DNA from: a virus | Lineage: Duplodnaviria; Heunggongvirae; Uroviricota; Caudoviricetes | Reading direction: 5' to 3' (one strand) | Length of the DNA stretch: 64,000 bases | Virus record (IMG/VR): IMGVR_UViG_2541047850_000005 | Coordinates: 3,554 to 67,553 of that record | In this document: piece by piece, positions 1 through 64,000 of the stretch | How the letters are laid out: every line of letters begins with the position of its first letter | Numbering within the stretch: position 1 is the stretch's first letter | Program-made: the position numbers and the translations under genes | The notes under the pieces: model-generated | Seen by the model: the letters and a program-made list of their open reading frames with translations, nothing else | Told to the model about the DNA's origin: nothing | Databases searched by the model: none

Positions 1-173
1 AAATTAAATTGGACGCTGGCTATACTCAAGCCAACCAGTTGATCAATCTTTGCGAACGTCTTGGACTTGTTGAAAAAGTCAAAGGAGCTGGGATCGCAAA
101 AGCTGGTACTCAGCAATATCGCTTCATTAAAAATGATTTCTACAATTATTTAGCTGATGCTTTCAAAGCGTAA
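1..173 (+). CDS. hypothetical protein, 3' end only (truncated by window edge)
   Basis: Open frame from window start to TAA at 171-173 (…YRFIKNDFYNYLADAFKA*); followed by hairpin AGCGCCCATAGTGGGCGCT at 187-205. Confidence 0.3.
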   Translation, partial: IKLDAGYTQANQLINLCERLGLVEKVKGAGIAKAGTQQYRFIKNDFYNYLADAFKA

Positions 174-220
174 TTAATGGAATCAAGCGCCCATAGTGGG
201 CGCTTTAAAGGAGCTTTAAA

Positions 221-424
221 ATGATCAGCTATGACAAGATCCGCGCGGAATATCGCGCAAAGTATCGCGCTTATAAACTGGAATTAATCGATGATTTGAT
301 CGCGCAACGCGACCAATTAAATTTTACGTTTTCTGATTTGCTTAACAGCAAGCAAGATTGCAAGCGCAAACGTGAATACTTACGTTTAAGCGCATTAATC
401 GGAAAACTTCAAAATTCTATTTAA
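221..424 (+). CDS. hypothetical small protein (67 aa)
   Basis: ORF track; AAAGGAG Shine-Dalgarno about 8 nt upstream of the ATG; no recognisable domain. Confidence 0.4.
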   Translation: MISYDKIRAEYRAKYRAYKLELIDDLIAQRDQLNFTFSDLLNSKQDCKRKREYLRLSALIGKLQNSI

Positions 425-445
425 TTTTTTTTAAGGAGCTTAATC

Positions 446-676
446 ATGTTTGTTCTTATCGCTGGCGTTAACGTCCATAATGAATATTATGTTAATCGCA
501 TCGCTGGGATCGCTGGTTACGCTGGGCGCGCAGTCGAGCTTATAGATGAAACGACGCGCAAAATTGACTTATTGAGCGACCAGGAGCGAAAAAAAGCAGA
601 CGTGAACGACGCTGATATATTTTTAATGTTAAAAGCGTTTGTAGAAATGGGGTTTAAAATCAGTTTACACAAATAA
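446..676 (+). CDS. hypothetical small protein (76 aa)
   Basis: ORF track; TAAGGAG SD upstream; followed directly by a hairpin plus T-run. Confidence 0.4.
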   Translation: MFVLIAGVNVHNEYYVNRIAGIAGYAGRAVELIDETTRKIDLLSDQERKKADVNDADIFLMLKAFVEMGFKISLHK

Positions 677-681
677 AATCG

Positions 682-706
682 AGCGCCCACTATGGGCGCT
701 TTTTTC
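682..706 (+). terminator. rho-independent terminator-like hairpin
   Basis: AGCGCCCACTATGGGCGCT stem-loop followed by TTTTT, 6 nt after the stop of the 446..676 ORF; same stem with inverted loop occurs at 187-205. Confidence 0.55.
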
Positions 707-1291
707 GTTTCCAATACACCTACCATAACGCGCCAATGATGGCGCGTTTTTATTGTCTTTAACTCACTCCAACAACATAAAAATAAGCGCCAAAATAACG
801 CCATAGACGCGATTTTATATCCTTGCCAGTACACACCCATTACTTAACACATTAACGCGCTTAAAACGCGTTATATTGCGCTATAGAGTATGGTTAATCA
901 TTGGCTTTTAGTCTTGCTTTATGATCCGCGTTTATTTGTCGGCGCGGATCGGCATTTTGTTTTGTTCCGTATCCGCTCGCGTATTATGTGCGCGTGATTT
1001 TTCACATAATCACACCACTTAATCACGTATGTGATTACGCTACGAAAGAAATCTGGATGTCTCAGGCGACGAAAGTCATAATAATTTTCCCCGCTCACCT
1101 GTCCGACAACCGCTGGTTGGATTCCACCAGCTTCCCGATGTTTTTTCTACATAAAGGCGAATGCAGCCGTTTCCCGAAAAAATCCTGGCCGTTTCCCGTC
1201 GGCTAATGAATACGTTCCTCGCCGTTTCTGAAAATTTCCCTACGGCAGCTGATGGATATAGAGAAAGGGCCGTTTCTGGCCCTCTTCTCAG

Positions 1292-1774
1292 TTACACGCC
1301 ATCAAGGATGTGGATGCGGTTGCTTGCGTATACATTCAGCATAAAGTTAGCGCAAAACAGTTTCCATGTATCAACGCCAGCGGTATACGTAATGTTTTTG
1401 CATTTAATTGCATTGTTGGCGATCCGCATCCCCTGCGATACTGCTTCATCGTCGGAAAATTTGAACGACGATTGAGTTTTAATCCAGACAGAAATCTGCG
1501 TAGCGAACTCAATCAGCTTGGACTGGCAGAATCGCCCGGAGCGCACCGGAAAGACGAACGTTCCGAATCCAGAATTTACCACATACGCTTTCTCAAATAC
1601 CCGCGAGTAACGACGATTGCCAATGATGTCGCGTGCAATAATGCATTTTTCTTGTGCTGACAGTTCTACCGTCTCATTGTCGCGCCATGCACCAAGTACT
1701 CGTTTTTCAATGTCAGAGAACGTTACAGCGATATTGCCATGTGCGGGTGCGTTTACAGTAGCGATAAAATTCAT
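1292..1774 (-). CDS. hypothetical protein (160 aa)
   Basis: ORF track; preceded (high-coordinate side) by motif-1 element at 1792-1812. Confidence 0.5.
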   Translation of the reverse strand: MNFIATVNAPAHGNIAVTFSDIEKRVLGAWRDNETVELSAQEKCIIARDIIGNRRYSRVFEKAYVVNSGFGTFVFPVRSGRFCQSKLIEFATQISVWIKTQSSFKFSDDEAVSQGMRIANNAIKCKNITYTAGVDTWKLFCANFMLNVYASNRIHILDGV

Positions 1775-1791
1775 GATTAATTCCTTATCGT

Positions 1792-1812
1792 AAATAACAA
1801 ATTGTTTTCTTG
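1792..1812 (-). promoter_or_regulatory. motif-1 palindromic operator/promoter element (AAAACAAsTTGTTTT family)
   Basis: aaataacaaattgttttcttg immediately upstream of the 1292..1774 start; one of at least 13 copies in the window. Confidence 0.45.
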
Positions 1813-2124
1813 TTGGCGTTAATTATCGTTGTACGAATAAGGCATCAAAGTGGAAAGTTGCGGTAGCCGGACGGGAACAGGTGGGTTTGTCGGTTGCCTG
1901 GAGGTAAGAGGTTGGTGTTTTTAGCCTGCGGGAAACAGGATGGTCATTTAAGGCCACCAGCAGTGGTGGCCTTAATAATTATCGACCGATTACGCTAAGG
2001 ATCTTTTCCTCAACTGATTTGTTGTTGCGACTAAACTGCCTTGCGTATCTGATGACAGAAGAGGCGTTTTGCTTTCTGACTATCTCGGCTCTTTCCTTCA
2101 GGCGTTTCTTGAAATCGCCCATAT

Positions 2125-2499
2125 TTACCACCAGGCGCAGAAGGTCAGTCTGTTATTGTGAAAGTCGTGGTTCTTAATCAGCTCTTCCACAAGTTTTTTC
2201 AACTCCCCCACGTCATGCCAGTACCCTTCATCGTACTCCTGACTGCCGAAGAAAAAACCTTCACAGGTAGGTAAGTACTCTTCGCAGTTACTTTCGTTCA
2301 TGTGCATCAAATGAGCTTTCAGAGCACAAATGTCATTCATCGTTAATTCTAAAAGCTCACAATTTTTGACTTCACCTACGTTGCGTTCCATCCACCCAAA
2401 GAGAGCATTGAACTTACGGAAGTAAGCAACCTTCTTTCTGGATGCATCGTTATTCAGATCGTTTTTTGGTTGCGTCTCAATGTAGATATCAAGTCCCAT
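2125..2499 (-). CDS. hypothetical protein (124 aa)
   Basis: ORF track; motif-1 copy at 2556-2574 upstream; hairpin GGCCACCAGCAGTGGTGGCC at 1961-1980 after the stop. Confidence 0.5.
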   Translation of the reverse strand: MGLDIYIETQPKNDLNNDASRKKVAYFRKFNALFGWMERNVGEVKNCELLELTMNDICALKAHLMHMNESNCEEYLPTCEGFFFGSQEYDEGYWHDVGELKKLVEELIKNHDFHNNRLTFCAWW

Positions 2500-2617
2500 G
2501 ATGGTTTCCTTATCAAGTTGCTTTCAGTGAAAGCATTTTCACAAATCAGATAAGGCAGAAAACAAATTGTTATCGGGCATAAGAAAATGGCGCGGTTTAC
2601 GCGCCATTCAAAGAGGA

Positions 2618-3025
2618 TTAAGCGAATACGCTTTCAGGGATTAAGGTGTCAGCAGGAATGCCGGAGGTAATGCGCAGACCATACTGACCAATCCAGGTAG
2701 TGTTAGTGTTCAGACTGGAAGCGAATACGGTGTTAACCATATTCATCATGGTTTCAAACACCTCTTTATTCACCTTACGGAAGTAACTTTCAATTTTCAA
2801 CAACAACGGGTCCGTTGCATCAAAAATGGACTGATATTGCGCCTCATATTCCCCGCCTGATGTATCTCCTTTACGCACAATAGTACTTGCCTGAACTTCA
2901 GTTCCAGTTTCGGTGTTGTACGTAACGACGGTGATTTTAGCTACATTCTTACCTTCGGCGCTTTCTGAAGCATAGTAGACATCAACTGTCAGGTTTTCTC
3001 GTTTAACGCTCATATCACTCTCCAT
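2618..3025 (-). CDS. hypothetical protein (about 131-135 aa)
   Basis: ORF track; likely true start a few codons inside (MSVKREN…). Confidence 0.45.
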   Translation of the reverse strand: MESDMSVKRENLTVDVYYASESAEGKNVAKITVVTYNTETGTEVQASTIVRKGDTSGGEYEAQYQSIFDATDPLLLKIESYFRKVNKEVFETMMNMVNTVFASSLNTNTTWIGQYGLRITSGIPADTLIPESVFA

Positions 3026-3139
3026 AGTGTCTTGGTTATTTTTCTATTTTATAGACATAGGTATGTACTTACAATACAAAAAAAACCCGTAAGGATGGCG
3101 GGGCTGTCGTACTGTCGACTAATTACCACTTGCACATTA

Positions 3140-3451
3140 TCAGGCTATTGCCATCACTGATGCTCTCTGAATCTCTTGCTGGGCCACGCGGTTAACTTCC
3201 ATCAAAGCCAGTTCGAGCTGATGTTCCGGCCACATTCTTTGAAATGCCATCCAGCCTTTTCCACGCTGGCGACGAACATTCATTACATAACGAGTAAAGG
3301 TGTTTTTATCGAAAGACACCGCTGTTTCACGGAACAGACGAATAGAGGTTCCATTGGCAACGATGTCCAGCAAAGTTAATTGAGCAACCAGCGCAGGCTT
3401 CTCTTTTCTCTTCTGGTCTTTGTCCAGACCAAGAACCAATGATTTTTTCAT
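3140..3451 (-). CDS. hypothetical protein (about 104 aa)
   Basis: ORF 3140..3481 trimmed to the ATG at 3451 (MKKSLVLG…) that follows a GGAG SD and lies downstream of motif-1 copy 3461-3479. Confidence 0.45.
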   Translation of the reverse strand: MKKSLVLGLDKDQKRKEKPALVAQLTLLDIVANGTSIRLFRETAVSFDKNTFTRYVMNVRRQRGKGWMAFQRMWPEHQLELALMEVNRVAQQEIQRASVMAIA

Positions 3452-3604
3452 CACAACTCCGTAAACAACTTGTTTTCTCAATGTCGTAAATAATACCAGT
3501 AAGAAAACGGCTACAAAGCATATTGATCAGGTGCATGAGCGATATGCAGGTTCTTCCCTGCGGCTATAGAGAAATTAAGCCAGCAATGCTGGCTTTGGTT
3601 GGGA

Positions 3605-3934
3605 TTACGCGAATACCTCAAGAAACTCCTGAACGTCCCAATGCTGGACGAGGTGAAGATAGACCTTAGAAATCACGTCATTTTCACTATCGCATGTGAA
3701 GTAGTACTTCTGGCTGCGGTTGTATGTGTCCACACAAAATTCGCTCATATCCATAAAGTCAGCATCTTCACCCATGTCGCAAATCATCAAAGCAGGTGCG
3801 TCATCACGAGTCATCAGCTCCAGCACCCATATTGAATTAATCAGAGTGGAAGACCAACCTTCCAGCTCATAAAACTGGTCAAACTCTTTTTGAGTCAATT
3901 TCTTAATTTGGTTGATGTCGATATTTGCAAACAT
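3605..3934 (-). CDS. hypothetical protein (about 109 aa)
   Basis: ORF 3605..4000 trimmed to ATG at 3934 (MFANIDINQ…) preceded by AAGGA; motif-1 variant at 3945-3962. Confidence 0.4.
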   Translation of the reverse strand: MFANIDINQIKKLTQKEFDQFYELEGWSSTLINSIWVLELMTRDDAPALMICDMGEDADFMDMSEFCVDTYNRSQKYYFTCDSENDVISKVYLHLVQHWDVQEFLEVFA

Positions 3935-4039
3935 AAAGCAATCCTTAAACATGTTGTTTTCTGAATTACGTAAACAATACCAGTAAGAAAACGGCCACAA
4001 AGTATATCGTTACGGTGCTGCGCTGCCCCGGAGGTTAAT

Positions 4040-4066
4040 AGCGACAAAAGCCACCGTGCTGGTGGC
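4040..4066 (-). terminator. rho-independent terminator-like hairpin
   Basis: Minus-strand GGCCACCAGCACGGTGGC followed by CTTTTGT, directly after the 4074..4292 stop. Confidence 0.5.
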
Positions 4067-4073
4067 CTCACTC

Positions 4074-4292
4074 TTAATCTTGGTCGTCCGGGAACTCGCT
4101 GTGTACCGCGCCAACCAGCTCCCGCTTTTCATCTTCACTCAGCAGGTGCCAGATATCCTTCCCTTTGGGCGATTCCCCTTCTGCCGGGACGAACGACCAC
4201 AACTTGCGGTACAACTCCGGCCCCACTGCATCCAGACACTCAGCCAGGGAATCCACGCCCCACACCTCAACCGTCACAGGCATCTTAATCAT
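4074..4292 (-). CDS. hypothetical small protein (72 aa)
   Basis: ORF track; terminator-like hairpin GCCACCGTGCTGGTGGCC at 4049-4066 just after the stop. Confidence 0.4.
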   Translation of the reverse strand: MIKMPVTVEVWGVDSLAECLDAVGPELYRKLWSFVPAEGESPKGKDIWHLLSEDEKRELVGAVHSEFPDDQD

Positions 4293-4879
4293 CTCTTCAT
4301 CCTCACTTCGTTTCTATAACGTCTAAATATGCTGTTTACTTGTTGGTGTTATTATCGCAATAAGACAAAGGCGAAAAAGGATTTTATGTCGGGAAAGCCA
4401 GGCTGGGCAGTGAATATCCGGGAACGACACGAGAGCCAGTATTTACGATATTCTGCTCTACGCACGCCGCGGGGCTGGTGGGCAGAATAATCCTCTCCCC
4501 GAAAACCTACTGAAATCGATTGTGACCCGCTGGCTGTCTGGCACAATTACGCTGTATCTGGCATTCAGAGGGAATCCAGCGGTAAGCAAGTCAGCCTGCA
4601 CGTGAGCGTCTCTCTTCTTCCCGCACATTACAGGTGGGTAGCTGCAACTCTCTCTCGCTATACCGGTACGCCGCCGTTCCTGAACCGGCATCGAGCCTTT
4701 TCCCGAAATCCACACAGGCAACTCGACCGTTTCCCTGAAAATCCCCAGCCGTTTCTGTAGCGTATGCAACCTTTTCTCTGTATGGACCGAAGGCTGACCG
4801 TAGGGGTGTTACGGGGGATGATGGTAAGATGTTGAATAAATACGAAAAAGGAGGCGACACCCCTCCTTCCCTCCCCACT

Positions 4880-5660
4880 TATACATACCTTGCTTCTTCG
4901 CTATACATGTTGTGTTTTCTTCGTGTTTTATCTGTCTCAACCTCTCTATAGGCGTTAATGCTTACTCCTTCCAGAACGTTCTATACGGCGACTATTTCTG
5001 TTGGTGAATTGGGTGTGTTGTTTTCTCTGTCGATGTATGTGGTTTCGTTCGTTTTGCGGTGGTTCTTCTATGGGGTGTTCTCGTCGTTTTGGTGATTGTT
5101 CTTCTCCGTGTATGGAGTAATGGCAGGTGGGCGATTCCTTTCGTTATTGTGTTTGAGTTGTTTGTCTGGAGTGTGTGAAGGGCTTTTGTAGTTATTCGTG
5201 TATTGGGTAATGGCGTTTCCCGTGATTGTTATGTTTCGTGTCTTTTGGGATTGAGAGAAACCTTGCGGTTACAGGCTTCGTTGGGGTTTCAGCGGTTCAG
5301 GTGTTTCTTCGCTGTTTGGGTAATGGCGTGTCGTGGGTATCGCGCGTATGAATGTTTTCGGATTGCCTGTGAAAGTTAGGTTGGTTATCCGGTAGCCTGG
5401 GAAGAAGAGGTGGGGTCTTTTCGGTAGCCTGCCATAAAGAGGTTGGTTGTTTTGGGTAATGGCATATGTGTTATTTGGTTGTTTTGTTATGCCTGAAAAT
5501 AAGTTGTTTATATGGTTGTGTAACGCAACGGGAGCGATTTTGAGCGTGTGTTTTTGTTGGTAGTGTGTTGAGTCGTCTGTGGTGAAAATTGGACGCTGTG
5601 GAGCTGTCTGCTGCGTAGGTTTACGGGTATAAGAAGTGATGTGTGAAAACGTCAATTTTT
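4880..5660. repeat. strand-asymmetric GT-rich repeat block (no credible ORF)
   Basis: Plus strand is almost only G and T over about 800 bp; at least 4 copies of GGGTAATGGC plus one GGAGTAATGGC, and repeated CGGTAGCCTG; ORFs called here are low-complexity. Confidence 0.5.
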
Positions 5661-5861
5661 TAGACCAAATCGGGAGAAAGCGTTGATGTTTCGTTGATCT
5701 GTTATTTAGTTGTTTTCTTATTGGTATAAACAACTGTAACCTATTGATATTTAAGGATGTGATTGCAGGCATGGAAGGGGAGTAGTGGCGATCAACGGAT
5801 TCTTATAGAAAAGAATCAAATTGTGACCGCCATTATCAACGGTTTGAATATGTTTGCAGAT

Positions 5862-6170
5862 TTACCAGTTCCAGCACTCAAGCCCTTCAACGACCGGCGC
5901 ACCACAATCAAAATGTACAGAGTCAAAGCCTACATCAAGTACTTTCTGAATGTTAGCAATCGCGCCTTCGGATATACCATATCGACGCAAGTCGTCTTTC
6001 CAGACATCATCCTGTAACCCGGCGTGGACAATACAACCGCCATCAATTTGTGAAACCCAATCCAGCTCATTGCTTGCGATCATGAATCGGCGAGCATCTT
6101 CCTCTGATGTATGAGATGAACTGATCAATGCCACCTGGTAGGCTTGGGTAATGTTCAACATTTCAACCAC
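5862..6170 (-). CDS. hypothetical protein (102 aa)
   Basis: ORF track; two motif-1 copies upstream at 6172-6194 and 6221-6240. Confidence 0.45.
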   Translation of the reverse strand: MVEMLNITQAYQVALISSSHTSEEDARRFMIASNELDWVSQIDGGCIVHAGLQDDVWKDDLRRYGISEGAIANIQKVLDVGFDSVHFDCGAPVVEGLECWNW

Positions 6171-6322
6171 TCCAAAACAAGTTGTTTTCTTATGTGGCTT
6201 ATTATCTCTAACAACAAAAGGCAGAAAACAAATTGTTTTAGGTACTGTGTAAATCAGAAGGGATTGTGTCTATATGAAAATGCCCGGCGTGTTGCCGGGC
6301 ATTGCGAAGAGAGGTTGCTTAA

Positions 6323-8356
6323 TTACTTAACCTGGTGACCAGGTTTAGCACCAGCATCCGGGCTTAACAGGAAGATATCTTTCCCACCAGGACCAGCAGC
6401 CATCACCATGCCTTCTGAGATACCGAAACGCATTTTACGCGGAGCCAGGTTAGCCACCATAATGGTGTGACGACCAATCAGTGCCTGTGGGTCTGGATAA
6501 GCAGAACGAATGCCGGAGAAGACATTACGCTTTTCCCCACCGAGATCCAGTGTCAGACGCAGCAGTTTGTCAGAGCCTTCAACAAACTCCGCGTTTTCAA
6601 TCAGCGCCACACGCAGGTCAACTTTGGCGAAGTCGTCAAAGGTGATGGTTTCCTGAATCGGGTCGTCAGCCAGTGGGCCAGTTACCGGTGCGGCTGTGGC
6701 TTTCACTTCTTCTTTGGATGCTTCCACCAGTGCTTCCACCTGTTTCATATCGATGCGGTTATACAGCGCCTTGAACGGATTCACTTTGTGGCCCAGCAGC
6801 GGTTGCTGGATACCATCCCAGGTCAGTTCTGTATTGAGGAATGCTTCTGCGCGCTCGGTCAGTTTCGGCAGTACCGGTTTCAGGTAAGTCATCAGCACGC
6901 GGAACAGGTTAATGCCCATAGAGCAAATCGCCTGCAGATCGGCATCGCGACCTTCCTGCTTCGCCACCACCCACGGAGCCTGTTCATCGACATAGCGGTT
7001 AGCCAGGTCAGCCAGTGCCATGATTTCACGGATAGCTTTACCAAATTCGCGGCTTTCCCATGCTTCGCCAATCACTTCAGCGGCATCAGTAAAGGTTTTG
7101 TACAGTTGCGGGTCAGCCAGTTCGCTTGCCAGCACGCCGTCAAAACGCTTGTTGATAAAGCCTGCATTACGGGAGGCCAGGTTAACCACTTTGTTCACGA
7201 TATCGGCATTCACTCGCTGAACGAAATCTTCCAGGTTGAGATCGATATCATCAATGCGCGAAGAGAGTTTCGCAGTGTAGTAGTAACGCAGGCTGTCGGC
7301 GTCAAAATGATTCAGCCAGGTGCTGGCTTTAATGAACGTGCCGCGAGACTTGGACATCTTCGCACCGTTCACCGTCACATAGCCATGAACAAACAGGTTG
7401 GTCGGCTTGCGGAAGTTGCTGCCTTCCAGCATGGCAGGCCAGAACAGGCTGTGGAAGTAAACGATATCTTTACCGATGAAGTGGTACAGCTCGGCGGTGG
7501 AGTCTTTCTTCCAGTATTCATCGAAGCTGGAGGTGTCGCCGCGTTTGTCGCACAGATTCTTGAAGGAACCCATGTAGCCAATCGGCGCGTCCAGCCAGAC
7601 GTAGAAATATTTGCCCGGCGCGTTCGGAATTTCAAAACCGAAATAAGGGGCGTCGCGGGAGATATCCCACTGTTGCAGGCCAGATTCAAACCACTCCTGC
7701 ATTTTATTTGCCACCTGCTCCTGCAACGCACCGCTGCGGGTCCATGCCTGCAGCATTTCGCTGAAAGAAGGCAGATCAAAGAAGAAGTGTTCGGAATCAC
7801 GCATTACCGGCGTAGCACCAGAAACTACCGATTTCGGCTCGATCAGTTCAGTCGGGCTGTAAGTCGCGCCGCAGACTTCACAGTTATCGCCGTATTGATC
7901 TGGCGCTTTACATTTAGGGCAGGTGCCTTTTACAAAACGGTCCGGCAGGAACATGCCTTTTTCCGGGTCGTATAACTGAGAGATGGTGCGGTTTTTAATA
8001 AAACCGTTCTCTTTCAGGCGAGTATAAATAAGCTCGGACAACTGACGGTTCTCTTCGCTGTGCGTCGAGTGATAGTTGTCATAGCTGATGTTAAAGCCTG
8101 CAAAATCAGTCTGGTGTTCCTGACTCATTTCGCCAATCATCTGTTCCGGTGTGATACCAAGCTGCTGTGCTTTCAGCATGATCGGTGTGCCGTGGGCATC
8201 GTCGGCACAGATGAAATTAACCTCGTGGCCGCGCATTCGCTGGTAACGAACCCAGACATCAGCCTGGATGTGCTCCAGCATATGGCCGAGGTGGATTGAG
8301 CCGTTAGCGTACGGCAGCGCGCACGTCACCAGAATTTTCTTCGCGACTTGGGTCAT
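6323..8356 (-). CDS. metG: methionine--tRNA ligase (MetG), E. coli-type
   Basis: 677 aa from [41 protein letters not shown]…; class I aaRS HIGH/KMSKS (KMSKS present), C-terminal tRNA-binding domain; from memory near-identical to E. coli MetG. The ORF track's 43-residue N-terminal extension (to 8485) is rejected. Confidence 0.95.
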
Positions 8357-8513
8357 AGTAGGCATTACTTCTTTGTAGTGAAAAGGGGCTTGATAGTAAC
8401 AAAATGGCCTTATGTCTGCCATGTGATAACAGCATTTCTCATAAATGATTAAATGCCGTAGCTGGAGTACACTACAAGGCGACAATTGCGCAAATTAAAA
8501 TAAAGGAGACGGG

Positions 8514-9614
8514 ATGAGCGAGTCCAAATCGCCGGATGCCCTGAGAGCAATGGTAGCCGGTACGCTGGCTAATTTTCAGCACCCAACCCTGAAACACAAC
8601 CTGACTACGCTTAAAGCGTTACACCATGTTGCGTTGATGGATGACACACTGCATGTCGAACTAATCATGCCTTTCGTGTGGAATAAGCCTTTTGAAGACC
8701 TGAAAGAGCAATGTAGTGGTGATCTGCTCCGTATCACTGGCGCAAAGGCTATCGACTGGAAGCTGTCGTACAACATTGCCACGCTTAAGCGCGTCAAAAA
8801 CCAACCAGGCATTAATGGCGTTAAGAACATTATCGCCGTCAGCTCAGGCAAGGGCGGCGTTGGTAAATCCTCCACGGCGGTAAACCTGGCACTGGCGTTG
8901 GCTGCTGAAGGTGCGAAAGTTGGTATTTTGGATGCCGATATCTACGGGCCATCAATTCCAACCATGCTTGGCGCGGAAAACCAACGTCCAACCTCACCGG
9001 ACGGTACTCACATGGCACCGATTATGTCTCATGGACTGGCAACCAATTCAATTGGTTATCTGGTAACTGACGACAATGCGATGGTGTGGCGTGGTCCGAT
9101 GGCGAGCAAGGCGTTAATGCAGATGTTGCAGGAAACTCTATGGCCTGATCTGGACTATCTCGTTCTCGATATGCCGCCGGGTACTGGTGATATTCAGCTG
9201 ACGCTGGCGCAGAACATTCCTGTAACTGGTGCTGTTGTGGTAACTACGCCGCAAGATATCGCGCTGATCGATGCGAAGAAAGGCATTGTGATGTTCGAAA
9301 AAGTCGAAGTGCCGGTACTGGGTATCGTCGAAAACATGAGTGTGCATATTTGCAGTAACTGCGGTCATCACGAGCCAATTTTTGGCACCGGTGGCGCACA
9401 GAAACTGGCCGAGAAATACAACACGCAGTTGTTAGGCCAAATGCCACTTCATATCTCTCTTCGTGAAGATCTGGATAACGGAACACCAACCGTTATTAGT
9501 CGTCCAGATAGCGAATTTACGGCTATTTATCGTGACCTTGCAGATCGCGTTGCTGCCCAAATGTATTGGCAAGGTGAAGTAATACCTGGCGAAATCGCAT
9601 TCCGCGCAGTGTGA
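8514..9614 (+). CDS. apbC: Fe-S cluster carrier ATPase ApbC/Mrp
   Basis: 366 aa with Walker A SSGKGGVGKSSTAVNLA and CxxC (CSNCGHH) motif; divergent from metG as in the E. coli chromosome. Confidence 0.93.
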   Translation: MSESKSPDALRAMVAGTLANFQHPTLKHNLTTLKALHHVALMDDTLHVELIMPFVWNKPFEDLKEQCSGDLLRITGAKAIDWKLSYNIATLKRVKNQPGINGVKNIIAVSSGKGGVGKSSTAVNLALALAAEGAKVGILDADIYGPSIPTMLGAENQRPTSPDGTHMAPIMSHGLATNSIGYLVTDDNAMVWRGPMASKALMQMLQETLWPDLDYLVLDMPPGTGDIQLTLAQNIPVTGAVVVTTPQDIALIDAKKGIVMFEKVEVPVLGIVENMSVHICSNCGHHEPIFGTGGAQKLAEKYNTQLLGQMPLHISLREDLDNGTPTVISRPDSEFTAIYRDLADRVAAQMYWQGEVIPGEIAFRAV

Positions 9615-9651
9615 TAAAAAGGTGGTGCAATGCACCACCTAAACAGTTCTC

Positions 9652-10041
9652 CTACATCACAGGACAATCATCAAACTCGCCACTTCTTGCGTCGTTGATA
9701 ATGTGAGTGATCACACCAAACACGGCATTGCTGCCCGTGCATCCATCATCATCCTTTGGCAATGCTTCCTTCTTACCAGTTCTTAAATCCTCCAGATGCT
9801 GACGTGGATACTTCCGGTATCTTTTTACGCGATATTCCCCATCCAGAGCACATACAAGAAGAGATCCATCAACAGGAGTGAGTGAGGAATCGACCACCAG
9901 CAATGCACCCTGCAATATTCCCTCACGATGATGGCTATCAGCTGCCCTCAAGAAGTAGGTCGCTGAAGGATGTCTAATTATCTGCTGATCAAGAGAAATA
10001 CGGCTCTCAGCATAATCCGCCGCAGGAGAGGGGTACCCCAT
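9652..10041 (-). CDS. UmuD'-like S24 peptidase domain protein (N-terminally pre-truncated)
   Basis: MGYPSPAADYAESRISLDQQIIRHPSATYF… aligns with E. coli UmuD from Gly25 onward ([29 protein letters not shown]); Ser (DSH) and Lys (RVKR) of the catalytic dyad retained; in-frame stop 3 codons upstream of the ATG. Confidence 0.7.
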   Translation of the reverse strand: MGYPSPAADYAESRISLDQQIIRHPSATYFLRAADSHHREGILQGALLVVDSSLTPVDGSLLVCALDGEYRVKRYRKYPRQHLEDLRTGKKEALPKDDDGCTGSNAVFGVITHIINDARSGEFDDCPVM

Positions 10042-10059
10042 AGCGTTTTACCTCAAAAA

Positions 10060-10079
10060 TACTGTTTATCTGTACAGTA
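10060..10079 (-). promoter_or_regulatory. LexA (SOS) box
   Basis: TACTGTTTATCTGTACAGTA = CTGT-N8-ACAG, 19-38 bp upstream of the UmuD'-like start. Confidence 0.65.
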
Positions 10080-10198
10080 TACATTAAAGAAGCACCTTTG
10101 GTGCATTAGAGAAATGCAAAACGATAATAGAGGCTAAATCGAGGTAGAAAACACATTGTTTAAGGCCACTAATTGTGGCCTTAATGGAGAGGGGATGC

Positions 10199-10762
10199 TT
10201 ATTGGCTATGGCTAAAAATCAAATTAGACACTTCATGTGGTTGTAGCTCGTCAAGATCCGGTGCCACAAAACCTTTTCCGAAAGACTTCACAAGTGATTC
10301 ACCAGCCGCATCATTGTCACCTATTACACGAAAGTCATACGGCAGCATTGCCAGTTGACGACGTAATCCTGCTGAGAAAGTCGAACCTAACAGCGCCCAC
10401 GAATTTCCGCCCGCGTTGTGCACTGCTGCACTTTTAAAAATCGACTCAGTTATCCATATCGGTCCATCTTTTAAAGGAAGATAGGTTCCCCATAGTAGCT
10501 GTCTGCCGTGCGCTCGTGTGAAATACCGGGCCATCTTCGGATTGCTGTGCTGCTTAGGAGCGCCTGGTCTGTATGTCTGATACCCGGCCAACATCCCATC
10601 AAACCTGTATAGAGGGAATGTAACAACTCCTTCGCTTTCATCGATCCACTGTCTATATGGGTGTATATCATGGCGGTAGTTACGAGTCAGCAAATGAGCT
10701 TCCAGCTTTCCAAATTTGGTCATAACTTCGCATCCCTCATAACACTTCCCATTTATCACCAT
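10199..10762 (-). CDS. Toprim-domain protein (primase-like), hypothetical
   Basis: WITESIF (conserved Glu) and VIGDNDAAG (DxD) resemble the DnaG-type Toprim fold; true start may be the internal MTKFGK. Confidence 0.4.
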   Translation of the reverse strand: MVINGKCYEGCEVMTKFGKLEAHLLTRNYRHDIHPYRQWIDESEGVVTFPLYRFDGMLAGYQTYRPGAPKQHSNPKMARYFTRAHGRQLLWGTYLPLKDGPIWITESIFKSAAVHNAGGNSWALLGSTFSAGLRRQLAMLPYDFRVIGDNDAAGESLVKSFGKGFVAPDLDELQPHEVSNLIFSHSQ

Positions 10763-11591
10763 ATTTCTCCATAGCTCTTAGCCAGTAAACATGGCCACTA
10801 GGCATAGTGATGTGAGGCTCGCCAAACTCTTCTCCATGCACATCAAAGATGTCCCCAACAGAGAATTGGGGGATTTCTGTGCCGTTTTCACCTATATGCG
10901 TAATTCGTATACGTTTCGGTTGAGATTCGCCCCCTTTGAGCGAGTTGTTCACGGCTCTTGCAATCTTCTCCCGCAATTGCTGCGTTCCGTGATACGAAAC
11001 CGCAATATCCCGCAACTCGTTCACCAGTTCTCGAATTTGGTGATCTTTAAGCTCATTATTTGGGTGATGGGCAACAACTCTGGTTAATTCACCCTTGTCT
11101 TTTGCTCTTACGTATGCAGCTCTTGTGCATTCGACCCATGTATTACCGCCTACATTAACTTCGTAGATTAGGCTGGACTTATCTGTTAATTCGGCACAAA
11201 TACGGGCCGTGGTCTGACAACTAGAGCATTCGCAGTGATCACGGAAACCGTGATCTACTGGCTTCGGTTTCACATCATCAACTTTTTCTACCCTATTGGA
11301 ATTTAAATACTTCGAAGCCTTGCTATGCCAATCGCTGGTTTTAGGATCTTGTCCATCCATCAAACGCCAGGCTTCAGCGATTAACTCATAACTAGTGACT
11401 GTAGCTTCCTGCGCATCACCAATAAGTCGTGTAATCTCTCTTTCAAGCCGACCGCCTAATTCCGTTTTAGTGCAATGTTCTGACCAATCGCCAGCCTCAA
11501 GAAGCGCGAGAATGTTTAAAATATCGTCCAATAGAACGGTAGTATTTTCGACTTCCTTCTGAAGCTCTCCGGCTGCTGATTTATGCGTCAT
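10737..11591 (-). CDS. hypothetical protein with Cys/His cluster (HCECSSCQ)
   Basis: ORF track, 284 aa; overlaps the downstream Toprim ORF by 26 nt, suggesting coupling. Confidence 0.4.
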   Translation of the reverse strand: MTHKSAAGELQKEVENTTVLLDDILNILALLEAGDWSEHCTKTELGGRLEREITRLIGDAQEATVTSYELIAEAWRLMDGQDPKTSDWHSKASKYLNSNRVEKVDDVKPKPVDHGFRDHCECSSCQTTARICAELTDKSSLIYEVNVGGNTWVECTRAAYVRAKDKGELTRVVAHHPNNELKDHQIRELVNELRDIAVSYHGTQQLREKIARAVNNSLKGGESQPKRIRITHIGENGTEIPQFSVGDIFDVHGEEFGEPHITMPSGHVYWLRAMEKYGDKWEVL

Positions 11592-11857
11592 TCGTCATCC
11601 TCATCCGACTCATCCTCATCACAGGTTGAGAGTAGTGGGTTAGTCATTCGTCCTACTTGAGTGGCGTAGCCACGCCGACAGAGATTGCGCAGCACACTGT
11701 ATATTTCGAACATCTCGGTTCGTTCCTCACCAACATCAAGCTCAGATGCTATAGCGTGGCATTCAGTCGCGAGAGCCGATATTTTCTGAAATAACTCTGC
11801 TTTATTCACTCTTCGACTCCTGCGGAGGTTCTGGTAGCGGCATCCAGTGTGTGACAT
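11588..11857 (-). CDS. hypothetical small protein with acidic C-terminus
   Basis: ORF track, 89 aa, ends …DEDESDEDDE; start uncertain. Confidence 0.3.
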   Translation of the reverse strand: MSHTGCRYQNLRRSRRVNKAELFQKISALATECHAIASELDVGEERTEMFEIYSVLRNLCRRGYATQVGRMTNPLLSTCDEDESDEDDE

Positions 11858-12413
11858 TGCTAATCAGACCATATTCATTCGTTTGAGGATGGTTGCCGTT
11901 ATCGTCTCCGTATTTAAGACTCTCCATAAAGCCATAATGCCTATCACCATTAACGCTCACAAAGCCGTAATAAGCAGGTATAACGCCGATCTCACACGTA
12001 ACCAGCAAAGGAAAACTAGTTCTCCAATTTAGCTCGCCGATTACAGGCATCTGCTCACTACAGCTTATCCAACCATCAGGAGTAACCGGATAGTTGCGCA
12101 TTGCGACCTTAAATGCCTCATAGAAGCAACCTTTCAGATTATTGAACTGACGCCCGTTCAGAGGGCCATGTTCTGTCAACATGTTGTGTAATTTCCATGC
12201 CGCGTCGTTAACTTCGTTGGATGATCTGGGAGGCAACTTGCAAGTTTGGCTTACAGGTTCTGCACTATCAGCTTCGCGCCGCTTCTGTAGCTCTGCTGCC
12301 ATCGCTCTCACGACTTCAACTGGTGCCCTTGCAGCAAACTCTATGTTGGTGATCAGCTCATTAAGATATTGCTCGCCTGGATACTGTTTCTTATCGGTTA
12401 TAGTAGTCATATC
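11802..12413 (-). CDS. hypothetical phage protein (DUF551-like C-terminus)
   Basis: ORF trimmed to MTTITDKK…; C-terminal …VTHWMPLPEPP resembles the DUF551 signature. Confidence 0.4.
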   Translation of the reverse strand, partial: DMTTITDKKQYPGEQYLNELITNIEFAARAPVEVVRAMAAELQKRREADSAEPVSQTCKLPPRSSNEVNDAAWKLHNMLTEHGPLNGRQFNNLKGCFYEAFKVAMRNYPVTPDGWISCSEQMPVIGELNWRTSFPLLVTCEIGVIPAYYGFVSVNGDRHYGFMESLKYGDDNGNHPQTNEYGLISNVTHWMPLPEPPQESKSE

Positions 12414-12849
12414 ACTCTCCTTTTCCCTGAAGCATGGCAGCGTGGCAGGCATCCTCTACGCCCTTAACTGCATCTGCGCAGTAGTTATAGCGATTGCATT
12501 CCACTAACTTCTGCTTGAGATTTTCAATTGCTTGCGCGACATCAGCCTGTATTACGGGAACGAGGGGAGCGGCGTATACTTCAATTGTCCCATTATCAAT
12601 AGGCCACTCCCCATCCTTGATGTAGTCACTTGTGCCGTCAACTTGCTGTTCTGCAATGTGGAATGCACCTATTGGTTTTGTCTCAAGTGAGGCCAGTGCA
12701 ATTCGTGCCAGTTTTAGATCTCGTTCGACCATCTCAATAACAACTTTGCAGTCCGCACCTTCTTTACTAACACGTCCTTTCAAGTCTTCCAGATAACTAA
12801 CGCTTTCGCGTGCATGGGAGATTAACTGTTCTTTGGTTAAGGTGGTCAT
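12412..12849 (-). CDS. hypothetical protein (145 aa)
   Basis: ORF track; stop/start overlap with neighbours. Confidence 0.45.
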   Translation of the reverse strand: MTTLTKEQLISHARESVSYLEDLKGRVSKEGADCKVVIEMVERDLKLARIALASLETKPIGAFHIAEQQVDGTSDYIKDGEWPIDNGTIEVYAAPLVPVIQADVAQAIENLKQKLVECNRYNYCADAVKGVEDACHAAMLQGKGE

Positions 12850-13034
12850 TAGGCAGCTCTCTCAACAACAAGCAATTCGTCGTAGTCATAATCAGTTTCG
12901 GAACCATCCGTACCGAACAGAGTCACTTTGTCATCTTCCATCCAAAAAGATTTAACCGCACATTGTTGACCTTTAGATGTTATGAGCACATCACCAGGGA
13001 TTACATCTTCAGCGCGAACTTCTAGTGTTCTCAT
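12849..13034 (-). CDS. hypothetical small protein (61 aa)
   Basis: ORF track; packed between coupled genes. Confidence 0.3.
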   Translation of the reverse strand: MRTLEVRAEDVIPGDVLITSKGQQCAVKSFWMEDDKVTLFGTDGSETDYDYDELLVVERAA

Positions 13035-13561
13035 CGTGCTGACCCCTCTTTGGTTAAAATGCCTGCTGCAATGCTGTTTATGATGCTGTCAGTGCATGGA
13101 GTAGAAAGCTGGGCATCTCCAGCAATTTTCATGACCTCAACATCCGCATATCGAATACCGAGGTGTATCAGACCGGCTATACCTGACTTAAGTCGAACAT
13201 TTTCCATAAACAGATCTTTTTCCCGCTGTTTAGCGGCTTCCAACTCCATCGACAATTTTTCCAACTGCTCTTTATGCTTCTTGTATTCCTGATACGCGTG
13301 CCAAGACTGACCTTTGCGCACACTATCAGTGATATCAGCAACCTGCTCCGGTGTTAGCGTGGTCAGTGGCTGTGCTGGAAAAATCATCACCTTCCCGGCA
13401 TCCCAATCAAAACCCGCCTGAATTGACTGAACCTCAACTGATGGTGTTGAACCGATGCGACCAGGCGAATGAACAACGATCGTTACATCCATATCGCGAC
13501 GATGGCTGTGGTTGTTGGACAAAATACGATTCACCAACTCAGAAAATTTGGAAAATTTCAT
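13031..13561 (-). CDS. hypothetical protein
   Basis: ORF 13031..13690 trimmed to MKFSKFS… which overlaps the upstream stop by 4 nt. Confidence 0.4.
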
Positions 13562-13881
13562 GCTGATCCCTCTTTTTCTCCCCGGATAATTCTGTTGCAC
13601 ACATCCACACACTCGTCGCAGATGAAAACGGCGTCCCCAGCAATTAACTTTTTGACGGCGTACTGGGATTTGTTGCAGAAGCTGCAACAAAGTGTTCGCC
13701 TGACTGATAAGGATGGAGCGCCAGATGTCAGCCGCTCCATATCGTTCTTGCGACGCAATATCACACGGCTGAACTCAACCAGTTTCTCCGGGGATATCTC
13801 CTCCTCCGTAGCAAGCGCCTCTAATCGTTCGAGTATGTGGAAGGCTTTTTTCTGGGTAATTGCAGAATGCGATGTGGTCAT
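13558..13881 (-). CDS. stand-alone ClpX-type zinc-binding domain (C4 zinc finger) protein
   Basis: …[36 protein letters not shown]… matches the ClpX N-terminal ZBD ([36 protein letters not shown]); no AAA+ module follows; start taken at MTTSHS after an AAGGAG SD. Confidence 0.6.
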
Positions 13882-13882
13882 C

Positions 13883-14413
13883 TCACTCTCCTTTGATGCG
13901 AATGCCAGCGGCGCGGGAATCATTCCATCGCTTTACTTCTTCACGAATTACGTCAATGCATTCTTTCGAATCCATTAGGTAATCTTCATCAAAAAGACGT
14001 TCCTGTTCGTTTTCTATCGCAACAATGATTGCTTCAACTAACTTTTGTGCCTGAGAATCACTTTCTAACTCTGCTATGCGCTTACTTCCATCCGAGATAA
14101 CGCCCTCGTAATACTCACGCTGCTCGTTGAGTTTTGATTTTGCCAACTCCAGTTGTTTTGTTAGTTCCGCAATACGGCAAACATCGTTGATACGCGTTTC
14201 CTCTAATGCGTTGATCTCATCCAGTAGTGCCAGCACGGTTTCTGGTCCGGCCAGAAATTTGAAGGCGTTGAGGGCATCAATATCAACACCGCTATCTTTA
14301 AGTTCCTGTTCACTTAACAAGTCATCATCAGCTGGCAACATTAACAGGCGTTCCATTGCTGGAATTGCACGTTCCGCCACCTCACGCAGTGCCTGGTAAT
14401 TAATTTCGCTCAC
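13883..14413 (-). CDS. hypothetical protein (coiled-coil-like, 176 aa)
   Basis: ORF track. Confidence 0.45.
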
Positions 14414-14654
14414 TGGCTGCCTCCTGCTTTTCTGCCTTCAACACCATGCGAGAACCATCATCCAGCTCCCACACTATCTCACCACCTTCAGCCATGACCA
14501 GTTGCCACACCAATTGAGCAGCCTCATTGGTAACATCACGACCTGGATCATTGCCAACGCGCATACGTCCACCTTCAACATCGCGCATTTTTGCCAGCAT
14601 GATAGTTTTTGATAGCGGTGAAAAACCAAGCTGTAGTCGTGCTGAATTACTCAC
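14400..14654 (-). CDS. hypothetical protein (84 aa)
   Basis: ORF track. Confidence 0.35.
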   Translation of the reverse strand: MSNSARLQLGFSPLSKTIMLAKMRDVEGGRMRVGNDPGRDVTNEAAQLVWQLVMAEGGEIVWELDDGSRMVLKAEKQEAASERN

Positions 14655-15157
14655 TGGTTGCCTCCTTTGCGAAGCTGGTCGGCGAACAAACGTACACCAG
14701 ACGCTTCACTGCGTAGAAACTTAACGGCATCATCAAAACCACCTCGTTCTGCGTCGTCTGCTCCGTTGTCGAGGTTATCTGCGTACATCTCTACCCCCTG
14801 CGCCCGTACTTCAGCCAGAAAAGCATCGGTGGCTGGAGTCTCCGTTAATTCGCTAACCCAATTATCTCCGTGTTCCTCGGCACGCATCGCATCGAATGCT
14901 CGCTCAGATTCTTTCAGGGCTGCATTCTCCGCCGCTAATGCGTCTCTCTGCGCCCGCAACTTCTCAATTTCGGCAGCCATGTAGTAACCAACCATAGCGA
15001 AGACGGCAAAAGAGTTGTCTGCCTCATCAGGCGACACTGAGGCCATTAGCAGACCATCGTAATAATCGTGACTCCCATTGGTGATCGCCACCGCATAGGA
15101 GTCGTGGTTCTCACGCTTGTGAATGAGAACTACGGGGTTTTCGATTTTGTTACTCAT
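14651..15157 (-). CDS. hypothetical protein (168 aa)
   Basis: ORF track; conserved AAGGAAAAACAC-ATG initiation context; motif-1 copy at 15227-15248. Confidence 0.45.
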   Translation of the reverse strand: MSNKIENPVVLIHKRENHDSYAVAITNGSHDYYDGLLMASVSPDEADNSFAVFAMVGYYMAAEIEKLRAQRDALAAENAALKESERAFDAMRAEEHGDNWVSELTETPATDAFLAEVRAQGVEMYADNLDNGADDAERGGFDDAVKFLRSEASGVRLFADQLRKGGNQ

Positions 15158-15295
15158 GTGTTTTTCTCTTCTTTGCTGTTACATAAGCACTACCAAGTGC
15201 TGGTTTATTTTCACAAATAAGAAAATGTAGAAAACAATTTATTTAAGGCCACAACTTATGGCCTTTATTTATTCATGCCGAAGGATTTGTAGCGT

Positions 15296-15676
15296 CTAAT
15301 TGCCGTATAAAATGGGGTGAGGTGCTTGCCAGTAGGCTCCACCGGTCCATGTGAACCCCATGCGAATAAGAGTGTTTATTGCGGCTTTGGTAGACTCCGA
15401 TTCGACACTGGCTTTACGAAACTCTTGAACCTCTTTCGCCAACCTGTATGTAATTGTGCAGGGGACGATTGCAGCCCAGCCTTTCTCATGACTGTTAATG
15501 ACCATCTGGATGTGACCATCCAGAATAGGTTGATTAGACATGTTATTGAAAATGTCTGCCTGTTTTTGAATGTGAAGAAAAAGCCTTGCCAGCTCCATTT
15601 GCTCACTACGAGACAAGGGATTATCAAGAGGGCTTTTTGCAAAAGCGGCTATACGCTGTGCGTCAATGCCAAACAT
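15296..15676 (-). CDS. hypothetical protein (126 aa)
   Basis: ORF track. Confidence 0.4.
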   Translation of the reverse strand: MFGIDAQRIAAFAKSPLDNPLSRSEQMELARLFLHIQKQADIFNNMSNQPILDGHIQMVINSHEKGWAAIVPCTITYRLAKEVQEFRKASVESESTKAAINTLIRMGFTWTGGAYWQAPHPILYGN

Positions 15677-16380
15677 CAGCGCACCTCACCATCTTTATGG
15701 CTGGAGTTAACTTCCGCCATTAAATGTCTGACGTAATCGACAAGAGAGCCACCTGGTGGAATCTGGCATTCCTCAACTAACTGGAAGTAGATATCCGCAG
15801 CATTACGTGTATTGCTACCCGCGCATATTCTTTCTTCCCGAAGTGCATGAAGCTCGTTGATCAAACGGTCACACTCTCCGTTACGCTGATCCACAACAGC
15901 CTCAAGTTCTGCGACGCGTTCACCTGGCGTCTTACCTTCTTCGCGTTGGATGGTAACGACGAAATCGCCAATTGCAGGGACGTTGTAATCCAGCTCAAGG
16001 TAGTTTTTGGCACCGCTGCGGACGAACTCACCCGCGAACATGGTGGCGAACATCTCAGAGGCCATTGTGCTGTTGAAAAGTGACTCCAGATCTAACGGAG
16101 TCCCGGCAGCCAGAGCCTCTTTTGCTGTATCCATTGCATCCATGAACCGATCAAACTCATTAGCGCGCTTTTCCAGGTCTTTCCATTGCTCGCTCCAACG
16201 TTTGGCAATGAAGTCTATGAATGTTTTCGCGGATTCATCAAAATCCCCCTCAAACTTAACGATGCCTTTATCAATAATGATCTGGCCTACCGCATCCTCT
16301 GCATAACCTTTCAATGTAAACTTGAAAGGAAAATCAGAATGGCCTGTGACGTTAAAATGCTCTAACTGGAGGTTGTTCAT
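15676..16380 (-). CDS. hypothetical protein (234 aa)
   Basis: ORF track; motif-2 palindrome at 16423-16443 upstream. Confidence 0.45.
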   Translation of the reverse strand: MNNLQLEHFNVTGHSDFPFKFTLKGYAEDAVGQIIIDKGIVKFEGDFDESAKTFIDFIAKRWSEQWKDLEKRANEFDRFMDAMDTAKEALAAGTPLDLESLFNSTMASEMFATMFAGEFVRSGAKNYLELDYNVPAIGDFVVTIQREEGKTPGERVAELEAVVDQRNGECDRLINELHALREERICAGSNTRNAADIYFQLVEECQIPPGGSLVDYVRHLMAEVNSSHKDGEVR

Positions 16381-16441
16381 ATGTTTTTCTCTTATCGTTT
16401 AGTTATTACATTCTTACACAAATTAAGTAAGTATTTACCTA

Positions 16442-18127
16442 TCATTTAACGCGTTTGAAAACGTATACGCTGACTGTGATCCCTGTGTCTTCAAACTCGT
16501 TGGTAAACGACTTCCCTCTGGCATAAACGTAATTATCCATCGTCATCCAGTCCAGTATTGGCGCAGTGCCCGGCAATACTGCTACAAGACGCCCGCCGAC
16601 TTTCAGATGCCCCAGCGCAGCCAGCGTGTGCTCTCTATGACGACCAAGCGAGTACGGCGGGTTCATAACGATTTTGTCGAACTGATAACCTGCGTTGTCC
16701 TCAGACCACTTTATGAAGTCGCAGCAAATCGTGTTCGTATACCCTTTTCCACGCAGGATATCAGCGAAGAGAGGTGCGATTTCTATACAGGTAACATCTT
16801 CCAGATCGGCGTTAATATAGGCCAGAAGATCCCCACGTCCGGCTTGAGGCTCCAGCAGCTTCTCACCAGGCTTCAATTCAGTGGCTCTGGCAACGTACTC
16901 AGCAATCAAGCGTGGGGTAGGGTAGAACTGGTGTGATTTTGTATCCGGTATTAAACCGGTAGCCACAATCGTATTTAGCGTATGGCCGATCTCATACTGG
17001 AACTGCCAGTGCTTTTTCTCCTGCACGCCGCCAATGAAGCTCAGTGTGCGCTCAAGCTCTTCCACCTGCGACTTCTGGAGAGCTGAATCAGAGAAGTACC
17101 ATACGCCTTTGTCTTTGCTCAATCGCCCGTCACGAAGCGCAGTGCGAACCGGCACGGAGATCGTCTTCTGGATTAACCCGAACTGCTTTGGTGCCCGTGT
17201 TTTTGGCGCAGTTCGGCATGGCGCGGGGATTGCAGCAGGCATACTGTAAGCCAGCACCTCATTCAACTTCCAGGCCACGTCAGGATGTATTTCAAAGTGA
17301 ACGTTGCCGTTCTTGAACATCTTCACGCGCATCAGATTTCCATCGACGTTCATCCAGTCACCGGTCTGGCAGTCGTTTGCCCTATACGCAGCTGATAGCA
17401 CCTCAGCAGTGCGGTTGATGGTAATAAATTCTTTGTGCGCGAAGAAATGAAGCAAGACACGCAGATCGTCGATGTAGTCCTCTTTGCGATAGTTCACGCT
17501 AACGCTGTCCCGCCAGAAATCAGAAATGCAGTCAGCGATTATCAGCCGCTCGCTGAAACCGTTTGTCTTATTTGTCTTGTGCGCAGGACTCAGCGCCTTA
17601 AACAAGCCATACACGCGCTCAGAGAGATATTTGTGCCTGTCATTCAGCAAATTAAGCATCGTGGGTATGACCGTTTCTGCTTTGAACTCCGGTACACCAA
17701 CGAACTCTTTAACCTTCATCTGATAGCCGGTTCTGTCAGTTTTGATGACTTCCTGCTTGCCCTCGATAAATTGCTCACGCCACTCGTCGCGACGGGAAGC
17801 TGGCATGATCAGCAGAACGTTAGTCATATCCGTGACCTTCCTCCAGTACTCGGCCCAAATATTCTGTTTCACCCATTCCAGATCGACGTTATCCAGCCAG
17901 ACTCGATTCAAACGTGAGCGATCTTCATCTGGTCGGTGGTTTAGTCGAAGCAGGCGATTAATCATGTTGTGGCGTTCATCGCCATAAACGAAGTCGTGTA
18001 CCTGATACATGAAGGAGATCTCTTTCTCGCACTCGGCCACAATTTCGTGGATGACGTTCATTTCCTGTCGATAGTCGATAGCAGTGTTTGAGCTGGCATC
18101 GTCCATGATGGAAAGAGCTGTATTCAT
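16442..18127 (-). CDS. N6-adenine DNA methyltransferase fused to a large N-terminal domain of unknown function
   Basis: C-terminal third has motif I-like LEPQAGRGDL and motif IV MNPPYS; about 380 N-terminal residues have no recognisable family. Confidence 0.6.
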   Translation of the reverse strand: MNTALSIMDDASSNTAIDYRQEMNVIHEIVAECEKEISFMYQVHDFVYGDERHNMINRLLRLNHRPDEDRSRLNRVWLDNVDLEWVKQNIWAEYWRKVTDMTNVLLIMPASRRDEWREQFIEGKQEVIKTDRTGYQMKVKEFVGVPEFKAETVIPTMLNLLNDRHKYLSERVYGLFKALSPAHKTNKTNGFSERLIIADCISDFWRDSVSVNYRKEDYIDDLRVLLHFFAHKEFITINRTAEVLSAAYRANDCQTGDWMNVDGNLMRVKMFKNGNVHFEIHPDVAWKLNEVLAYSMPAAIPAPCRTAPKTRAPKQFGLIQKTISVPVRTALRDGRLSKDKGVWYFSDSALQKSQVEELERTLSFIGGVQEKKHWQFQYEIGHTLNTIVATGLIPDTKSHQFYPTPRLIAEYVARATELKPGEKLLEPQAGRGDLLAYINADLEDVTCIEIAPLFADILRGKGYTNTICCDFIKWSEDNAGYQFDKIVMNPPYSLGRHREHTLAALGHLKVGGRLVAVLPGTAPILDWMTMDNYVYARGKSFTNEFEDTGITVSVYVFKRVK

Positions 18128-18230
18128 AATTGCACCATTAAGAAATGATTTGTTTAATGATGCAATTATTTCAAAAATAAAAAGGTGCTAAATAGAAATT
18201 AACAGGCAATACTTAAAATAAAGGCATTGA

Positions 18231-18905
18231 CTAATCATACTTGGATGTATTTATAACCAGGACTTTATTTGTATATAGTTTTTTTACATCCCATGTAACA
18301 TTACTTGAATACCATTCACCATTATATATTTGGTTTCCCGTTGCGCCTGTCATTGTTACGTATACAGGTCTGTCGTAAGGTGTTCGTCTATAGTTATATA
18401 CTCCAACCATTGCAGGCATTATCGCACACGGGTATCCCATATTTATGGTAAATTGAGGATTTGTAATAGTGATAATCTCTGCATCAAGGGGCATCATCTC
18501 ACCGTGATATACCATTTTACCTGCGCTATTATACATGGCAATACCATATCCTGAATGTGGTAACACCATATCAGAAAAAGCATAAACTGTTATCGTTCCG
18601 GGGTTTCCTCCAACCTGATTCAGTCTGAGAACATTATACCCATCTCTAAATTCATGAACGAACATCATATTCGCCTTATTACTGCTTTTTATAAAGAAAA
18701 AACATGATTTGTTCGACGGTATTGAAGTCTTAAAAACAGAACCTTTAGACGTGGACATTGTCCCCCTATTAATCAAATTTTGCGGTGTAAATTCTGGACT
18801 CATCCACACATTACCATTTGACTGAGTAATTGACATCCCGAACATTATTGTTATCCCCAATATGTATATATATAAGATCCAAGTCCCTTGTATAAATTTG
18901 ACCAA
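18231..18905 (-). CDS. hypothetical membrane-anchored/secreted protein in AT-rich island
   Basis: N-terminal hydrophobic segment WILYIYILGITIMFG; strongly AT-rich codons unlike neighbours. Confidence 0.4.
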   Translation of the reverse strand: MVKFIQGTWILYIYILGITIMFGMSITQSNGNVWMSPEFTPQNLINRGTMSTSKGSVFKTSIPSNKSCFFFIKSSNKANMMFVHEFRDGYNVLRLNQVGGNPGTITVYAFSDMVLPHSGYGIAMYNSAGKMVYHGEMMPLDAEIITITNPQFTINMGYPCAIMPAMVGVYNYRRTPYDRPVYVTMTGATGNQIYNGEWYSSNVTWDVKKLYTNKVLVINTSKYD

Positions 18906-19132
18906 CTTACTGTATTGCCGTTAATAGTGATAGTTGGTGTAGGTATATTTACATGGTTATCGTTATTTAAAGGCATCAATGAGCACACAGCATGTAATGA
19001 TTTGCCAGGTGGTGGATTTGGGTAAGTCTTAGAGCCTGACGTGGTTGTAAATCGATCAAGAAAAAAAATAGGAGTAAGGAAGCCGGTAACGTTAACTCCC
19101 TTATTATTGTAGATCCCTGTACCGTATGCCAT
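18851..19132 (-). CDS. hypothetical protein in AT-rich island
   Basis: ORF track, 93 aa; overlaps the next ORF in another frame, so boundaries uncertain. Confidence 0.3.
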   Translation of the reverse strand: MAYGTGIYNNKGVNVTGFLTPIFFLDRFTTTSGSKTYPNPPPGKSLHAVCSLMPLNNDNHVNIPTPTITINGNTVSWSNLYKGLGSYIYTYWG

Positions 19133-19186
19133 TTTTCATCCTTGTTTTTATCAACATAATATGGCCGATCATGCGGCCATATCAGA

Positions 19187-19756
19187 TCAATTAGAGCTTT
19201 GAAAGGCTTTGTGTGGCTGTGTTGCGAGGTTATGTCGATGGCTTAACTCACGCATCATGTCTTCAAAGCGACTCTTTGTGTCGTCGAGTTGGTCAGCCAT
19301 TGCTCCTAAAAGCTGACGAACTACCATCGGATCGTCGCTGTTTAGTGATGGCATTTTATAACCCGCCTGAGAAGACATCAGATTGAATGCAGACATCAAC
19401 ATCGTTAGAGAGGATTTAAGCCCGGCAATTTCACGATCTTTGCTGGCAATAATCGTCTCACTTTTGTTACTGTCATGAGTTCCTTGAGTCTCGCTCACCA
19501 TATCCAAAGTCGCCTGCAACTTATCAGCGCGCTCTTTTTCAGCAAGATAATGAACACCGAAATGATGTGCTAAAGCTACAACCTGAGTTGGCTCTTCAAA
19601 GGTGGACTCAAAATTAAGTGCTGTAACCACTCTCTCAAAAATGGAAACGTCTTCTATTCCTCGAAGAATGGCTAACATTTTGACCAGTTCATTAGCATCC
19701 ATTTCTTCGAATAAGGCGTTTTGTTCATCAGCTATCGCTTTGCATTTCTTGCACAT
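19187..19756 (-). CDS. hypothetical protein (189 aa)
   Basis: ORF track; motif-1 copy 19773-19797 plus AGGAAAAACAC-ATG context. Confidence 0.45.
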   Translation of the reverse strand: MCKKCKAIADEQNALFEEMDANELVKMLAILRGIEDVSIFERVVTALNFESTFEEPTQVVALAHHFGVHYLAEKERADKLQATLDMVSETQGTHDSNKSETIIASKDREIAGLKSSLTMLMSAFNLMSSQAGYKMPSLNSDDPMVVRQLLGAMADQLDDTKSRFEDMMRELSHRHNLATQPHKAFQSSN

Positions 19757-20053
19757 GTGTTTTTCCTAATGCTTAAACAAGTTGTTTTCTTATTGGCTTT
19801 ATTGTGATGTGGCATAAAAGGGGAGCAAGCTAAACGTAAAGGTGCAAACTCTCTATTTCGGTCAACGAAACACAATGGCCATTTGACCCTTGTCATTAAC
19901 ACGTTGCTTTACGGACTAGCGGATAAGCGAAGTAGATCGCCAGACCAATGAGGACGCCATCAGAAATGACAGACATCATCTTTCCCGTAAAATCCACCAA
20001 CACCGCCATCACCAGAAGAGCAATGACGGTCACAAGCCGGAATCTCTCAAGCA

Positions 20054-20479
20054 TTAGAGATAAGCATCCAGTGACAACTGAAGCGCCTGGGCGATCTTTT
20101 TCAGCGCCTGCTCTTCTGGTTCATCAATGCCGTCTTGGTCGGCAATATCAAGGCACAGACAAAGTACATCTACTGCATCATCAGTCCCGGCCACATCCGC
20201 CAGCTCACGTAAAGCCTGGGCATTAGCACGGCGCGGTGAGGCTTCGTATTGAGCGCGGATATTGGCGCTCATCTGGGCAATCTCACCAGCAAAAGGAGAA
20301 AATGCAGGCAGAGCTGCAATTGTTTTCTCAAGAATGGAAATTTCTTTTGCATCGCATGTACCGTTGGCATAGGAGATCATGTACCCACCCCACACGGTGG
20401 CTTCAACCGCATCACGGTTCTCCATTTTTTTGACTTCGATAACTGCTTTACGAGTTTTCTTTTTGAAGAAACCTAACAT
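20054..20479 (-). CDS. hypothetical protein, possibly TerB-like
   Basis: Acidic C-terminal segment …DQDGIDEPEEQALKKIAQAL… resembles TerB-family proteins (weak); motif-1 copy at 20500-20520. Confidence 0.35.
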   Translation of the reverse strand: MLGFFKKKTRKAVIEVKKMENRDAVEATVWGGYMISYANGTCDAKEISILEKTIAALPAFSPFAGEIAQMSANIRAQYEASPRRANAQALRELADVAGTDDAVDVLCLCLDIADQDGIDEPEEQALKKIAQALQLSLDAYL

Positions 20480-20572
20480 GTGTTTTCCTTTTGTTATTTG
20501 TCAAAACAAGTTGTTTTCTAGTTAAATAAATTGCTTACGCAAAGGCGGTCAATGCATATGCACTAACAACCG

Positions 20573-20761
20573 TCAGAAATAACCAAGTACCGAACCGACT
20601 GGAAAAATAAAAATCCCAACTACACGAGCCAAGGTCATGCCAGCCTGAAACTGGAGATCGCCAGAGCAAACAAGTTTTATAATGTTCGATACCCAACCGG
20701 CGGCCATGAGGGCAAGAATTGCCAGCCAAATTTTTCCAAAGTGATTTGAAAACCAGTTCAT
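20573..20761 (-). CDS. small hydrophobic membrane protein (62 aa)
   Basis: Two predicted TM stretches (IWLAILALMAAGWV, VVGIFIFPVGSVLGYF). Confidence 0.35.
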   Translation of the reverse strand: MNWFSNHFGKIWLAILALMAAGWVSNIIKLVCSGDLQFQAGMTLARVVGIFIFPVGSVLGYF

Positions 20762-21009
20762 ACAACCGCCTTAGTCACAGCATGATCCTGAGTAACTGGA
20801 TGAACTTGAGGTATCGCATCCACCGTCATCCCATCCAGAGTGACAGGACGCTCTGCTGGAGTGGTGGTAATTGTCGTCGACGGAGGTGTGGTGATGGATG
20901 AATCCGGCATCAAAAGGCTCTGGCCGGCTGGAACGGCTACCGTCGCCAGTGAAACTATAATGAGAACGTAGGCCATTGGTTTCAGCCTCTTTCTTTGAAA
21001 ATTTTCCAT
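20758..21009 (-). CDS. small membrane/secreted Thr-Pro-rich protein (83 aa)
   Basis: Hydrophobic N-terminus MAYVLIIVSLATVAV followed by TTPPSTTITTTP. Confidence 0.35.
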   Translation of the reverse strand: MENFQRKRLKPMAYVLIIVSLATVAVPAGQSLLMPDSSITTPPSTTITTTPAERPVTLDGMTVDAIPQVHPVTQDHAVTKAVV

Positions 21010-21286
21010 TCGAACTGTCCTTGTTGTTTTTCTCCTTCACTAAAGGCCGTGCATTTTTCGCTTGGTGTGAAGAACCAGAGGTAACAATCGCCCCCACGTT
21101 CGCAACAACTGACGCTTGCTTATCTAAACGTTCATTCAGCAACCGAACGGTAGTCTCAAGTTCATCAAGACGTGACAGAACACGACCGCTAAATAATTCG
21201 GCCAAAATTTGACGTAGTGAACGAGGACGTTTAGTTGCAGAAGTGAAATAGGTTTGACGTGCCATGTGGACTCCATCCAGTGTCAT
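20771..21286 (-). CDS. hypothetical protein (only N-terminal part credible)
   Basis: ORF track; C-terminal half is low-complexity and overlaps 20758..21009 in another frame; motif-2 variant at 21384-21405 upstream. Confidence 0.3.
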   Translation of the reverse strand: MTLDGVHMARQTYFTSATKRPRSLRQILAELFSGRVLSRLDELETTVRLLNERLDKQASVVANVGAIVTSGSSHQAKNARPLVKEKNNKDSSNGKFSKKEAETNGLRSHYSFTGDGSRSSRPEPFDAGFIHHHTSVDDNYHHSSRASCHSGWDDGGCDTSSSSSYSGSCCD

Positions 21287-21410
21287 AAAGAGTTGCGGCT
21301 GGCGATTGCCAGCCGCCTTTCTCGTTCCATCCTGGAACTGTGTCTTACCGACACATTGTCATCCTGACGCCGATAAGATACATGATTTATAATGATAGGT
21401 AAACACTTAC

Positions 21411-22005
21411 TTACTGCTTGTTATAAACAAAACCAATATCTTTCTTGTGAGGCATATCTGCTGCGGAAAAAGCTGCGATCTTCGCGAGTCGATCACATAT
21501 TTCATTTTCACGATGCCCGGCGTGACCTTTAACCCACTTCCAGCGAACATTATGTCGACTTGCGGCCTCATCCAGACGCTTCCACAGATCAACATTCTTT
21601 ACCGGTTTTTTGTCAGAAGTCATCCATCCATTGCGTTTCCACCATTTCATCCACTGTGTCATGCCGTTTTTCAGATACTGGCTATCAGAGTGCAAAATAA
21701 CGTTGCATGGATATTTCAAACGCTCCAGCCCGATAAGTGCCCCCATCATCTCCATGCGGTTATTGGTGGTGCTATGAAAACCATCTGAGAACTCGCGTTC
21801 CTCACCACGATACTGAAGAACGATACCGTAACCGCCCGGGCCACCCGGATTTTTAAGGCAAGAGCCATCACTGAAGATTTTCACGGTTTTAAGCTGGGGA
21901 TTGAACTCTACGACAGGCGTTGTGGGATTGGTACGGGGAGAATTTTTGTTTTTGGCTTTTTTGCGAGTTTTTGCTTGCGATCGGGCTGGTGTCTTCGTCG
22001 TCATA
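21411..22005 (-). CDS. rnhA: ribonuclease HI-like
   Basis: [22 protein letters not shown]…[10 protein letters not shown]…[18 protein letters not shown] are the RNase H DEDD-type motifs; start set at MTTKTPA after an AGGAG SD. Confidence 0.8.
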
Positions 22006-22588
22006 TAAACTCCTGAATCAAGCGCCGCGCCGATTTTTTTTTCCTCGCGCGTGCGCACACGCGTGCGTGTTAATAATTATTAAAATAAACAAATTACTTC
22101 CCAGAACAGGTTTTTATAAACCTGAACTGAACGAACGAAGTGAGTGAAGTTCACCTCGAACGAAGTGAGAGGTTGTCTTTTCAGGTAATACTCTCCCAGG
22201 GAGGTGAGTATAAAATTCCTCACCAACCTGGTCGTTTCATAACCTGAAAAGTTATGGTCTAAGTCTACTGCCAGCTTAGACTTGGGAAGTTATGGATGAC
22301 AGCACCCCAGAACCGAGATCTTCCCACACTTTATGAAGGGGAGTACTGGATTCAACCTCTCGAAACACCCCAGACTCGACAATCATAAAGTGACCCTTGT
22401 CTCTGCTCACTTTGGTTCCCCCTTCCCCGACACCTAAACGGCACCGGTTCTACGCTGGTAGTGAGCTTTTTAAACCTGACGCCAGTGACGCTTACCCCCA
22501 CCCATCAGGTCGAGCCTCCAGTCTACGACTGGAAACAATCAGATCTTAGCACTTACAATTCACTTTATGAATAGTTTGTACTTATCTA
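22006..22588 (-). other. ORF-free, structure-rich segment (candidate non-coding RNA)
   Basis: About 580 bp with no ORF of 60 aa or more on either strand in a densely packed region; several hairpins and tandem GAACGAAGTGAG repeats. Confidence 0.3.
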
Positions 22589-22843
22589 TCATTGTGATTG
22601 ATTATTTTCTCGACCATGTAGTTGAACATTCAAGGCAAACACCTCATTGATCAACTCACCTAAAAGCTGTTCAACAAGTTCGCGATGCTCCCCAAGATGC
22701 AAGCACTTAATTGCCCATTCGTACAAGTTGAAAGCCTGCTCTCGATCTTTCATCATTTCACGAGCCTTAGCCAGAAAATCGCTCTCTACGAGCGCAACGA
22801 CATTAGTCGGGTATGACATGTTGGTTTCCTTAAAGTGGTTCAT
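22589..22843 (-). CDS. hypothetical small protein (84 aa)
   Basis: ORF track. Confidence 0.4.
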   Translation of the reverse strand: MNHFKETNMSYPTNVVALVESDFLAKAREMMKDREQAFNLYEWAIKCLHLGEHRELVEQLLGELINEVFALNVQLHGRENNQSQ

Positions 22844-22927
22844 AAAATCGATTTTAAAGCGTCTGGGAAGGGGGTCTAGTGGATTCTGTAGTGATGTTCA
22901 GGTCTGGGAGTCTCTGATACAAAACAG

Positions 22928-22980
22928 CCTGCTTCCGTATATTAATAATTAATATGTAGTTATTTATATACAGAAGCAGG
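22928..22980 (-). terminator. long inverted repeat / putative terminator
   Basis: CCTGCTTCCGTATAT … ATATACAGAAGCAGG (15-bp arms, 1 mismatch, 23-nt AT loop), 24 nt after the Dam-like gene stop. Confidence 0.4.
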
Positions 22981-23003
22981 TTAATTACACTCGCCAGAAC
23001 AAA

Positions 23004-23597
23004 CTAAGCAGCCTTCTTTGATGCTCTTTTTTTTCTGACCACATTCGCAGGATCATACCCTCCCAGACTTTTCATGACGTCCAAAGGGATCTTGCTTATA
23101 GAGTGCCCAGCGTCCTGACAGAATCCTCGAAAAACAACGAGCATACTGCCACCGGGGTTGATGTTTACTTCTACCTGACCCAAATTGACGTCAGGCTCGA
23201 CAAACGCTACGCGGCCACCAGACAGAATAATCGTCTCATTCGCATACTCTGTTGCACGCTCATACCACTTTGTATCGAGGGATTGAGGAATTAGCATCAC
23301 TGTTGTAACTCCGCGAGCCTGCTCACGTATAGCCGCATCAATCCAGGGGGAGATTTTGGAGTAGGGTGGATTGAGGAAGGCAATTGTACCTGGCTGCCCC
23401 CATTCAGATTTCAAAGCATCGCGCTCAACGCCTATGAAAATAGGCAGCTTTGCATTGTCCTTGTTGCAGGCAACGTCAACATCAAATGTCACTCCAAGAT
23501 AACGTTGAATGGCAGAAAACAGCCAATCAGGTGTTCTCCAGAGATCACGAAGAGAGTTGTCGCGCTTTCGCTGTTTGATTTTTTCGGCTGCAATCAT
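23004..23597 (-). CDS. phage-type Dam-like N6-adenine DNA methyltransferase
   Basis: 197 aa with NPPYS motif (FLNPPYSKISPW) and the short single-domain architecture of phage N6A methyltransferases. Confidence 0.7.
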   Translation of the reverse strand: MIAAEKIKQRKRDNSLRDLWRTPDWLFSAIQRYLGVTFDVDVACNKDNAKLPIFIGVERDALKSEWGQPGTIAFLNPPYSKISPWIDAAIREQARGVTTVMLIPQSLDTKWYERATEYANETIILSGGRVAFVEPDVNLGQVEVNINPGGSMLVVFRGFCQDAGHSISKIPLDVMKSLGGYDPANVVRKKRASKKAA

Positions 23598-23608
23598 CTT
23601 TTTTCTCG

Positions 23609-23628
23609 ATAGGTAAGTGATTACCTAT
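23609..23628. promoter_or_regulatory. motif-2 palindromic operator (ATAGGTAAG-N-CTTACCTAT family)
   Basis: ATAGGTAAGTGATTACCTAT, perfect 8-4-8 palindrome 12 bp upstream of the Dam-like start. Confidence 0.5.
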
Positions 23629-23780
23629 TTTTGCATTTGATTTCATGTATGGCAATCAAATAAAACGCGCCAGAAATGCGAACAAGAAGCTCTCTGGCGC
23701 GTTTTTGTGGTGCTGGGTATGGGTTATGCTTACCCAGCACTATAAAGCTCTCTATGGGCTTTATTTTCAGTAGGGGAACG

Positions 23781-24590
23781 TCATCCAATAGTGTACTCCG
23801 CGACAAACTTCTTAACGATCGGTGATTCTTCGTTCAATGTTAGATTTCCACCGTCTCTAACAGCAATTCCTGTAGCTGGAAATACAGCCATCATTTGCCC
23901 AGCCTGAGTTGACGCAGTGTTAAGCGGATACGGTTTTTCTGGATTGCTCATTAAAGCAATCTTAATACTATTACTTGTAGCCTTCTTTTCTGTGAGAAGG
24001 TGTCTCATGGAAATTACCGTGTAAACACTAATATCTGGACCTCCGCTAAACCAATTAAGAAGATTTAATATCTTATCCTTCGCTTTGACAGGCGCGTTTT
24101 CGTAAGCGTCTAAGAAAATATCTTTTTCTAAGCCTGCTTTATTGAAAAACGAATCATCTTTATCACTTAAAGTAAAACGAGGACCTCTTGCAACACGAGC
24201 TTTTTTATTTGTATTGCTATCATTTGACTGTTGAACTTTTAATTCATCATTAACCTCAACACACTCTTCAACCTCAATAAATCCCAATTGTTCTGGCTCG
24301 TTTTCGGCAGCTTCAACACTTTCAGCGTTAATTACGTTTATAGGCTCATGCGCTAACTCCAACTCATTTAAAGCAGAGCTGAAATCACCTGCTTTTTCTT
24401 CATTGAACAGTTCTTCGGCAACATCATCAGAACTCATGGCTACGCCAGCATCGAGGCCGAGAAGCAGATCGTCAATATCATCAGTATTTTCAACCTGTGC
24501 AGCTTTTTTTACTGGTTCATCAAGTGATTGCAACATGGCTGTCAGCTCATCCAGATCATCATTTGTCATTACATTTTCAACCGAACTCAT
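23781..24590 (-). CDS. hypothetical protein with acidic N-terminal half (269 aa)
   Basis: ORF track. Confidence 0.45.
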   Translation of the reverse strand: MSSVENVMTNDDLDELTAMLQSLDEPVKKAAQVENTDDIDDLLLGLDAGVAMSSDDVAEELFNEEKAGDFSSALNELELAHEPINVINAESVEAAENEPEQLGFIEVEECVEVNDELKVQQSNDSNTNKKARVARGPRFTLSDKDDSFFNKAGLEKDIFLDAYENAPVKAKDKILNLLNWFSGGPDISVYTVISMRHLLTEKKATSNSIKIALMSNPEKPYPLNTASTQAGQMMAVFPATGIAVRDGGNLTLNEESPIVKKFVAEYTIG

Positions 24591-24750
24591 GTAAGTCTCC
24601 TTCTGTTTAGTTGCATTTGCGTTTCGATGGCTACATTTTGACTAAACCTATCAGGCGGAAAAGTATTAAATACAGGCAGGAAATGATTGAAAGGCGACTG
24701 TTCTTTAAAAGAAAGCCTGCTTCAAACTCTCTTTAAAGCAGGCTTTTGTT

Positions 24751-25308
24751 TTACACAATTTCAGAGGGTAATTTAAAAAATCCGTATTTATTACGTGCCT
24801 TAAAGAAGCATTGCATCATTAAGTTTGTGTCATATAAGGCACTATGTGCTTTGGCATGATCGTATATAAAGCCAAGAGAGAAGGCCAATTCTTCAAGGCG
24901 AGGACGTTTACCGTCTTCTGTGGCCCACAATCCCGATAACATAGTATCTATAACGGGAACGTCTGGCAGTCTTACTCCATACCCTGAAAACTCGTGTCGA
25001 ATAAATGGTATATCAAACGCTTCGCCGTTATGAGCAATCCACGCACTACATGCCCCCATATAAGCGCCAATTTCGCTGGCATGATTTGACAACAAAGGTT
25101 CAGCTGCGAGCTGTTCTAATGAAATGCCATGAACGGCTTGAGCTTTCGGATCTATGTTTCTGCGAGGGTTAAAACGCATCTCCAGACTATCAATATGTCT
25201 CTGTGTCTCCAGTTCATAGCGGGTAATTGCGATTTCAATAATTTTATGACCAGCAAGGAAATCCAGTCCCGTAGACTCGATATCGATGCCTGCAACAATC
25301 GTTGTCAT
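24751..25308 (-). CDS. DEDDh 3'-5' exonuclease (DnaQ/epsilon-like)
   Basis: Exo I GIDIESTGL, Exo II AHNGEAFDIPF, Exo III HSALYDT. Confidence 0.75.
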   Translation of the reverse strand: MTTIVAGIDIESTGLDFLAGHKIIEIAITRYELETQRHIDSLEMRFNPRRNIDPKAQAVHGISLEQLAAEPLLSNHASEIGAYMGACSAWIAHNGEAFDIPFIRHEFSGYGVRLPDVPVIDTMLSGLWATEDGKRPRLEELAFSLGFIYDHAKAHSALYDTNLMMQCFFKARNKYGFFKLPSEIV

Positions 25309-25317
25309 CAGAACTCC

Positions 25318-25737
25318 TTACAACTTCTTAGCGCCCTTAAGTAGTGCGCTACGTACAAATTGAGCCGCTTTTTTCAAAGTTTCTTGACTGGTTTCACAGA
25401 CAATCGGATTTTTCCACTTACCTGACGCAGTGTTGAGAATATTGATTTGGTTGCTATCCAGACAAACAGAGATATAAAGCACCGTGCCACCAGCCAGCAT
25501 CAAATGCATAGGAAACAGAGGCTTTTTACTGTCTTCACTGAACTGAGACATGGCGATGTTAATGGCTTCACCTACTTGTGCGCCAACAAGCCCCTGCGCA
25601 GTTTCGAATATGGCACGAATAGCCAGACGAGCCTCTCGATCGCTCATAAGCGACCGGGAATGTTCGTCCGCTACACGAATCAAAGCCTCTGTTGTTTTCC
25701 GATCCAGTTCATCTTCAAGCAACATTTCACTAAACAT
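25318..25737 (-). CDS. hypothetical protein (139 aa)
   Basis: ORF track. Confidence 0.4.
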   Translation of the reverse strand: MFSEMLLEDELDRKTTEALIRVADEHSRSLMSDREARLAIRAIFETAQGLVGAQVGEAINIAMSQFSEDSKKPLFPMHLMLAGGTVLYISVCLDSNQINILNTASGKWKNPIVCETSQETLKKAAQFVRSALLKGAKKL

Positions 25738-25798
25738 TTTTTATCCTTAACCCATTTTGAGAGTTTTATTGTCGCAATGTCGAAGAGGCGAACAATTT

Positions 25799-26443
25799 CT
25801 AATGAACGGTCACTCGGCCACAGAACCGGTTTTCTATCTTTTCTACAGCGTTATCTAGCACTCTCATCACTGATCTGGCTCTTGCTTCAACCGTGCGATA
25901 TCGGTTGGAAACGACGAAGGTTTGCAGATCCCCCCTTTGCGGATGCAGGTGAATTTTTGTCAGTTCCCCGCACATCAACGCATCAATACGAGCGACATAC
26001 AGACGGTCTAATGATGCTCGTTGTGATCGCAAGTAATCTCGCTCTGAGAGAGCGACTCCCGGGCGTAGGCCAGCAATGGCGTTAAAGTTTGAAATAGCAG
26101 TTTTGTGGCAAAACTTTTCGATATCGAGGGCTAACTCAATACATCGATCTTCATTGGTATGGCCGACCAAATCCAACGTGTAGGCCATAACATCAGCAGG
26201 TGTGCGATCGATAACAAAGCCTTCAACACCACGCGTAAGTAGCTCTATATGCTTTGCTATTTCCATTTGAATCTGAAGCCGCTCATATAGAGGCATAGAC
26301 TCACCTACTCGAACACCGAGTCGGCTCATCAAACTTCCGACACCAGCATCCACGTAAGGGATTCCGTAATGTTTGTCGATATATTTTGCCAGGGTTGTTT
26401 TCCCACTGCCCTGAGCACCAGTGATCCCAATCCGGTAATCCAT
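25799..26443 (-). CDS. P-loop NTPase, putative (deoxy)nucleotide kinase
   Basis: Walker A GITGAQGSGKTTLAKYI and a DRT motif; sits in the thyA-folA precursor cluster. Confidence 0.5.
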   Translation of the reverse strand: MDYRIGITGAQGSGKTTLAKYIDKHYGIPYVDAGVGSLMSRLGVRVGESMPLYERLQIQMEIAKHIELLTRGVEGFVIDRTPADVMAYTLDLVGHTNEDRCIELALDIEKFCHKTAISNFNAIAGLRPGVALSERDYLRSQRASLDRLYVARIDALMCGELTKIHLHPQRGDLQTFVVSNRYRTVEARARSVMRVLDNAVEKIENRFCGRVTVH

Positions 26444-26919
26444 TACGACCTTCTGTATACGATCTGCGAAAAGCCAGGCTCTTCCTCGCTGGCTCGTTGG
26501 GTAAAAACTGTTTCAACAGGCACAAAGCCTAAATTACGCATCATGCTTGCCGGGAAGAATGCATCGGCGTTTGGCACATCAACGCCGATGTGGGAGAGCC
26601 AAATCTCTTCAACATGCGGCATGAATAGCGAGTAAATTTGTTCCCCGCCAATCACCCACACAGGCTCTGGTAATCGCAACACATCATCCACACCAGCAGG
26701 GTAGAATCCATTTGGTACAAAGCCATGAGAGCGCGTCAAAACGAGGTTATGACGCTCTGGAAGAGGGCGTTTGAGACTTTCCATCGTTTTACGCCCCATA
26801 ACGACAGTGGCGTTTTTGGTGAGTCTCTTAAATAGCTTCAGATCGGTAGAACAACGCCAGGGCAGTTCGTTCGCTATGCCGATCTCATAGTTACGGCCAA
26901 CAGCAGCTATCATCTTCAT
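26443..26919 (-). CDS. folA: dihydrofolate reductase
   Basis: MKMIAAVGRNYEIGIANELPW…VVMGRKTMESL…LVLTRS matches the DHFR fold signature; 158 aa. Confidence 0.8.
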   Translation of the reverse strand: MKMIAAVGRNYEIGIANELPWRCSTDLKLFKRLTKNATVVMGRKTMESLKRPLPERHNLVLTRSHGFVPNGFYPAGVDDVLRLPEPVWVIGGEQIYSLFMPHVEEIWLSHIGVDVPNADAFFPASMMRNLGFVPVETVFTQRASEEEPGFSQIVYRRS

Positions 26920-27332
26920 TTGCTCACCTCATAGATGACCGGTCTATGATGAGAGTCAGCTAAAGCGGCACGGAGTCGAGGATCGTGCACCAGCGCAGCG
27001 ATAAGCAGATCGCCTTTATGCTCCGCTAATGTGCGCTTAATATGCTTCTCATAACTGGTGCCATTCGGTACGAGATGAAGCCAGTCGTAATCAACGCCAA
27101 AATCTTTCAGCCATCGTTTAGTGGGCGCTTCAAGAGTTTCAGAGCGGCTACTGATAAGCACCACTTCAGCCCCTGAGCGAGCAAAACCACGCAACATACG
27201 GCTGGTGGGGAAAATGAGTTCATCACCGGCAATGAGCTGGTCTGCATCCGTGTCAGGTACAGATTTACGATGGCTGGTATTTGCCAGCACACCTTCAATT
27301 TCGCATAAGACATACATACCTCTTGCCATATC
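26916..27332 (-). CDS. hypothetical protein (possible nucleotide-metabolism enzyme)
   Basis: ORF trimmed to MARGMYVL…; coupled between thyA-like and folA-like genes; no confident motif. Confidence 0.35.
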   Translation of the reverse strand, partial: DMARGMYVLCEIEGVLANTSHRKSVPDTDADQLIAGDELIFPTSRMLRGFARSGAEVVLISSRSETLEAPTKRWLKDFGVDYDWLHLVPNGTSYEKHIKRTLAEHKGDLLIAALVHDPRLRAALADSHHRPVIYEVSK

Positions 27333-28434
27333 ACACCGCCACTGGAACCTTGATCCACGGTAGAGGGTCATAGCCAAGAATCAGAATATCGTCCCATTTG
27401 AAATCATCCAGCTCAGACCATTCATGAGGGAAAATAACGACCGGATCTGAATGCTCTGGAGCCTGTCGTTTCATTAGCTCACACACACCTTCCATGTGGT
27501 TGTTGTACAAATGCACGTCAAAGCCAAAATGCACAAATGCACCGGCCATGTGACCCGTAATCTTCGCGAGAAAATGAGTGAGAATGCCATAGCCAGCAAT
27601 ATTGAATGGCATACCAACAAAAGTGTCTACGCTACGCTGTACGAGGCAGGAGTTGAGGATGCGTTTGGGGATTCCAAGTTCATCCAGTTCAGTTTCAGTA
27701 ACACTGCCGTCCATCTCCAGATCGTATAGCATCTTGGTGTAGATAGACTCATAACCGAGGCGACTGTGTTGAAGACCAATGTCAGTTGCCATCGTTAAAC
27801 GGGTTTCAAAATCAAGCTCACGACTCCACAAAGAGAAGACAAAGTGGCAAGGTGGCAGTTTCATATCCTCAAGCTCGCCTACGTTCCATGCGTTAAGCAT
27901 GATGCGACGATCGGTAGGGTTCGTGCGCAGTGTGTCGACAATACGCTGTAGCTGATCGATTTCACGGGACAGCACTACGCGATCTTCACTGATACCCAGG
28001 TATCCCTCGACTTTGTACCCGCGTTCACGGAAAGTAGCGATCTTGCTCAGATATTCACTATGGCTCACGATGCGGGTATCTTCCCATCGACGCCACTGCT
28101 TACCGTAAACCGGCCCCAAATCGCCATTCTCATCGGCCCATGCATCCCAAATCTTAACGCCGTTATCCTTAAGAAATTGGATGTTGCCCGTGCCTTTCAG
28201 ATACCACTCAAGTTCGACAAGCAGTGGTTTAAGATTTACCGCCTTTCCAGAAATAAGCGGCACAGTCCCACCAGTAAGCATGTAGTAAGAGGGAACGTAG
28301 CAGGTGCTTAAAGTACCAGTGCCTGTGCGATCATCAGTCTGCACGCCGCTTTTAAGCACCGTCTCAATAACTTTTGCATACGATGCGTTTGTTACCTGAC
28401 CGTTCGTATGCTCACGATTCAAAAGGAGTGACAT
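27331..28434 (-). CDS. thyA: thymidylate synthase (ThyA family) with two internal insertions
   Basis: DRTGTGT, WADENGDLGPVYGKQWR (as in E. coli ThyA), catalytic PPCH, MPFNIAGY, GFDVHLYNNH; 367 aa against about 264 for E. coli ThyA. Confidence 0.8.
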   Translation of the reverse strand: MSLLLNREHTNGQVTNASYAKVIETVLKSGVQTDDRTGTGTLSTCYVPSYYMLTGGTVPLISGKAVNLKPLLVELEWYLKGTGNIQFLKDNGVKIWDAWADENGDLGPVYGKQWRRWEDTRIVSHSEYLSKIATFRERGYKVEGYLGISEDRVVLSREIDQLQRIVDTLRTNPTDRRIMLNAWNVGELEDMKLPPCHFVFSLWSRELDFETRLTMATDIGLQHSRLGYESIYTKMLYDLEMDGSVTETELDELGIPKRILNSCLVQRSVDTFVGMPFNIAGYGILTHFLAKITGHMAGAFVHFGFDVHLYNNHMEGVCELMKRQAPEHSDPVVIFPHEWSELDDFKWDDILILGYDPLPWIKVPVAV

Positions 28435-28507
28435 AAAACCTCACGAAGATAAGTAATCAATTATTTATCACGTGAGTTTACATTCATTGATAACACAAGA
28501 CCAGATA

Positions 28508-28535
28508 GATAAAAAATGGTGGCCATAGGCCACCA
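28508..28535 (-). terminator. rho-independent terminator-like hairpin
   Basis: TGGTGGCCTATGGCCACCA followed by TTTTTT on the minus strand, downstream of the 28602 stop. Confidence 0.5.
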
Positions 28536-28601
28536 AAAAGAATAGTCGCTCCAGAGTTTTATACGCAAATCAAATATACATTAGTAGATAATCACCTACA
28601 A

Positions 28602-29471
28602 TTATTTTTTGATCATTCCGTACATTGCTGAGGCTTTAGCTTGCTCAACAAAGGAGGATAAATCGACATCACTATAGGTTGGAGACTTCAGAATCTTTCC
28701 ATCGGAAATTCGAAAACCGATCATCTTATCGGTGCCATCAGCATGGCGGAATCCCAGATCTGAAGAGTCGTATTTGCAGTTGGCCACAGCCTGGCGACGT
28801 TCCTCGACATCAGCAGGCCATAATTTTGTCATGTTAGACCGATGAATTTCGCCAACCAGCTCGACTACATTGATACCGAGGAAATCAGCCAGTCGATAGG
28901 TCATCATGCACGCCACATAGATTTTGTTCATGACACGGCGCAGTTCCTGAATCAGCTCAGAATCCTTAACAGTCTTGTTCTCAAGTTTATCTGCCAGCTC
29001 TTCGAGCATACATGACGCCTCACGAGCTTCCTGAAATGGCATTGCCATATCATCGAAAACAGTGTTACCGGGCACAAAAATTGTCTGCATAAAGCGATCA
29101 ATGCTCTGTTCCTGCGTGTAATAGGTCATGCCGGTAGAAATACCACCTTTGATGGCGACCATCGTACCAACACCAACGTATAAAAAGTCGGCCATTGCAT
29201 CCAGCAGTTGCTCAATATCCCCATTCATTGCAGCTGGAATACCTTCCACTACAGCTTCTTCATGAATCAGGCTTGCACGGAGACGAAGCAGCTCTGGTGT
29301 CGGCATAACGCGTCTCGGATGCTGGAAGAGTTCATGAAACTGATCGACCATCTTGTAAATACTTTCAGTAGCTACACCATGACCTTCATGCAACTCATAT
29401 GGTTCTGGCTTAAATCCAATGAGACGATCGGTGGCAAGTTTCAGGTGGTCAGTCAGTTTGGTAAAGTTCAT
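28602..29471 (-). CDS. hypothetical protein, possibly all-alpha NTP pyrophosphohydrolase (MazG-like)
   Basis: ORF 28602..29669 trimmed to MNFTKLTD… because the upstream part overlaps the nrdB 3' end; Glu-rich helical motifs; weak assignment. Confidence 0.35.
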   Translation of the reverse strand: MNFTKLTDHLKLATDRLIGFKPEPYELHEGHGVATESIYKMVDQFHELFQHPRRVMPTPELLRLRASLIHEEAVVEGIPAAMNGDIEQLLDAMADFLYVGVGTMVAIKGGISTGMTYYTQEQSIDRFMQTIFVPGNTVFDDMAMPFQEAREASCMLEELADKLENKTVKDSELIQELRRVMNKIYVACMMTYRLADFLGINVVELVGEIHRSNMTKLWPADVEERRQAVANCKYDSSDLGFRHADGTDKMIGFRISDGKILKSPTYSDVDLSSFVEQAKASAMYGMIKK

Positions 29472-29548
29472 GCTAGTTTTGTTCCTTCTTAATTCTTGTG
29501 ATCCATTGTGGCCCAGCGTTGCCAGGCCACATAATGCTTTGTATCGGT

Positions 29549-30694
29549 TTACAGGTCTGCAAACTGGCTTAGAGAAGCCTTGTCCACGGTAGAATCGATC
29601 TGACCTACCAGATATGTGCTTTGCTCTGCCTCTTGTGGTGCAATTTGCAGTGTGTCGGTTAACAACCACTTGTTCATCCAGACCAGCGGATCGGTGGTAA
29701 CCTCTGGAAATAAAGCCTTCAGGCCAAGACGATTCATAGCCAGATTGGTGCGGTATTTTACATAGGTCTTCAAAATATCCGCGTTTAAACCAATCATCGA
29801 ACCGTCTTTGAAGAGATACTCGGCCCAGTTCATTTCTTGTTCGGCGACTGATTTCATGGTGTCGTAAATGACGTTTTCTTCATCAGCAGCAATCTCTTTC
29901 CACAATAAACCTTCGCGACCGGTACGCATGAAGCGGATCATGCGTTCAGTTCCTTCGCAATGCAGAGCTTCATCACGGGCAATAAAGCGCATAATTTTGG
30001 TGTTACCCTCAAGCAACTTCCGTTCGCCAAAGGCAAACGTACATGCAAAACTTACATAGAAACGGATCGCCTCAAGCGCATTAATGGACACCAACGTGCG
30101 GAAAAGCTGACGGTGCAAAGGGTATGGCTCCCAGCCATATTCATTTACGTACAGACGTTCAAACTCCTTCTCACCTAACGACTGGCGCTCGCAGGTCATC
30201 CCATAAAGCCTGTCATATTCAGCAGAGATACTGATCGCTCGGTTGATGATTTCTTCATCCGTAACAATACCGTCAAAAACAATGCTCGGATCGTCCACCA
30301 TGCCACGAATAATGTGGGTGTAGCTGCGGCTATGGATAGTCTCAGAGAAAGACCATGTTTCAACCCACGTTTCCAGTTCAGGAATAGAGATAAGCGGCAG
30401 CAGCGTTGCATTTGGGCTACGTCCCTGAACTGAATCGAGTAACGTTTGATAACGGAGATTGCTCAGAAAAATGTGACGTTCGTGGTCCCGCAGCTTCGTG
30501 TTGAAGTCGATACGATCGCTCGAAATATCAACTTCTTCCGGCCGCCAGAAGAAAGACAATTGACGTTCAATCAACTTTTCAAAATCACGGTATTTTTGCT
30601 GATCGTAACGTGCCACGTTGACAGATTGTCCGAGGAACATAGGCTCTTTGGTTGCATCATTAGCACCCAAACGGAACGTTGAATATGACATGTG
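29549..30694 (-). CDS. nrdB: ribonucleotide reductase class Ia beta subunit (NrdB)
   Basis: …[20 protein letters not shown]…[11 protein letters not shown]… collinear with E. coli NrdB; start set at MSYSTFRL. Confidence 0.9.
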
Positions 30695-30796
30695 TTTTTC
30701 CTTTTGCTTTTTGATGTGTTTAAACAAGTTGTTATCCTATTTGTTTAAACAAGGCTTACAAATCAAAGAGAAGGTGGGGATACACCCCACCATATG

Positions 30797-33112
30797 TCAG
30801 ATTTTGCAGGCTCCGTCGCACTCATCTTCTGGCTCGACGGCTACAGCTTGCGTCAGTGGATTCTGCGGTTCGTCGTCATCACGCTTTCCTGCCCCATCTC
30901 TGGTGTTGTGGTAGTAAAGCGTTTTAACTCCCATCTTGTAGGCGAGAAGCAAATCTGACAGTAGCGTCATCATTGGGACTTTATCGTCTTCAAAGCGAGA
31001 AGGGTCATAGTTGGTATTGGCCGAAATAGCCTGGTCAAAGAACTTCTGGATGATCGCCACCTTTGTCAGATAGCCGCGGTTGTCCGGCATATCCCACAGG
31101 TATTCATACTGTTCCTTCAGTTTTTCAAACTCAGGCACGACCATCTTAACGATGCCGTCCTTAGAAGATTTCACCGACACCGGTCCACGAGGCGGTTCGA
31201 TGCCGTTTGTGGAATTAGTGATCTGGCTGGAAGTCTCGCATGGCATTTGTGCCGTCAGTGTGGAGTTGCGAAGACCGTATTTTGCAATACGTTCACGCAG
31301 TTCTTCCCACGGCATCTTTAACTCAAAGTTGGTTTCGCCACTTTCGTCTAATGAAGAACGATAGTGGTCGATCGGCAACTGACCAATTGCGTACTTGGTC
31401 TGCTCAAACCAGTCACACTCACCTTTTGCTTCAGCAAGTCGGCAGCTGGCATCAAGAAGGTAATACTGGATAGCTTCGAACGTTTCATGCACCAGTTTAT
31501 TGCCAGCGGTATCAGAATAACGAACGCCATTCTTTGCCAGGTAATAAGCAAAGTTGGTTACACCGATTCCCAGGCTACGACGAGCTTTGGCAGGCACTTC
31601 AGCTGCCTCCATCGGATAGTCTTGATAATCCAGTAACGAATCCAGTGCAGCAACGGCATAGAACGCCACCTCTTTAAGAGACTCCAGTGAACGGATGGCT
31701 CCGAGGTTAAAAGCGGATAAAGTGCAAAGCGCGATCTCACCGTTCGGGTCGTCGGTAAATGCCAGTGGACGAGTGGGTAGAGTGATCTCCATGCACAGGT
31801 TTGACTGGCGAACAGGTGCAAGAGCAGGAATGAAAGCGCCATGCTCATTAATATGATCGACGTTCGCAATATAAATTCGGCCAGTGGACGCTCGTTCCTG
31901 CATCAGAGATGAAAACAGCTCAATGGCAGGCACTGACTTCTTGCGAATTGAATCATCGGCTTCGTATTTATGGTACAGCTTTTCAAACAGATCTTGGTCT
32001 GTGAAAAAGGCTTCGTACATATCAGGCACATCATGCGGGCTGAACAGAGTGATGTTCTCGCTTCTGACGAGTCGACGGTACATCAGACGGTTACTCATGA
32101 CGCCGTAATCAAGATGGCGAACGCGGTTTTCATCGATACCACGGTTATTTTTCACCACCAGCAGACTTTCAACTTCAAGATGCCAGATCGGGTAAAACGC
32201 TGTTGCTGCGCCACCACGAACACCACCTTGCGAGCAAGATTTAACAGCAGTCTGGAAATGCTTCAGGAATGGAATAACTCCGGTATGGGTGGCTTCACCA
32301 TTGCGGATCTCACTGCCCAGCGCACGGATACGGCCAAAACCAATACCAATTCCAGCACGACGTGAAACGTAGTCGATAATTGCGGCTGAAGCTGCACTAA
32401 TACCTTTCAGACTATCGCCAGACTCAATCAGCACACAACTGGAGAACTGACGGGTTGGAGTACGGACGCCGACCATGATTGGTGTGGGCAGAGACAGTTT
32501 GAACGTACTTGTAACGTCATAGAAACCTTTGACCATCTCCATACGTGTTTTGCCAGCGCAGTCGTCTTCCCAATTCTGGAACAGACACATGCCCACCAGC
32601 ATATAGATATGTTGCGGCCCCTCATGAATCTCACCAGTAACACGGTTTTGAACGAGGTATTTGCTTTGCAACTGCGCCGTAGCTGCATAGCCAAAAAGAT
32701 CGTCACGTTTCGGCTTAATGTAATTGCCGAGTTCTTCGATCTCTTCAAACGAATAATGTGTCAGCAAATCCTTGTCATAAACGCCCTTGTTAACGTTCTT
32801 GACAATGTGTTGGTAGAAGTTCGGATAGTCGTAACGACCGAAGGCATCTTTGCGGATTTTAAAAATGTTCAGGCGGGCAGCCACCTGCGAGTAATTTGGT
32901 GCATCTGGTGAGATCAAATCAGCGGCAGATTTAACCAAAGCCTCATGCAACTGGCTGGTGGTAATCCCATCAAAAATGCTGGCCGCAGCTCCCATTGCTA
33001 CAGCGGATGCGCTTACACCACGAATGCCTTCTACGCCATACATTACGACGCGGTTGTATTTTTCTTCGGATAACGGCTCTGTTTGGCCGTTACGTTTTAC
33101 GATGCTTATCAT
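30797..33112 (-). CDS. nrdA: ribonucleotide reductase class Ia alpha subunit (NrdA)
   Basis: 771 aa; …LPTPIMVGVRTPTRQFSSCVLIE…SCSQGGVRGGAATAFYPIWHLEVESLLV… collinear with E. coli NrdA; normal length, so no intein. Confidence 0.92.
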   Translation of the reverse strand: MISIVKRNGQTEPLSEEKYNRVVMYGVEGIRGVSASAVAMGAAASIFDGITTSQLHEALVKSAADLISPDAPNYSQVAARLNIFKIRKDAFGRYDYPNFYQHIVKNVNKGVYDKDLLTHYSFEEIEELGNYIKPKRDDLFGYAATAQLQSKYLVQNRVTGEIHEGPQHIYMLVGMCLFQNWEDDCAGKTRMEMVKGFYDVTSTFKLSLPTPIMVGVRTPTRQFSSCVLIESGDSLKGISAASAAIIDYVSRRAGIGIGFGRIRALGSEIRNGEATHTGVIPFLKHFQTAVKSCSQGGVRGGAATAFYPIWHLEVESLLVVKNNRGIDENRVRHLDYGVMSNRLMYRRLVRSENITLFSPHDVPDMYEAFFTDQDLFEKLYHKYEADDSIRKKSVPAIELFSSLMQERASTGRIYIANVDHINEHGAFIPALAPVRQSNLCMEITLPTRPLAFTDDPNGEIALCTLSAFNLGAIRSLESLKEVAFYAVAALDSLLDYQDYPMEAAEVPAKARRSLGIGVTNFAYYLAKNGVRYSDTAGNKLVHETFEAIQYYLLDASCRLAEAKGECDWFEQTKYAIGQLPIDHYRSSLDESGETNFELKMPWEELRERIAKYGLRNSTLTAQMPCETSSQITNSTNGIEPPRGPVSVKSSKDGIVKMVVPEFEKLKEQYEYLWDMPDNRGYLTKVAIIQKFFDQAISANTNYDPSRFEDDKVPMMTLLSDLLLAYKMGVKTLYYHNTRDGAGKRDDDEPQNPLTQAVAVEPEDECDGACKI

Positions 33113-33157
33113 GTATCACCAAATAAAGAGGGCCACTAAATATAGTGGCCCATGTTA

Positions 33158-33178
33158 ATAGATAAGCACCTACCTATC
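33158..33178. promoter_or_regulatory. motif-2 palindromic operator
   Basis: ATAGATAAGCACCTACCTATC in a TTGATA-N17-TAACAT promoter-like context upstream of nrdA; followed by 5'-UTR hairpin GGGCCACTAAATATAGTGGCCC (33131-33151). Confidence 0.45.
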
Positions 33179-33185
33179 AATGAAA

Positions 33186-33755
33186 TCAAATGAGAGACTT
33201 AAGAACATCGCGCACCTGGCGGAACTGATCTGTTTGCATACCGGTATGGATGGCAGCCACCGCATCAGCCAAATGTTCGTTTTTGTTCACGAGAACATCC
33301 TGTCCAGATTGCTTACGACGCAGCCACGGTGCTTTAGGGTGTTTTTTCGTAGCCCACTGGATAATCTCTTCTTTCGATGTAGTAAGTTTATTGCCGACAA
33401 AATGCTTGATTTCGTTTGGAGTAACCTGGATCAATGGCTTATCCACACACGCAAGTACACCGATACAAATACCGTAAGACGTCTGCGAACGAGAGTTTTG
33501 GCTCCCAACCGGTAGCTCACAAAAAACCATATTTGCCTTATCAATGATTGGCTTCGCAACACGCCATATTTCACTGGCTCGGCGCAGATCGTCACTGTTC
33601 ACACGAACGGTCTTTTTGTTACTCCCCGCTTTAGTCTCAACAAGAGTAAGGCCGTGAATCTCAAGTTCGTCCGTCTCAAGGTCTAAAGTGCCCACAGCAA
33701 GCCCAAAGTTGCTCATTGAGGGATCAACACCAACTACGCTGATTTTTTTACTCAT
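33186..33755 (-). CDS. RuvC-like Holliday-junction resolvase (phage type), putative
   Basis: N-terminal VVGVDPSMSNFGLAV and C-terminal HLADAVAAIHTG resemble the RuvC/RNase H-fold resolvase pattern. Confidence 0.5.
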   Translation of the reverse strand: MSKKISVVGVDPSMSNFGLAVGTLDLETDELEIHGLTLVETKAGSNKKTVRVNSDDLRRASEIWRVAKPIIDKANMVFCELPVGSQNSRSQTSYGICIGVLACVDKPLIQVTPNEIKHFVGNKLTTSKEEIIQWATKKHPKAPWLRRKQSGQDVLVNKNEHLADAVAAIHTGMQTDQFRQVRDVLKSLI

Positions 33756-33764
33756 ATAGTCTCC

Positions 33765-34523
33765 TTACCATGTTCCCCATATAGGGTTTTCCAATAATCT
33801 CGCCTCCAACGAATTGGCTACTATTGCCGTTTGCAACGTTGGTTGGGGATAGTTTGCAAAGTCTGAATACTCATTTTCCTGCGTGACACGTTTATCTGCG
33901 GCATGTTTATCTGCGGCATGTTTTACACCACTTGCTATGAAATGACGCATGATGCCCAACAGCCTCCGACTGTCTGCACTATCGTTTGCTAAAACATGAG
34001 GGAGCTGAAGTTCGATTTCTACCATTTCTCCATACTTACCAACAAACTGTAGTTTGTCCGCACTGTACTTTTTATCCCTCCTTTGGATAAGGAAACCAAT
34101 AAAAGCATCACCTGGCGATGCCAAACTATCCACCCGCTTATTGGCAAGTCGAATAAGGTTCGTGAAAGCCATACAGTGATGCGCACCCATTCCCCCAAAG
34201 AACCCTTCGCTATTAATGTTAAGATCTTCAGTTTCATGGGATGCAATAAACCCAGGCCCGACGTTGGGAAGATATCCCCCCTCAACAAAAGGATTAATCA
34301 GGATCGGCGCAATACATCCAGGTGGTAGTGATTTCAAACTTTGCATCAATGGCGTCTCGGATATTAGACCAAGCAACGCGGCGAATTGTACTCCGTCAAT
34401 ATTGTTGCTGCCCCACAGAATACGTGGAGCCGCACCATTGGAAGTATGCCCATTGATCAGTTTTATCGACTGCATCACTGCAAATACCTGCAAAAACTGC
34501 GAGCGGCTTAATTTAAACGACAT
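33765..34523 (-). CDS. hypothetical protein (252 aa)
   Basis: ORF track. Confidence 0.45.
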   Translation of the reverse strand: MSFKLSRSQFLQVFAVMQSIKLINGHTSNGAAPRILWGSNNIDGVQFAALLGLISETPLMQSLKSLPPGCIAPILINPFVEGGYLPNVGPGFIASHETEDLNINSEGFFGGMGAHHCMAFTNLIRLANKRVDSLASPGDAFIGFLIQRRDKKYSADKLQFVGKYGEMVEIELQLPHVLANDSADSRRLLGIMRHFIASGVKHAADKHAADKRVTQENEYSDFANYPQPTLQTAIVANSLEARLLENPIWGTW

Positions 34524-36429
34524 AGCTGCGCCCCTCTTTAACTTCCAGCGTAATAGTTTCCCGGAACCATGACTTCATCTCTTTATGGGAGATAATCAGC
34601 ACAGTACCTCGCTCGCGAGCTTTGGACTCCAGAATACCCATGAGGCGTTCAAGACCGGCTGTATCGAGTGCATCGTCAATTTCGTCGCCGATAAACAAAT
34701 CGATGTTTTTACTCGCCCGGTTACTAACCAGATCCTGCAATGCCAAAGAACACGCAATGCGAACCTTCCGCTTCTCACCACCAGAGAGGGTCTGGAACGA
34801 CTTACTTGAACCTTTCTTCTGCACACTAATGTTGAATTTGTCGCGATACTCACCTTTTTTGGTGACATCCATCGTCGACCACTCAGCAGTAATATTCCCG
34901 TCAGACAACGTATTGAGATACTCGGCAGTGCGTGTATTCAGGAAAGGCGTAACAGACGTCAAAATATGAGAACGCACCCCGGCAGGAGAGTAGACCTGAC
35001 GAGCTTTTTCCAATAGCAACGTTTGTTCCTGAATAGCCTTCAACTCATCTTTTAAGGACTTGAAGGTAGACTTACTGGATACCAGGTTATCTTCGTGTCT
35101 GGCGATAAGAGCAATAAACGGATTAATCTCTTTTGATATACGATCGACCTCAGTACGAGCACGAGTCACAAGAGACTCAATAGCAACAACCTCCTTCTCA
35201 CGATGACGCAAAGATGAGAGTTGTTTCGTAAGCTCTTCAATCCGGGCAATGATAGCCGTTACATCAGGTGTCGTTTTAACAAGGGCAGACTCAATGCTTA
35301 ACGCTTTCTCAAGATTCGTTTTGTGTTTAGCCATTGCCTCTGCAAGTGTCTTCGCCTGACCAATTTCCTGACGTGCTTGTTCAATGAAATTCTCCTTCAC
35401 CGTTGATAGATCTTCTTCGCAGTAGGCTTTGCCACAAGTAGGGCATGGTGATCCCACTTTAGTACCAACCTCTTCTGCTTTGGTCTTAAAATTACGCGCG
35501 CGGCTCATTGCATCAGCCTGACTATTTTCTGTAGCTTTGATGCTTGCCCGAATATCAGTTATCGCACCACGAACTTTGAGCAACTTGGCGTCATGTTCTT
35601 CTTTTGAGGCTAACTTTTTGCGCTCACTTTCGATTGCCTTCTCGGTATCACGGATCTGTTCGGGAAGAGTGCGGATCTCAAGTTCAACTTCCGTTAACTC
35701 AACTTCGGCACTGGCCAGCCCAGCCAGGGCATCGTCATAACGTTTAGAACGCTCTTGCTCCCATGATTCAGAGGAGGCTTTCGCTGACTCAATTTCTGAC
35801 TGTGTTGCCTCAATGGTCGAGATTGTCGACTCCAATTTGGTTTTAACCACATCCATACGTGCGGCAGCTGCATTAGCTCGCTCACGAGCAATAGCGTAGG
35901 CGCGTGTCAGTCTGTCAACGCCAGCGGCTTCTTCTACGATGGTTTTGAGGTTTTTGTCGGACATTCCAGGTAAATCTGGCATAGCTTCTTGGCTCGCATA
36001 GATGGAAGCCATGAAAACCTCTTTAGATGCACCGATCAGACGCTCGACGAACTCTTGCGTCAGCGCATCTTTGCCTTTCGTCATATCGCCGTCTTCACCA
36101 CGAACGATAAGCCGATTTTTGAACTCTTTGTGTTTACGGTGACGAATGATCGCATATCTCTTGCCTTCATCCTCGATGGTTACTGCAACACGACAGTTCT
36201 TTTCATGGTCGGTAGACAACACATCGTCACCCTTCACACCATGAGCTGTTTCGCCATAAAGACACCACATCAGGCTATTCATTAGCGTTGACTTTCCAGA
36301 GCCATTACTTGATGCGGAACTATCATCACTATTAACACCCTGAATGAGCACTAAACCACGCTGATCTAACTCGACCTCCGCGCTGGCGATAGCCATAAAA
36401 TTCTCAACCTGGAGCTTTAAAAACTTCAT
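34513..36429 (-). CDS. sbcC: SbcC/Rad50-like ATPase
   Basis: Walker A NGSGKSTLMNSL, central CPTCG zinc hook in a coiled coil, C-terminal signature LSGGEKRKV and Walker B LFIGDEIDDALD. Confidence 0.8.
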   Translation of the reverse strand: MKFLKLQVENFMAIASAEVELDQRGLVLIQGVNSDDSSASSNGSGKSTLMNSLMWCLYGETAHGVKGDDVLSTDHEKNCRVAVTIEDEGKRYAIIRHRKHKEFKNRLIVRGEDGDMTKGKDALTQEFVERLIGASKEVFMASIYASQEAMPDLPGMSDKNLKTIVEEAAGVDRLTRAYAIARERANAAAARMDVVKTKLESTISTIEATQSEIESAKASSESWEQERSKRYDDALAGLASAEVELTEVELEIRTLPEQIRDTEKAIESERKKLASKEEHDAKLLKVRGAITDIRASIKATENSQADAMSRARNFKTKAEEVGTKVGSPCPTCGKAYCEEDLSTVKENFIEQARQEIGQAKTLAEAMAKHKTNLEKALSIESALVKTTPDVTAIIARIEELTKQLSSLRHREKEVVAIESLVTRARTEVDRISKEINPFIALIARHEDNLVSSKSTFKSLKDELKAIQEQTLLLEKARQVYSPAGVRSHILTSVTPFLNTRTAEYLNTLSDGNITAEWSTMDVTKKGEYRDKFNISVQKKGSSKSFQTLSGGEKRKVRIACSLALQDLVSNRASKNIDLFIGDEIDDALDTAGLERLMGILESKARERGTVLIISHKEMKSWFRETITLEVKEGRSYVV

Positions 36430-36658
36430 ATAACACCTTTGATACCGTGTGTTAGCTTTTGACCTTCTTTCAATCTGAACTCCGTATGCGCCGGGAAGGA
36501 TCTGCGCCTCAATACGCCTTTTCTGGTTAACCTTCCAAGATAAAACGCTACGGGATTTCCTTGTGGCGGGTAGGGCTTGTGAAACATCACCGTCTGGCCT
36601 CGTTCAAGTCTTTTCATCGTGATGGCAAAGTCTCGAAAGCTCCCATAACGACTTTGCC

Positions 36659-37744
36659 TCACACAGCCTCCGAACTCTCCGCTTCGGTGAGGATTTCCTG
36701 ACACAAAATATCCAACTTGCTCAGATCAAATCCGCCGTCAGTATCGTGGACAATCTTGCAATAAGCAGATACCGACTCTCCCAGGCTATCGATTTTGCTG
36801 GTTTCCGTTGTGCTTACTGTCCCTTCCATCATTGATGACTTACGGATGAAGTTGCACACGACACCTTTTGCACCCATTGTTTTGAGGATGTTCTGGTACT
36901 TAATGCCTTCTTCATCGTTCTCAATTACGGCGCGGAAACGCACGTAGTTGCCGCGAATTTGGTCATCGGCAACATAATCTTCTAGGTTAATGAATTTAGG
37001 CGCACTGGTTTCGTAGTGACTGAAACTGCCGTCCGGGTTTACGATCATGTAACCAGCCAGAGATCCAACATCTCCCCAATTTTGATGGGTCAGCGCACCG
37101 ACACTGATAACTCCAGGAATGACCTCTTTGTGGTTGTGGTAATGCCCACTAAGCACGAGACGAAAGCCGATATCCTTTAACTCCTGCGCATCGATACCGA
37201 CGTCAGGCATTGTTGGAATGGCTTTGTTAATGGATGTATGGATAACAACGTCATGATTATCACCTTCTACGCTCTTACGTAATGCTTTCAGATCGCTGAT
37301 AAGCTCCGCATGATTGTTACGCCAGCTAATCAGGTGGACAGTCACATCACCAATTTTTATTGAGTGTGGGCGTTTGCCACATACGATTACCACGCCGATA
37401 GAACTCAGCGATGCTGCTGCGTTGGCGCTATATACTGAATCGTTGGTTTCAAGATCGTGATTACCGGCCAGCATTACTACTGTCAGATCAAGCTCGTTGA
37501 TAATCCACTTGTACGTTTCAGTTACGTAATGCAAAACAGAAGGGGACACAGTTCCTCGGACGTGAAATGTATCACCGGCAACCAACATGTACTTACAACC
37601 GGCCTTCTTCATGGCGATGGCTGCTTCTTTCGTTGCTTCCAACTGTATTTCAAGTCTGGAGTTAAGCCCCTCAGCGTTCGTCGTGGAGAACGCATCCCAT
37701 TTGTGGTAGTGGCAGTCAGAAATGACGCCGTATGGCAAAGTCAT
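36659..37744 (-). CDS. sbcD: SbcD/Mre11-like nuclease (calcineurin-like phosphoesterase)
   Basis: MLVAGDTFH, LAGNHD, GHYHNH phosphoesterase motifs; directly upstream of the SbcC-like gene. Confidence 0.8.
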   Translation of the reverse strand: MTLPYGVISDCHYHKWDAFSTTNAEGLNSRLEIQLEATKEAAIAMKKAGCKYMLVAGDTFHVRGTVSPSVLHYVTETYKWIINELDLTVVMLAGNHDLETNDSVYSANAAASLSSIGVVIVCGKRPHSIKIGDVTVHLISWRNNHAELISDLKALRKSVEGDNHDVVIHTSINKAIPTMPDVGIDAQELKDIGFRLVLSGHYHNHKEVIPGVISVGALTHQNWGDVGSLAGYMIVNPDGSFSHYETSAPKFINLEDYVADDQIRGNYVRFRAVIENDEEGIKYQNILKTMGAKGVVCNFIRKSSMMEGTVSTTETSKIDSLGESVSAYCKIVHDTDGGFDLSKLDILCQEILTEAESSEAV

Positions 37745-37855
37745 GTGTTTTTCCTTTGTGGTTATTTTGATACAAATTTTAAGAGCAATGAGAAGGTAAA
37801 CAACTATGCATAACGGTATGTTAGGAATGAAACGAGCGTCTTAATATACAAAATT

Positions 37856-37876
37856 TATAAGTAAGTATATACCTAT
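37856..37876. promoter_or_regulatory. motif-2 palindromic operator
   Basis: TATAAGTAAGTATATACCTAT upstream of the SbcD-like gene. Confidence 0.45.
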
Positions 37877-37998
37877 TTGTTGTGACGCAACTTTGCTTGT
37901 CTGTATGACTAAAAATAAGACAGGATCACTGTAGAACGCTATGAGAGCTATTTTGAGGGGGCGTAGATTCTATCTACGCCAATATACGATCTGGAGGG

Positions 37999-38643
37999 TT
38001 ACAGCGCGTCAGTGGGCTTTTTACGCGCTGCGTTTATGCTTATGACGCCAGCTTTTGGACGTGGGTCAACAAGGTTAAGCTCTTCTTCACTGTGGTATTC
38101 GAGGTCGAACTCACGTTTTACATGTCTGATGTAGATTGCGGTGAGCAGGCTATCTTTGGTCAGAAAGTGTCCGTAGGATTTGCGGATCACTTCTTTTACC
38201 TTCTCGATTTTCTCACCACCCATACAGAGATGATTAAATCGGCTGTGTTTCCGCAACATTTCGTCTACTGGGCCTGAGTAAACCTTGTCCACTTTCCCAA
38301 AACGGATGATTTTCCCTGTGTCTGCGGATACGAGGCAAATCAGCTTGTCTGGTGATAAACGATCTCGCCACGTCACACCTGAACGGAGTGTGTTGAAGTA
38401 GGGGGCATCCAATCCGATGATCGGTTTACGAAATGCGAGCAATGGAACGTACCTGATGCAACTGTTTAAATGAAAATTCACACCAGCCTTATCAAGTTTT
38501 ATTCTGGTTTCGTAGATCGGGCACTTCGCCGCTATACCGCAGATGTCACAAAGCAACTTCTGCTTGTTCAGGTTGGAATTTGATTCGATAGTGTAGGAGC
38601 CGTCTTCAAGACGACGAACCCAGCGCGTGCGTTTTAGATCCAT
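37999..38643 (-). CDS. hypothetical protein with CxxC motifs (possible nuclease)
   Basis: ORF track, 214 aa; LCDICGIAAKCP cluster; no confident family. Confidence 0.4.
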   Translation of the reverse strand: MDLKRTRWVRRLEDGSYTIESNSNLNKQKLLCDICGIAAKCPIYETRIKLDKAGVNFHLNSCIRYVPLLAFRKPIIGLDAPYFNTLRSGVTWRDRLSPDKLICLVSADTGKIIRFGKVDKVYSGPVDEMLRKHSRFNHLCMGGEKIEKVKEVIRKSYGHFLTKDSLLTAIYIRHVKREFDLEYHSEEELNLVDPRPKAGVISINAARKKPTDAL

Positions 38644-38721
38644 ATGTCATTTTTCTGTGATTGTTAGCCGAGGCAACGATAACCCACCAGGTGCGCCGAA
38701 GGTAGTAAATGCCTGTTTTAA

Positions 38722-38943
38722 TTATTCACATATCCACAGGATAGATCCTAATAAAGAGATCCATAGATAGATCCTTGTATAGATCAAATAAGATCCCCGA
38801 TCGCTGTAAGCCGCGCCACGACTGGTCTGAAGCCATGTTCATGTATGCTGTCAGCGGTAATTGATAGTCTGTCAGCGGTTCACCGTATGCTGCCAACTGT
38901 TTTTGGTATTCTGTCAGCGGCAAATCAAGTATGCTGTCAGCGG
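38722..38943 (+). promoter_or_regulatory. plasmid-type replication origin (DnaA boxes + GATC cluster + iterons)
   Basis: Tandem DnaA boxes TTATTCACA/TATCCACA (38722-38738), six GATC sites within 38744-38803, then 4-5 copies of iteron TATGCTGTCAGCGGT (38844-38943) ending 22 bp before the rep start. Confidence 0.7.
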
Positions 38944-38964
38944 TTGAATGACAAAGGTGTCCAC

Positions 38965-40059
38965 ATGTCCACAAAAAATAAAAAAGGTAAAAATAACAAA
39001 GAAGTAGAAGATAACATCGACAACTTTGAAGAAGGTTCCCTTGAATTGTACACAGGGGAACTTGTCCCTAATAGCAACAATACAGTCCAACCAATTGCGT
39101 TGATGCGACTGGGGTTGTTCGTCCCCACGCTTAAGGGAACAAAATACAGTAAACGTAACAAGCCAAATGAGATCGATGCTTCAAAGGAGCTTGTCCAGCT
39201 CGAAGTAGCCCGTTCTGAAGGCTATTCCGATATCAAGATAACCGGTCCTCGTCTCGACATGGATCATGATTTCAAAACGTGGGTGGGCGTTGTGCGTTCG
39301 CTGGCAGAATACGGCGAACCTAATGGTCGTGTCGAGTTAAGCATCACGAAATTTGCGAAGTTTTGTGGCTATCCATCGTCACAGATCCGCAAAACACTCC
39401 GCGACCGGCTTACAAACAGTCTTTTGAAGATCATGCGTACAACTCTGTCTTTCCAGAGAACGTATGAAGAAAAGAACGTCGACGGCTCTAACAAGATCTC
39501 GCTTCTGATGGTGCACCTCATCAATAGCGTGGACTACAACGAGCAGAAAGATACGGTGGTGTTCTATGCAGAACCGAAGCTGGCCGAACTATATCGCTTT
39601 GACCATAAGGTTCTTTTGCAGTTAAAGGTTATCAATAAGCTACCACGCAAAGAAACAGCACAGGCTCTGTACACCTTCATCGAAAGTCTTCCAACCAAGC
39701 CTGCGCCGGTATCGCTTGCTCGATTGCGTGCGCGACTCAATTTGAGTAGCAGGAATGTCAGCTCGCAGAATCAGACTATACGTAACGGCTTAAAAGCTCT
39801 CCAAGATTTGGGCTATCTCGAATACAGCGAGATTAAGCGTGGGCGGTCGATCTATATCCAGATTCACAGCCGCAATCCAAAACTCAAAGTCGCACCGCCA
39901 AAACCTGAAGACATCGAACCCAAAAAACCAGATGAGAAAGCTGGGGAAATTGATGCCAAACAGAACATTATCAACAAGATAACCGAACTTTCGCAGAATT
40001 TGACGCCTGAAAATATCAAGATGATTGAGATCCTTTCCAATAGTCTCAAACTGCTTTGA
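38965..40059 (+). CDS. repA: iteron-binding replication initiator (RepA-like)
   Basis: Only large plus-strand gene in the element, flanked by iterons; start set at MSTKNKKGK because the ORF-track start at 38845 lies inside the iterons. Confidence 0.7.
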   Translation: MSTKNKKGKNNKEVEDNIDNFEEGSLELYTGELVPNSNNTVQPIALMRLGLFVPTLKGTKYSKRNKPNEIDASKELVQLEVARSEGYSDIKITGPRLDMDHDFKTWVGVVRSLAEYGEPNGRVELSITKFAKFCGYPSSQIRKTLRDRLTNSLLKIMRTTLSFQRTYEEKNVDGSNKISLLMVHLINSVDYNEQKDTVVFYAEPKLAELYRFDHKVLLQLKVINKLPRKETAQALYTFIESLPTKPAPVSLARLRARLNLSSRNVSSQNQTIRNGLKALQDLGYLEYSEIKRGRSIYIQIHSRNPKLKVAPPKPEDIEPKKPDEKAGEIDAKQNIINKITELSQNLTPENIKMIEILSNSLKLL

Positions 40060-40590
40060 TATGCTGTCAGCGGTGAAATGTATGCTATCAGCGGCTATTT
40101 TTCTGAAAAGTATGCTGTGAACGGTTAAAGATATGCTACCAGCGGTATAGTGAGATAAACGTATGCTGTGAGCGGTAAATCATCTATCACCACTCAATGC
40201 TCTTTTATACCTCCCCAGTGGTTACTAACCTCGAAGAGTGCATTCCATATAGGTTTGCGCTCACTAACATTCTATTCCCATTGCGCTGATTACTTGTAGT
40301 GAAAGGTATTTATTGCCTGCTGCTCCCTGATAGAACGTATGCTGTCAGCGGTGTTTTATTGAGGAATTTTTGTTTGGATATGCTATCAGCGGTAATTAAT
40401 GGCATATGTCAGACCTTCGTATGCTGCCAGCGGTAATTTTGTTCTGGTTATACCCATACCGGTACACATTATTCATGCAATGTCTTAAGTATGCTGTCAG
40501 CGGTAAAAAATCGAGTAAAGTATGCTGTGAGCGGTGAGATAGACTCTCGATATGCTATCAGCGGCAGTTGATTGTGTATGCTGTCAGCGG
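40060..40590 (+). repeat. downstream iteron array (incA-like control locus)
   Basis: 12 copies of TATGCT(G/A)(T/C)(C/G)A(G/A)CGG(T/C) in two clusters (5 + 7) with irregular 3-170 bp spacing; same unit as upstream of the rep gene. Confidence 0.75.
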
Positions 40591-40638
40591 TGACGACTAT
40601 GAAATATGACTGCGGAACGTGCCGCAGTCAGTTTGCAT

Positions 40639-40851
40639 TTAGTGTATTTTCTTCAACAGACCCCAAAGTGTTCCGGCTTTTGTAGTCAGTTTTCCTGTTT
40701 CTGGATCGTACATACGCCATTCACGCCGCTGGTGGACGATATACCCATCTTCACGTTCCAGACGCTCAAGAATGCCAGGCTGCTTGAAACCCTTAGCACG
40801 CCAGTATCCGCTTGTTTTCTCGATTTCCAGACCTGCCAGTGTTAATGCCAT
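40639..40851 (-). CDS. hypothetical protein (70 aa)
   Basis: ORF track. Confidence 0.35.
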   Translation of the reverse strand: MALTLAGLEIEKTSGYWRAKGFKQPGILERLEREDGYIVHQRREWRMYDPETGKLTTKAGTLWGLLKKIH

Positions 40852-41186
40852 TATCCAACCTCCTTGCAGTCATCGAAAAGGTAGCTTTGCTGAGAAGCGT
40901 GAACGCCATAGAAGCCCTTGTATTTGTTGTATACGAAGTGGTCTTCTCCGACGCCGGTTAATTTGCCATTACGGTTTGTGAGATATGGGGATGACAATAC
41001 TCGATCGTCACGCACAACATAGAACTGGTCGCCGCTGTCTACGACCATCGCTCCATATGGTGCTTTTATGACGTCGGTAAGAGCGCCATTCTTAACGTCG
41101 GCTACAGACATTTCACACTGATAAACAGTGGTGTCGGTCACAACGATCGAGGAAAGGAACAACAGAGCGAATGGGATGGCCTTCAT
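40851..41186 (-). CDS. hypothetical secreted protein (signal peptide)
   Basis: N-terminal MKAIPFALLFLSSIVVT signal-like sequence; ATGA-type overlap with a possible upstream 55-aa hydrophobic ORF (about 41187-41350). Confidence 0.4.
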   Translation of the reverse strand: MKAIPFALLFLSSIVVTDTTVYQCEMSVADVKNGALTDVIKAPYGAMVVDSGDQFYVVRDDRVLSSPYLTNRNGKLTGVGEDHFVYNKYKGFYGVHASQQSYLFDDCKEVG

Positions 41187-41401
41187 GCTGCCACCTCTTT
41201 GATTACATCAAATGCTGAATTAAATACGAGCACGATAGCCAAAGCGTTTATGACTACGTCGTTCACCGGGGAAAAGACTTTACGAATGACACCGGTGAAA
41301 ATGCAGTCGATGACAAAAGCTATTGAAACGATGAGTAACAAGTATTCAATAAAAATCTTAATGATAGGTAGATACTAACTTATATAAATTTTACTGTAAA
41401 C

Positions 41402-41677
41402 TCACTCAAAAGTGCTGATGCTTAAAATACGCTCAAGATGTGCGGCATCTTCATCACTGATTTGTTGAGTCTCTTCTACGTACCAACAGTTGCCGTTATG
41501 CCAACAAACACCATCATCATCAACCATCACTGAATCAGCGTCATGACCTGTATATTCAACGAGAATACGCTGGATCAGCGCGTCAGTTTCTTCGTCGTTA
41601 AGACCATCGGCTTTGACCATAAAAAGCGGAAACACGTCATAGACAGTGCTGGTAACGATTCGAACTAAAACTCTCAT
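41402..41677 (-). CDS. hypothetical protein (91 aa)
   Basis: ORF track; AAAAGGAAAAACAC-ATG context. Confidence 0.4.
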   Translation of the reverse strand: MRVLVRIVTSTVYDVFPLFMVKADGLNDEETDALIQRILVEYTGHDADSVMVDDDGVCWHNGNCWYVEETQQISDEDAAHLERILSISTFE

Positions 41678-41732
41678 GTGTTTTTCCTTTTGTGGTTAGT
41701 GTTTACTTATTTTGTTAGTTATGAATAGGCGA

Positions 41733-42158
41733 TCAATCTTCTTGTTTAGGGAAAAACTGTTCAATAACTCTGTCAACGGCTGTGTCTATATGGAGTAGAT
41801 GCCACACAACCATATCTTTGCTTCCCATGCCTTGTGTGAATATCACGTCATACTTACGCCATGCGCAGTGGAACCAATATGCTGAGTCATCAATTGGTAA
41901 ATCCTCTCCCGCCTCTTTGAAGTATTTCAGCAGCATTGCCTGCTCTGCCGTTGGCGTTGGGCCTATTTCCTGAGCGTACATACGGATGAATCGCTGCCAG
42001 TCTGTCTCGTCGGGGGTTGGATCTGGTGGGGTCATTTCTGAGATAGCGTTTCGTAGCTGATGCGCCCAATCAGGTTCAGGAAAGCCTTTTGCTACTTCAT
42101 CATCAATAACATCCAGAGCCACGTTTGCGGCATCGTAGAGTTTCTTAATAGCTGTCAT
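41733..42158 (-). CDS. hypothetical protein (141 aa)
   Basis: ORF track; motif-1 copy at 42170-42194. Confidence 0.45.
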   Translation of the reverse strand: MTAIKKLYDAANVALDVIDDEVAKGFPEPDWAHQLRNAISEMTPPDPTPDETDWQRFIRMYAQEIGPTPTAEQAMLLKYFKEAGEDLPIDDSAYWFHCAWRKYDVIFTQGMGSKDMVVWHLLHIDTAVDRVIEQFFPKQED

Positions 42159-42204
42159 GTTTTCTTATCCTTTTAAACAAATTGTTTTCTTAATAAGATA
42201 ATTG

Positions 42205-42233
42205 CGATAAAAAAGGCGTCCAACTGGACGCCT
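42205..42233 (-). terminator. rho-independent terminator
   Basis: Minus-strand AGGCGTCCAGTTGGACGCCT + TTTTT, 18 nt after the SPFH gene stop. Confidence 0.7.
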
Positions 42234-42250
42234 GATCTTCTCAAAGAGAG

Positions 42251-43081
42251 TTATTTCACTGTAATGAAAGGAGTGTTAGCCCCTTGAGTCATGTACTGCG
42301 GTAACTGGCCATTCCATTTATTGATGGCTTCCAGCTCCATAACGTTCGGGTTTTGACGCAGAGCTTCACCGCGCAGACGAATGGCGTCTGCTTCTGCTTG
42401 CGCACGAGCACGGATAGCATCAGCTTCACCATTAGCCTGTTCACGTAGCATATTCGCCTCAGCTTTACGTTGTTCAACTTCCTGCTGACGTTGCAGAGTA
42501 CGCTGGTTAGCCGTTACTTTGGCGTTGATAGATTCAATGACGGTTTTTGGGTAATCAGGCTTTCCAACCCATGACAGGCTCAGTACCTCAATACCAACCG
42601 GAGACATCTCTTTCTGAATATCTTTCAGTGCGTTGTCCAGCAATTGTGCCTTACCACCGTCGATAAATGAGTCAGTGGTCATACGGCTGGCCAAACGGTT
42701 TAGAGAGTCGGCAATTTTCTGACGCAGATCTGATTCGGTGATATCGTCTACGCCTTTGCGATAGGTCTGGAACACCGTCGTTACCTTGTCACGATTAACC
42801 AGATACGCAACGCCAATTTTGTGACCAATAGCAGTACCGTCACTCATCTGGAATGTGAACGGCTCGTCGTAGGTCTTCATTTGTTTGAAGGTCGGGAATA
42901 CGTAAAGTTCGGTGTTAAGACCTGTCCATTGGCGACCAACGCCAACTACTTCACCAATCCCTTTGTCTTCACCTAATTTGTTTACTTTGATGCCAACGTA
43001 TCCAGGCTCCACGCGATCACAGCCAGTAAGACCCATTGTGCAAACAGCGGCCACGATCACTGCCAGTAAACCTTTCTTCAT
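42251..43081 (-). CDS. SPFH/band-7 domain lipoprotein
   Basis: Lipobox LTGC after a signal peptide; band-7-like core and C-terminal coiled coil (EADAIRARAQAEADAIRLRGEAL). Confidence 0.6.
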   Translation of the reverse strand: MKKGLLAVIVAAVCTMGLTGCDRVEPGYVGIKVNKLGEDKGIGEVVGVGRQWTGLNTELYVFPTFKQMKTYDEPFTFQMSDGTAIGHKIGVAYLVNRDKVTTVFQTYRKGVDDITESDLRQKIADSLNRLASRMTTDSFIDGGKAQLLDNALKDIQKEMSPVGIEVLSLSWVGKPDYPKTVIESINAKVTANQRTLQRQQEVEQRKAEANMLREQANGEADAIRARAQAEADAIRLRGEALRQNPNVMELEAINKWNGQLPQYMTQGANTPFITVK

Positions 43082-43084
43082 TAC

Positions 43085-43285
43085 TTACTTCTCCTTCGAA
43101 TTGATGAGTGACTTTAGAAACTTACGACCTGCAATAAACCCGATCACAGGAGCGCCAAAAGCAACGATGATTCCAAGCATTACGGCAATGTCGCTTTTAG
43201 TAGAGATCAGCGACGGAACCAGCAAACAGTAGATGAAAACTACAGATAGACCTGTAACTACTGCCATAAGATAGAGTTTGATCAT
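43085..43285 (-). CDS. small two-TM membrane protein (66 aa) coupled to SPFH gene
   Basis: Two hydrophobic helices; stop 3 nt before the SPFH start; motif-2 element at 43314-43336. Confidence 0.45.
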   Translation of the reverse strand: MIKLYLMAVVTGLSVVFIYCLLVPSLISTKSDIAVMLGIIVAFGAPVIGFIAGRKFLKSLINSKEK

Positions 43286-43344
43286 GTGTTTTCCTATGTG
43301 GTTGTTATGCGAAAATAATAAGTAAGTGCTTATGTATTTTCAAG

Positions 43345-43372
43345 AGATAAAAAAGGCGTCCTGTGGACGCCT
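43345..43372 (-). terminator. rho-independent terminator
   Basis: Minus-strand AGGCGTCCACAGGACGCCT + TTTTTT directly after the RecA-like stop. Confidence 0.7.
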
Positions 43373-43377
43373 TGTGT

Positions 43378-45717
43378 TTACTCTTCTACTGACTCGGTGG
43401 GGTTGTCTTTTGCTCTTCGGTCGTCGATTGCCTGCAAAGCCGCAATGATTTCAGCCAGTGGCTTCTCCCGATACATCTCGACGATCTGCGATTTGGTGTA
43501 TTTCTTGTCACCAATTTCAACTCGCCCGCTGGCGTTCTTTGGCAGGTATCCTTCTTCCAGCATGTACTCGACGAGCGATTCGATAACGTCGAGGCCACGA
43601 GTAGGATCGAAGTAGAATTTCCAGGTGCATTTGCCATACGGTGGTGCAACTTTGTTTTTGATGCATTCTGCGCCTACGTCCTGGCCGATCTTCTCTTTAC
43701 CATCCTTCATCACCGATGCACCAAGACGGATACGTACAGAAGCGTAGAACTTCGGTGAATCTCCACCTGGCGACGTAGTAGGGTCGCCAAACATTACACC
43801 GATTTTTGTGCGAACCTGATTCAAGAAGATGATGCAGGCGTTGTATTTGCGTGCCCACAAAGCCAGAGTAGGGAAGTTCGCACTTGTCGCACGAGCCAGT
43901 GCCGTATTGTCGTTCATGTTTAGCTGATCTTTGTCTTTGGCAGTGCCTTCAGCCATCTTTTCGAACTTCTCGGCTTTGGAGTTCGGAACCATAGACGCAA
44001 GTGAGTCAGCCACGATACAGATAGGTGCTGATTCAGGAATAAGCTCTTCATCACGTACCAATTTAAGAATTGTGCCGATCAACTCTACAGAGTCTTCGAA
44101 GGTATCAGGCTGCTTGTATACCCACTGACCGTCATCCTCATCTGCGTTCAGGCCATTGGCTACAGCCAGGCCAACGTCAAAACTGTTTTCATGATCGAGG
44201 AATACCGCCAGACCATCTTGTTTTTGAGCGGAGATCATCGCTGCTGTTGCAAGGAATGTGTTGTGGCTGATAATCCCGTTAGACCAGAAAGAGTGTGTTT
44301 CCGGCATCGCTACGTCGAACGTTGGTGCTTCACCTTCCTCAATAGCCACGACTTCGTCGTAGAATAAGTTAGAGCCAATTACCGCTGCCAGTTGTGCAAA
44401 CAGATGCTCGTTAAAACGATTCTTTCTGCCAATGAAGGAGACATAGATTTCTCGCAGTTTGTCTATTCCGACACGATCGCCGCGGCCAATAACGTGGTCT
44501 ACCAGAGCGTAGTCTTCACGGGTGGTCTTGGTGAGCGACTCGTAGAGTGATTTCACTAAGCCGCTGATGTGCGGAACATAGCCTGAGTAAGTGCGGTCAA
44601 AACCAATGTCCCGTTTGGTTGCCACTGATAAACGTGCCGGAGATTCGAAACCAATCGTTGACAGAAAAAGGTCGTAATTAGAGCCACTGAATGACAGCCG
44701 GTAATATGTATTTTCATAACCCGCGACGTGTTTTTCAGAGATAGTTGACGTAATCCCCAGATTCAGGAGCATGAGGCGAATTTGCTGTAGCAGCAGCCCA
44801 CTCGCGCTCACAACCTCAATGCAGCGACCACCATTGACGTGGCATTCCAGCTCAAAGTAGCCGCGAAGGAATGCAATTTGAGCCTCGCTATTGGCGCGAC
44901 GCACACTCAACGGAACCTGCTTGCCAGCAGCTTTCTCATACTCCAGACCATATTCTTTAAAAAGCAGCGAACGCACCTCTTTGCTAAACAGCACATGGTC
45001 TTCCGAGCCGTTATGTTTTCTCGTAACTGGCATCTTGTCTGATACCAGCGAAATGAGGCGGTAGTACTCATCCTTGATGAATGGATCTGTGTTAGAAAAA
45101 TGCACAGAATTTTCAGAGGCCACGTATCCGTCAGCAATTAAATAGCCCATCAGTTTTGCGATATTGGCATCCAAGTGCTGATCGCCGAATTGATGTGTGC
45201 CAACCATTGAAGGAATCGTGTCGCCTACACTGATTTTTTCAGCATACCGCCAGACGATATTGCCTAAGTCGTCAACCACACGAATTGGGTGACGGAACGT
45301 AGCCTCGATGTAACCCCCTGATGCCAGCTTAATGCGCTTGAATTTGCGACGGTTGTTCCATGTCAGGTGTGAGGTTTTCTCTATCACGCCATTTTCATTG
45401 ATGAGTCCAACGTTATGCTCTACATCGCGAGTAGTGCATGTTGCTTTGTGCCCCTCAATCTCAAACAGTTCTTTCACTGTTACCATTCCACGCTCCGTCA
45501 GCAGCATGGTGTCTGCGGTAACACATTTCCCCGCACTTGGAGGACCGAATACTTCGACGATACGACCACATGGGAAACCGCCATCGTAACGACCGGAAAT
45601 CGCTTTGTTTAACGGAGGAAAGCCTGTGTCAATCCAATGAGTTACTTTCTGAATTTCGTCGTTGCTACCGATTTTCTTTTTCAGAGCAAGTGCCAGTGCG
45701 GATTTTCCTTTTGCCAT
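43378..45717 (-). CDS. recA: RecA-family recombinase interrupted by an intein
   Basis: N-extein ends …VFGPPSAGK, C-extein resumes TFLATAAM…FLNQVRTKIGVMFGDPTTSPGG…FYASVRIRLG (collinear with bacterial RecA); 779 aa total, 357 aa after predicted splicing. Confidence 0.85.
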   Translation of the reverse strand: MAKGKSALALALKKKIGSNDEIQKVTHWIDTGFPPLNKAISGRYDGGFPCGRIVEVFGPPSAGKCVTADTMLLTERGMVTVKELFEIEGHKATCTTRDVEHNVGLINENGVIEKTSHLTWNNRRKFKRIKLASGGYIEATFRHPIRVVDDLGNIVWRYAEKISVGDTIPSMVGTHQFGDQHLDANIAKLMGYLIADGYVASENSVHFSNTDPFIKDEYYRLISLVSDKMPVTRKHNGSEDHVLFSKEVRSLLFKEYGLEYEKAAGKQVPLSVRRANSEAQIAFLRGYFELECHVNGGRCIEVVSASGLLLQQIRLMLLNLGITSTISEKHVAGYENTYYRLSFSGSNYDLFLSTIGFESPARLSVATKRDIGFDRTYSGYVPHISGLVKSLYESLTKTTREDYALVDHVIGRGDRVGIDKLREIYVSFIGRKNRFNEHLFAQLAAVIGSNLFYDEVVAIEEGEAPTFDVAMPETHSFWSNGIISHNTFLATAAMISAQKQDGLAVFLDHENSFDVGLAVANGLNADEDDGQWVYKQPDTFEDSVELIGTILKLVRDEELIPESAPICIVADSLASMVPNSKAEKFEKMAEGTAKDKDQLNMNDNTALARATSANFPTLALWARKYNACIIFLNQVRTKIGVMFGDPTTSPGGDSPKFYASVRIRLGASVMKDGKEKIGQDVGAECIKNKVAPPYGKCTWKFYFDPTRGLDVIESLVEYMLEEGYLPKNASGRVEIGDKKYTKSQIVEMYREKPLAEIIAALQAIDDRRAKDNPTESVEE
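44260..45525 (-). mobile_element. intein with LAGLIDADG homing endonuclease, inserted in the RecA P-loop
   Basis: Begins CVTADTMLL, contains ATFRHP (TxxH), LMGYLIADGYV and FLRGYFELECHV, ends GIISHN followed by Thr; about 422 aa. Confidence 0.85.
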
Positions 45718-45719
45718 GA

Positions 45720-45992
45720 TCAGGCTCCTTTTGTTTCGTTGATTCGTTTTAAAGCGGCGGATTCGTCGAATACAATCGCATCGTGGTTAAGGTGTCTGGA
45801 TACACGAGCGAGGATTTTTACGACCTGCTCGCTGACTAATCCAAACTCGCGATCTGTCGCTTTCATTCCGGCAGCGTCTAGAATTGACGGCAGTGCGATG
45901 ACAGCGTACTCACCGTGATAAAAGACAATCTCTTTTGCCAGTTGGGTAGGGGTGGTTGTAGCGCCATTAATAATCGATTTAAGCATTAGCAA
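45720..45992 (-). CDS. hypothetical protein (90 aa)
   Basis: ORF track; coupled to RecA and FEN genes. Confidence 0.4.
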   Translation of the reverse strand: MLMLKSIINGATTTPTQLAKEIVFYHGEYAVIALPSILDAAGMKATDREFGLVSEQVVKILARVSRHLNHDAIVFDESAALKRINETKGA

Positions 45993-46981
45993 TACCTTTC
46001 GAATGGAAGAACAAACACTTCAAGGTCTTCAAGGAACGAACGGAAATTCAGCTCGTAGCACAGTTGCTCGAATGCTTTCACGTCACGATTGCCTTTGATT
46101 GTTTCGATTTCGGTAGGCGGAAACTTCGTCTCAATCAGGTTCATTAGCGTGATGTTTCTCTTGAACGCTTCGAGCATTCGACAGCCTGTTTTCTCGTTGA
46201 AGGCATTCTTCGCTAGTTTGTTGAAGGCGGTCTTATGACGCCCTTTATTAACCACGATTGAGCCGTCGTTGATGCCGCGTACCATCGTTGCGACACTTCC
46301 CCATTCATGCAGTAGCTCTTTCGCACCGCCAGCACCAATGCCACCAACACCGCTAATGTTGTCCGATTTATCGCCTTGTAATGCTTTTGCTTCCAAAAAT
46401 GCGCGAGGAGTAGCGAATCCTGTCAGCTCCGCAAATTGCTCAAAATTAACCTGCTTGTTTTTGGCGTCTTCGCGCAGGCTTACCCAGCTTACGTTTTCGC
46501 GAACTAACTGAAGCCAGTCGCTATCGCCTGTTAACAGATAGATGTGTTCAACGATTGGCTGCGGTGCAATGCTGGCTACCAGCAGCCCGGCCAGATCATC
46601 CGCTTCTGCATCTTTTGCAATGAGTTGGGTAACTCCAAGCGCGGTCATCATTTTGAGGATGTATGGCTTCTGGATAGCAAAGCCTTCCTTCATCTTTTTC
46701 ATATCAGGATCGTCGTCGCGATTTGCTTTGTAGTCCGGGTAAAAGTCGCGACGCTTGTCACTAAATCCATCCCAAAGAATCATAGGTCGGGCATGGAGGA
46801 TGGAGGCATAACGACGGACGTTCTTAACAAAGCCGAAAGCAGCCTGTACTTCCATTTCGCCGTTGTGCAATTTGTCAGATTGTTGGTGGTAATAACCCAG
46901 GCTATTGCCATCTACGAAGAGATAATTCTCCGGTACATTCCTTCCAAAAAGTAAGGCGTCCGTAGACGCCTTACTGGTCAC
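45986..46981 (-). CDS. 5'-3' exonuclease / flap endonuclease (FEN, Pol I 5'-nuclease family)
   Basis: LFVDGNSLGYY, AEADDLAG, LTGDSDWLQL, QGDKSDNISGVGGIG; start is GTG at 46981 and the first codons contain a hairpin, so the exact start is uncertain. Confidence 0.75.
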   Translation of the reverse strand: MTSKASTDALLFGRNVPENYLFVDGNSLGYYHQQSDKLHNGEMEVQAAFGFVKNVRRYASILHARPMILWDGFSDKRRDFYPDYKANRDDDPDMKKMKEGFAIQKPYILKMMTALGVTQLIAKDAEADDLAGLLVASIAPQPIVEHIYLLTGDSDWLQLVRENVSWVSLREDAKNKQVNFEQFAELTGFATPRAFLEAKALQGDKSDNISGVGGIGAGGAKELLHEWGSVATMVRGINDGSIVVNKGRHKTAFNKLAKNAFNEKTGCRMLEAFKRNITLMNLIETKFPPTEIETIKGNRDVKAFEQLCYELNFRSFLEDLEVFVLPFERYC

Positions 46982-46990
46982 GTAATGGGA

Positions 46991-48019
46991 TTAAAGAGAG
47001 TCCAGCTCTCTCAGTAGGTCATCCAGACCTTCATCTTCCGTCGCAGATGCGGCTGCTACAGATGTCGCTGCGACTGCTTCAGACTCTTTGACTGATACTG
47101 CAACGGCAGCGGAACTTGCTTCTGGTTTAAATTCAGTTTCAACGGCACGGAGGATTTCTTCATCAACCAGACTGGTTGGTTCAGAAGCTGGGGTGTGAGC
47201 GGTAGCTACAGCAGTCGCACCCTCCGTATGACCAGTGACAGAGCCAAATCCAGGCAGTGCCGCAGCCGATGTTTTCGCGGTTGAGGAAATTGCTGGTGCA
47301 GATGCTGCGGCAGTTGGTGCAGCGATGCCAATCAGACGACCCATAGTGCGAACTGTCGACAGAAGACGAGTTTCATCAGCCTGATTTGCGTATGCGATCA
47401 GATCATGCTGGGTGTTCCAGAATTTATCTTCGATATCGCCTTTGTAGACTTTACGCTTAGGCGAGACGTCATATTTGGTATCGCGACCAGAGCCAGTACG
47501 TTTAATCAGGAATGCGTAGCCTTCCTCTTTGCTCAGTGGATTACCGATATCATCAGCGATGTCTTCGGTGATTGCTTTGCAGATATCATCGAATACAGTA
47601 GACGGCAGCTCGATTAACTGGCATTTCTCAGCATCTGCGAAATCCTCACGAGCAGAAAGAATGCCGTTGACCAGGTAGCGAGGAGTGGCACGCATTTGAC
47701 CGATGCGTTCTTCCATTGCTTTGTTACCCTTGTGACGAGCGCGACCTTCCATCACCATTTCGCATAGCTGACAAGCGCGACCGTGAGTATGTTGCTCACA
47801 AATATAAGCGTTGGTTGCTTCTTTACCTTCCTCGTTCTGATACTTAACGTAGTGCATACCGAAAGTCTGGAAGAACTTACCGTTTGGGTCGTCTTTATTC
47901 GGGAAGATGCGGATATAGTTGACGCCGTCTTTTAAGCGAGTCAGATCAACGTTGTTACCACGTTTGGCGGCAATGTCTTCACGAGTTTTGTTAAGCAAAT
48001 CAAGTAATGTCTTAGACAT
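46991..48019 (-). CDS. putative single-stranded DNA-binding protein (gp32-like)
   Basis: Cys/His cluster CEQHTHGRACQLC, long Ala/Ser-rich linker and acidic C-terminal tail …EDEGLDDLLRELDSL typical of SSB interaction tails; inference. Confidence 0.45.
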   Translation of the reverse strand: MSKTLLDLLNKTREDIAAKRGNNVDLTRLKDGVNYIRIFPNKDDPNGKFFQTFGMHYVKYQNEEGKEATNAYICEQHTHGRACQLCEMVMEGRARHKGNKAMEERIGQMRATPRYLVNGILSAREDFADAEKCQLIELPSTVFDDICKAITEDIADDIGNPLSKEEGYAFLIKRTGSGRDTKYDVSPKRKVYKGDIEDKFWNTQHDLIAYANQADETRLLSTVRTMGRLIGIAAPTAAASAPAISSTAKTSAAALPGFGSVTGHTEGATAVATAHTPASEPTSLVDEEILRAVETEFKPEASSAAVAVSVKESEAVAATSVAAASATEDEGLDDLLRELDSL

Positions 48020-48136
48020 GTGTTTCTCCTTGTTGTGATTTGGCCGATGGCGCTATGCGCGTTGGGCTTTCGTTCATTCGTGGCTCTTTCGAGCTGTTTA
48101 ATGATAGATCAGTGCTTACTTATTATCTATCAAAAA

Positions 48137-48568
48137 TCAACGGGGAGTAATAAAGCGTTCAGAGCCTAATCGCTCTAATTCAACGATGGCCATCTTTGAC
48201 GCCTGAACGATCATGTCTCGGCGATGCGAAAAGGCGGCGACAGCATGTTTGTATATGTCTGCGATGTGCCGTGCTTCATCCAACTTCTGCCGTTTAGACA
48301 GATACTGTGGGTTTGTTTTAACCTTAGCGTCCAGTACAGATTCGTTGAACTTAATGCCGTTCATACTCAAGTTCTTACGCTCTGTGTCGTATAGCTTTGC
48401 TTCAACAGCTTCAAGGTTAAGTTTTGCTTCTGCGACACTTCTTTCTGCATGGGCGAGTTTTGAGCCATATTCCATCAACAGGCGGGGTTGTCTACGCCAG
48501 ACTTCCTCCAGATTGTCTCGGTCAAACTCGAGATCAGACATTATTTTCTCGTAAATATCGGTGATCAT
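48137..48568 (-). CDS. hypothetical helical protein (possible recombination mediator)
   Basis: ORF track, 143 aa; sits between the SSB-like and DnaE genes. Confidence 0.35.
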   Translation of the reverse strand: MITDIYEKIMSDLEFDRDNLEEVWRRQPRLLMEYGSKLAHAERSVAEAKLNLEAVEAKLYDTERKNLSMNGIKFNESVLDAKVKTNPQYLSKRQKLDEARHIADIYKHAVAAFSHRRDMIVQASKMAIVELERLGSERFITPR

Positions 48569-48654
48569 GTGCTTTCCTTTTTACTTATCATCTTATATTG
48601 ATTATATCATTGTGATGATAAGGCAAGGAGTTCGAGGATAGGGGATATGAGGGG

Positions 48655-48684
48655 ATAAGAGAAAACATGGCCATAGAGGCCATG
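48655..48684 (-). terminator. rho-independent terminator (bidirectional hairpin)
   Basis: CATGGCCTCTATGGCCATG + TTTTCTCTT on the minus strand, 10 nt after the DnaE stop. Confidence 0.6.
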
Positions 48685-48693
48685 TTTATTGGA

Positions 48694-51600
48694 TCACGAC
48701 TTAATAGTTTCTGCTACGTCGGCTAATATCGCTTCTAGTCGTTCTCCCTCTTCAGGTCTGAAGTAAAGAATGTTGGGGTTAAACCCGTAAAAGACAGTAA
48801 CGTCAAGGTCTGGAAGATACTCCTTCCTGCCGACCAAATCGGATGGCTTGTTTTTGTTGTTAAACAATGCCGTTGCCCGGCTGCCACACGTCAGCACATA
48901 GGTCGGACGCACCAGATTGATCTCTTCACGTATAAAGTCGGTGAACTGGCCGATCTCGTCTTTGGTGTAGTCTTTTTCTTTGTCTTTAACCTTCTTGCAA
49001 ACGCCTGTGACATAGAGATCGCCCATGCGTAAATCTCCAGCCGTCAATAGCTTGGCCTTAAAGTCGTCGTATCCGTTCTCCATAAAGTAACCTGTTCGAG
49101 CATCATTGCCGTTCGCATTGTCCAGAATGATCATGATTTTCGGCTTAATACCAATGCTGGGGCGGATTAGTTCATCACCTAAGCCCATTTCAGCCGCCAT
49201 CCGTGTCATGAGCACGTTAATCTCAGCCGAACGTTTGGGGTTCATCTCAAACGGACGTGAGGCTTTAACTGCGTCTATGACAAGATTTCCCATCAATTCC
49301 GCTTGGTCGCGGAGACGTTCTGGATCAGTTGCTGGCAGACTACCTGGCTCGATGGATGCAAACGCACCTACTTTTCGCAGTGATTCGCGCACTCGACTAT
49401 TACAGGCACGTTTCTCGACAGCTTCTTCGAATTGCGCCAGTGACTCGAATTTGCCGCCAACTTTTTCTCGCGCTCTCATGATGGCTTGGCAGCCATTCTC
49501 AGAACACCCCTTCACAGCAGAGAAGGGTGCATACAGAACCTGGCTGCCATCTTCAAGCGTGCGGATCTCGATTCGGTTAGATGACACGTTAACGTCTGGT
49601 GGCAATACGCGAATACCATAGGTCAGCGCATCTTTAACCAGCCCTTGGTGTTTATCTTCGCCAAGAATAGTGAGAGCAGCAGCGAAAAACTCTGCGGGAT
49701 AATGAGTTTTCAACCACATAGATTGATAACTGATTAAGGAGTAAGCAACAGAGTGTGATTTGTTGAACTGGTAGGCACCATTTTTTTCGAATGCGGTCCA
49801 GATCTCCTTCGCTTTCATCTCTGATAGGCCAGGATGTGACGCTGTAACGCGTACTGCGTTTATAGGTAGTTTTGCGCCGTGCTCAAGTGCCTCTTCGACA
49901 GTTTTCAGAGTTCCGTCTTCGCATTTAAAATGTTCCGCACGGTGAATGCGCTGTGTAGTGCCATCTTCCAGCTCAACGTCTATCCAGCCAGCTTGAGCCT
50001 GAACGATGAACTTCTCGCCCATGCTCTTCATTTTTTCCATGTTCTTCTTACCGATTGCGGAACGCACACCGTCAGCTTCAGCCATTGTGAAGCCGGCAAG
50101 CAATCGAGTCGCGTTCATCGTCTGTTCCTGATAGAGAATCACGCCATTTGTTTCCGCGGTAAGTTCATCAAGAACGGGGTGTAATGATTCCGGCGTCATA
50201 AAGCCTTTGGCGACAGAAACATAGTCATCCAACATGCCTGATTGAATTGGCCCCGGCCGGAAGAGCGCAGTTGTAGCGACGACCGTTTTAAAGCTCATTG
50301 GCTCAATTCCACCACCTAAATCTTTAAGCAGCTTGCGCATTGGGCCTGATTCAAGCTGGAAAACACCTTGAGTGTACCCAGCAGCAAAACCATCCAGTAC
50401 CTTGCGATCTTCAAGAGAAATGGCATCAAGATTGATATCCTCACCTGTGTTCTCTTTAATGTAGCGTTTTGCACTATCGAGCAAATCGAGAGTCGCCAGG
50501 CCAAGTACATCCAGCTTAATTAGGCCCATAGCCTCGCAGTAACGCTTGTCAAATGCGATACAACGCGCGTCACCACGGCGTTCAACCGGTGTACGTTCTG
50601 TCAAGGGAACACCTGCTACGATCATCCCTGCCGCATGTCTGCCAAAGCCACGCATAATGCTTTGTAACTTACAGGCTGCATTGAATGCATCAGGATATTT
50701 TGTCGCGTATTTGTCGAGACTTGCTAGTTGTTCGCGCAGCTCTTCCAATGGAAGGCTATCATCCTCGACGTTCTTCAGTTCTTTTGATACCGCCATATCC
50801 GCAGCATCGACACCGTAAATACGCGCAGTGTCACGCAGCGCAGAAGCAGCGCCCAGATAGGTGAAGTTCGGAATACCGGCAACGTAATCTTCGCCATAGC
50901 GTTCATTCAGATACTCGATCACCTCATGACGACGTGCCTGACTGAAGTCTAAATCAGCATCCGGCAAGTCGAGACGCTCAGGGTTGATGAAACGCTCAAA
51001 CAGAAGACCGTGACGGATTGGGTCGACGTTGGTTATGCCTATGCACCACGCCACCAGAGAACCGGCAGAGGAACCACGACCAGGCCCAACGGGAATGCCA
51101 GTTTCACGACTATGATTCATCAGATCGCGCACCATCAGGAAGTAACCACAGAATCCCAGGCGAGTCAGCGTGTCCATTTCGTACTTTAGCCGCTCAACAT
51201 AAACCCTGTTCTCAGAAGCAGGTGGTGTGTATCCAAACTCTTTTGTGGTAAGACGTTTACGCAGCCCTGCAACAGCCAGTTTCATCAGCGTTGCAGGTTC
51301 GTCGTCTGCCATCTTGGGCAGTGCTGGTGGCAATTCATGCCAGCGCCATGTGCAGGCATCGATAATGGTATCCTGCGTTGTTGAGGCCATTGCAGCTGTT
51401 ACCGGCACATCCATGCGAACGGAGAAGGCTTTAAGCGACTCAAGGAGATGGCGGCGACCATTGACGGCGTTATCTCGCTGGTGGGGGATACGCAGACGAT
51501 GCGGCTGGTCGATTTTTATGTTGTTCGTAACCATGTGCGCAATGTCTTTAATGTCTGCATCGTCGATCGATTCGTAATAAGCGGGATAGAACGCTACTGG

Positions 51601-52212
51601 CTCTATTTTCAGTGCGCTGGCTACTTTCATCGCTCGGACGTTAATCTGGTCGTAGAATGGGGTAGGGTGCGGATAAACCACGCTATAGAAGTTGTCTTTT
51701 CCACCCGCTGTAATCAGTGTGCTTATGATTTTTGCAAAATCGTTGCGTTGGAACACGCTACCGATGTCGGAAGTGAGCAGGATGATGTTGCCTTTGGCAT
51801 ATGTAGAAACCAACTGTTCGAGCGAGAGACGCGGTACAAAGTAGAACTGTTCTCGTGTGTTGGCCACCGTCATTAGTTCGCAGATGTCGCGATATCCTTG
51901 CTCATTTTTAATTAGAGCGGTAAACGAGTAGTTACGTCCCCGCTCTAATGATTCCATACATCTCATAGATTCTTTAGCAAGTTTAGCACGGTGCTCGTAT
52001 GTGGGATCATCAACAATGTTTAGTTTCACACCACAAATAACCGCCATGTCGTCACCAGCGGCACGTTGTAGTGGAATAACGCTCGCAATATTCATGCTAT
52101 CTGCTGAAATTACAGCGGTGTAGCCAGCTTCTCTGGCAATCTTCACCGCGTTTTCTGCTTTTAAAGCCGACTCCCCAAGTGAGAAGTCAGTTCGAACCAT
52201 CAGTGCCTTCAT
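48694..52212 (-). CDS. dnaE: DNA polymerase III alpha subunit (DnaE family)
   Basis: 1172 aa; GIPVGPGRGSSAGSLVAWCIGITNVDP…LLFERFINPER and AYQFNKSHSVAYSLISYQSMWLKTHYPAEFF match the DnaE polymerase core; N-terminal PHP-like domain. Confidence 0.9.
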   Translation of the reverse strand: MKALMVRTDFSLGESALKAENAVKIAREAGYTAVISADSMNIASVIPLQRAAGDDMAVICGVKLNIVDDPTYEHRAKLAKESMRCMESLERGRNYSFTALIKNEQGYRDICELMTVANTREQFYFVPRLSLEQLVSTYAKGNIILLTSDIGSVFQRNDFAKIISTLITAGGKDNFYSVVYPHPTPFYDQINVRAMKVASALKIEPVAFYPAYYESIDDADIKDIAHMVTNNIKIDQPHRLRIPHQRDNAVNGRRHLLESLKAFSVRMDVPVTAAMASTTQDTIIDACTWRWHELPPALPKMADDEPATLMKLAVAGLRKRLTTKEFGYTPPASENRVYVERLKYEMDTLTRLGFCGYFLMVRDLMNHSRETGIPVGPGRGSSAGSLVAWCIGITNVDPIRHGLLFERFINPERLDLPDADLDFSQARRHEVIEYLNERYGEDYVAGIPNFTYLGAASALRDTARIYGVDAADMAVSKELKNVEDDSLPLEELREQLASLDKYATKYPDAFNAACKLQSIMRGFGRHAAGMIVAGVPLTERTPVERRGDARCIAFDKRYCEAMGLIKLDVLGLATLDLLDSAKRYIKENTGEDINLDAISLEDRKVLDGFAAGYTQGVFQLESGPMRKLLKDLGGGIEPMSFKTVVATTALFRPGPIQSGMLDDYVSVAKGFMTPESLHPVLDELTAETNGVILYQEQTMNATRLLAGFTMAEADGVRSAIGKKNMEKMKSMGEKFIVQAQAGWIDVELEDGTTQRIHRAEHFKCEDGTLKTVEEALEHGAKLPINAVRVTASHPGLSEMKAKEIWTAFEKNGAYQFNKSHSVAYSLISYQSMWLKTHYPAEFFAAALTILGEDKHQGLVKDALTYGIRVLPPDVNVSSNRIEIRTLEDGSQVLYAPFSAVKGCSENGCQAIMRAREKVGGKFESLAQFEEAVEKRACNSRVRESLRKVGAFASIEPGSLPATDPERLRDQAELMGNLVIDAVKASRPFEMNPKRSAEINVLMTRMAAEMGLGDELIRPSIGIKPKIMIILDNANGNDARTGYFMENGYDDFKAKLLTAGDLRMGDLYVTGVCKKVKDKEKDYTKDEIGQFTDFIREEINLVRPTYVLTCGSRATALFNNKNKPSDLVGRKEYLPDLDVTVFYGFNPNILYFRPEEGERLEAILADVAETIKS

Positions 52213-52396
52213 GTGTTTTTACCTTTCTGGTTTTTTTGATTTTGTCATTTGGGAAGCCTACGAACTTCCCATGCATCGAAATCGCAACTTCTTTTGCTGA
52301 TTGGTGACAATAAGGCTTGTCTGGACACACCAGACAAGCCTTACCAGTTTCAGAAGCAGCGATAAGAGAGCCGAAACATCCTTTACGCACGATCAA
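52187..52396 (-). CDS. hypothetical small Cys-rich protein (69 aa)
   Basis: ORF track; CLVCPDKPYCH cluster; overlaps the dnaE start by 26 nt. Confidence 0.3.
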   Translation of the reverse strand: MIVRKGCFGSLIAASETGKACLVCPDKPYCHQSAKEVAISMHGKFVGFPNDKIKKTRKVKTHEGTDGSN

Positions 52397-53628
52397 CCAA
52401 ATATTTTTTGAACAACTTCACGAGCCGCTTGTGCAGAAGCTGAAGGGAGTTTGTTAATGAAAGAACGCTCAATACCTGTCACAAAATCGCCTCGCATCAT
52501 TCCAATCTTGGCCGACAACAAAAGCTCACGAGGCCCAATCGGTTGGCTGATATTGTGTTCTTCGTATCCATCGCGAACGATACCGGCAAACTTAACCATC
52601 TTTTCAGCGTATTCATCCACGATGCCGGCATTTATCAACATGTTGATCTCTGCCTCTTTGCTCATGTATTTCACATTCGAAACGATGCCAAAACGCGAAA
52701 AGTTAGCGGCGTTCTGGATGTTTGTACCCTGGTACAAGCCGGTTTCATCACCAGATCCGTTCGTGTTGCCAGTGCCAATGAAAGCAAACCGTTCATGCGG
52801 AGTAATGCGACGCCATTCTGGAGTCGCCTCTTTGATGACCAACGCTTCACCTTCCAGCACTGGCTGATACACGCCAAGAATCTGTGGAAACGCAAAGTCG
52901 TATTCATCCGCGAGGTAAACCCAGCCATGCTTCATTGCGAGCGCAAGCAAACCAGGCTCGAAATACGTAGAGCCATCACGCGCCAGAATTTGTCCCGTAA
53001 CATGAGCCTCTTCCATTGATGCTGTATGTTGGGCACGGATTAACGGACGATTGAGCAAAGCACATAGTTGTGTAGGCAATGAAGATTTGCCTGTTCCTGC
53101 ATGACCCCACAAATAGCCTGGTATGCCAAGTTCAAGCATCATGAAAATGTCTTTGATCAGTTCGAAGTCGCCATATACGTATCCCTTCTTCACTTCTGGA
53201 ACGAACTCTGGAAACGGCGTATTGACGTTGACGCTAACCATGAGCGGCGTCCCACGTTTTGTTCCGAGTTCTTTCACCGTTACATTTAGCATTTCGTGAG
53301 CTGCGACCAGATCTGTCTTGTACTCAACTGTGCCTGTATAGCCTGGGCTATTGGTCACGCCAGATGATTTGGCCATTTCGCTTTTTTGCTCGGCACGTTT
53401 AGCTTGAATTGCATCAAGTGCCTTTTTCGATAGCGTTGGCTCATCTGGAAACTGCGTTGTGTACATTTTCAGTACGGTGTCAGGATCGGCATCTTTTACT
53501 GACTCAGGAATGCCCTCGCAATTACCATTGGCTACATGGGACTTAAAATAGTGAAATGATTTTCCGCACCACTTGCAAACAAGGTAATCAGAAGGATTTT
53601 TTTCATTTTGCAGTGCAGTAGTAGTCAT
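52393..53628 (-). CDS. AAA+ ATPase, CobS/MoxR-like
   Basis: Walker A GHAGTGKSSL and Walker B-like VYLADEYD. Confidence 0.65.
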   Translation of the reverse strand: MTTTALQNEKNPSDYLVCKWCGKSFHYFKSHVANGNCEGIPESVKDADPDTVLKMYTTQFPDEPTLSKKALDAIQAKRAEQKSEMAKSSGVTNSPGYTGTVEYKTDLVAAHEMLNVTVKELGTKRGTPLMVSVNVNTPFPEFVPEVKKGYVYGDFELIKDIFMMLELGIPGYLWGHAGTGKSSLPTQLCALLNRPLIRAQHTASMEEAHVTGQILARDGSTYFEPGLLALAMKHGWVYLADEYDFAFPQILGVYQPVLEGEALVIKEATPEWRRITPHERFAFIGTGNTNGSGDETGLYQGTNIQNAANFSRFGIVSNVKYMSKEAEINMLINAGIVDEYAEKMVKFAGIVRDGYEEHNISQPIGPRELLLSAKIGMMRGDFVTGIERSFINKLPSASAQAAREVVQKIFG

Positions 53629-53723
53629 GCGTTTTTCCTTTGTTTTCTAATGAGCTTTCAACTTCTTATATAAATATACCATCAAATATCGTAAGTGATT
53701 ACTTATCATTAAGGCTATTCTAA

Positions 53724-55832
53724 TCACTTCAAAATGATACGAGATAGTTCAGTAACTACAGATGAACCAAGACTATCAACGCTCGTTACCAGGGCATGGT
53801 TTGCGTAAAATCTCTCCGGTGCGTCAGTCATGATGCCAATTGCCATCAAATCAATGTCAGTCTGCGTTTCAATTTGCTTCGCAACCGAACGCAAATGAGC
53901 GTCAAAACCTCTCCCAACAGCCAACGGCTCGCCATCATTCAGAACAAGCATGATCTTCCTGTCCTCCATGCGACCGGAAAATAACGATGCAAGGCTGGCT
54001 ATGCTTTCACCATCCACGTTATTAAGAAGTGGGAATGTGTAGCCTACGCACCCCATACGTGAGCGAACTTCGCGAGAATTTACCTTTTCATTCCAATTTT
54101 TGATGATAGGTAGCATTAAAGATTCAAAGCGAGAGAACTCATACTTGACAGCCTTAAGTTCTCCTGCCGCCATATGACTACCAAATGTAGTGAAGCCGGT
54201 GATAATGTTGGGAACATTTATTCGATCAAGGGCATCGGCGATGGTATATGCACTTGCAAGAGCCAATTGTATCGTTATACCACTCATTGAACCTGATAAA
54301 TCAATCACTTGTTGAACACAGGCGTTAACGGCTTTAGATTCTTCTTTTTTACGAAACACGCGATCATCATTCATTGCTAATCTGTAGATACTAGAACCAT
54401 GAATGCGCCCCCGACGCTGGCCCGGTATAAACTGAACTCTGTTTCTGCTTGCTATTGCTCGCTCCAGGTCTTTTGCCAGCGTCGACGAAACACCTGACGA
54501 AAGATGCTTTTCAATATATTTGTCGAAGAGCTGGTTGCCTTCAGGAACGATGCGATAGCGGCTGATTGGATATCCTCCTAAATCAATATCGGAGAATGTT
54601 TTAATAAGCCGTTTGATATGGGCTTCTGCCTGATCAATCGAGCCGATGAAGTCGTATGAGCGATTGTATGGCCTGTATTCACTTTTCGAGCTTTCTGTTA
54701 ACTCGCTTTTAATCGTTTCGGATAGAGCATCTTCTGTCATGCCTCCGACTTCATCTTCTATGCTATCCAGCTCCTCTAAAGCCTCTTCCAGACTCATTTT
54801 TGACGTAGTTGGAATATCTGAAGAGCCGTCTTCTGTCGTTTTTCTTTTTTCGTGGTCAGCGGTTAATGATTCTGACGCCGCGTTATCAGAAGCATCAGAA
54901 TCTGATACCTCTTTATCATTTTCTGTATCATCGAATATTGTTTCTGATGATTCAGAATTATCTGAATCATCACTGTCGTTATTATCATGTTTGTGCTTAC
55001 TATGTGATTCTGATTTGATAGATTTGTGATTATCTAACAATGAGGGTGTCTCATGATCTTCGTTGTCTTCATTGTTTTCTCCAGAGGCATCCGTCTGGTC
55101 AGCGTCTGAAGGATCGGAAGTTTTTCCCGGAGCTGACTCCTTACCTTTGCTTTCACTTTCAGTGTCTTTGAGGATCTTAGCTATGGTCGCAGCCACCTTT
55201 ACACAATCCTCGGTGCAAGACATGTTACGCACGGCCACATCGATACCATGTTCTTTTAATAATGAAATTGGTTTCTCAATGACAGGCCAATATTCATCCA
55301 TGAAATCTACGAACGGTGCTTGGCCATCCCAGGCTCTTACAACCGGACAGAGAAAGAAGTTTAGAAAAAGCGCGCGCTGATCTTTGCCACAATAAGCAAT
55401 AGCCTCTGAAGCCTTTGGTTTAAAGACTTTTTCGATTATAAGGCGCTGAGTTGCCATCAGATTACGTCTTGTTCCGTTAAAGACCTGACCCATTTTTCGC
55501 TCGATGAACACGTCTTCTAAGGCATTCCATAGCGACCAGGAAGGAACGCGTCCTTTTTCTTTCATTTTGTTGGACACACGAATATCGGTAAACAAAATGT
55601 GAGCAACCTCATGATCGAGAAATCCGCGCACAGCATTCATCAATGCCGGTGTTGCGTTATCCGGGATTGATGGGATGTTTACGAGAATTGGCTCTCCATC
55701 ATCATTATAGCGTACATAAGCGTCGTCCCCTCGTTCTGCAACAGGGATGTTTTTACCTGAAAGGAGAGCGACTACTCGTTTTACACTGTCACGGAAGTCC
55801 TGAACCTCTTTGATGGAACGTTTTTTAGACAT
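53724..55832 (-). CDS. CobT-like protein with acidic linker and C-terminal VWA domain
   Basis: Central Asp/Ser/Glu-rich low-complexity stretch; C-terminal MIDAS-like VIDLSGSMSG. Confidence 0.6.
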   Translation of the reverse strand: MSKKRSIKEVQDFRDSVKRVVALLSGKNIPVAERGDDAYVRYNDDGEPILVNIPSIPDNATPALMNAVRGFLDHEVAHILFTDIRVSNKMKEKGRVPSWSLWNALEDVFIERKMGQVFNGTRRNLMATQRLIIEKVFKPKASEAIAYCGKDQRALFLNFFLCPVVRAWDGQAPFVDFMDEYWPVIEKPISLLKEHGIDVAVRNMSCTEDCVKVAATIAKILKDTESESKGKESAPGKTSDPSDADQTDASGENNEDNEDHETPSLLDNHKSIKSESHSKHKHDNNDSDDSDNSESSETIFDDTENDKEVSDSDASDNAASESLTADHEKRKTTEDGSSDIPTTSKMSLEEALEELDSIEDEVGGMTEDALSETIKSELTESSKSEYRPYNRSYDFIGSIDQAEAHIKRLIKTFSDIDLGGYPISRYRIVPEGNQLFDKYIEKHLSSGVSSTLAKDLERAIASRNRVQFIPGQRRGRIHGSSIYRLAMNDDRVFRKKEESKAVNACVQQVIDLSGSMSGITIQLALASAYTIADALDRINVPNIITGFTTFGSHMAAGELKAVKYEFSRFESLMLPIIKNWNEKVNSREVRSRMGCVGYTFPLLNNVDGESIASLASLFSGRMEDRKIMLVLNDGEPLAVGRGFDAHLRSVAKQIETQTDIDLMAIGIMTDAPERFYANHALVTSVDSLGSSVVTELSRIILK

Positions 55833-55930
55833 GGCTAATCCTTTGTTATGAAAACAAATTATTTACTAGTATGTTTAATGTAGCACTGCGCGAACAGGGA
55901 ACTAAGCCATTCGCGCAGGTAGCAGAGGGG

Positions 55931-56143
55931 TTAACAGGTTCTGACGGCTAAAGAGCCAGAGCCGGTATTGATAAGCGTGAAGCGTTTGTTATTAAGTAGG
56001 AATATAAAGGCTGTTGCGTCATGCATACCAACCTGAATCTGCTCATTTGGTAATTCGGTGAGAATGTCAGCTACACATTCATCAGCTAATTTTTCAACGT
56101 GTCCGATCTCAAGAGTGATTAGGCTGGAAATAGTTGTTTTCAT
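55931..56143 (-). CDS. hypothetical small protein (70 aa)
   Basis: ORF track; divergent from the HTH gene. Confidence 0.35.
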   Translation of the reverse strand: MKTTISSLITLEIGHVEKLADECVADILTELPNEQIQVGMHDATAFIFLLNNKRFTLINTGSGSLAVRTC

Positions 56144-56345
56144 TCAATCAATCCATTCTAACTTAAAATATGGTAGGGAGTACTATTAAATCTTATATCA
56201 TAATTGAACTTATCTATATCATATCTGAGTTAGTTTTGTTACATGTTATTAGTCGTTTTTCTCCATTAATGAATGCTGATTGGTTAATATTTGTGCCTGT
56301 AGAAAAAATGATTATATCTTTACAACCCTAACCTTTGATGTAATA

Positions 56346-56362
56346 TCGGTAAGCACTTACCA
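56346..56362. promoter_or_regulatory. motif-2-like palindrome upstream of HTH regulator gene
   Basis: GGTAAGCACTTACC about 30 bp upstream of the 56391 ATG; candidate autoregulatory operator. Confidence 0.4.
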
Positions 56363-56390
56363 GAGAGTTTAACGCGCAAAGGTCGCAATA

Positions 56391-56777
56391 ATGTCTGACA
56401 AAAACATTGAATTTATAGAAAGTCGCTATGCTGCTTTTATCGCAGGGCTGATTGAATCCTCACCTATGAGTCAGGCCCAAATAGCCAGACTTATTGGTTA
56501 TAAAAATGCCAACAACCTTTCTTTAATTAAAAGTGGTAAAATTCCTTTGCCTATCGATAAGGTTCGTCCGCTGGCGTTGGCGCTGGGTATTGAGCCAAGT
56601 CGTCTTATGATGATGGTGCTGGAAGAACGCCAACCTGAACTCGCAGCATTTTTATACAAAGAAGGCACCGCTCCTCTTAACGAGGACGAAAAACAGGTTC
56701 TTGCTGCATATAACGAGCGATTCGGTAAAGAGAAAGGCGCATCACAAAAGGTTGTTGAGGCCATAAAGTCTCTATGA
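56391..56777 (+). CDS. XRE-family helix-turn-helix transcriptional regulator
   Basis: …SQAQIARLIGYKNANNLSLIKSGK… HTH signature; 128 aa; convergent with the recombinase gene. Confidence 0.65.
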   Translation: MSDKNIEFIESRYAAFIAGLIESSPMSQAQIARLIGYKNANNLSLIKSGKIPLPIDKVRPLALALGIEPSRLMMMVLEERQPELAAFLYKEGTAPLNEDEKQVLAAYNERFGKEKGASQKVVEAIKSL

Positions 56778-57875
56778 AAAATTTAGACGAATAAGCTCTG
56801 TTGATAGACGATCTCCCTTGAATTTGTGGTCAATTTCGTCTAAATCCGGTTGCTCTACGATTGATGCGATGTACGTTGAGAAACTTTCTAAGGCGTCTCG
56901 CATCTCGTCCATATAATCGTGCCGGTCGTAGACCCGATCTATCCCCTCAAGACTGTGGTTCATGATTTTGCGTGATACCTCCTGGCTTATGCCTAATGCT
57001 GGGAAGTAACTACGCGCAGTACGACGCAAATCTCGGGGTGTAAATGGCGCAAGCTCCATCAGTTCTGGTCGTTCCAGAATACGACGTAATGCCTGGGCTA
57101 TTGCCACTTTAGACATAGGAAGGTCTTTCCCGATTTTTTTATTCGAAGGCACGAGCCACTGGCTGTCTTTACCGTATTCGAACAACTCTTCAATGCATGT
57201 GCGCATTAATGTGCTTAAAGGCAGCGAATGCTCACGTGCTGACTTGTTTCTCTTGCCTTGATTCCAAACTCCACGCTTAAGATTGAACTCACTTTTTTTA
57301 GCCCTCAGTACTTCGTCAGGTCGTCTTGCTGATACAAGACACAGCCTGGCCGCCCATTTTGTACCAGCGCACACATTGAAGTAGTCCCATATATTCCAGA
57401 ACACCCATACCTCTGCGTCGGTCAGCTTCCGCTCGCGAGGTGTGGGCTTTGCGCCACCGGCAACTTTGTTTAGTGACATATCGTTTAACGGTGACACGTC
57501 TATCATCCCCTGGAAGGCGCACCAGCTAAGGAACTGCTTCATCAGAGAGAAAACGCGGCGGCCCATAACAATTTTGCCATCCAGTATTAGTGGGTTGACC
57601 AGTTGGTTCACCATGAACCTATTAATGTCACTTACTTTTACATCGGCAATGTGCGGCAAAACATGTATCAAAATACAATGAACAGCGATCTCTGGCCGAC
57701 GTCTGGTTATCAGCAGAGATAAGCGAGTGAATAACATGAATGCGTCCGAGAATTTCATATCATTGCTAACCTGCGAGATCATAACGGCCTGCATTTGAGA
57801 TGCTCTTTCGAGATACTCAATCGCCTCTTTTGAGGTGTTCTCAGCAGCGCGTGCTCTGTCAAAGCTATTTTTCAT
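56772..57875 (-). CDS. tyrosine-type site-specific recombinase/integrase
   Basis: 367 aa; candidate catalytic Arg (ARRPDEV), RDLRRTARSYF and HSLEGIDRVYDRHDY fit the R…H-x-x-R…Y pattern. Confidence 0.75.
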   Translation of the reverse strand: MKNSFDRARAAENTSKEAIEYLERASQMQAVMISQVSNDMKFSDAFMLFTRLSLLITRRRPEIAVHCILIHVLPHIADVKVSDINRFMVNQLVNPLILDGKIVMGRRVFSLMKQFLSWCAFQGMIDVSPLNDMSLNKVAGGAKPTPRERKLTDAEVWVFWNIWDYFNVCAGTKWAARLCLVSARRPDEVLRAKKSEFNLKRGVWNQGKRNKSAREHSLPLSTLMRTCIEELFEYGKDSQWLVPSNKKIGKDLPMSKVAIAQALRRILERPELMELAPFTPRDLRRTARSYFPALGISQEVSRKIMNHSLEGIDRVYDRHDYMDEMRDALESFSTYIASIVEQPDLDEIDHKFKGDRLSTELIRLNFS

Positions 57876-57901
57876 ATGACAATCACCGAGTTACGCCGAT
57901 T

Positions 57902-64000: not shown

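What the first reader, a model, noticed from the sequence alone, without database searches (positions are those of the whole stretch)
700..1290. Intergenic region densely packed with CGCG-core palindromes and CCGTTTCCC repeats
Within about 600 bp: AACGCGCCAATGATGGCGCGTT, AACGCGCTTAAAACGCGTT, ATCCGCG-N12-CGCGGAT, CACATAATCACA…CGTATGTGATTACG, then four CCGTTTC(C/T) repeats. It lies between plus-strand and minus-strand gene blocks, that is, a strand-switch region. It is a candidate regulatory hub or secondary origin.
Basis: seen in the sequence. Interest (0 to 1): 0.45.

Follow-up and report, generated by a model that had tools for sequence, protein, structure and literature searches.

The report
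Terminator cluster plus conserved iteron-like repeats
This unannotated 615-bp gap, where two gene blocks of an SSU5/pHCM2/pMT1-type phage-plasmid run into each other, is mostly ordinary transcription terminators, but it also holds a strongly conserved, evenly spaced GCCGTTTCC repeat array that resembles the replication-origin repeats of lambda-like phages and whose function is unknown.

Summary
Window 677-1291 holds 6 perfect hairpin palindromes of 7 bp or more, against a mean of 0.9 per 615 bp elsewhere. CGCG is about ten times enriched. Four of the window's six GCCGTTTCY copies lie here.

The window is Escherichia phage PhiR41_1, an SSU5-like phage-plasmid. The region is the unannotated gap between convergent operons. 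It persists at 580-665 bp in the ~85 relatives where I measured it, including Y. pestis pMT1, S. Typhi pHCM2 and phage SSU5.

Most CGCG palindromes are intrinsic terminators: T1, T2 and the terminator of the minus-strand 160-aa gene. Their stems are conserved and their loops vary or invert.

The GCCGTTTCC boxes are the most conserved element, found in all 19 diverse lineages. They share one orientation, sit 22 and 33-34 bp apart, and show no RNA-fold signal. The same core at a 22-bp period forms the origin iterons inside an O-like initiator gene of Klebsiella-type lambdoid prophages.

The phage-plasmid has no detectable O homologue, no DnaA box here and no GC-skew switch. Its plasmid replicon lies elsewhere. 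"Second origin" is therefore plausible but unproven. An sRNA or another protein-binding site remain live rivals.

The parts
446..676 (+). Last gene of the plus-strand operon (76 aa, phrog_1585, unknown function). It forms the left border of the gap.
681..707 (+). T1, an intrinsic terminator of the plus-strand operon: GAGCGCCCACTATGGGCGCTT followed by T6. A partial repeat box CGTTTCC (706-712) follows directly.
   Evidence: The fold is -15.5 kcal/mol, z -4.4; one search also flags it. The stem is essentially invariant in all 19 lineages, and the loop is sometimes inverted (ACTAT/ATAGT). Alifold z is about -9.8. The same hairpin occurs at 187-203.
727..753 (+). T2, a second intrinsic terminator: AACGCGCCA-ATGA-TGGCGCGTT followed by T5.
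   Evidence: The fold is -14.8 kcal/mol, z -4.1. The stem is kept while the loop varies or inverts (AATGAT/ATCATT, ATTGTT/AACAAT). Alifold z is -9.8 to -13.7. An IS1541 copy sits right behind it in pG8786. The same arms occur at 23664-23703.
779..810 (-). Conserved block AAAAATAAGCGCCA..GCGCC. On the minus strand it reads as a weak terminator-like hairpin followed by a T-run.
   Evidence: flag it. Alifold on the minus strand gives z -5.6 to -7.1. It is weak in this window (-6.4 kcal/mol, z -0.8). In relative L096 the corresponding hairpin is a good minus-strand terminator.
828..846 (.). Conserved block (A/G)GTACA(C/T)ACCCATTAC, of unknown role.
   Evidence: alignments
853..873 (.). Relatives keep an inverted repeat with an A/T-rich centre here, but with different arms.
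   Evidence: The fold is -8.0 kcal/mol, z -1.35. Variants include AAGCG-CTTAGAA-CGCTT in L100 and larger hairpins in the main group.
923..962 (+). Palindrome GATCCGCG-N12-CGCGGATC with two GATC sites and a T-rich tail. It is terminator-like and specific to the E. coli lineage.
   Evidence: The fold is -16.5 kcal/mol, z -3.2; flags it. It is only partly conserved in other lineages.
975..1010 (+). Conserved block CGCTCGCGTAT(T/C)AT carrying a -10-like hexamer TATTAT (982-987), overlapping the inverted repeat ATTATGTG/CACATAAT. This is a candidate plus-strand promoter.
   Evidence: A -10-like element is kept in 10 of 14 lineages, but with a poor -35 and a 19-nt spacer. L100 and L096 have TACAAT at the matching place. 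This is inference only.
1003..1039 (.). CACATAATCACA and the palindrome TAATCAC-GTAT-GTGATTA. CACATAATCACA is conserved in most lineages; the second copy is window-specific.
1124..1131 (-). Chi site (GCTGGTGG on the minus strand).
   Evidence: Most relatives have CCACCAGC near 1080 and GCTGGTGG near 1250.
1145..1160 (.). Conserved block TTTCTACATAAAGGC, immediately left of the repeat array.
1166..1246 (+). Phased array of three GCCGTTTC(C/T) boxes (1166-1174, 1188-1196, 1221-1229) interleaved with two TTTCCC(G/T)(T/A)CGGC boxes (1192-1203, 1235-1246). This is the most conserved element of the gap and looks iteron-like.
   Evidence: Copy counts are. GCCGTTTC is present in 19 of 19 lineages, 47 copies in total. 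Spacing is 22 and then 33-34 bp in nearly all lineages. Near-invariant columns are shown. There is no significant RNA fold on either strand (z -1.4 and -0.5). The same core and 22-bp period form the iterons of lambdoid O-like genes.
1261..1290 (-). Intrinsic terminator of the minus-strand 160-aa gene: GGGCC-AGAAAC-GGCCC followed by TTTCTCTATAT. The fourth GCCGTTTCT copy (1269-1277) forms its loop.
   Evidence: The fold is -17.7 kcal/mol, z -4.1. The stem changes in a compensatory way to GGGGC/GCCCC in relatives.
1292..1774 (-). Last gene of the long minus-strand block (160 aa, phrog_1641, unknown function). It forms the right border of the gap and co-occurs with the repeat array.
   Evidence: It has no fold match. 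Serratia locus L099 lacks both this gene and the repeats.

Best explanation
The gap is a composite of two parts.

(1) Terminators (shown). The left quarter and the right end are Rho-independent terminators that stop the two converging operons. T1 (681-707) and T2 (727-753) act on the plus strand. The hairpin at 1261-1290 acts on the minus strand. A weaker minus-strand hairpin lies near 786-810. These account for most of the 'CGCG palindromes'. Together they leave the central ~450 bp shielded from read-through.

(2) Repeat array (inferred). Inside this shielded zone, the three same-orientation GCCGTTTCC boxes at 1166-1246 are spaced 22 and 33-34 bp apart, about two and three helical turns. They are interleaved with TTTCCC-N2-CGGC boxes. 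I propose that they are a DNA-level binding array for a sequence-specific protein, in other words iteron-like.

The most likely role is in replication of the phage-plasmid: an origin or origin-control site for the phage-type replisome that the element encodes (DnaB-like helicase, primase, Pol III alpha). This would be separate from the RepB/iteron plasmid origin at about 38.8-40.6 kb. The binding protein is not identified.
For: Terminators:
- Stable GC-rich hairpins with U-tracts lie directly behind stop codons.
- Stems are conserved with free or inverted loops, or change in a compensatory way.
- Alifold z-scores of -7 to -14 occur only at T1 and T2.

Repeat array:
- Four of six copies in 64 kb fall within 112 bp.
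- The core is invariant in all 19 diverse lineages, down to relatives whose 160-aa protein is only 51% identical, while the flanks diverge.
- Orientation is fixed, and the spacing is 22 bp then 33-34 bp.
- There is no RNA-structure signal and no conserved ORF.
- The gap is more conserved than synonymous sites of the neighbouring gene in some clade pairs: 89% against 73% overall and 52% at third codon positions.
- The same GCCGTTTCC core, the same 22-bp period and the same junction GCCGTTTCC-N-TTCGGYT form the 4-7 iterons inside a 'replication initiation O-like' gene of many ~40-kb lambdoid prophages. That gene matches phrog_9773 at E 2.5e-57, and its C-terminus is homologous to annotated O proteins. 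A DnaA box and AT-rich GATC repeats lie next to those iterons.
- A profile of the array aligns over about 80 nt to those origins.
Against: - No homologue of the O-like initiator or of its DNA-binding domain is found in the phage-plasmid.
- Neither flanking protein is related to it.
- No DnaA box with one mismatch or fewer occurs in the gap.
- No AT-rich unwinding element lies directly beside the boxes.
- Cumulative GC skew of the complete relative p09EL50 is monotonic, with no switch here.
- Only the right half of the lambdoid iteron plus the inter-iteron junction is shared, not the full inverted-repeat iteron.
- The lambdoid loci were found by searching with the motif itself. The independent similarity is therefore only about 5-7 further bases plus the spacing, and the nhmmer score is modest at 14.7 bits.
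- The clades are mosaics produced by recombination, which inflates apparent conservation.
- There are no expression, binding or replication data.
Confidence: 0.4

Rival explanations
1. The shielded central region encodes one or more unannotated small or antisense RNAs. One candidate is a plus-strand RNA from the conserved TAT(T/C)AT -10-like element near 982-987, running through the repeat boxes and antisense to the 3' end of the 160-aa gene. Another is a minus-strand RNA ending at the hairpin and T-run near 786-810. On this view the conserved boxes are RNA motifs.
For: - Terminators flank the centre on both sides, and a minus-strand terminator-like hairpin is conserved at its left edge.
- In L096 that hairpin is a good minus-strand terminator.
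- A -10-like hexamer is kept in 10 of 14 lineages and recurs as TACAAT in deep relatives.
- The boxes can form 4-5-bp GCCG...CGGC stems, with a few compensatory changes.
- The palindrome at 853-873 keeps its inverted-repeat character with different arms in different lineages.
Against: - No Rfam family matches.
- There is no conserved-structure signal between 830 and 1250 on either strand; z-scores are mostly 0 to -3.
- The array does not fold better than shuffles.
- The promoter candidates have poor -35 elements or 19-nt spacers, and the consensus scan finds fewer promoters than chance.
- Two Y. pestis pMT1 sRNAs reported by RNA-seq both map elsewhere (PMC3770706).
- GGA motifs are not enriched, so it is not a CsrB-type sponge.
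Confidence: 0.2
2. The gap is nothing beyond a two-way transcription stop zone and a recombination joint. On this view the repeat boxes and blocks are remnants, back-up terminators, or a C-rich Rho-loading (rut) stretch. Their conservation reflects frequent exchange of this segment between phage-plasmids rather than selection on a specific site.
For: - Terminator-like hairpins are three to four times over-represented.
- The plus strand of 1040-1290 is C-rich (GC skew -0.16 to -0.27), as rut sites are.
- The mosaic structure is clear: PhiR41_1 and RHB41 are 99% identical in the neighbouring gene but only 83% in the gap, and L041 is a patchwork.
- Chi sites are present.
- The middle is replaced, expanded or deleted in some lineages, and an IS sits in the gap in pG8786.
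Against: - A 9-17-nt sequence kept exactly, in fixed orientation and fixed 22/33-34-bp spacing, across relatives whose flanking protein is only 51-69% identical, is not expected for rut sites or neutral remnants.
- The gap length is held at 580-665 bp in ~85 sequences: the 79 distinct sequences aligned plus L096-L098, L100 and L101.
Confidence: 0.2
3. The boxes are binding sites for a phage-plasmid protein with a non-replicative role. Examples are a centromere-like or silencing site, or an operator array. Candidate binders are the 216-aa winged-helix protein encoded at the left of the gap or the 160-aa protein at its right.
For: - The array always accompanies the 160-aa gene and is missing where that gene is missing.
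- Phased direct repeats in a transcriptionally quiet gap are typical of centromeres.
Against: - The Serratia element keeps the 216-aa gene without any box.
- The boxes do not occur near promoters elsewhere in the element or in the 216-aa gene's own promoter.
- The ParA-like partition genes lie about 70 kb away.
Confidence: 0.15

Closest known systems
Rho-independent (intrinsic) terminators at a convergent gene junction, in tandem or bidirectional
   Same: T1, T2 and the 1261-1290 hairpin are GC-rich stems with U-tracts directly behind stop codons. Their stems are conserved and their loops vary or invert.
   Different: They account for only about 150 of the 615 bp. The 450-bp conserved interior is not explained by termination.
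Lambda-type origin (ori inside the O gene): iterons of the O-like initiator family phrog_9773, found in Klebsiella phage ST405-OXA48phi1.2 and many ~40-kb enterobacterial prophages; its N-terminal domain is also found in phage mEp390
   Same: The GCCGTTTCC core is identical, the period is 22 bp, and all copies share one orientation. The junction sequence GCCGTTTCC-N-TTCGG(C/T)T is shared, 16 of 18 positions with relative L035.
   Different: In the lambdoid phages there are 4-7 full 22-bp iterons (ATTCGGC-N5-GCCGTTTCC, each an inverted repeat). They lie inside the initiator gene, next to a DnaA box and AT-rich GATC repeats. Here there are three boxes in a non-coding gap, lacking the left half-site. 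There is no O-like gene anywhere in the element and no DnaA box.
P1-type plasmid replicon (oriR iterons - repA - incA iterons), as present in this same element at about 38.8-40.6 kb
   Same: It also consists of arrays of phased direct repeats, here at 21-bp spacing, bound by an initiator.
   Different: The iteron sequence GTATGCTGTCAGCGGT is unrelated. That locus has its RepB-family initiator and DnaA boxes; the gap at 677-1291 has neither.
P4 crr / plasmid incompatibility iteron clusters (initiator-binding repeats placed away from the origin)
   Same: The shared idea is an orphan cluster of initiator-binding repeats separated from the initiator gene. This comparison rests on my own knowledge of those systems.
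   Different: There is no sequence relationship, and no second cluster of the same boxes elsewhere in the element.

Membership tests
Intrinsic (Rho-independent) terminator | Stable GC-rich stem-loop | tested here: met
   T1 folds at -15.5, T2 at -14.8 and the 1261-1290 hairpin at -17.7 kcal/mol, with z-scores of -4.1 to -4.4.
Intrinsic (Rho-independent) terminator | U-rich tract directly 3' of the stem, on the strand of the upstream gene and behind its stop codon | tested here: met
   T6 follows T1, T5 follows T2, and TTTCTCTATAT follows the minus-strand hairpin. The stop codons end at 676 (plus-strand gene) and 1292 (minus-strand gene).
Intrinsic (Rho-independent) terminator | Pairing maintained in relatives | tested here: met
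   Stems are invariant with variable or inverted loops. The minus-strand stem changes from GGGCC/GGCCC to GGGGC/GCCCC.
Intrinsic (Rho-independent) terminator | Transcripts actually end there | not testable with these tools
   This needs Term-seq or 3' RACE.
Iteron-type phage origin (lambda O-type ori) | Three or more phased direct repeats of one sequence | tested here: met
   Three boxes share one orientation, spaced 22 and 33-34 bp apart, and are conserved in 19 of 19 lineages.
Iteron-type phage origin (lambda O-type ori) | Each iteron is a ~19-22-bp inverted repeat (a dimer site) | tested here: not met
   Only the GCCGTTTCC half and the TTCGG junction are present. The ATTCGGC-N5 left half is absent.
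Iteron-type phage origin (lambda O-type ori) | Cognate initiator encoded in the element, with the iterons inside or next to its gene | tested here: not met
   tblastn and an HMM of the O N-terminal domain against all ORFs of p09EL50 give a best E of 0.4. hhalign against both flanking proteins is negative.
Iteron-type phage origin (lambda O-type ori) | Adjacent AT-rich unwinding region and/or DnaA box | tested here: not met
   No DnaA box with one mismatch or fewer occurs in 677-1291. The AT-rich stretch (750-850, 37-39% GC) is 300 bp away from the boxes.
Iteron-type phage origin (lambda O-type ori) | Replication starts there | not testable with these tools
   GC skew of the whole element is monotonic and therefore uninformative.
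Plasmid RepA/RepB iteron replicon of this element | Shares the initiator's iteron sequence | tested here: not met
   The iterons GTATGCTGTCAGCGGT occur at 38823-38950 and 40059-40611 and are unrelated to the boxes.
Small regulatory RNA gene | Match to a described RNA family | tested here: not met
   An Rfam scan of 1-6000 at E of 1 or less gives only sub-threshold chance hits.
Small regulatory RNA gene | Own promoter and terminator | tested here: inconclusive
   There is a conserved -10-like hexamer with a poor -35, and a weak minus-strand terminator-like hairpin.
Small regulatory RNA gene | Conserved secondary structure or covariation | tested here: not met
   No signal appears between 830 and 1250. 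The 4-bp stems in the array are mostly invariant.
Small regulatory RNA gene | Detected transcript | tested here: inconclusive
   The published pMT1 sRNAs map elsewhere. No data set covering this gap could be read.
Partition centromere (parS / parC / tubC) | Repeat array adjacent to its par operon | tested here: not met
   The ParA-like gene and its small partner lie at p09EL50 93.2-94.2 kb. The ParB/Srx-domain genes lie about 6 kb away, next to the packaging genes.
Type III toxin-antitoxin (repeat RNA upstream of a ~170-aa toxin) | Tandem ~36-nt repeats upstream of the toxin gene on the same strand | tested here: not met
   The boxes are short and non-tandem, and they lie downstream of the 160-aa gene. 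That protein has no ToxN-like fold match.

The most novel reading that the evidence does not exclude
The GCCGTTTCC array is an orphan copy of a lambdoid O-type iteron set that works without a resident O gene. Two versions are possible. It could be the so far unmapped lytic origin of SSU5-like phage-plasmids, fired by an unrecognised initiator. Alternatively, it could bind the O protein of co-resident Klebsiella- or E. coli-type lambdoid prophages in trans, either to hitch a replication boost on their induction or to titrate their initiator as a form of inter-phage interference.
Probability: 0.12. Interest if true: 0.75.

Novelty: new variant of a known kind. Interest (0 to 1): 0.45.

Why it matters
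SSU5-like phage-plasmids include Y. pestis pMT1, S. Typhi pHCM2 and many resistance-carrying plasmids of E. coli and Klebsiella. How they switch from low-copy plasmid replication to phage-type replication is not known, and no lytic origin has been mapped.

This unannotated element is conserved in every lineage I examined that carries the 160-aa gene. It copies the core and phasing of genuine origin iterons. That makes it a concrete, cheap target for deletion, binding and marker-frequency experiments.

If the array turns out to be inert, the region is still worth annotating as the element's main two-way terminator zone and as a recombination joint.

Tried and rejected
- **Rfam scan** of 1-6000: nothing.
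- **Sliding RNAalifold** with column-shuffle z-scores on 14 lineage representatives: only T1, T2 and one weak minus-strand hairpin stand out.
- **Conserved ORF search** in the gap: none. The MAQGLK... ORF is open in only 7 of 14 lineages, and indels break its frame.
- **CsrB-like GGA sponge** on the minus strand: GGA is not enriched over composition.
- **Relation to the plasmid's own RepB iterons**: none.
- **DnaA boxes**: none in the gap.
- **GC skew of the complete p09EL50**: monotonic.
- **Dam/GATC clustering**: only two sites, as expected by chance.
- **Homology of the flanking proteins to known families**:
  - Pfam gives nothing and PHROGs gives 'unknown function'.
  - PDB sequence search gives nothing.
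  - The 216-aa protein is a generic winged helix.
  - The 160-aa protein has no fold match.
- **O-like initiator in the phage-plasmid**: none by tblastn or HMM. No annotated initiator lies near the DnaB-like helicase.
- **Gap as a relic of O coding sequence**: no.
- **Eyeball comparisons**, done from memory of the consensus sequences: Xer/dif-like site, P1 parS boxes, sigma-54 promoter, LexA box and Tus/Ter. None gave a convincing match.
- **Literature**:
  - Nothing on this gap was found in any phage-plasmid paper searched.
  - Y. pestis RNA-seq sRNAs on pMT1 map elsewhere.
  - The Cyrano transcriptome is reported per gene only.
  - One relevant 2026 preprint could not be opened.
Full report
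**Identity and context.** The window is 100% identical to Escherichia phage PhiR41_1 (PV340561.1, reverse strand) and 99% identical to plasmid p09EL50 of E. coli O104:H4. Both are SSU5/pHCM2/pMT1-type phage-plasmids. In the complete relative p09EL50 almost all genes are on one strand. The only sizeable opposite-strand block is a 5.7-kb operon encoding a DEAD-box helicase, an FljA-like regulator, a 216-aa protein and two small proteins. It ends at window 676. The long minus-strand block ends with a 160-aa gene whose stop codon ends at 1292. The finding (677-1291) is therefore the convergent junction of the element. No record annotates anything there, including the current RefSeq annotation.

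All quoted sequences are at the stated places.
- The gap contains 6 distinct perfect hairpin palindromes of 7 bp or more. Other 615-bp windows average 0.89, and only one independent site (~23.4 kb) reaches 6.
- CGCG occurs 9 times in 727-1026, against a mean of 0.86 per 300 bp elsewhere.
- GCCGTTTCY occurs 6 times in 64 kb against 1.05 expected, and four of the copies lie in 1166-1277.
- Terminator-like hairpins are nearly fourfold over shuffles.

**Conservation.** A gap of 580-665 bp lies at this junction in ~85 sequences measured: 66 distinct viral-contig copies and 13 plasmid or phage records (79 aligned), plus L096-L098, L100 and L101. A distant blastn of the gap also hits 784 plasmid records. 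Hosts include E. coli, E. fergusonii, E. albertii, Klebsiella, Enterobacter, Citrobacter, Cronobacter, Salmonella (pHCM2, SSU5), Y. pestis (pMT1) and Buttiauxella.

In some clade pairs the gap is far more similar than the neighbouring gene. Klebsiella against the Citrobacter group gives 89% in the gap, 73% in the gene and 52% at third codon positions. In others the relation is reversed: PhiR41_1 against RHB41 gives 83% in the gap and 99% in the gene. The segment is therefore both constrained and a recombination mosaic. Whole-gap identity alone does not prove selection. The block pattern inside single pairwise comparisons is more telling.

**What the palindromes are.**
- T1 (681-701 plus T6; -15.5 kcal/mol) and T2 (727-748 plus T5; -14.8 kcal/mol) are textbook intrinsic terminators of the plus-strand operon.
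- Their stems are essentially invariant. Their loops differ and are often exact inversions: ACTAT/ATAGT, AATGAT/ATCATT and ATTGTT/AACAAT. This is the known flip of a loop between perfect inverted arms.
- T1 and T2 are the only parts of the gap with strong consensus-fold z-scores, -7 to -14.
- The hairpin at 1261-1290 (-17.7 kcal/mol, followed by a T-rich run on the minus strand) terminates the 160-aa gene. Its stem changes in a compensatory way to GGGGC/GCCCC in relatives.
- A weaker minus-strand hairpin with a T-run near 786-810 is conserved. In relative L096 the corresponding hairpin is a good minus-strand terminator.
- The remaining palindromes (853-873, 923-950, 983-1010, 1020-1037) are lineage-variable. 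The deepest relatives (L096, L100, L101) lack the CGCG palindromes altogether and instead carry two or three copies of the T1 hairpin.
- An IS200-family element sits directly behind T2 in Y. pestis pG8786.

Thus the 'CGCG palindrome' half of the finding is largely ordinary.

**The repeat array.** GCCGTTTC(C) is the most widely shared word in the gap along with the T1 stem. It occurs in 19 of 19 diverse lineages, 47 copies in total. In the window the boxes start at 1166, 1188 and 1221, and a fourth copy forms the loop of the terminator (1269). All are in the same orientation. The spacing is 22 bp and then 33-34 bp in nearly every lineage, which is about two and three helical turns. A second box, TTTCCC(G/T)(T/A)CGGC (CCCTGCGG in most relatives), follows boxes 2 and 3. 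The array does not fold better than shuffled sequence on either strand (z -1.4 and -0.5). Only 4-bp GCCG/CGGC stems can be drawn, and they are mostly invariant. No ORF is conserved. The array lies outside both operons' terminators. These properties fit a double-stranded DNA site for a sequence-specific protein better than an RNA.

**The lead from other phages.** I scanned viral contigs for two GCCGTTTCC boxes 10-16 nt apart. Besides SSU5-like contigs, this returned a large family of ~40-kb lambdoid prophages. There, 4-7 boxes lie inside one gene. In locus L120 that gene follows cI-, cro- and cII-like genes and matches 'replication initiation O-like' (phrog_9773, E 2.5e-57). Its C-terminal half is homologous to annotated O proteins of many lambdoid phages. 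The closest named phage is Klebsiella phage ST405-OXA48phi1.2. The boxes there are the right halves of 22-bp iterons, ATTCGGC-N5-GCCGTTTCC, repeated at 22-, 25- and 45-bp steps. A perfect DnaA box and AT-rich GATCTGT repeats precede them. This is the classical lambda arrangement of ori inside O. The junction of two such iterons, GCCGTTTCC-A-TTCGGCT, matches box 2 of the phage-plasmids (GCCGTTTCC-C-TTCGG(T/C)T). A profile of the phage-plasmid array aligns to these origins over about 80 nt (14.7 bits).

Caveat: these loci were retrieved with the motif itself. The independent similarity is the extra TTCGG(C/T)T and the 22-bp period.

**What speaks against an origin.**
- The phage-plasmid has no detectable O-like protein or O-type DNA-binding domain.
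- The proteins next to the DnaB-like helicase and primase are of unknown family.
- The left half-site of the lambdoid iteron is missing.
- There is no DnaA box in the gap.
- GC skew of the complete p09EL50 falls monotonically, with no switch.
- The plasmid replicon lies elsewhere: a RepB-family initiator flanked by about 15 unrelated iterons and two DnaA boxes at about 38.7-40.6 kb.

**Candidate binders.**
- The 160-aa gene always accompanies the array, but its product has no fold match.
- Neither protein is related to the O-like protein.

**Other readings.**
- An sRNA remains possible. The centre is shielded by terminators. A -10-like TAT(T/C)AT is conserved at 982-987. The 853-873 palindrome keeps its hairpin character with changed arms. 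Against this, there is no family match, no structure signal and no reported transcript.
- A purely passive terminator and recombination zone does not explain an exactly conserved, phased 9-17-mer.

**Verdict.** The palindromes are mainly terminators. The GCCGTTTCC array is a real, conserved and unannotated cis-element. It is best read as an iteron-like protein-binding array, possibly replication-related, at moderate confidence. It does not qualify as a member of the lambda-type origin family on the features tested.

Noticed in passing
window 38722-40611: This is the element's plasmid replicon. A RepB-family initiator gene (about 39078-40292) is flanked by 5 upstream and about 10 downstream iterons GTATGCTGTCAGCGGT at 21-bp spacing. 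Two adjacent DnaA boxes lie at 38722-38738. The layout resembles P1 oriR-repA-incA.
   Followed up: partly
whole window; 1124-1131 in the gap: Chi (GCTGGTGG) occurs 13 times against 1.3 expected, on mixed strands. Most relatives carry an opposed Chi pair (CCACCAGC at ~1080, GCTGGTGG at ~1250 in alignment coordinates) bracketing the repeat array. PhiR41_1 has lost the right-hand site (GCTGATGG).
   Followed up: partly
window 187-203: The T1 hairpin sequence (GCGCCCA-TAG-TGGGCGC, with the loop inverted) also sits directly behind the 216-aa gene, without a full T-run. The small 67-aa and 76-aa genes therefore lie between two copies of the same hairpin. Relative L096 lacks these genes and has the hairpin copies adjacent to each other.
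   Followed up: partly
window 23600-23960: This is a second palindrome-dense spot, with 6 perfect hairpins of 7 bp or more. It includes a hairpin with the same arms as T2 (AACGCGCCAGA...TCTGGCGCGTT, 21-nt loop, T-run) at 23661-23708.
   Followed up: no
window ~4290-5830: About 1.5 kb has no CDS annotated in p09EL50 and only weak ORFs here. The GC and AT skew reverse sharply, and a 32-bp tandem repeat lies at 5390-5458. There was no Rfam hit at E of 1 or less.
   Followed up: no
L222 (Y. pestis pG8786) 1382-2086, corresponding to window ~753: An IS1541/IS200-family element of about 705 bp is inserted immediately after terminator T2, with an 8-bp overlap in the alignment (IGR 77-84) that may be a target duplication. 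It leaves the rest of the gap and the repeat array intact.
   Followed up: yes
L096 3487-4150 (reverse strand); L085: The middle of the gap carries variable-number short tandem units. L096 has nine 8-bp units of TTTAGCNN, and L085 has extra TTTTAGCGCG units where the main group has three. This segment appears prone to expansion, or it may be a second repeat-type site.
   Followed up: no
L099 (Serratia quinivorans contig) 3001-4380: This is a distant relative of the 216-aa winged-helix gene. A 420-bp gap with one T1-like hairpin follows it. There is no 160-aa gene and no CCGTTTC motif anywhere in the 6.6 kb.
   Followed up: yes
window 61000-62200 versus p09EL50 82766-83589: p09EL50 has four tRNA genes (Ser, Thr, Tyr, Asn) at the syntenic position. 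ARAGORN finds no tRNA anywhere in this window, and the last 6 kb of the window is only about 35-36% GC.
   Followed up: no
L001 5400-5460 (upstream of the window start): The likely promoter of the 216-aa gene is TTGCAA-N16-GATAAT. It contains TTCGCGTATCGAT, which resembles the conserved gap block CTCGCGTAT(C/T)AT at 977-988.
   Followed up: no

Follow-up and report, generated by a model that had tools for sequence, protein, structure and literature searches.

Does a palindrome that recurs ahead of gene after gene in a viral genome act as one shared control site, and if so, what reads it? We asked this of a 64,000-nucleotide stretch of a tailed virus (the window), in which a preliminary description had seen a 15-bp palindrome ahead of many minus-strand transcription units and proposed one shared operator, a core idea that survives the present analysis. 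Recurrence and enrichment were both confirmed: the exact 15-mer AAAACAASTTGTTTT occurs twice in the window (6174 and 20503) versus 0 expected, and scanning at up to two mismatches revealed 11 matches where 0.31 are expected; 100 shuffles gave at most 2. In PhiR41_1, a complete genome near-identical to the window with an intergenic share of 11%, the 13-base core AAACAANTTGTTT was matched 18 times at up to one mismatch, and 17 of these 18 matches are intergenic; when only the intergenic DNA (GC 39%) was shuffled with dinucleotides preserved, the core turned up 0.17 times on average and never more than twice. The proposed refutation, that the motif is no more frequent than expected for AT-rich intergenic DNA, was thus run and failed; the motif is real and far above chance. 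The core, AAACAA-N-TTGTTT, is a palindrome carried by about twenty promoters of SSU5-like phage-plasmids, and it stands at matching places in five other SSU5-like relatives, giving 71 sites altogether. Its centre base, originally read as G or C, proved free over these sites (A21/T18/C17/G15).

The window itself is an SSU5-like phage-plasmid, one of a widespread family of plasmid-like phages that includes SSU5, pHCM2 and pMT1. Of the 53 loci in IMG/VR with several copies of the palindrome, 46 are SSU5-like. SSU5 has the core at matching places in DNA 77-87% identical to the window element, and the core is also present in elements of E. wuhouensis, Nissabacter and Cronobacter, while the K. pneumoniae element pL3995-2 carries 13 perfect cores in 20 kb. 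Protein identity between these elements is only 30-90%; the core is kept throughout, and its flanks have diverged. We found no description of this control circuit in the literature searched.

The 71 sites in the six elements revealed a fixed relation to promoters. Hexamers resembling -10 elements, many of them extended (TGnGATAAT), peak at two offsets from the core, 13-14 nt upstream (24 sites) and 19 nt downstream (16 sites), and no other offset exceeds 5 sites; 32 of the 71 sites fail this strict offset rule. Relative to start sites that we infer from -10 matches only, as we likewise infer the sign of regulation and the identity of the binder, the core is centred at about +14 in class 1 and about -38 in class 2, and a few promoters carry both classes, 51 bp apart. 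Class-1 promoters have recognisable TTG-type -35 elements, and class-2 promoters combine a good or extended -10 and a poor -35 with a palindrome centred at -38. Because of their weak -35 elements, these promoters escaped a strict two-hexamer scan. The distance from a class-1 core to the ATG varies from 11 to 22 nt, and if the inferred -10s are real, class-1 sites also form the first 20 nt of the leader. Class-1 sites resemble one another between -10 and core (consensus ACACCAACAAGA), so some of the copies have a common origin. Held 13-14 nt or 19 nt from the -10-like hexamers of putative promoters, the site falls within the polymerase footprint and is very probably a promoter-coupled operator.

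All copies in the window lie on the minus strand, and the intact ones among those first listed fall 1-6 nt from their original coordinates: those at 1794, 2559, 3462, 3946, 6174, 6225, 19774, 20503, 30721 and 42174 match at up to two mismatches and those at 10148, 15231 and 55851 at three, whereas the copy placed near 4330 is degenerate. Class-1 sites lie at 1794..1808 (gene-sense AAAACAATTTGTTAT, with GATAAT 13 nt upstream and the ATG of ORF 1292-1774 19 nt downstream), 3462..3476 (TGgTATTAT 13 nt upstream, GGAG directly after, ATG 3451), 3946..3960 (AAAACAACATGTTTA, TGgTATTGT 13 nt upstream, ATG 3934), 6174..6188 (a perfect 15-mer with GATAAT 12 nt upstream and the ATG of a DUF5983 protein at 6161) and 19774..19788 (CACAAT 12 nt upstream, ATG 19756). 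Class-2 sites lie at 2559..2573 (gene-sense ATAACAATTTGTTTT-CTGCC after a terminator hairpin, with the extended -10 TGtGAAAAT beginning 19 nt past the core, ahead of ORF 2125-2499), 6225..6239 (at the same promoter as the 6174 site, 51 bp away centre to centre), 10148..10162 (abutting a hairpin, with TATTAT beginning 19 nt past the core, at the promoter of a umuD-like gene, 9652-10041) and 15231..15245 (abutting a hairpin, with TGtGAAAAT beginning 19 nt past the core, upstream of ORF 14651-15157). The perfect 15-mer at 20503..20517, with an AGA flank, stands 23 nt before ATG 20479 of a TciA-like gene and has no -10 at the standard offset under the strict rule used; the site at 42174..42188, also with an AGA flank, comes directly after a terminator and 15 nt before ATG 42158. 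As originally proposed, nrdB and the cobT-like gene belong to the set: the site at 30721..30735 is 29 nt before the nrdB ATG (30691), and that at 55851..55865 (TAAATAATTTGTTTT, with TACATT 11 nt upstream) is 18 nt before the cobT-like ATG (55832), with orthologous sites in SSU5 at 70218 and 42728, respectively. The decayed copy at 4324..4338 (TAAACAGCATATTTA) has four mismatches in a cassette, TGCGATAAT plus 13 nt, that is intact, and its SSU5 counterpart is still a good site. One copy absent from the first list, 5496..5510 (TAAACAACTTATTTT), lies in a CA-rich low-complexity stretch, and neither standard offset holds a -10 there. Its counterparts are kept in SSU5 (90739), Cronobacter, E. wuhouensis and Nissabacter.

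The spacing first claimed, 10-25 nt upstream of the start context, stood for about two thirds of the copies, which lie 10-30 nt from a start codon: the 15-mer is 10-29 nt from the ATG at 1794, 3462, 3946, 6174, 19774, 20503, 30721, 42174 and 55851. It did not hold for 5496, nor for 2559, 6225, 10148 and 15231, which stand farther ahead of the start codon (59 nt at 2559, and 61-108 nt at the matching PhiR41_1 sites), and the conserved initiation context, AAGGAAAAACAC-ATG, precedes some of the genes and not all. The palindrome was also compared with the LexA (SOS) box and does not fit CTGT-N8-ACAG. Two perfect LexA boxes are present in the window, separate from the palindrome; one, at 10060-10079, lies in the promoter of the umuD-like gene.

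Is the site read as DNA or as RNA? Among changes in the core, 28 are one-sided and 0 compensatory, and they are spread evenly over the halves (13 left, 15 right), so conservation is symmetric. The RNA hairpin of the motif is negligible (-0.6 kcal/mol, z about -0.9), and an Rfam search with the motif returned no family. A structured cis-regulatory RNA or 5' hairpin is ruled against by the hairpin energy, the 0 of 28 compensatory changes and the Rfam result. A spacing that is constant to the -10 but not to the ATG, together with symmetric changes and a negligible hairpin, points to a promoter-linked operator read by its sequence, which fits a reader that would most simply be a dimer on DNA. Of the two readings first offered, a DNA operator or a 5'-leader operator, the evidence leans to the former, and the leader idea is still alive.

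Published RNA-seq of LF82 gives correlative evidence only. RNA from terS, nrdB, the cobT-like gene and a helicase gene, each with a site in the window or in PhiR41_1, does not rise above background in the LF82(Cyrano) lysogen; parA bears a site yet is moderately expressed. Repression rather than activation is the probable sign. Taken together, the palindrome would be a shared operator within sigma-70-type promoters of lytic, replication and late genes, and a symmetric (dimeric) element-encoded protein would bind all the sites and keep the regulon silent in the plasmid-prophage state. Class 2 would be centred over the -35 region and class 1 just downstream of the start; RNA polymerase would cover both places, and a protein bound at either should therefore close the promoter. 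This whole explanation, including a FljA-like protein as candidate regulator, we regard as a serious possibility that stops somewhat short of being probable.

The FljA-family gene lies about 0.8-1.3 kb beyond window position 1 on the plus strand (PhiR41_1 37192-37710) and has its own TATAAT promoter. Its product belongs to PF03614 (E 1e-68) and is 35% identical to Salmonella FljA (E 9e-36). A search of 50,697 phage records placed a PF03614 protein in all 12 SSU5-like ones and in no further complete genome, with partial matches in two short fragments; a FljA-like protein was also found in 832 plasmids, including Y. pestis pMT1. In the lysogen the gene is expressed at log2 7-8 in four of five conditions. 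Few proteins of these elements have diverged as far (34-38% identity in pL3995-2), which speaks against it as the reader of an invariant core. Its structure model contains two helix-plus-five-strand modules, and the top 39 Foldseek matches are all Hfq, so that the predicted fold is tandem Hfq-like. We know of no such fold that reads double-stranded palindromes. The operator of FljA lies in the fliC leader, where the bound protein blocks translation (PMC4122451, PMC2652032); fliC mRNA is reported to be rapidly degraded as a result (PMC4122451). The Salmonella fliC leader has CAAGTTGT 19 nt before the ATG, sharing 8 contiguous bases with our core and only 8 of 12 over the full core, a post hoc comparison whose chance probability is between about 0.004 and 0.17 depending on how it is counted. 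Since the +14 core would also belong to the leader, at its 5' end and 11-22 nt short of the ATG, the FljA-like protein could additionally block translation; the -38 sites cannot act via the leader RNA of their own promoter. We tentatively rank this protein as the best candidate binder. The wider proposal, that the FljA family is ancestrally and most commonly the master regulator of a large phage-plasmid family, is more doubtful; it would make Salmonella FljA a domesticated copy in a family so far known only as a single-target flagellin phase-variation repressor. On that view, each genome would offer its tandem Hfq-like protein some 20 copies of a single 13-nt element, to be read in promoter DNA, in the first 20 nt of the leaders or in both, and promoter shut-off would be coupled to a translational block.

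Other binders could occupy the same promoter-coupled operator. The preliminary description had looked to the HTH proteins of the element, which are unsupported because SSU5, lacking the CI-like HTH and AraC-type proteins, carries the same motif; other HTH regulators were likewise rejected as not common to SSU5 and the window element. It is rather unlikely, though the strongest of the alternatives, that the binder is instead a winged-helix protein or one of two ParB-N-domain proteins acting like KorB. The former, a conserved coiled-coil and winged-helix protein of 216 aa, is encoded on the plus strand beside the FljA-like gene (3' end at 1..173, cut by the window edge) and is 49-94% identical in all six elements, and the site has the 7-1-7 inverted-repeat format typical of Fur-family boxes. 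However, its gene, CYRAN_113, is at background in nearly all lysogen conditions, a poor fit with a silencing repressor. The ParB-like proteins both match PF02195 and TIGR00180 and are 65% identical even in the most divergent element, and KorB binds 13-bp palindromes, some centred near -39/-40. Against them, no HTH was detected beyond the N-domain, the core does not resemble the KorB site TTTAGCSGCTAAA, and their genes lie in an operon leading into the terminase genes, which suggests a role in packaging or modification.

The same FljA-like protein might act purely on RNA, occluding the ribosome-binding site from the 5' leader and triggering mRNA decay in the manner of FljA on fliC, with no role for the DNA. 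The founder of the family acts on mRNA (PMC4122451, PMC2652032), and decay of the kind reported for fliC (PMC4122451) would match the background regulon RNA of the lysogen. The predicted Hfq-like fold, the A-rich then U-rich motif, which would suit Sm-type proteins, and class-1 cores that end 11-22 nt from the ATG, within the ribosome footprint, are consistent with it. However, spacing is fixed to the -10 and not to the Shine-Dalgarno (SD) sequence or ATG; at least 16 sites precede a -10 by 19 nt and so are not part of the RNA made from that promoter, and such class-2 sites are the majority in pL3995-2; the 51-bp pairs bracket a promoter; a single-strand reader would leave the symmetric conservation unexplained; and the hairpin is negligible. 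We therefore consider a pure RNA operator improbable. Still less likely is an activator site or phage-specific element of middle or late promoters, with lysogen silence reflecting an absent activator. A palindrome at -38 with a good or extended -10 and a poor -35 is close to class-II activator geometry, and the winged-helix protein is not expressed in the lysogen; but the larger class is centred at +14, a place from which activation is very rare, its promoters have TTG-type -35 elements, and sites at two-site promoters bracket the polymerase. Finally, the palindrome might have no function and simply arise from AT-rich intergenic DNA or from duplication of a promoter cassette, for which the similar class-1 spacers might speak. 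This reading is effectively refuted by the hundred-fold excess over intergenic shuffles and the pL3995-2 cores, by a core kept while flanks diverge, and by its presence in two inverted contexts with different flanks.

The putative silencing operator has several known parallels, and with one short site repeated at many promoters far above chance the element resembles the repressor arrays of temperate phages. As with lac O1, which excludes or traps polymerase, the palindrome of class 1 lies just downstream of +1 (+11 for lac, about +14 here), although sequence and protein family are unrelated and the site here serves a multi-promoter regulon. The C1 repressor of P1, also a plasmid prophage, uses one site, sometimes paired, at many lytic and replication promoters, and its operators are dispersed, overlapping promoters or just downstream of them. 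The P1 operators are asymmetric 17-mers (ATTGCTCTAATAAATTT), whereas the site here is a symmetric 6-1-6 or 7-1-7 palindrome. The gp71 stoperators of L5, a temperate cluster A mycobacteriophage, are 13-bp sites in some 20-30 copies in short intergenic regions that silence the genome (PMC6550527), but they are asymmetric, lie in one orientation relative to transcription and block elongation, unlike the palindromes here, which keep two set positions relative to the -10. The core bears no relation to the P1 site or the L5 site GGTGGMTGTCAAG, and no homologue of P1 C1 or L5 gp71 is annotated or was found in the element. In IncP (RK2), KorB and KorA control many plasmid promoters; the 13-bp palindrome format with a free or degenerate centre matches, one class lies just upstream of the -35, and the element also encodes ParB-family proteins (two ParB_N, no HTH detected), but the sequence is unrelated and the +14 class has no KorB counterpart. 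For the parallel with FljA on fliC, the element encodes a family member; its class-1 sites fall after the putative start and ahead of the SD, where the fliC operator is also placed, and the fliC leader shares part of the core, though the full-core match is weak. FljA has one known target, whereas about 20 sites are present here, many of them upstream of promoters, and their spacing follows the promoter and not the SD.

The window shares 99.6% identity with Escherichia phage PhiR41_1, a complete genome, and about 96% with the phage-plasmid Cyrano (pLF82); over common genes it shares 77-87% with Salmonella phage SSU5. In reverse complement it corresponds to roughly 80.4-108 kb plus 1-36.4 kb of PhiR41_1. 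Replication, nucleotide-metabolism, recombination and small-gene modules make up this stretch, with almost all genes on the minus strand. A full-length methionyl-tRNA synthetase gene lies at 6323-8485 and a MinD/Mrp-like ATPase gene on the other strand at 8514-9614, the latter being among the Cyrano genes listed as lysogen-expressed (PMC9928086). A low-GC island (about 56140-62500, 35-43% GC) contains a CI-like HTH gene, an integrase gene, an AraC-type regulator gene and an 826-aa ORF; no counterpart was found in SSU5 for the island's 70-aa, CI-like or AraC proteins.

The preliminary description reported a 15-bp palindrome, AAAACAA(G/C)TTGTTTT, upstream of minus-strand genes. The palindrome is real: the exact 15-mer occurs twice in the window against 0 expected, and 11 matches were found at ≤2 mismatches against 0.31 expected. 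A copy lies within a few nucleotides of every listed position, but the one at about 4330 is decayed (4324-4338, four mismatches) within an intact promoter cassette. The 13-bp core AAACAANTTGTTT at ≤1 mismatch occurs 18 times in complete PhiR41_1, 17 of them within the 11% of the DNA that is intergenic. Chance frequency in AT-rich DNA, raised earlier as a possible refutation, does not explain this excess, since shuffled intergenic DNA alone gave a mean of 0.17 matches and a maximum of 2. Beyond the window, there are sites in front of parA and the replicative helicase gene, and a pair in front of the small terminase gene terS. The wild-type site duplex is AGAAAACAAGTTGTTTA. An additional, previously unlisted copy at 5496 is kept in four relatives and has no -10 at either standard offset described below; it sits within a CA-rich low-complexity stretch (caaaacaaccaaataacaca..., 5380-5560) where the gene calls of PhiR41_1, Cyrano and the window ORF list disagree.

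We collected 71 sites from six elements to examine the anatomy of the core. The central base, previously given as G or C, proved free (21 A, 18 T, 17 C and 15 G). Changes in the core were spread evenly between the left (13) and right (15) halves, and all 28 were one-sided, with no compensatory change. As RNA, the palindrome would form a hairpin of -0.6 kcal/mol, no better than shuffled sequence, and an Rfam search of the window matched no family; an RNA hairpin or known RNA family was thus rejected. What recognises the element would therefore be symmetric and respond to its sequence, not to an RNA stem.

-10-like hexamers concentrated at only two offsets from the core, 13-14 nt upstream (24 sites) and exactly 19 nt downstream (16 sites), while every other offset had ≤5 of the 71 sites. 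Class 1, with consensus ..ATAAT.ACACCAA.AAGA-AAACAANTTGTTT-A, places the core at about +8 to +20, given a predicted start ~7 nt past the hexamer. Class 2, with consensus terminator-..CCTT-AAACAANTTGTTT-TCTGCCTT..(TG.)GATAAT, places it at about -44 to -32 of putative promoters, many of them with an extended -10 and a poor -35. Class 2 is class 1 inverted, AGA/TCT flank included, and the extended half-site faces the -10 in both. Both classes occur on one promoter, 51 bp apart, at window 6225/6174, twice in SSU5 and once in K. pneumoniae pL3995-2; the two sites of the terS leader are 25 bp apart. A strict two-hexamer scan did not call the motif-bearing promoters because their -35s are weak, and the promoters and start sites were inferred from the core-anchored offset analysis used in its place. 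The distance from the class 1 core to the ATG varies from 11 to 22 nt while the -10 offset is fixed, so the site is apparently tied to the promoter and not to the ribosome-binding site. The motif and the operator idea of the preliminary description stand, with the free centre, the two position classes and the decayed copy as corrections. The initiation context described with it, GGAAA..CACATG, was found at five starts only, by a pattern too narrow for near variants like the start at 20479; CACATG itself occurs 22 times on the gene strand and 6 times on the other across the window. Near-identical hairpins (aaggccac...gtggcctt) at 10163-10185 and 15246-15266 adjoin two class 2 sites, and SSU5 has two copies of this module (85.6 and 87.6 kb), suggestive of a repeated terminator-operator-promoter cassette. 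We rejected class 2 sites as opposite-strand promoters of a short RNA, there being no acceptable -10 in that orientation and no T-run at half of them.

The core is conserved across related elements. SSU5 carries about 22, many of them in corresponding positions, namely at terS, parA, nrdB, the helicase and cobT-like genes and the small-gene cluster, and the same core occurs in elements of Enterobacter wuhouensis, Nissabacter and Cronobacter. In pL3995-2, where protein identity to the window element is only 30-90%, a 20 kb stretch holds 13 perfect cores. Between elements the core is kept and the flanks have diverged. Among IMG/VR loci with the 17-mer, 46 of the 53 multi-core loci are SSU5-like, and the others look like chance matches inside genes of AT-rich phages.

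Both classes lie inside the polymerase footprint of the inferred promoters, and paired sites bracket the promoter. In published RNA-seq of an LF82(Cyrano) lysogen, terS, nrdB, the cobT-like gene and the helicase gene, which carry a site in the window or PhiR41_1, are at background, and the expressed plasmid and moron genes include repA, toxin-antitoxin pairs and a CI-like gene (PMC9928086). The repA and CI-like control regions have no core in the window or PhiR41_1. By analogy, the simplest reading of the palindrome would be a shared repressor operator. An activator site would suit the -38 position of class 2, but the larger +14 class does not fit.

As for the binder, whose identity we infer, the leading candidate is an FljA-like protein (P0001; PhiR41_1 37192-37710, 0.8-1.3 kb past window position 1), whose gene runs on the opposite strand from the regulon. 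The protein matches PF03614 (E 1e-68), is 35% identical to Salmonella FljA, and was found in 12 of 12 SSU5-like phage records among 50,697 searched, with only two partial matches, to short fragments, outside them. In PLSDB, 832 plasmids carry it, among them the S. Typhi pHCM2-type and Y. pestis pMT1/pFra plasmids and many from Klebsiella. The gene is expressed in the lysogen and has a TATAAT promoter to itself. The family is very small, with 30 representatives among 1.8 billion clustered proteins, and the distant relatives P0080 and P0095 lie on contigs too short for context. The protein's AlphaFold model (pLDDT 76.5) has two helix-plus-five-strand modules, and its top 39 Foldseek matches are all Hfq. 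The FljA family, Salmonella FljA included, is predicted to have a tandem Hfq/Sm-like fold, with an invariant N-terminal arm (TYG.P.EV.PRDY) modelled as disordered. FljA blocks translation of fliC and binds an operator in the leader of its mRNA (PMC4122451, PMC2652032). In Salmonella and Citrobacter this leader contains CAAGTTGT, 19 nt upstream of the ATG; over the full core the match is suggestive but weak (8/12). The FljA-like protein was ranked first on two grounds: no other candidate is both universally conserved and lysogen-expressed, and its family acts at a dyad-bearing operator between start site and SD. Should it be the binder, the +14 sites could act at both the transcriptional and translational levels, since they double as the 5' end of the leader and the ribosome footprint is within reach. 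Two points count against it: Hfq-like folds are not known to read duplex palindromes, and the site is invariant between elements whereas the protein is among their most diverged. In the element furthest from the window's it is 38% identical with the core unchanged, so protein-motif covariation is uninformative.

The FljA-like protein has as rivals a 216-aa coiled-coil and winged-helix protein (P0107) and two ParB-N-domain proteins, the latter conceivable binders by analogy with KorB; pMT1/pFra does not discriminate among the candidates because it retains all their genes. The element's HTH proteins, proposed earlier, are not supported as binders: the CI-like (56391-56777) and AraC-type proteins are both absent from SSU5. 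The CI-like protein was rejected also because its divergent control region (56143-56391) contains other repeats, TGATATA, and lacks the palindrome. Conversely, the annotated repressor-like proteins SSU5_116 and SSU5_054 were rejected as absent from the window element. A host transcription factor is improbable, the multi-copy motif being confined to SSU5-like contigs; we know of no enterobacterial transcription-factor site that matches the palindrome.

Two further features may bear on control of the element. In the terS leader, outside the window (PhiR41_1 45676-45760; SSU5 55-130), two palindromes come first and then, upstream of the ATG, a GC-rich hairpin and T-run (agagcgcatggacgcgctct-gtgtgtttt). 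Kept in SSU5 and Cronobacter, this terminator-like structure hints at antitermination control of the late operon. Two perfect LexA boxes (TACTGT-N8-ACAGTA) lie at 10060-10079, just before a umuD-like gene (9652-10041) whose promoter also has a class 2 palindrome, and at 57902-57921, immediately ahead of the integrase gene (56772-57875). These boxes may connect the element to SOS induction, because Cyrano is ciprofloxacin-inducible (PMC9928086).

SSU5-like phage-plasmids are very common in Enterobacteriaceae. We found no description of this regulon in so clinically widespread a family: the literature searched yielded no paper containing the motif and no account of regulation, including the choice between lysis and plasmid maintenance, in SSU5-like phage-plasmids. 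The conserved 13-bp site at fixed promoter positions offers a testable handle on that switch, as it defines a regulon, predicts point mutations that should derepress it, and leaves three conserved candidates for its regulator. A binder of the FljA family would give this small family a general role as well as a defined target on nucleic acid, and such an Hfq-like regulator could be the new part. A repressor operator array in a temperate element is a known kind of thing, and the repressor-operator reading draws its analogy from the C1 operators of P1, the stoperators of L5, KorB/KorA and lac O1.

Follow-up and report, generated by a model that had tools for sequence, protein, structure and literature searches.

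Rho-loading (rut) regions, for example that of lambda tR1, lie between transcription units and specify ~80-100 nt of RNA that is untranslated, C-rich, G-poor and unstructured. Direct repeats, with a second cluster of the same repeats some kb away, make up iteron origins and the bipartite ori/crr of satellite phage P4, while R-loop and D-loop regions (the ColE1 RNA II origin, T4 oriF/oriG and the mitochondrial control region) display, on a G/T-rich displaced strand, an excess of G over C and of T over A that extends over hundreds of bases. The multi-site sponge RNAs CsrB/CsrC and CrcZ carry several copies of a short motif, in one orientation and at irregular spacing, presented in hairpin loops of a single, well-expressed transcript. 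Finally, phage T5 possesses a large non-coding repeat region near its injection-stop signal.

Here we describe a gene-free block of ~1.5 kb, 70% G+T on the plus strand and with regularly spaced repeats at its edges, that shares some features with each of these systems. It lies in a 64 kb window (the whole stretch of DNA that was analysed) from an SSU5/pHCM2-type phage-plasmid, to which Escherichia phage PhiR41_1 is 99.8% identical. As with rut regions, the putative minus-strand RNA of the block would be untranslated, C-rich, G-poor and unstructured, and the block sits between transcription units; unlike them, it extends over ~700 nt, contains conserved boxes and has an intrinsic terminator at its end and phased DNA repeats on its flanks. 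It has the two- and three-turn phasing, the whole-unit copy changes and the second cluster a few kb off that are seen in iteron origins and P4 ori/crr, but it lacks an adjacent initiator gene, a conserved AT-rich region and a conserved DnaA box, and its long strand-asymmetric core is without counterpart there. The skew is that of R-loop and D-loop regions, and the phage encodes an RNase H; however, the G density is below the usual criteria, no promoter for a G-rich RNA strand was found in the block and the best terminator evidence in it is for the opposite strand. The short boxes, several in one orientation and irregularly spaced on one putative transcript, recall CsrB/CsrC and CrcZ, although the RNA of the block would be structureless. 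Like the T5 region, the block is gene-free over more than 1 kb, combines direct and inverted repeats and is located among the early genes of a large siphovirus, but no sequence similarity was found between the two. Taken as a whole, the block is probably a control element of the phage lytic cycle.

The strand asymmetry that the initial annotation had singled out is real and unique in the window. In 400-bp windows across the 64 kb, the G+T fraction averages 0.504 (sd 0.038), and 4741-5880 is the sole stretch to reach 0.62 or more, peaking at 0.752; in 600-bp windows it peaks at 0.74 in the block and stays at or below 0.59 outside 4000-6500. The description of 4880-5660 as almost purely G and T was an overstatement, since the measured G+T content is 70%: base frequencies at 4880-5700 are A.163, C.139, G.301 and T.397. 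The GC skew of the block is +0.37 to +0.51 and its AT skew -0.25 to -0.58, with a GC content (0.39-0.47) close to the window average. Given the G+T richness of the plus strand, minus-strand transcription of the core would yield an untranslated RNA that is C/A-rich, G-poor and unstructured. From ~5700 down to 5020 (~700 nt), the ratio of C to G on the minus strand is mostly 2-7, compared with a 95th percentile of 1.7 across the whole window, and the minus strand of the core folds with only -3 to -18 kcal/mol per 120 nt. The features of the block and of its partner arrays to the left are as follows.

1166..1277, plus strand: iteron array 1, four CCGTTTCy copies (1167, 1189, 1222, 1270)
1857..1950, plus strand: 31-bp repeat array 1, three copies, repeat family D1
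4674..4777, plus strand: iteron array 2, five direct copies of cAG-CCkTTyCy-ctg
4803..4817, plus strand: conserved G cluster GGGGTGTTACGGGGG, kept in the 9-way alignment
4832..4871, minus strand: intrinsic terminator from the terminator scan, hairpin 4871-4845 and then a U-rich tail CGUAUUUAUUCAA
4880..5640, minus strand: strand-asymmetric core, defined by plus-strand G+T richness
5115-5124, 5205-5214, 5318-5327 and 5454-5463, plus strand: GTAATGGC boxes
5355..5453, plus strand: 31-32-bp repeat array 2 (CGGTAGCCTG-N7-AGAGGTGGGGT), repeat family D1
5466..5490, plus strand: first copy of the 25-nt direct repeat (ATGTGTTATTTGGTTGTTTTGTTAT), containing a half operator, repeat family D20
5497..5510, no strand assigned: palindromic operator AAAAyAAnTTGTTT, a full palindrome in all relatives
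5637..5661, plus strand: weak terminator-like hairpin (TGATGT/ACGTCA) followed by T6, which the terminator scan finds in pHCM2
5681-5687 and 5692-5698 (plus strand), 5791-5797 and 5835-5841 (minus strand): CGTTGAY boxes within the right border, 5681..5841
5697..5721, plus strand: 25-nt direct repeat, copy 2; its minus strand has half operator AGAAAACAA
5786-5794 and 5824-5832: inverted repeat TGGCGATCA / TGACCGCCA among the CGTTGAY boxes

The CCGTTTCC-type repeats noticed in the initial annotation number five at 4674-4777 and four at 1166-1277, all on the plus strand. Copies in iteron array 2 start at 4674, 4696, 4727, 4749 and 4770, that is, at a spacing of 22, 31, 22 and 21 bp; the corresponding spacing is 22, 31, 22, 22, 22 in Cyrano, pHCM2, SSU5 and E. 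hormaechei, the Cyrano array having exactly one additional 22-bp unit, and 22, 22 in Klebsiella and Buttiauxella. Outside the two arrays and a site at 3254, the stricter motif GCCkTTTCy has only two matches in the window, and the ~91 kb scanned of one relative's genome showed no further cluster of the repeat motif. The DnaA-box-like site AATCCACAC at ~4706 is not conserved in relatives. Within the core, the at least four repeat copies reported earlier are four GRGTAATGG sequences on the plus strand (starts 5115, 5205, 5318 and 5454), three of them exactly GGGTAATGGC and one GAGTAATGGC, and the motif occurs nowhere else in the window on either strand. With up to one mismatch allowed, GTAATGGC has four matches, compared with 0.4 +/- 0.7 in dinucleotide shuffles. 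The first three GTAATGGC boxes each close a degenerate unit resembling TTCTTCTCCGTGTATGGAGTAATGGC, which is matched exactly only by the 5096-5124 copy. Relatives carry 4-6 boxes, on the same strand throughout and 41 to 144 bp apart, and the boxes coincide with invariant alignment columns.

Repeat array 2 comprises copies at 5386-5421 and 5418-5453 and a third, degenerate one at ~5355-5385, and Tandem Repeats Finder returned a period of 32 for the 5355..5453 array. The 31-bp repeat occurs two to three times, and the 31-32 bp spacing of array 2 recurs in all relatives that have two copies. The two copies of the 25-nt repeat are 88% identical and both are kept in relatives. The iterons and the 31-bp arrays also frame a 160-aa gene (1292..1774, minus strand) 3.5 kb from the block: iteron array 1 lies directly past its terminator, and 31-bp array 1 directly upstream of its promoter and operator. 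In pHCM2, E. hormaechei, Klebsiella and Buttiauxella, a GGTAGCCTG copy is found ~3.1-3.4 kb left of the block. Homologues of the 160-aa protein, for which the AlphaFold model is confident (pLDDT 90.6), are mostly encoded on large (~100-kb) enterobacterial contigs. Since the phasing (22/31 bp and 31 bp) is fixed in every relative, as arrays of protein sites on duplex DNA would lead one to expect, the protein-coated DNA suggested in the initial annotation is plausible for the flanks of the block.

The hairpin of the minus-strand terminator is present in 9/9 relatives with differing stem sequences, and in each of them the minus-strand form is the more stable one (-9 to -19 kcal/mol versus -2 to -12 kcal/mol on the plus strand; consensus fold energy -10.2 and 0, respectively). 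The palindromic operator at 5497..5510 is the same as the one that overlaps the 5' ends of early genes, where it is situated 10-25 nt upstream of the start codons at 1810, 3478, 3962, 6190, 19790 and 42190. The half operator GTTGTTTTCTT has three matches versus 0.2 +/- 0.4 in shuffles; we rejected a half-operator array as a feature of its own, the enrichment being modest (3-4 sites). The hairpin at 5637-5661, which is also one arm of an inverted repeat ACGTCAA...TTGACGC, has consensus fold energies of -8.9 on the plus and -7.0 on the minus strand. Its 5' arm varies: six pairs are kept in the window, Cyrano, pHCM2, E. hormaechei and SSU5, five in Buttiauxella and Salmonella, and four or five in Klebsiella and E. 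cloacae. The right border adjoins variable cargo, its columns are nearly invariant in 9 relatives, and its consensus hairpin energy is -11.0 on the minus and -8.5 on the plus strand. Promoter scans returned no convincing sigma-70 promoter on either strand of the block, but they are uninformative here because evident early-gene promoters were missed as well; weak -10-like hexamers adjoin the 5497 operator.

The block is among the best-conserved non-coding parts of SSU5/pHCM2-type genomes, which belong to phage-plasmids of gut bacteria. It matches 835 plasmid records in PLSDB (Klebsiella 427, Escherichia 224, Enterobacter 90, Salmonella 49, plus others), and among the matches listed most have no annotated feature beneath it. 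The possibility, allowed for in the initial annotation, that the region is absent or unconserved in relatives clearly fails because the block is conserved: its genomic position is constant, identity between genera is ~70% over ~750 bp, and identity between lineages is 64-73%, a range shared with several flanking genes. An alignment of six lineages from five genera has 41% invariant columns. Per genus, the records that match the block are about as many as those that match the left-flank genes, except in Klebsiella and Yersinia. Despite a divergence of 28-36%, G+T is 0.67-0.70 in every lineage, and even the variable columns are 67% G+T. Current polymorphism opposes the bias (61 G/T->A/C changes versus 35 A/C->G/T changes). 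The base composition of the block is held by selection. A scan of viral contigs with the degenerate pattern GTAATGGC-N80-110-GTAATGGC returned at least 120 loci, almost all of them chance; among the matches listed, only contigs L049, L082 and L155 are SSU5-like. A scan with a 22-nt core in one genome per species retrieved only a Kluyvera plasmid contig and one contig labelled as a Bacillota MAG, which is presumably mis-binned. In the literature we found nothing on the block, and the sole transcriptome found covers lysogens only.

The block is not coding. A protein-coding gene, as annotated in PhiR41_1, Cyrano and SSU5, was rejected on the grounds that the frame is broken and substitutions are not codon-periodic. 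In 19 of 21 other close sequences, the 167-aa ORF is disrupted by a frameshift or a stop, the frame being kept in one of the remaining two and the other being stop-free yet out of frame; its substitutions are spread 29/31/25 over the three codon positions and the indels across it are mostly of 1-2 nt. Neither this ORF nor a 95-aa one matches a Pfam or PHROG family, unlike all eight neighbouring genes, and the earlier assessment that the region has no credible ORFs is thus borne out. Known RNA families were likewise rejected, as Rfam searches came back empty both at the gathering threshold and at permissive E-values, and so was a structured RNA: fold z-scores are -1.55 and +1.23 relative to shuffles with neither strand better, and consensus folding found no conserved fold in the core. 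As an Hfq sponge the block has only one (ARN)n tract, located outside the CA-rich part, in which there are no (ARN) runs of four or more repeats; as a MazF/ACA decoy it shows no ACA enrichment beyond composition; and instead of a cluster of Chi sites (GCTGGTGG or near matches) the core has one near match. An R-loop-forming sequence or ColE1-type origin was rejected for the core, where G averages 30% and is at most 40% per 100 nt, without a G-cluster initiation zone; the sole cluster of the R-loop-initiation type in the scanned 4800-5900 is that at 4803-4817.

All genes neighbouring the block are on the minus strand, while in Klebsiella-type relatives the adjacent cargo genes are oriented away from it. 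The cargo itself differs between relatives (MetRS; a GIY-YIG nuclease; DUF262 with a type I restriction-modification system). Genes for two ParB N-terminal-domain proteins and an ABC ATPase lie ~9-10 kb from the block, and the terminase genes are ~13 kb away. The phage also encodes, besides RNase H, a DnaB-like helicase, DnaE, a ligase and a 5'-3' exonuclease. In Table S1 of PMC9928086, CYRAN_103, the ORF over the block, is at the expression floor in 10/10 Cyrano lysogen samples, and the gene just upstream is at 57 FPKM. None of the 55 Yersinia records that match the left flank matches the block. In Yersinia pMT1, of which one locus was inspected, both the block and the GTAATGG motif are absent, while the neighbouring 160-aa gene unit, iteron array 1 and 31-bp repeat array 1 are retained. 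As pMT1 is stably kept, the block is neither a plasmid origin nor a centromere; it is dispensable for plasmid maintenance. Of the roles suggested in the initial annotation, the centromere-like one therefore falls away; a packaging site sits poorly with the distance to the terminase genes and with the SSU5 record, which begins at the terminase module rather than at the block; and a replication origin is weakened by the lack of conservation of the DnaA box and of any AT-rich element, and by a cumulative skew with only a local bump and no replication-type switch. A reading at the level of RNA, which the initial annotation did not consider, has at least equal support, from the minus orientation of all neighbouring genes, the conserved minus-strand terminator and the rut-like composition of the minus-strand RNA.

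The reading we prefer, and hold tentatively, is that of a repressor-controlled, untranslated minus-strand unit whose C/A-rich, G-poor and unstructured RNA would load Rho and which is bracketed by protein-binding arrays. The block would be a cis-acting control element of the early (lytic) programme, built like the neighbouring single-gene units minus the gene. An operator-bearing start region at ~5500-5720 on the minus strand would be followed by ~0.65-0.85 kb of untranslated DNA, specifying an essentially unstructured RNA of this composition, and the unit would end at the conserved intrinsic terminator 4871-4845; the 31-bp repeats would fall within its upstream (5') part, and the 22-bp iterons just beyond the terminator. 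The RNA may then offer a long single-stranded platform, in the simplest case a very large rut region, so that untranslated transcription starting in or entering the block would be halted, with the GCCAUUACyC boxes kept accessible as predicted binding sites for some factor. Minus-strand transcription from a start inside the block, the participation of Rho and the identity of what the boxes bind are what we infer here. The predicted RNA has the composition of rut sites, being C-rich, G-poor, unstructured and untranslated over ~700 nt where a rut region requires ~80 nt or more, and the early-gene operator sites inside the block, its silence in lysogens, its absence from pMT1 and the architectural parallel with the 160-aa gene unit all count for a control unit. 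Against it, known rut sites occupy ~80-100 nt rather than 700 and can do without conserved boxes; repeats phased at a fixed 22 and 31 bp suggest binding of duplex DNA, which the RNA model leaves unexplained; the weak plus-strand hairpin at 5637-5661 hints at some plus-strand transcription; and no convincing sigma-70 promoter was found in the block, the RNA-seq being from lysogens only. Since the cargo genes of the Klebsiella type point away from the block, a pure read-through insulator cannot explain its conservation there.

The main rival, which we consider somewhat doubtful, is a lytic replication origin or cis-acting replication region, in which a phage initiator would bind the 22-bp iterons, the CGTTGAY boxes and the inverted-repeat sites, the 700-bp core, hairpin-free on both strands, would be the zone of unwinding, helicase loading or priming, and the array pair 3.5 kb away would be a partner site, as crr is for ori in P4. 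The phasing fixed in every lineage, with copy number shifting by whole units, and the conserved right border with its four clustered CGTTGAY boxes and two inverted repeats are in keeping with an origin, as is the replication gene set of the phage; internal repressor operators and lysogen silence would be expected of one that fires only in lytic growth, pMT1 shows that the block is not the plasmid replicon, and a selected single-strand composition fits a function exercised during DNA unwinding. The same arrays, however, frame an ordinary gene, suggesting that they mark the borders of transcription units. Beside the repeats there is no initiator gene but small proteins without assigned function, no conserved AT-rich unwinding element was found at a GC content of 0.39-0.47, the DnaA-box-like site is unconserved and the skew a local bump, and a G-rich-strand promoter was not found in a core that falls short as an R-loop former. 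A protein-coated DNA site with another role (packaging recognition, ParB-like partition or condensation, or a recombination anchor bordering the cargo hotspot) would also account for the phased arrays, for the constant vicinity of a variable cargo region with differing genes and for the ParB-domain proteins and ABC ATPase ~9-10 kb away. We regard it as improbable: the terminase is ~13 kb off and nothing in the SSU5 record suggests ends at the block, pMT1 is stably maintained in its absence, Chi-like sequences show no enrichment, and duplex binding does not explain a strand-specific composition in variable columns.

That composition could instead serve a decoy or sponge RNA, an abundant early transcript that titrates a host or phage RNA-binding protein through many single-stranded copies of GCCAUUACyC and CAGGCUACCG on the minus strand, in a background unable to fold; Rho would be the obvious target because the RNA is C-rich and G-poor. 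Four to six motif copies in one orientation and at variable spacing are indeed what sponge RNAs have, unlike phased DNA sites, selection maintains the unstructured background, and the minus-strand terminator implies that full-length RNA ends are made. Yet no promoter emerged from the scans of the block, Rho should shorten any such untranslated C-rich RNA, and the single Hfq-type (ARN)n tract outside the CA-rich part and an ACA content not beyond composition offer no help, and we consider a sponge improbable too. A functionless relic, for instance decayed tandem intergenic modules with a skew from strand-biased mutation, appears very unlikely. The core does resemble degenerate 90-140-bp units, the function of the block is assigned by inference, and an unrelated viral contig (L134) also has a long A+C-rich, G-poor and ORF-poor stretch; but a relic would not be expected to keep 41% invariant columns across six lineages and five genera, the 64-73% identity of several flanking genes, or a frequency per genus close to that of the left-flank genes except in Klebsiella and Yersinia, and the bias stays the same from lineage to lineage although polymorphism wears it down. 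Finally, and unlikely in our estimation, the block could represent something new: a long structure-free, C-rich early RNA acting as a decoy for Rho or another single-stranded-RNA-binding protein, its production controlled by the phased arrays, or an undescribed type of lytic origin. The latter may apply if single-stranded DNA is the selected feature, as a hairpin-free, strand-asymmetric loading zone.

Among clinical Klebsiella, E. coli, Enterobacter and Salmonella, phage-plasmids of the SSU5/pHCM2 type are common, some of them with resistance genes. How they control their lytic cycle and replicate during it is essentially uncharacterised, and database records leave the block blank or place spurious 'hypothetical proteins' over it. 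Deciding between a transcription barrier, a decoy RNA and a lytic origin would provide a handle on induction and on copy-number bursts, as well as on cargo exchange at the adjacent hotspot. Finally, the block is a clear case of one-strand base composition itself being under selection, which suggests that the function resides in single-stranded nucleic acid.

The gene-free block at ~4670-5850 stands apart from the rest of the window in its strand composition. G+T per 400 bp has a mean of 0.504 (sd 0.038) over the whole window, and 4741-5880 is the only stretch in the 64 kb that reaches at least 0.62 (maximum 0.752); in 600-bp windows outside 4000-6500, G+T never exceeds 0.59. The GT-rich character described in the initial annotation is thus borne out, while its wording 'almost purely G and T' overstates a skew that amounts to 70% G+T at 4880-5700. 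Against a rough background of ~1 Mb of viral contigs drawn from an unrelated pattern search, one non-SSU5-like contig alone has a 600-bp window of at least 0.68. An unrelated low-GC viral contig (IMGVR_UViG_3300049432_000210, L134 ~6700-9300) carries a long A+C-rich, G-poor and ORF-poor stretch (600-bp peak: A.41, C.28, G.09), and strongly strand-asymmetric, ORF-poor stretches may recur in other phages.

Escherichia phage PhiR41_1 shares 99.8% identity with the region; for phage Cyrano and related E. coli and Shigella plasmids of ~108-112 kb the figure is 92-97%. These elements are classed in the SSU5/pHCM2 phage-plasmid supergroup (PMC7969092). The block itself matches 835 PLSDB plasmids (Klebsiella, Escherichia, Enterobacter, Salmonella, Citrobacter, Cronobacter and others), with ~70% identity across ~750 bp between genera, and most of the hits listed have no annotated feature beneath the match. 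Genus by genus, about as many records match the block as match the left-flank genes, except in Klebsiella and Yersinia.

Features of the block, its surroundings and related records (window coordinates unless a fetched locus, L, is named)
4674-4777, plus strand: iterons, five CCkTTyCy copies, start-to-start about 22, 31, 22 and 22 bp, kept among relatives
4803-4817: conserved G cluster, following the iterons from left to right
4832-4871, minus strand: terminator, hairpin with U-rich tail
4880-5640: core, with 4-6 GTAATGGC boxes on a single strand at variable spacing (41-144 bp)
5355-5453: 31-32-bp repeat, two to three copies
5466-5490 and 5697-5721: 25-nt direct repeat, half an operator in each copy
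5497-5510: operator palindrome AGAAAACAAnTTGTTT
5630-5845: conserved right border, four CGTTGAY boxes, two inverted repeats and a weak hairpin
5637-5661, plus strand: weak terminator-like hairpin within the right border
6323-8485, minus strand: full-length methionyl-tRNA synthetase, cargo adjoining the block
8514-9614, plus strand: ApbC/Mrp-like iron-sulfur carrier, cargo adjoining the block
Minus strand, in order: 31-bp array 1950-1857; promoter and operator; 160-aa gene 1774-1292; terminator; iteron array 1277-1166
L001 9292-9561 and 10086-10472, L002 7175-7579 and 8069-8425, L033 3130-3327 and 3703-3942: 'hypothetical protein' CDS over core and left flank in the PhiR41_1, Cyrano and SSU5 records

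The repeats noted initially are real. GRGTAATGG occurs four times, each time on the plus strand, and the 64 kb holds no further copy (4 hits versus 0.4 +/- 0.7 in dinucleotide shuffles), in line with the 'at least four copies' claimed; three copies are exactly GGGTAATGGC. Repeats of the CCGTTTCC type are likewise present at 4674-4777 and 1166-1277, and the Cyrano iteron array has exactly one additional 22-bp unit. The hairpin at 4832-4871 folds in 9/9 relatives despite differing stem sequences, and in each of them the minus-strand form is the more stable one (-9 to -19 versus -2 to -12 kcal/mol; consensus fold energy -10.2 versus 0). This predicted terminator is the strongest directional signal of the region, and says that minus-strand transcription would end here. 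In one E. coli plasmid an IS3-family element (L030 1748-2961) is inserted at the equivalent of ~4808, between the iteron array and the terminator; since the plasmid is maintained, this position tolerates disruption.

The initial annotation found no credible ORFs in the block, and those annotated over it are indeed spurious: they have no Pfam or PHROG family match while 8/8 neighbours match PHROGs, frameshifts or interruptions break a 167-aa ORF in 19/21 other close sequences (PhiR41_1 included), and its substitutions are spread evenly over codon positions (29/31/25). The CDS recorded over core and left flank in PhiR41_1, Cyrano and SSU5 are very probably mis-annotations that arise because the skewed sequence is poor in stop codons. 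A structured RNA was rejected as well: Rfam has nothing in the block, neither strand folds more stably than shuffled controls, and a consensus-fold scan covering both strands in nine relatives detected no conserved structure inside the core.

The composition of the core is itself constrained. G+T stays at 0.67-0.70 in all lineages, which diverge by 28-36%; in the 4975-5495 alignment it is 67% in variable and 75% in invariant columns. Among 22 close relatives, G/T to A/C polymorphisms outnumber the reverse (61 versus 35; rare variants, 43 versus 23), with ancestral states assigned by majority rule. Since mutation appears to erode a bias that nevertheless remains constant, we read the composition as maintained by selection, subject to the majority-rule assignment. 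A constraint on one strand suggests that single-stranded nucleic acid, be it RNA or unwound DNA, or a strand-tracking process is involved.

The minus strand, which encodes nearly all genes surrounding the block, would yield an RNA of 41% A, 30% C, 14% G and 16% U with a C/G ratio of 2-7 over ~700 nt (window-wide 95th percentile 1.7), nearly devoid of secondary structure and lacking a reading frame. Being C-rich, G-poor, unstructured and untranslated, this predicted RNA shows the features that define a Rho-loading region, but is far longer than known ones.

On its left the block is flanked by small early genes that each have a promoter, an operator and a terminator of their own. The AGAAAACAAnTTGTTT palindrome also overlaps 5' ends of early genes throughout the window. 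A palindromic operator of 15-17 bp, AGAAAACAAnTTGTTTTCT, is found at 1810, 2557, 3478, 3962, 6190, 6223, 15229, 19790, 20519 and 42190; at most minus-strand sites the gene start follows 10-25 nt downstream and a -10-like hexamer precedes the operator by ~10 nt, which looks like one repressor's regulon over many single-gene early units. An invariant stretch at 4345-4360 holds two overlapping extended -10 elements that face each other, TGTTATTAT (plus) and TGCGATAAT (minus); the latter is consistent with an early promoter for gene 4292..4074, and the former could drive an 80-aa gene of SSU5-type relatives. That plus-strand gene, directed into the block in SSU5, pHCM2 and E. hormaechei, is one of two alternative fillings of a single spot (window 4388-4582; L033 2780-3022; L026 2268-2510), the other being an unrelated conserved non-coding segment of ~190 bp in the window, Klebsiella, Buttiauxella and another Salmonella lineage. 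Chi (GCTGGTGG) occurs 13 times in the 64 kb versus ~2 by chance (e.g. 1131, 1961, 4058, 4474, 9901, 25494), several copies sitting within terminator hairpins of the form GCCACC...GGTGGC; Chi density in the E. coli chromosome is roughly equal. To the right, sequence diverges among relatives directly beyond the conserved border: the window has the MetRS and ApbC/Mrp-like genes, while a DUF262 protein and a type I restriction-modification system occupy the spot in Klebsiella relatives and a GIY-YIG nuclease does so in an E. hormaechei relative. The cargo hotspot begins exactly at this border, ~5845.

Both the iterons and the 31-bp repeats also frame the 160-aa gene 3.5 kb away, in the identical order of elements, the C/A-rich core of the block taking the place of the gene; no further cluster of either family occurs in the window, nor in ~91 kb from a close relative. 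In Yersinia pestis pMT1, of the same supergroup, the 160-aa unit and its two arrays are present and the block is missing. As pMT1 is stably inherited, the block is neither the plasmid origin nor the centromere. Between converging plus- and minus-strand gene blocks, 840-1290 is a 450-bp gene-free zone dense in hairpins, whose pMT1 counterpart contains several GC hairpins that resemble terminators and lead into T runs.

The Rho-loading properties, co-oriented neighbours, minus-strand terminator, operators and gene-like bracketing lead us to favour, tentatively and at less than even confidence, a minus-strand unit that is not translated and belongs to the early lytic programme. A repressor acting at the operators would control it, its RNA would offer a single-stranded platform, in the simplest case to Rho, and the phased arrays of protein-binding sites would either regulate the unit or delimit it. 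Our caution reflects that no promoter was identified in the block by scans that also miss obvious early promoters, that the conserved boxes and DNA phasing are left unexplained, and that in Klebsiella-type relatives no upstream unit reads into the block, which also rules out a simple read-through insulator. A lytic origin or cis-replication region, a doubtful though possible reading, accounts for the iterons and inverted repeats, operator control, loss from pMT1 and the hairpin-free zone, but the block has no AT-rich element and no conserved DnaA box (the DnaA-box-like site noted initially is not shared by relatives), there is no adjacent initiator gene, cumulative skew does not switch, and R-loop criteria give a negative result.

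Irregular motif spacing would suit a putative decoy or sponge RNA, a reading that we consider unlikely. Packaging, ParB-type binding, a recombination anchor or another protein-coated role has little direct support and is equally improbable. That the block is a functionless relic is most unlikely of all, because it is conserved and because of the direction of its polymorphism. The sole transcriptome located comes from E. coli LF82 lysogens carrying Cyrano: in its Table S1, CYRAN_103 (the ORF over the core) is at the expression floor in 10/10 samples, the cargo gene just upstream is at 57 FPKM, and expression of the downstream early gene increases independently (PMC9928086). By these tabulated values the block is silent in lysogens and cargo transcription does not pass through it.

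Individual parts of the block resemble rut regions, iterons, operators and terminators. Our literature search returned no element combining these with a strand-asymmetric 700-bp core and, to our knowledge, none uniting them with a core selected for such asymmetry has been described. While its function is unproven, the block is a real, widespread, unannotated and unusual element of these phage-plasmids.

Follow-up and report, generated by a model that had tools for sequence, protein, structure and literature searches.

How a metG gene and its divergent apbC neighbour come to lie inside a temperate phage element is the question raised by this locus. The window, by which we mean the whole 64,000-nucleotide stretch that was analysed (positions 3,554 to 67,553 of IMG/VR virus record IMGVR_UViG_2541047850_000005), carries metG (methionine--tRNA ligase, 677 aa, 6323-8356, − strand) and apbC/mrp (iron-sulfur cluster carrier P-loop ATPase, 366 aa, 8514-9614, + strand), both intact and diverging from a 157-bp spacer, just as the preliminary description had placed them. 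Three origins had been proposed there: capture of a host segment, rearrangement, or chimeric assembly. We conclude that the block is probably an anciently captured chromosomal metG-apbC cassette, now a near-core moron of an Escherichia-associated SSU5-like phage-plasmid lineage. The first of the three origins is thus borne out, but the capture is old and lineage-fixed, with metG at least 5.3% and apbC ~17% away from all other E. coli chromosomes.

The window belongs to an SSU5-like phage-plasmid. An isolated phage, PhiR41_1, is 98.9% identical over the 6 kb compared, and a 109-kb E. albertii plasmid is 98.6% identical to the window. The related elements are non-integrated plasmids of ~110 kb with replication, partition and structural genes; the annotated relative p009_B encodes RepB, ParB, portal, terminase and tail proteins, DnaE, NrdAB and tRNAs, and it is from this relative, outside the 64-kb window, that the siphovirus structural genes are read. 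The preliminary description would have been refuted had the genes to the left of the block turned out to be chromosomal in related genomes, but the backbone dnaE has 250 plasmid places and no chromosomal one.

The metG-apbC block is genuine and not an assembly artefact. The same junctions occur in four phage records (PhiR41_1, Cyrano and two records of CMS-2020a) and in ten metagenome contigs of ~108-112 kb; the block is found on ~190 PLSDB plasmids of roughly 110 kb from five Escherichia/Shigella species (94.6-99.1% identity), and the 6-kb region in 194 of 5,426 complete E. coli genomes. About 4% of complete E. coli genomes hold a second, phage-transmissible and long-selected copy of an essential aminoacyl-tRNA synthetase gene, a copy of which we found no discussion in the searchable literature. 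Element-type metG is present in 208 plasmid records against 244 genomes with the backbone dnaE, so that ~85% of the E. coli plasmids that have this backbone keep the block and ~15% lack it; of the ~44 phage-plasmid rows listed, two are missing the metG annotation with neither a record boundary nor another evident cause to account for it. In a few elements metG is disrupted: L088 has a 1-nt insertion at 7179, and L089 shows multiple frameshifts that could stem from sequencing errors. Because the block is missing from ~15% of backbones and metG is broken in these few, the cassette is dispensable.

MetG matches the ordinary metG equivalog of NCBIfam rather than an 'exception' model (NF001100, 1019.6 bits against a cut-off of 587; residues 4-677 on model positions 3-676 of 676). 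It has the HLGH (22-25) and KMSKS (333-337) motifs, the zinc knuckle CPKC...CEVC (146-162, C146-C162), W462 (within PWVVAK), and the Pfam domains Anticodon_3 and C-terminal tRNA_bind. In the alignment with K-12 it is 98.8% identical in amino acids and 94.3% in nucleotides (dS 0.28, dN/dS 0.002-0.02); GC3 is 0.605 compared to 0.625 in K-12. Eight residues differ, of which S151A is nearly element-specific, and all eight fall outside the known catalytic motifs. The enzyme is predicted to charge tRNA, for which the dN/dS of at most 0.02 gives indirect support; as it is 98.8% identical to the host enzyme, no qualitatively new activity is evident. At the nucleotide level, metG is at most 94.7% identical to 5,423 other E. 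coli chromosomes, the sole exception among the 5,424 matches being a suspect record, BHUCD01.

Both proteins had been called essentially E. coli-like, which holds for MetG and not for ApbC, whose identity to K-12 is 94.8% in amino acids and 82.8% in nucleotides (dS 1.41). ApbC is nonetheless a regular family member (NF008669, 759.3 bits against a cut-off of 348; residues 2-366 on model positions 5-369 of 369) with the deviant Walker A motif GKGGVGKS (112-119) and the CxxC motif CSNC (280-283). The gene is equally distant from E. coli and from Citrobacter/Salmonella, and its dS of ~1.4 to K-12 corresponds, on these alignments, to a between-genus distance (K-12 and Citrobacter differ by dS 1.19), although a higher mutation rate on an element replicating with its own DnaE could have inflated it. 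GC3 is 0.51, compared to 0.62 in K-12. Across 80 metagenome loci apbC identities are bimodal, 96.5-97.9% or 80-83%, with no intermediates. At positions that never vary among 13 chromosomal orthologues, the elements have seven fixed substitutions; six fall in the N-terminal domain (Q3E, A4S, W41L, S58K, A59P and A69G) and one, L350M, near the C-terminus. Judged by these comparisons, apbC is a discrete, deeply diverged allele class confined to these elements.

The spacer (8357..8513, no strand assigned) holds no phage operator motif and is, from the alignments, a putative divergent promoter region, but it is not the native E. coli promoter region that had been assumed. Only the ~47 nt beside metG align with Escherichia, and the remainder is element-specific, aligning best with Citrobacter (77%). 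The shared part includes TGTTACTAT, an extended -10-like element on the − strand, for which the K-12 counterpart is TGGTACTAT; a consensus promoter scan of the spacer called no sigma-70 site. Nucleotide diversity in the spacer is 0.0066 (copies excluding the E. marmotae one), compared to 0.07-0.11 at third codon positions, and is thus 10-17 times lower. This conservation suggests that the spacer has promoter activity.

The block occupies a well-defined cargo slot. Homology to K-12 within the window is limited to 6322-9610, from stop codon to stop codon, the alignment being lost directly after the metG stop codon. In pTB212, a relative without the block, homology to the window stops at 6238 and resumes exactly at 9652, the edge of humD, and a DUF4145 gene stands in the block's place. 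In other elements, this slot is filled by a DUF4145 or an HD_4 gene, by der, or by deacetylase/GNAT genes. The left edge is marked by a pair of operator palindromes (6174..6242, no strand assigned; AAACAAGTTGTTT at 6175-6187 and AAACAAATTGTTT at 6226-6238), recognised by motif enrichment, inverted repeat I3 and direct repeat D5, upstream of the leftward first backbone gene, which encodes a 102-aa protein with a DUF5983 C-terminal domain (5862..6170, − strand; ORF list; Pfam PF19419, E 7.6e-11) and is conserved in pTB212. The palindrome AAACANNTTGTTT is found 14 times in the window (28 matches over both strands, compared to 3.1 expected; none of 100 shuffles reaches as many), at 1795-6238 and again from 10149 onward, as had been noted; the window motif scan found none between 6239 and 10148. 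Earlier, IS elements and repeats were both said to be absent from the flanks. We likewise found no flanking IS element, but the operator recurs as a direct repeat: the extended form AGGyAGAAAACAnATTGTTTnAGG lies in direct orientation at 6219-6242 and, as AGGTAGAAAACACATTGTTTAAGG, at 10142..10165 (family D5, 88% identity, spacing 3923 nt, no strand assigned), bracketing the block together with humD.

Downstream of metG, the sequence forms a GC-rich hairpin (ATGCCCGGC-loop-GCCGGGCAT) followed by TTTCAT on the − strand (6281..6303), which is likely the metG terminator and differs from that downstream of K-12 metG; the consensus terminator scan did not call it. At the other end, that scan places the humD terminator, a hairpin with a T-run on the − strand (9620..9640), 6 nt past the apbC stop codon. 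The humD gene itself (9652..10041, − strand) encodes a UmuD'-like S24 family protein of 129 aa, full length by NF051876 (1-129 of 129, 215.5 bits against a cut-off of 120), and has upstream the LexA (SOS) box TACTGTTTATCTGTACAGTA (10061..10080, no strand assigned), with a match at 10062 to the LexA consensus CTGT-N8-ACAG. A umuC-like partner had been expected at this right junction. With a full-length humD that has its own LexA box and terminator, and a DUF4145 gene at the same place in pTB212, there is no reason to think that one was displaced. The humD of phage P1 is likewise a lone gene, working with host UmuC. The one described here is ~86% identical in DNA to those of the P1-like D6 and RCS47, but stands in an SSU5-like backbone as a neighbour of the cassette, with no functional tie to it.

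Terminator hairpins, a base composition unlike the flanks (GC 0.509 in the block, compared to 0.443 and 0.457) and presence/absence polymorphism at a fixed slot point to the cassette being a moron. It resembles phage morons and lysogenic-conversion cassettes in its insertion between two backbone transcription units with its own terminators and apparently its own promoters, and in the varied cargo at the same slot in related elements. Unlike them, it is not concerned with virulence, exclusion or defence but consists of a core housekeeping pair with proteins near-identical to those of the host, and the cassette is near-core in this lineage and evidently of long standing.

The substitution pattern indicates that strong purifying selection acts on metG, apbC and the spacer during their residence on the element. 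Among eight element copies there are 233 synonymous and 11 nonsynonymous states in metG and 92 and one in apbC; the copies differ among themselves by dS 0.13-0.33 with hardly any amino-acid change, and pairwise dN/dS is at most 0.02, a signal that comes partly from only 8-9 sampled copies. The metG gene is also a recombination mosaic with at least one tract of E. coli chromosomal type. Neighbour-joining trees of its two halves differ in topology, a PHI-like test gives no permutation of 300 at or below the observed value, and parts of metG are 97-100% identical to K-12 in some elements. In p204A1-109K, metG matches K-12 at 27 consecutive polymorphic sites (7429-7634), which none of 2000 permutations reaches; it is the only chromosome-to-element conversion tract that stays individually significant once the 55 pairs are corrected for. 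The locus shows an essential gene on an element exchanging internal stretches with its chromosomal counterpart.

The captured cassette has been trimmed exactly to both stop codons, carries its own terminator hairpins and sits in a slot bounded by the promoter from which the operators control the leftward backbone gene and by the stop codon of the lone, LexA-boxed humD. We suggest the following for its expression and history. Transcription would start at divergent promoters of host type within the cassette and would not depend on the phage repressor, and lysogens would then have a second, constitutive MetRS and ApbC. The metG gene would have stayed near Escherichia because ~94% identity still permits gene conversion with the host copy; apbC, at ~83%, would have escaped conversion and drifted towards the base composition of the element. 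No donor lineage was found among the genome-scan matches listed, which include no chromosomes of E. albertii, E. fergusonii or E. marmotae.

The role of the cassette is less certain. As a putative benefit, the extra copies might add to or buffer Met-tRNA charging and Fe-S delivery capacity in the carrier cell, which would fit the wider translation-related set of these elements (tRNAs, a small alarmone hydrolase and, in some cases, der). A degraded 63.8-kb derivative in E. albertii has lost all structural genes and keeps metG and apbC intact, which points to a benefit outside lytic growth. As a rather speculative reading, with a small chance of being correct, the cassette is a selected mobile translation-support module with two possible roles. 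Together with the element tRNAs and alarmone hydrolase (and der in some relatives), it could keep charged initiator and elongator Met-tRNA and Fe-S enzymes going when a host or competitor attacks translation. Since metG continues to recombine with the chromosome, the element may also act as a shuttle, carrying alleles of this essential core gene from one Escherichia species to another. If so, resistance mutations to MetRS-targeting drugs could in principle move by the same shuttle. MetRS inhibitors include CRS3123 and REP8839 (PMC9769728). As MetRS is a drug target, a mobile extra copy of its gene bears on dosage effects and on how resistance alleles spread.

Several known systems resemble the cassette in part. 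The psbA of cyanophages is an auxiliary metabolic gene that exchanges sequence with the host copy, and the parallel is close: a host-derived gene under purifying selection that is mosaic through intragenic recombination among phage copies and with host alleles. Here, however, the carrier is a temperate enterobacterial phage-plasmid, the gene encodes an aminoacyl-tRNA synthetase, and its partner apbC escaped exchange entirely. Giant viruses and huge phages also encode complete aminoacyl-tRNA synthetases together with tRNA genes, but theirs are usually deeply divergent from those of the host and found in lytic or giant genomes, whereas the MetRS described here has 98.8% identity with that of the host, lies on a 108-kb temperate element and retains its chromosomal neighbour and part of the promoter. 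The plasmid-borne isoleucyl-tRNA synthetases MupA and MupB are likewise mobile second copies of an essential synthetase; they are, however, divergent, inhibitor-insensitive enzymes. We considered a similar inhibitor-resistant auxiliary role for MetG and rejected it, as the protein is only 8 residues off K-12 and matches the ordinary equivalog. The locus offers a tractable case of why temperate elements retain near-exact copies of host core genes.

Two other accounts of why the genes persist have to be weighed, and we regard both as unlikely, to about the same degree. In the first, the block is a neutral hitch-hiker, and low dN/dS reflects selection against dominant-negative missense changes in a dimeric enzyme, or repair by gene conversion from the host copy. 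The C-terminal dimerisation and tRNA-binding domain of MetRS, the exchange of metG sequence with other copies, and the elements in which the block is absent or metG broken all agree with this. However, apbC is too diverged for repair by the host and yet shows the 92 to one ratio given above, diversity in the non-coding spacer is 10-17 times below that at third codon positions, and nulls and deletions, which should be common, are not: ~85% of backbones retain the block and only two of the ~44 listed rows leave the missing annotation unexplained.

In the second, the element's own MetRS, with ApbC, would sustain translation under an attack on aminoacylation or during lytic shut-off of the host, in concert with tRNAs and a small alarmone hydrolase. 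Relatives have a tRNA cluster and HD_4 hydrolase genes, one of these directly beside metG, and in three elements der, encoding a ribosome-biogenesis GTPase, has been captured next to apbC. The SSU5 hydrolase PaSpo undoes the toxSAS modification of tRNA 3' ends that blocks aminoacylation (PMC11559606), and the gene at the same slot in pTB212 weakly matches the PD-T7-4 defence model (E 3.2e-5). Against this, no known defence system is aimed at MetRS, and a protein near-identical to that of the host could not evade an inhibitor directed at the protein. PADLOC gives no match for MetG and only a generic P-loop match for ApbC, and the genes are kept in the degraded derivative that is no longer a phage.

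A recent pick-up from the current E. coli host, leaving an unselected passenger that has simply not yet decayed, is very improbable. The 98.8% identity of MetG to K-12 and the 97-100% K-12-like stretches of metG are what it would predict, but chromosomal matches to metG do not exceed 94.7% (BHUCD01 apart), apbC has a dS of 1.41 to K-12, the copies differ by dS 0.13-0.33 with almost no amino-acid change, and the flanks are cut back to the stop codons. Less credible still is that the element gains addiction by essential-gene transfer or uses the 2 kb of homology as a landing pad for chromosomal integration. The metG gene is essential, 94% identity over 2 kb is sufficient for RecA to recombine the two copies now and then, and there is a conversion tract; nevertheless, there are 5,424 chromosomal metG places in 5,426 genomes, so carriers retain their own copy, and the backbone dnaE has no chromosomal place, so integration is not observed. 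Relocation of the essential gene to the element, a chromid-like addiction, was rejected on the same count, since chromosomal metG is not lost.

The weakest alternative, that chromosomal reads were mis-joined into the element or that a recent rearrangement put them there, could appeal to the chromosome-like GC of the block (0.509 compared to 0.44-0.46 in the flanks) and to reference-guided artefacts that probably exist at this locus, but its chance is negligible with identical junctions in independent phage, plasmid, genome and metagenome records and with no E. coli chromosome matching above 94.7% in metG or ~83% in apbC. A paralogue of this kind can itself corrupt core-genome typing and reference-guided assemblies. 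BHUCD01, a 'chromosome' of K-12 size that combines the element allele with K-12 in a mosaic, is a suspect record and probably an example of such a reference-guided assembly corrupted by the element paralogue.

The block comprises metG (6323-8356, minus strand, 677 aa) and apbC/mrp (8514-9614, plus strand, 366 aa), divergent across a 157-bp spacer (8357-8513), with the S24-family gene humD (9652-10041, minus strand, 129 aa) as right neighbour; all three were placed from the ORF listing and related annotated records. Each product matches an NCBIfam equivalog over its full length (MetG: NF001100, 1019.6 bits, cut-off 587; ApbC: NF008669, 759.3 bits, cut-off 348; HumD: NF051876, 215.5 bits, cut-off 120). 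MetG has intact HLGH (22-25) and KMSKS (333-337) motifs, zinc knuckle, and C-terminal tRNA-binding domain, and the GKGGVGKS and CxxC motifs of ApbC are likewise intact. The preliminary description placed the right junction where a umuC-like partner of humD would be expected, an idea that our analysis does not support: HumD is a complete, lone gene preceded by a LexA-type box, TACTGTTTATCTGTACAGTA, at 10061-10080. Its arrangement resembles that in P1-like phages, where humD is also lone and SOS-boxed.

The element carrying the block is an SSU5-like phage-plasmid, because the related, fully annotated plasmid p009_B (110 kb) combines plasmid and replication genes (RepB, ParB-like genes, DnaE, RecA, NrdAB, ThyA, a tRNA cluster, and an integrase) with a complete siphovirus structural module. 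Over the 6 kb surrounding the block, identity is 98.9% to Escherichia phage PhiR41_1, 98.6% to a 109-kb E. albertii plasmid, and 95.8-96.9% to the phages CMS-2020a and Cyrano. Of 5,426 complete E. coli genomes, 244 have the backbone gene dnaE, on plasmids every time and never on a chromosome.

An assembly chimera, one of the explanations raised at the outset, is rejected, as independent records repeat the same junctions many times over: 194 complete E. coli genomes, about 190 PLSDB plasmids (E. coli, E. albertii, E. fergusonii, E. marmotae, and Shigella; 94.6-99.1% identity), four phage records, and at least ten metagenome contigs of about 108-112 kb. Within the E. coli genome set, element-type metG occurs on 208 plasmid records and the backbone in 244 genomes, a carriage of about 85% that counts only megablast-detectable backbones. 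The cassette is dispensable, since about 15% of backbones do without it and at least one element copy of metG has a 1-nt insertion. We conclude that this is a genuine host-derived cassette that recurs, is old, and is maintained by selection, in an element of a well-known kind. Its genes are annotated across hundreds of records, and we found no description of the cassette in the part of the full-text literature that is searchable, phage-plasmid surveys included.

Homology to the K-12 chromosome is confined to 6322-9610, that is, from stop codon to stop codon; the sequences downstream of both genes, terminators included, are unrelated to K-12. Against the related block-less plasmid pTB212, homology stops at 6238 and restarts at 9652, and the intervening slot holds a 247-aa DUF4145 gene with a weak PADLOC match to PD-T7-4 (E 3.2e-5). 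On p009_B (NZ_CP048306.1), an extra 231-aa gene lies between metG and the left backbone gene (2523-3218 of locus L091) and encodes an HD_4 domain, a domain of the small-alarmone-hydrolase type; a second HD-domain gene lies further right on the same plasmid. Three plasmids carry der to the right of apbC (the E. marmotae plasmid NZ_CP072690.1, at 6012-7523 of locus L085, NZ_CP146383.1, and NZ_CP148383.1), and in all three the insertion cuts humD to a 63-aa remnant. This der, which encodes a ribosome-biogenesis GTPase, is full-length (TIGR03594, 595 bits), shows about 90% identity to the E. coli chromosomal gene, and is a second housekeeping capture at the metG-apbC slot. Deacetylase and GNAT genes are further cargo in other relatives. 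As relatives hold such different genes there, the slot is a variable cargo site.

The left edge of the slot coincides with an operator palindrome. The operator motif, AAACANNTTGTTT, lies at 14 positions across the window, giving 28 strand matches where 3.1 were expected (none of 100 shuffles reached 28), and the window scan placed none between 6239 and 10148. A longer, 24-nt form of the motif makes up a direct repeat (6219-6242 and 10142-10165) that brackets the block and humD, and we suggest that such repeats could mediate cassette exchange. The preliminary description had reported neither IS elements nor repeats at the flanks; the first half stands, with no IS element, transposon ends, or terminal inverted repeat found there, and the second is corrected by the directly repeated operator, the one repeat found at the flanks.

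The two genes differ in their apparent histories. Element metG is 94.3% identical to that of K-12 (98.8% at the protein level) with a dS of 0.28, the same value that separates K-12 from Escherichia sp. E1V33 for this gene. For apbC, the corresponding values are 82.8%, 94.8%, and 1.41, and K-12 apbC differs from that of Citrobacter or Salmonella by a dS of 1.19-1.36. The initial view of both proteins as E. coli-like thus holds for MetG and fails for ApbC. GC3 is 0.605 in element metG (K-12: 0.625) and 0.51 in element apbC (K-12: 0.62). With one exception, element metG shows 93.7-94.7% identity to the E. coli chromosomes listed; of the 5,424 chromosomal matches, the record BHUCD01 alone exceeds 94.7%. 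Element apbC is no nearer to Escherichia than to Citrobacter (82.4%). Among the 80 metagenome loci listed, apbC identities are bimodal (ten element contigs at 96.5-97.9%, seventy chromosomal contigs at 80-83%), with no intermediate alleles. Seven ApbC substitutions (Q3E, A4S, W41L, S58K, A59P, A69G, and L350M) are fixed in all element copies at sites where 13 chromosomal orthologues, drawn from many genera, do not vary. The region between the genes had been taken for a native E. coli promoter region; only the 47 nt adjoining metG align with Escherichia, and the remainder is closest to Citrobacter (~77%).

These data uphold the idea of a captured host segment. Read most simply, the divergent pair would have been captured whole, long ago, either from a lineage close to where Escherichia and Citrobacter split or from some unsampled relative. 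The donor search was a genome contig scan in which the Escherichia chromosomes among the matches listed were K-12-like ones and E1V33, so that within the genus the comparison covered these and no chromosomal alleles of E. albertii, E. fergusonii, or E. marmotae. After capture, the more conserved metG would have been homogenised through gene conversion with Escherichia host copies, and apbC, too diverged to recombine, would have evolved independently and drifted towards the base composition of the element.

Recombination in metG is indicated by several analyses. Element copies differ from one another (93.0-98.6% identity, dS 0.13-0.33) as much as they do from K-12, and neighbour-joining trees of the two gene halves conflict, the 5' half placing K-12 among the element copies. 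None of 300 permutations gave a PHI-like statistic as low as that observed, and a GENECONV-like test returned several significant shared tracts. One tract shared by K-12 and an element copy, p204A1-109K, spans 27 consecutive polymorphic sites (7429-7634), a run reached in none of 2000 permutations. In sliding windows, 120-nt patches of 97-100% identity to K-12 vary in location by element.

We considered whether BHUCD01 (NZ_CM183442.1, 2190170-2200203), a chromosome record from a clinical isolate, represents conversion in the opposite direction, from element to chromosome. Its native-locus metG is 99.7% identical to the element allele; its apbC alternates between blocks that are 100% element-like and blocks that are K-12-like, in a record of K-12 size, and we therefore rejected conversion. 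As judged from this pattern, the record most likely reflects an artefact of reference-guided consensus building for a strain that harbours the element.

Both genes are under strong purifying selection. Across eight element copies, synonymous codon-state changes outnumber nonsynonymous ones by 233 to 11 in metG and by 92 to 1 in apbC, pairwise dN/dS is 0.000-0.021, and plasmids of four Escherichia species share one identically annotated ApbC protein (WP_000004356.1). Spacer diversity is 0.0066 with the E. marmotae copy left out, compared to 0.11 (metG) and 0.07 (apbC) at third codon positions, which argues that the regulatory sequence is also constrained. Within the spacer, the segment at 8404-8425, TTATGTCTGCCATGTGATAACA, is shared by the element and Citrobacter but missing from K-12 and Salmonella. 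In the E. marmotae copy it is TTGCGTCTGCCACGCGATAACA and, because the paired changes would preserve a small hairpin or dyad, the segment may be a regulatory site. The degraded 63.8-kb E. albertii derivative p2014C-4015-1 (NZ_CP034165.1) has lost its capsid, tail, and terminase genes, has an interrupted dnaE, and has gained IS110 and IS3 elements, hdeAB, and a GNAT/DUF1778 toxin-antitoxin pair. It retains metG and apbC intact, which hints that the benefit of the cassette applies in the plasmid state.

The block has intact enzymes, its own terminators, no internal phage operator, and a constrained spacer. A consensus promoter scan found no site in the spacer; we suggest that the pair would be transcribed in lysogens from its own divergent host-type promoters, and the cell would thereby gain a second MetRS and a second ApbC. 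The most plausible role, held with low certainty, is to raise or buffer the cell's capacity to charge tRNA-Met and to deliver Fe-S clusters. Such a role fits the other translation-related cargo of the group, which includes tRNA genes, HD_4 hydrolases, and occasionally der; the SSU5 hydrolase PaSpo undoes toxSAS modification of tRNA ends (PMC11559606). There are no tRNA genes in the window and hence no linked tRNA-Met.

Other roles fare less well. Addiction through gene relocation is argued against by retention of chromosomal metG (5,424 places in 5,426 E. coli genomes), carriers keeping their own copy. A landing pad is argued against by the element never being integrated in those genomes. The idea that ApbC serves an Fe-S enzyme of the element was dropped, as p009_B has class Ia NrdAB, glutaredoxin, and CobT/CobS-like genes and no evident radical-SAM or Fe-S enzyme. 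PADLOC gave no meaningful match for MetG or ApbC. Comparison of the sequences does not support a resistance variant, because the MetRS hardly differs from that of the host; it is neither a MupA-type resistant synthetase nor a divergent synthetase of the giant-virus type. Host genes on temperate phages are a known kind of feature, and the cassette is built like a phage moron. In the way it evolves, it is comparable to the host-derived auxiliary genes of cyanophages, which recombine with host alleles. The cassette is worth experiment for the discordant histories of its genes, for the way an essential gene exchanges sequence with the chromosome, and for how strongly selection acts.

Two other regions of the window deserve mention. 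A low-GC (~0.35) insert at 58000-62000 adjoins the integrase gene (56772-57875) and encodes an AraC-family regulator (58408-59190) and a PapC-like chaperone-usher fimbrial usher (59247-61727); in the corresponding neighbourhood, p009_B has a Ser/Thr/Tyr/Asn tRNA cluster. At 4900-5700, about 800 bp without a long ORF are strongly G+T-rich on the plus strand (G 31%, T 40%) and contain four copies of GG(A)GTAATGGC, at 5114, 5205, 5318, and 5454. The region is unannotated in p009_B, and Rfam gave no match at gathering thresholds here or elsewhere in the window. It may serve as an origin/iteron region or encode a non-coding RNA, and about 70% identity is kept in SSU5-like plasmids of Klebsiella, Enterobacter, Salmonella, and Citrobacter.
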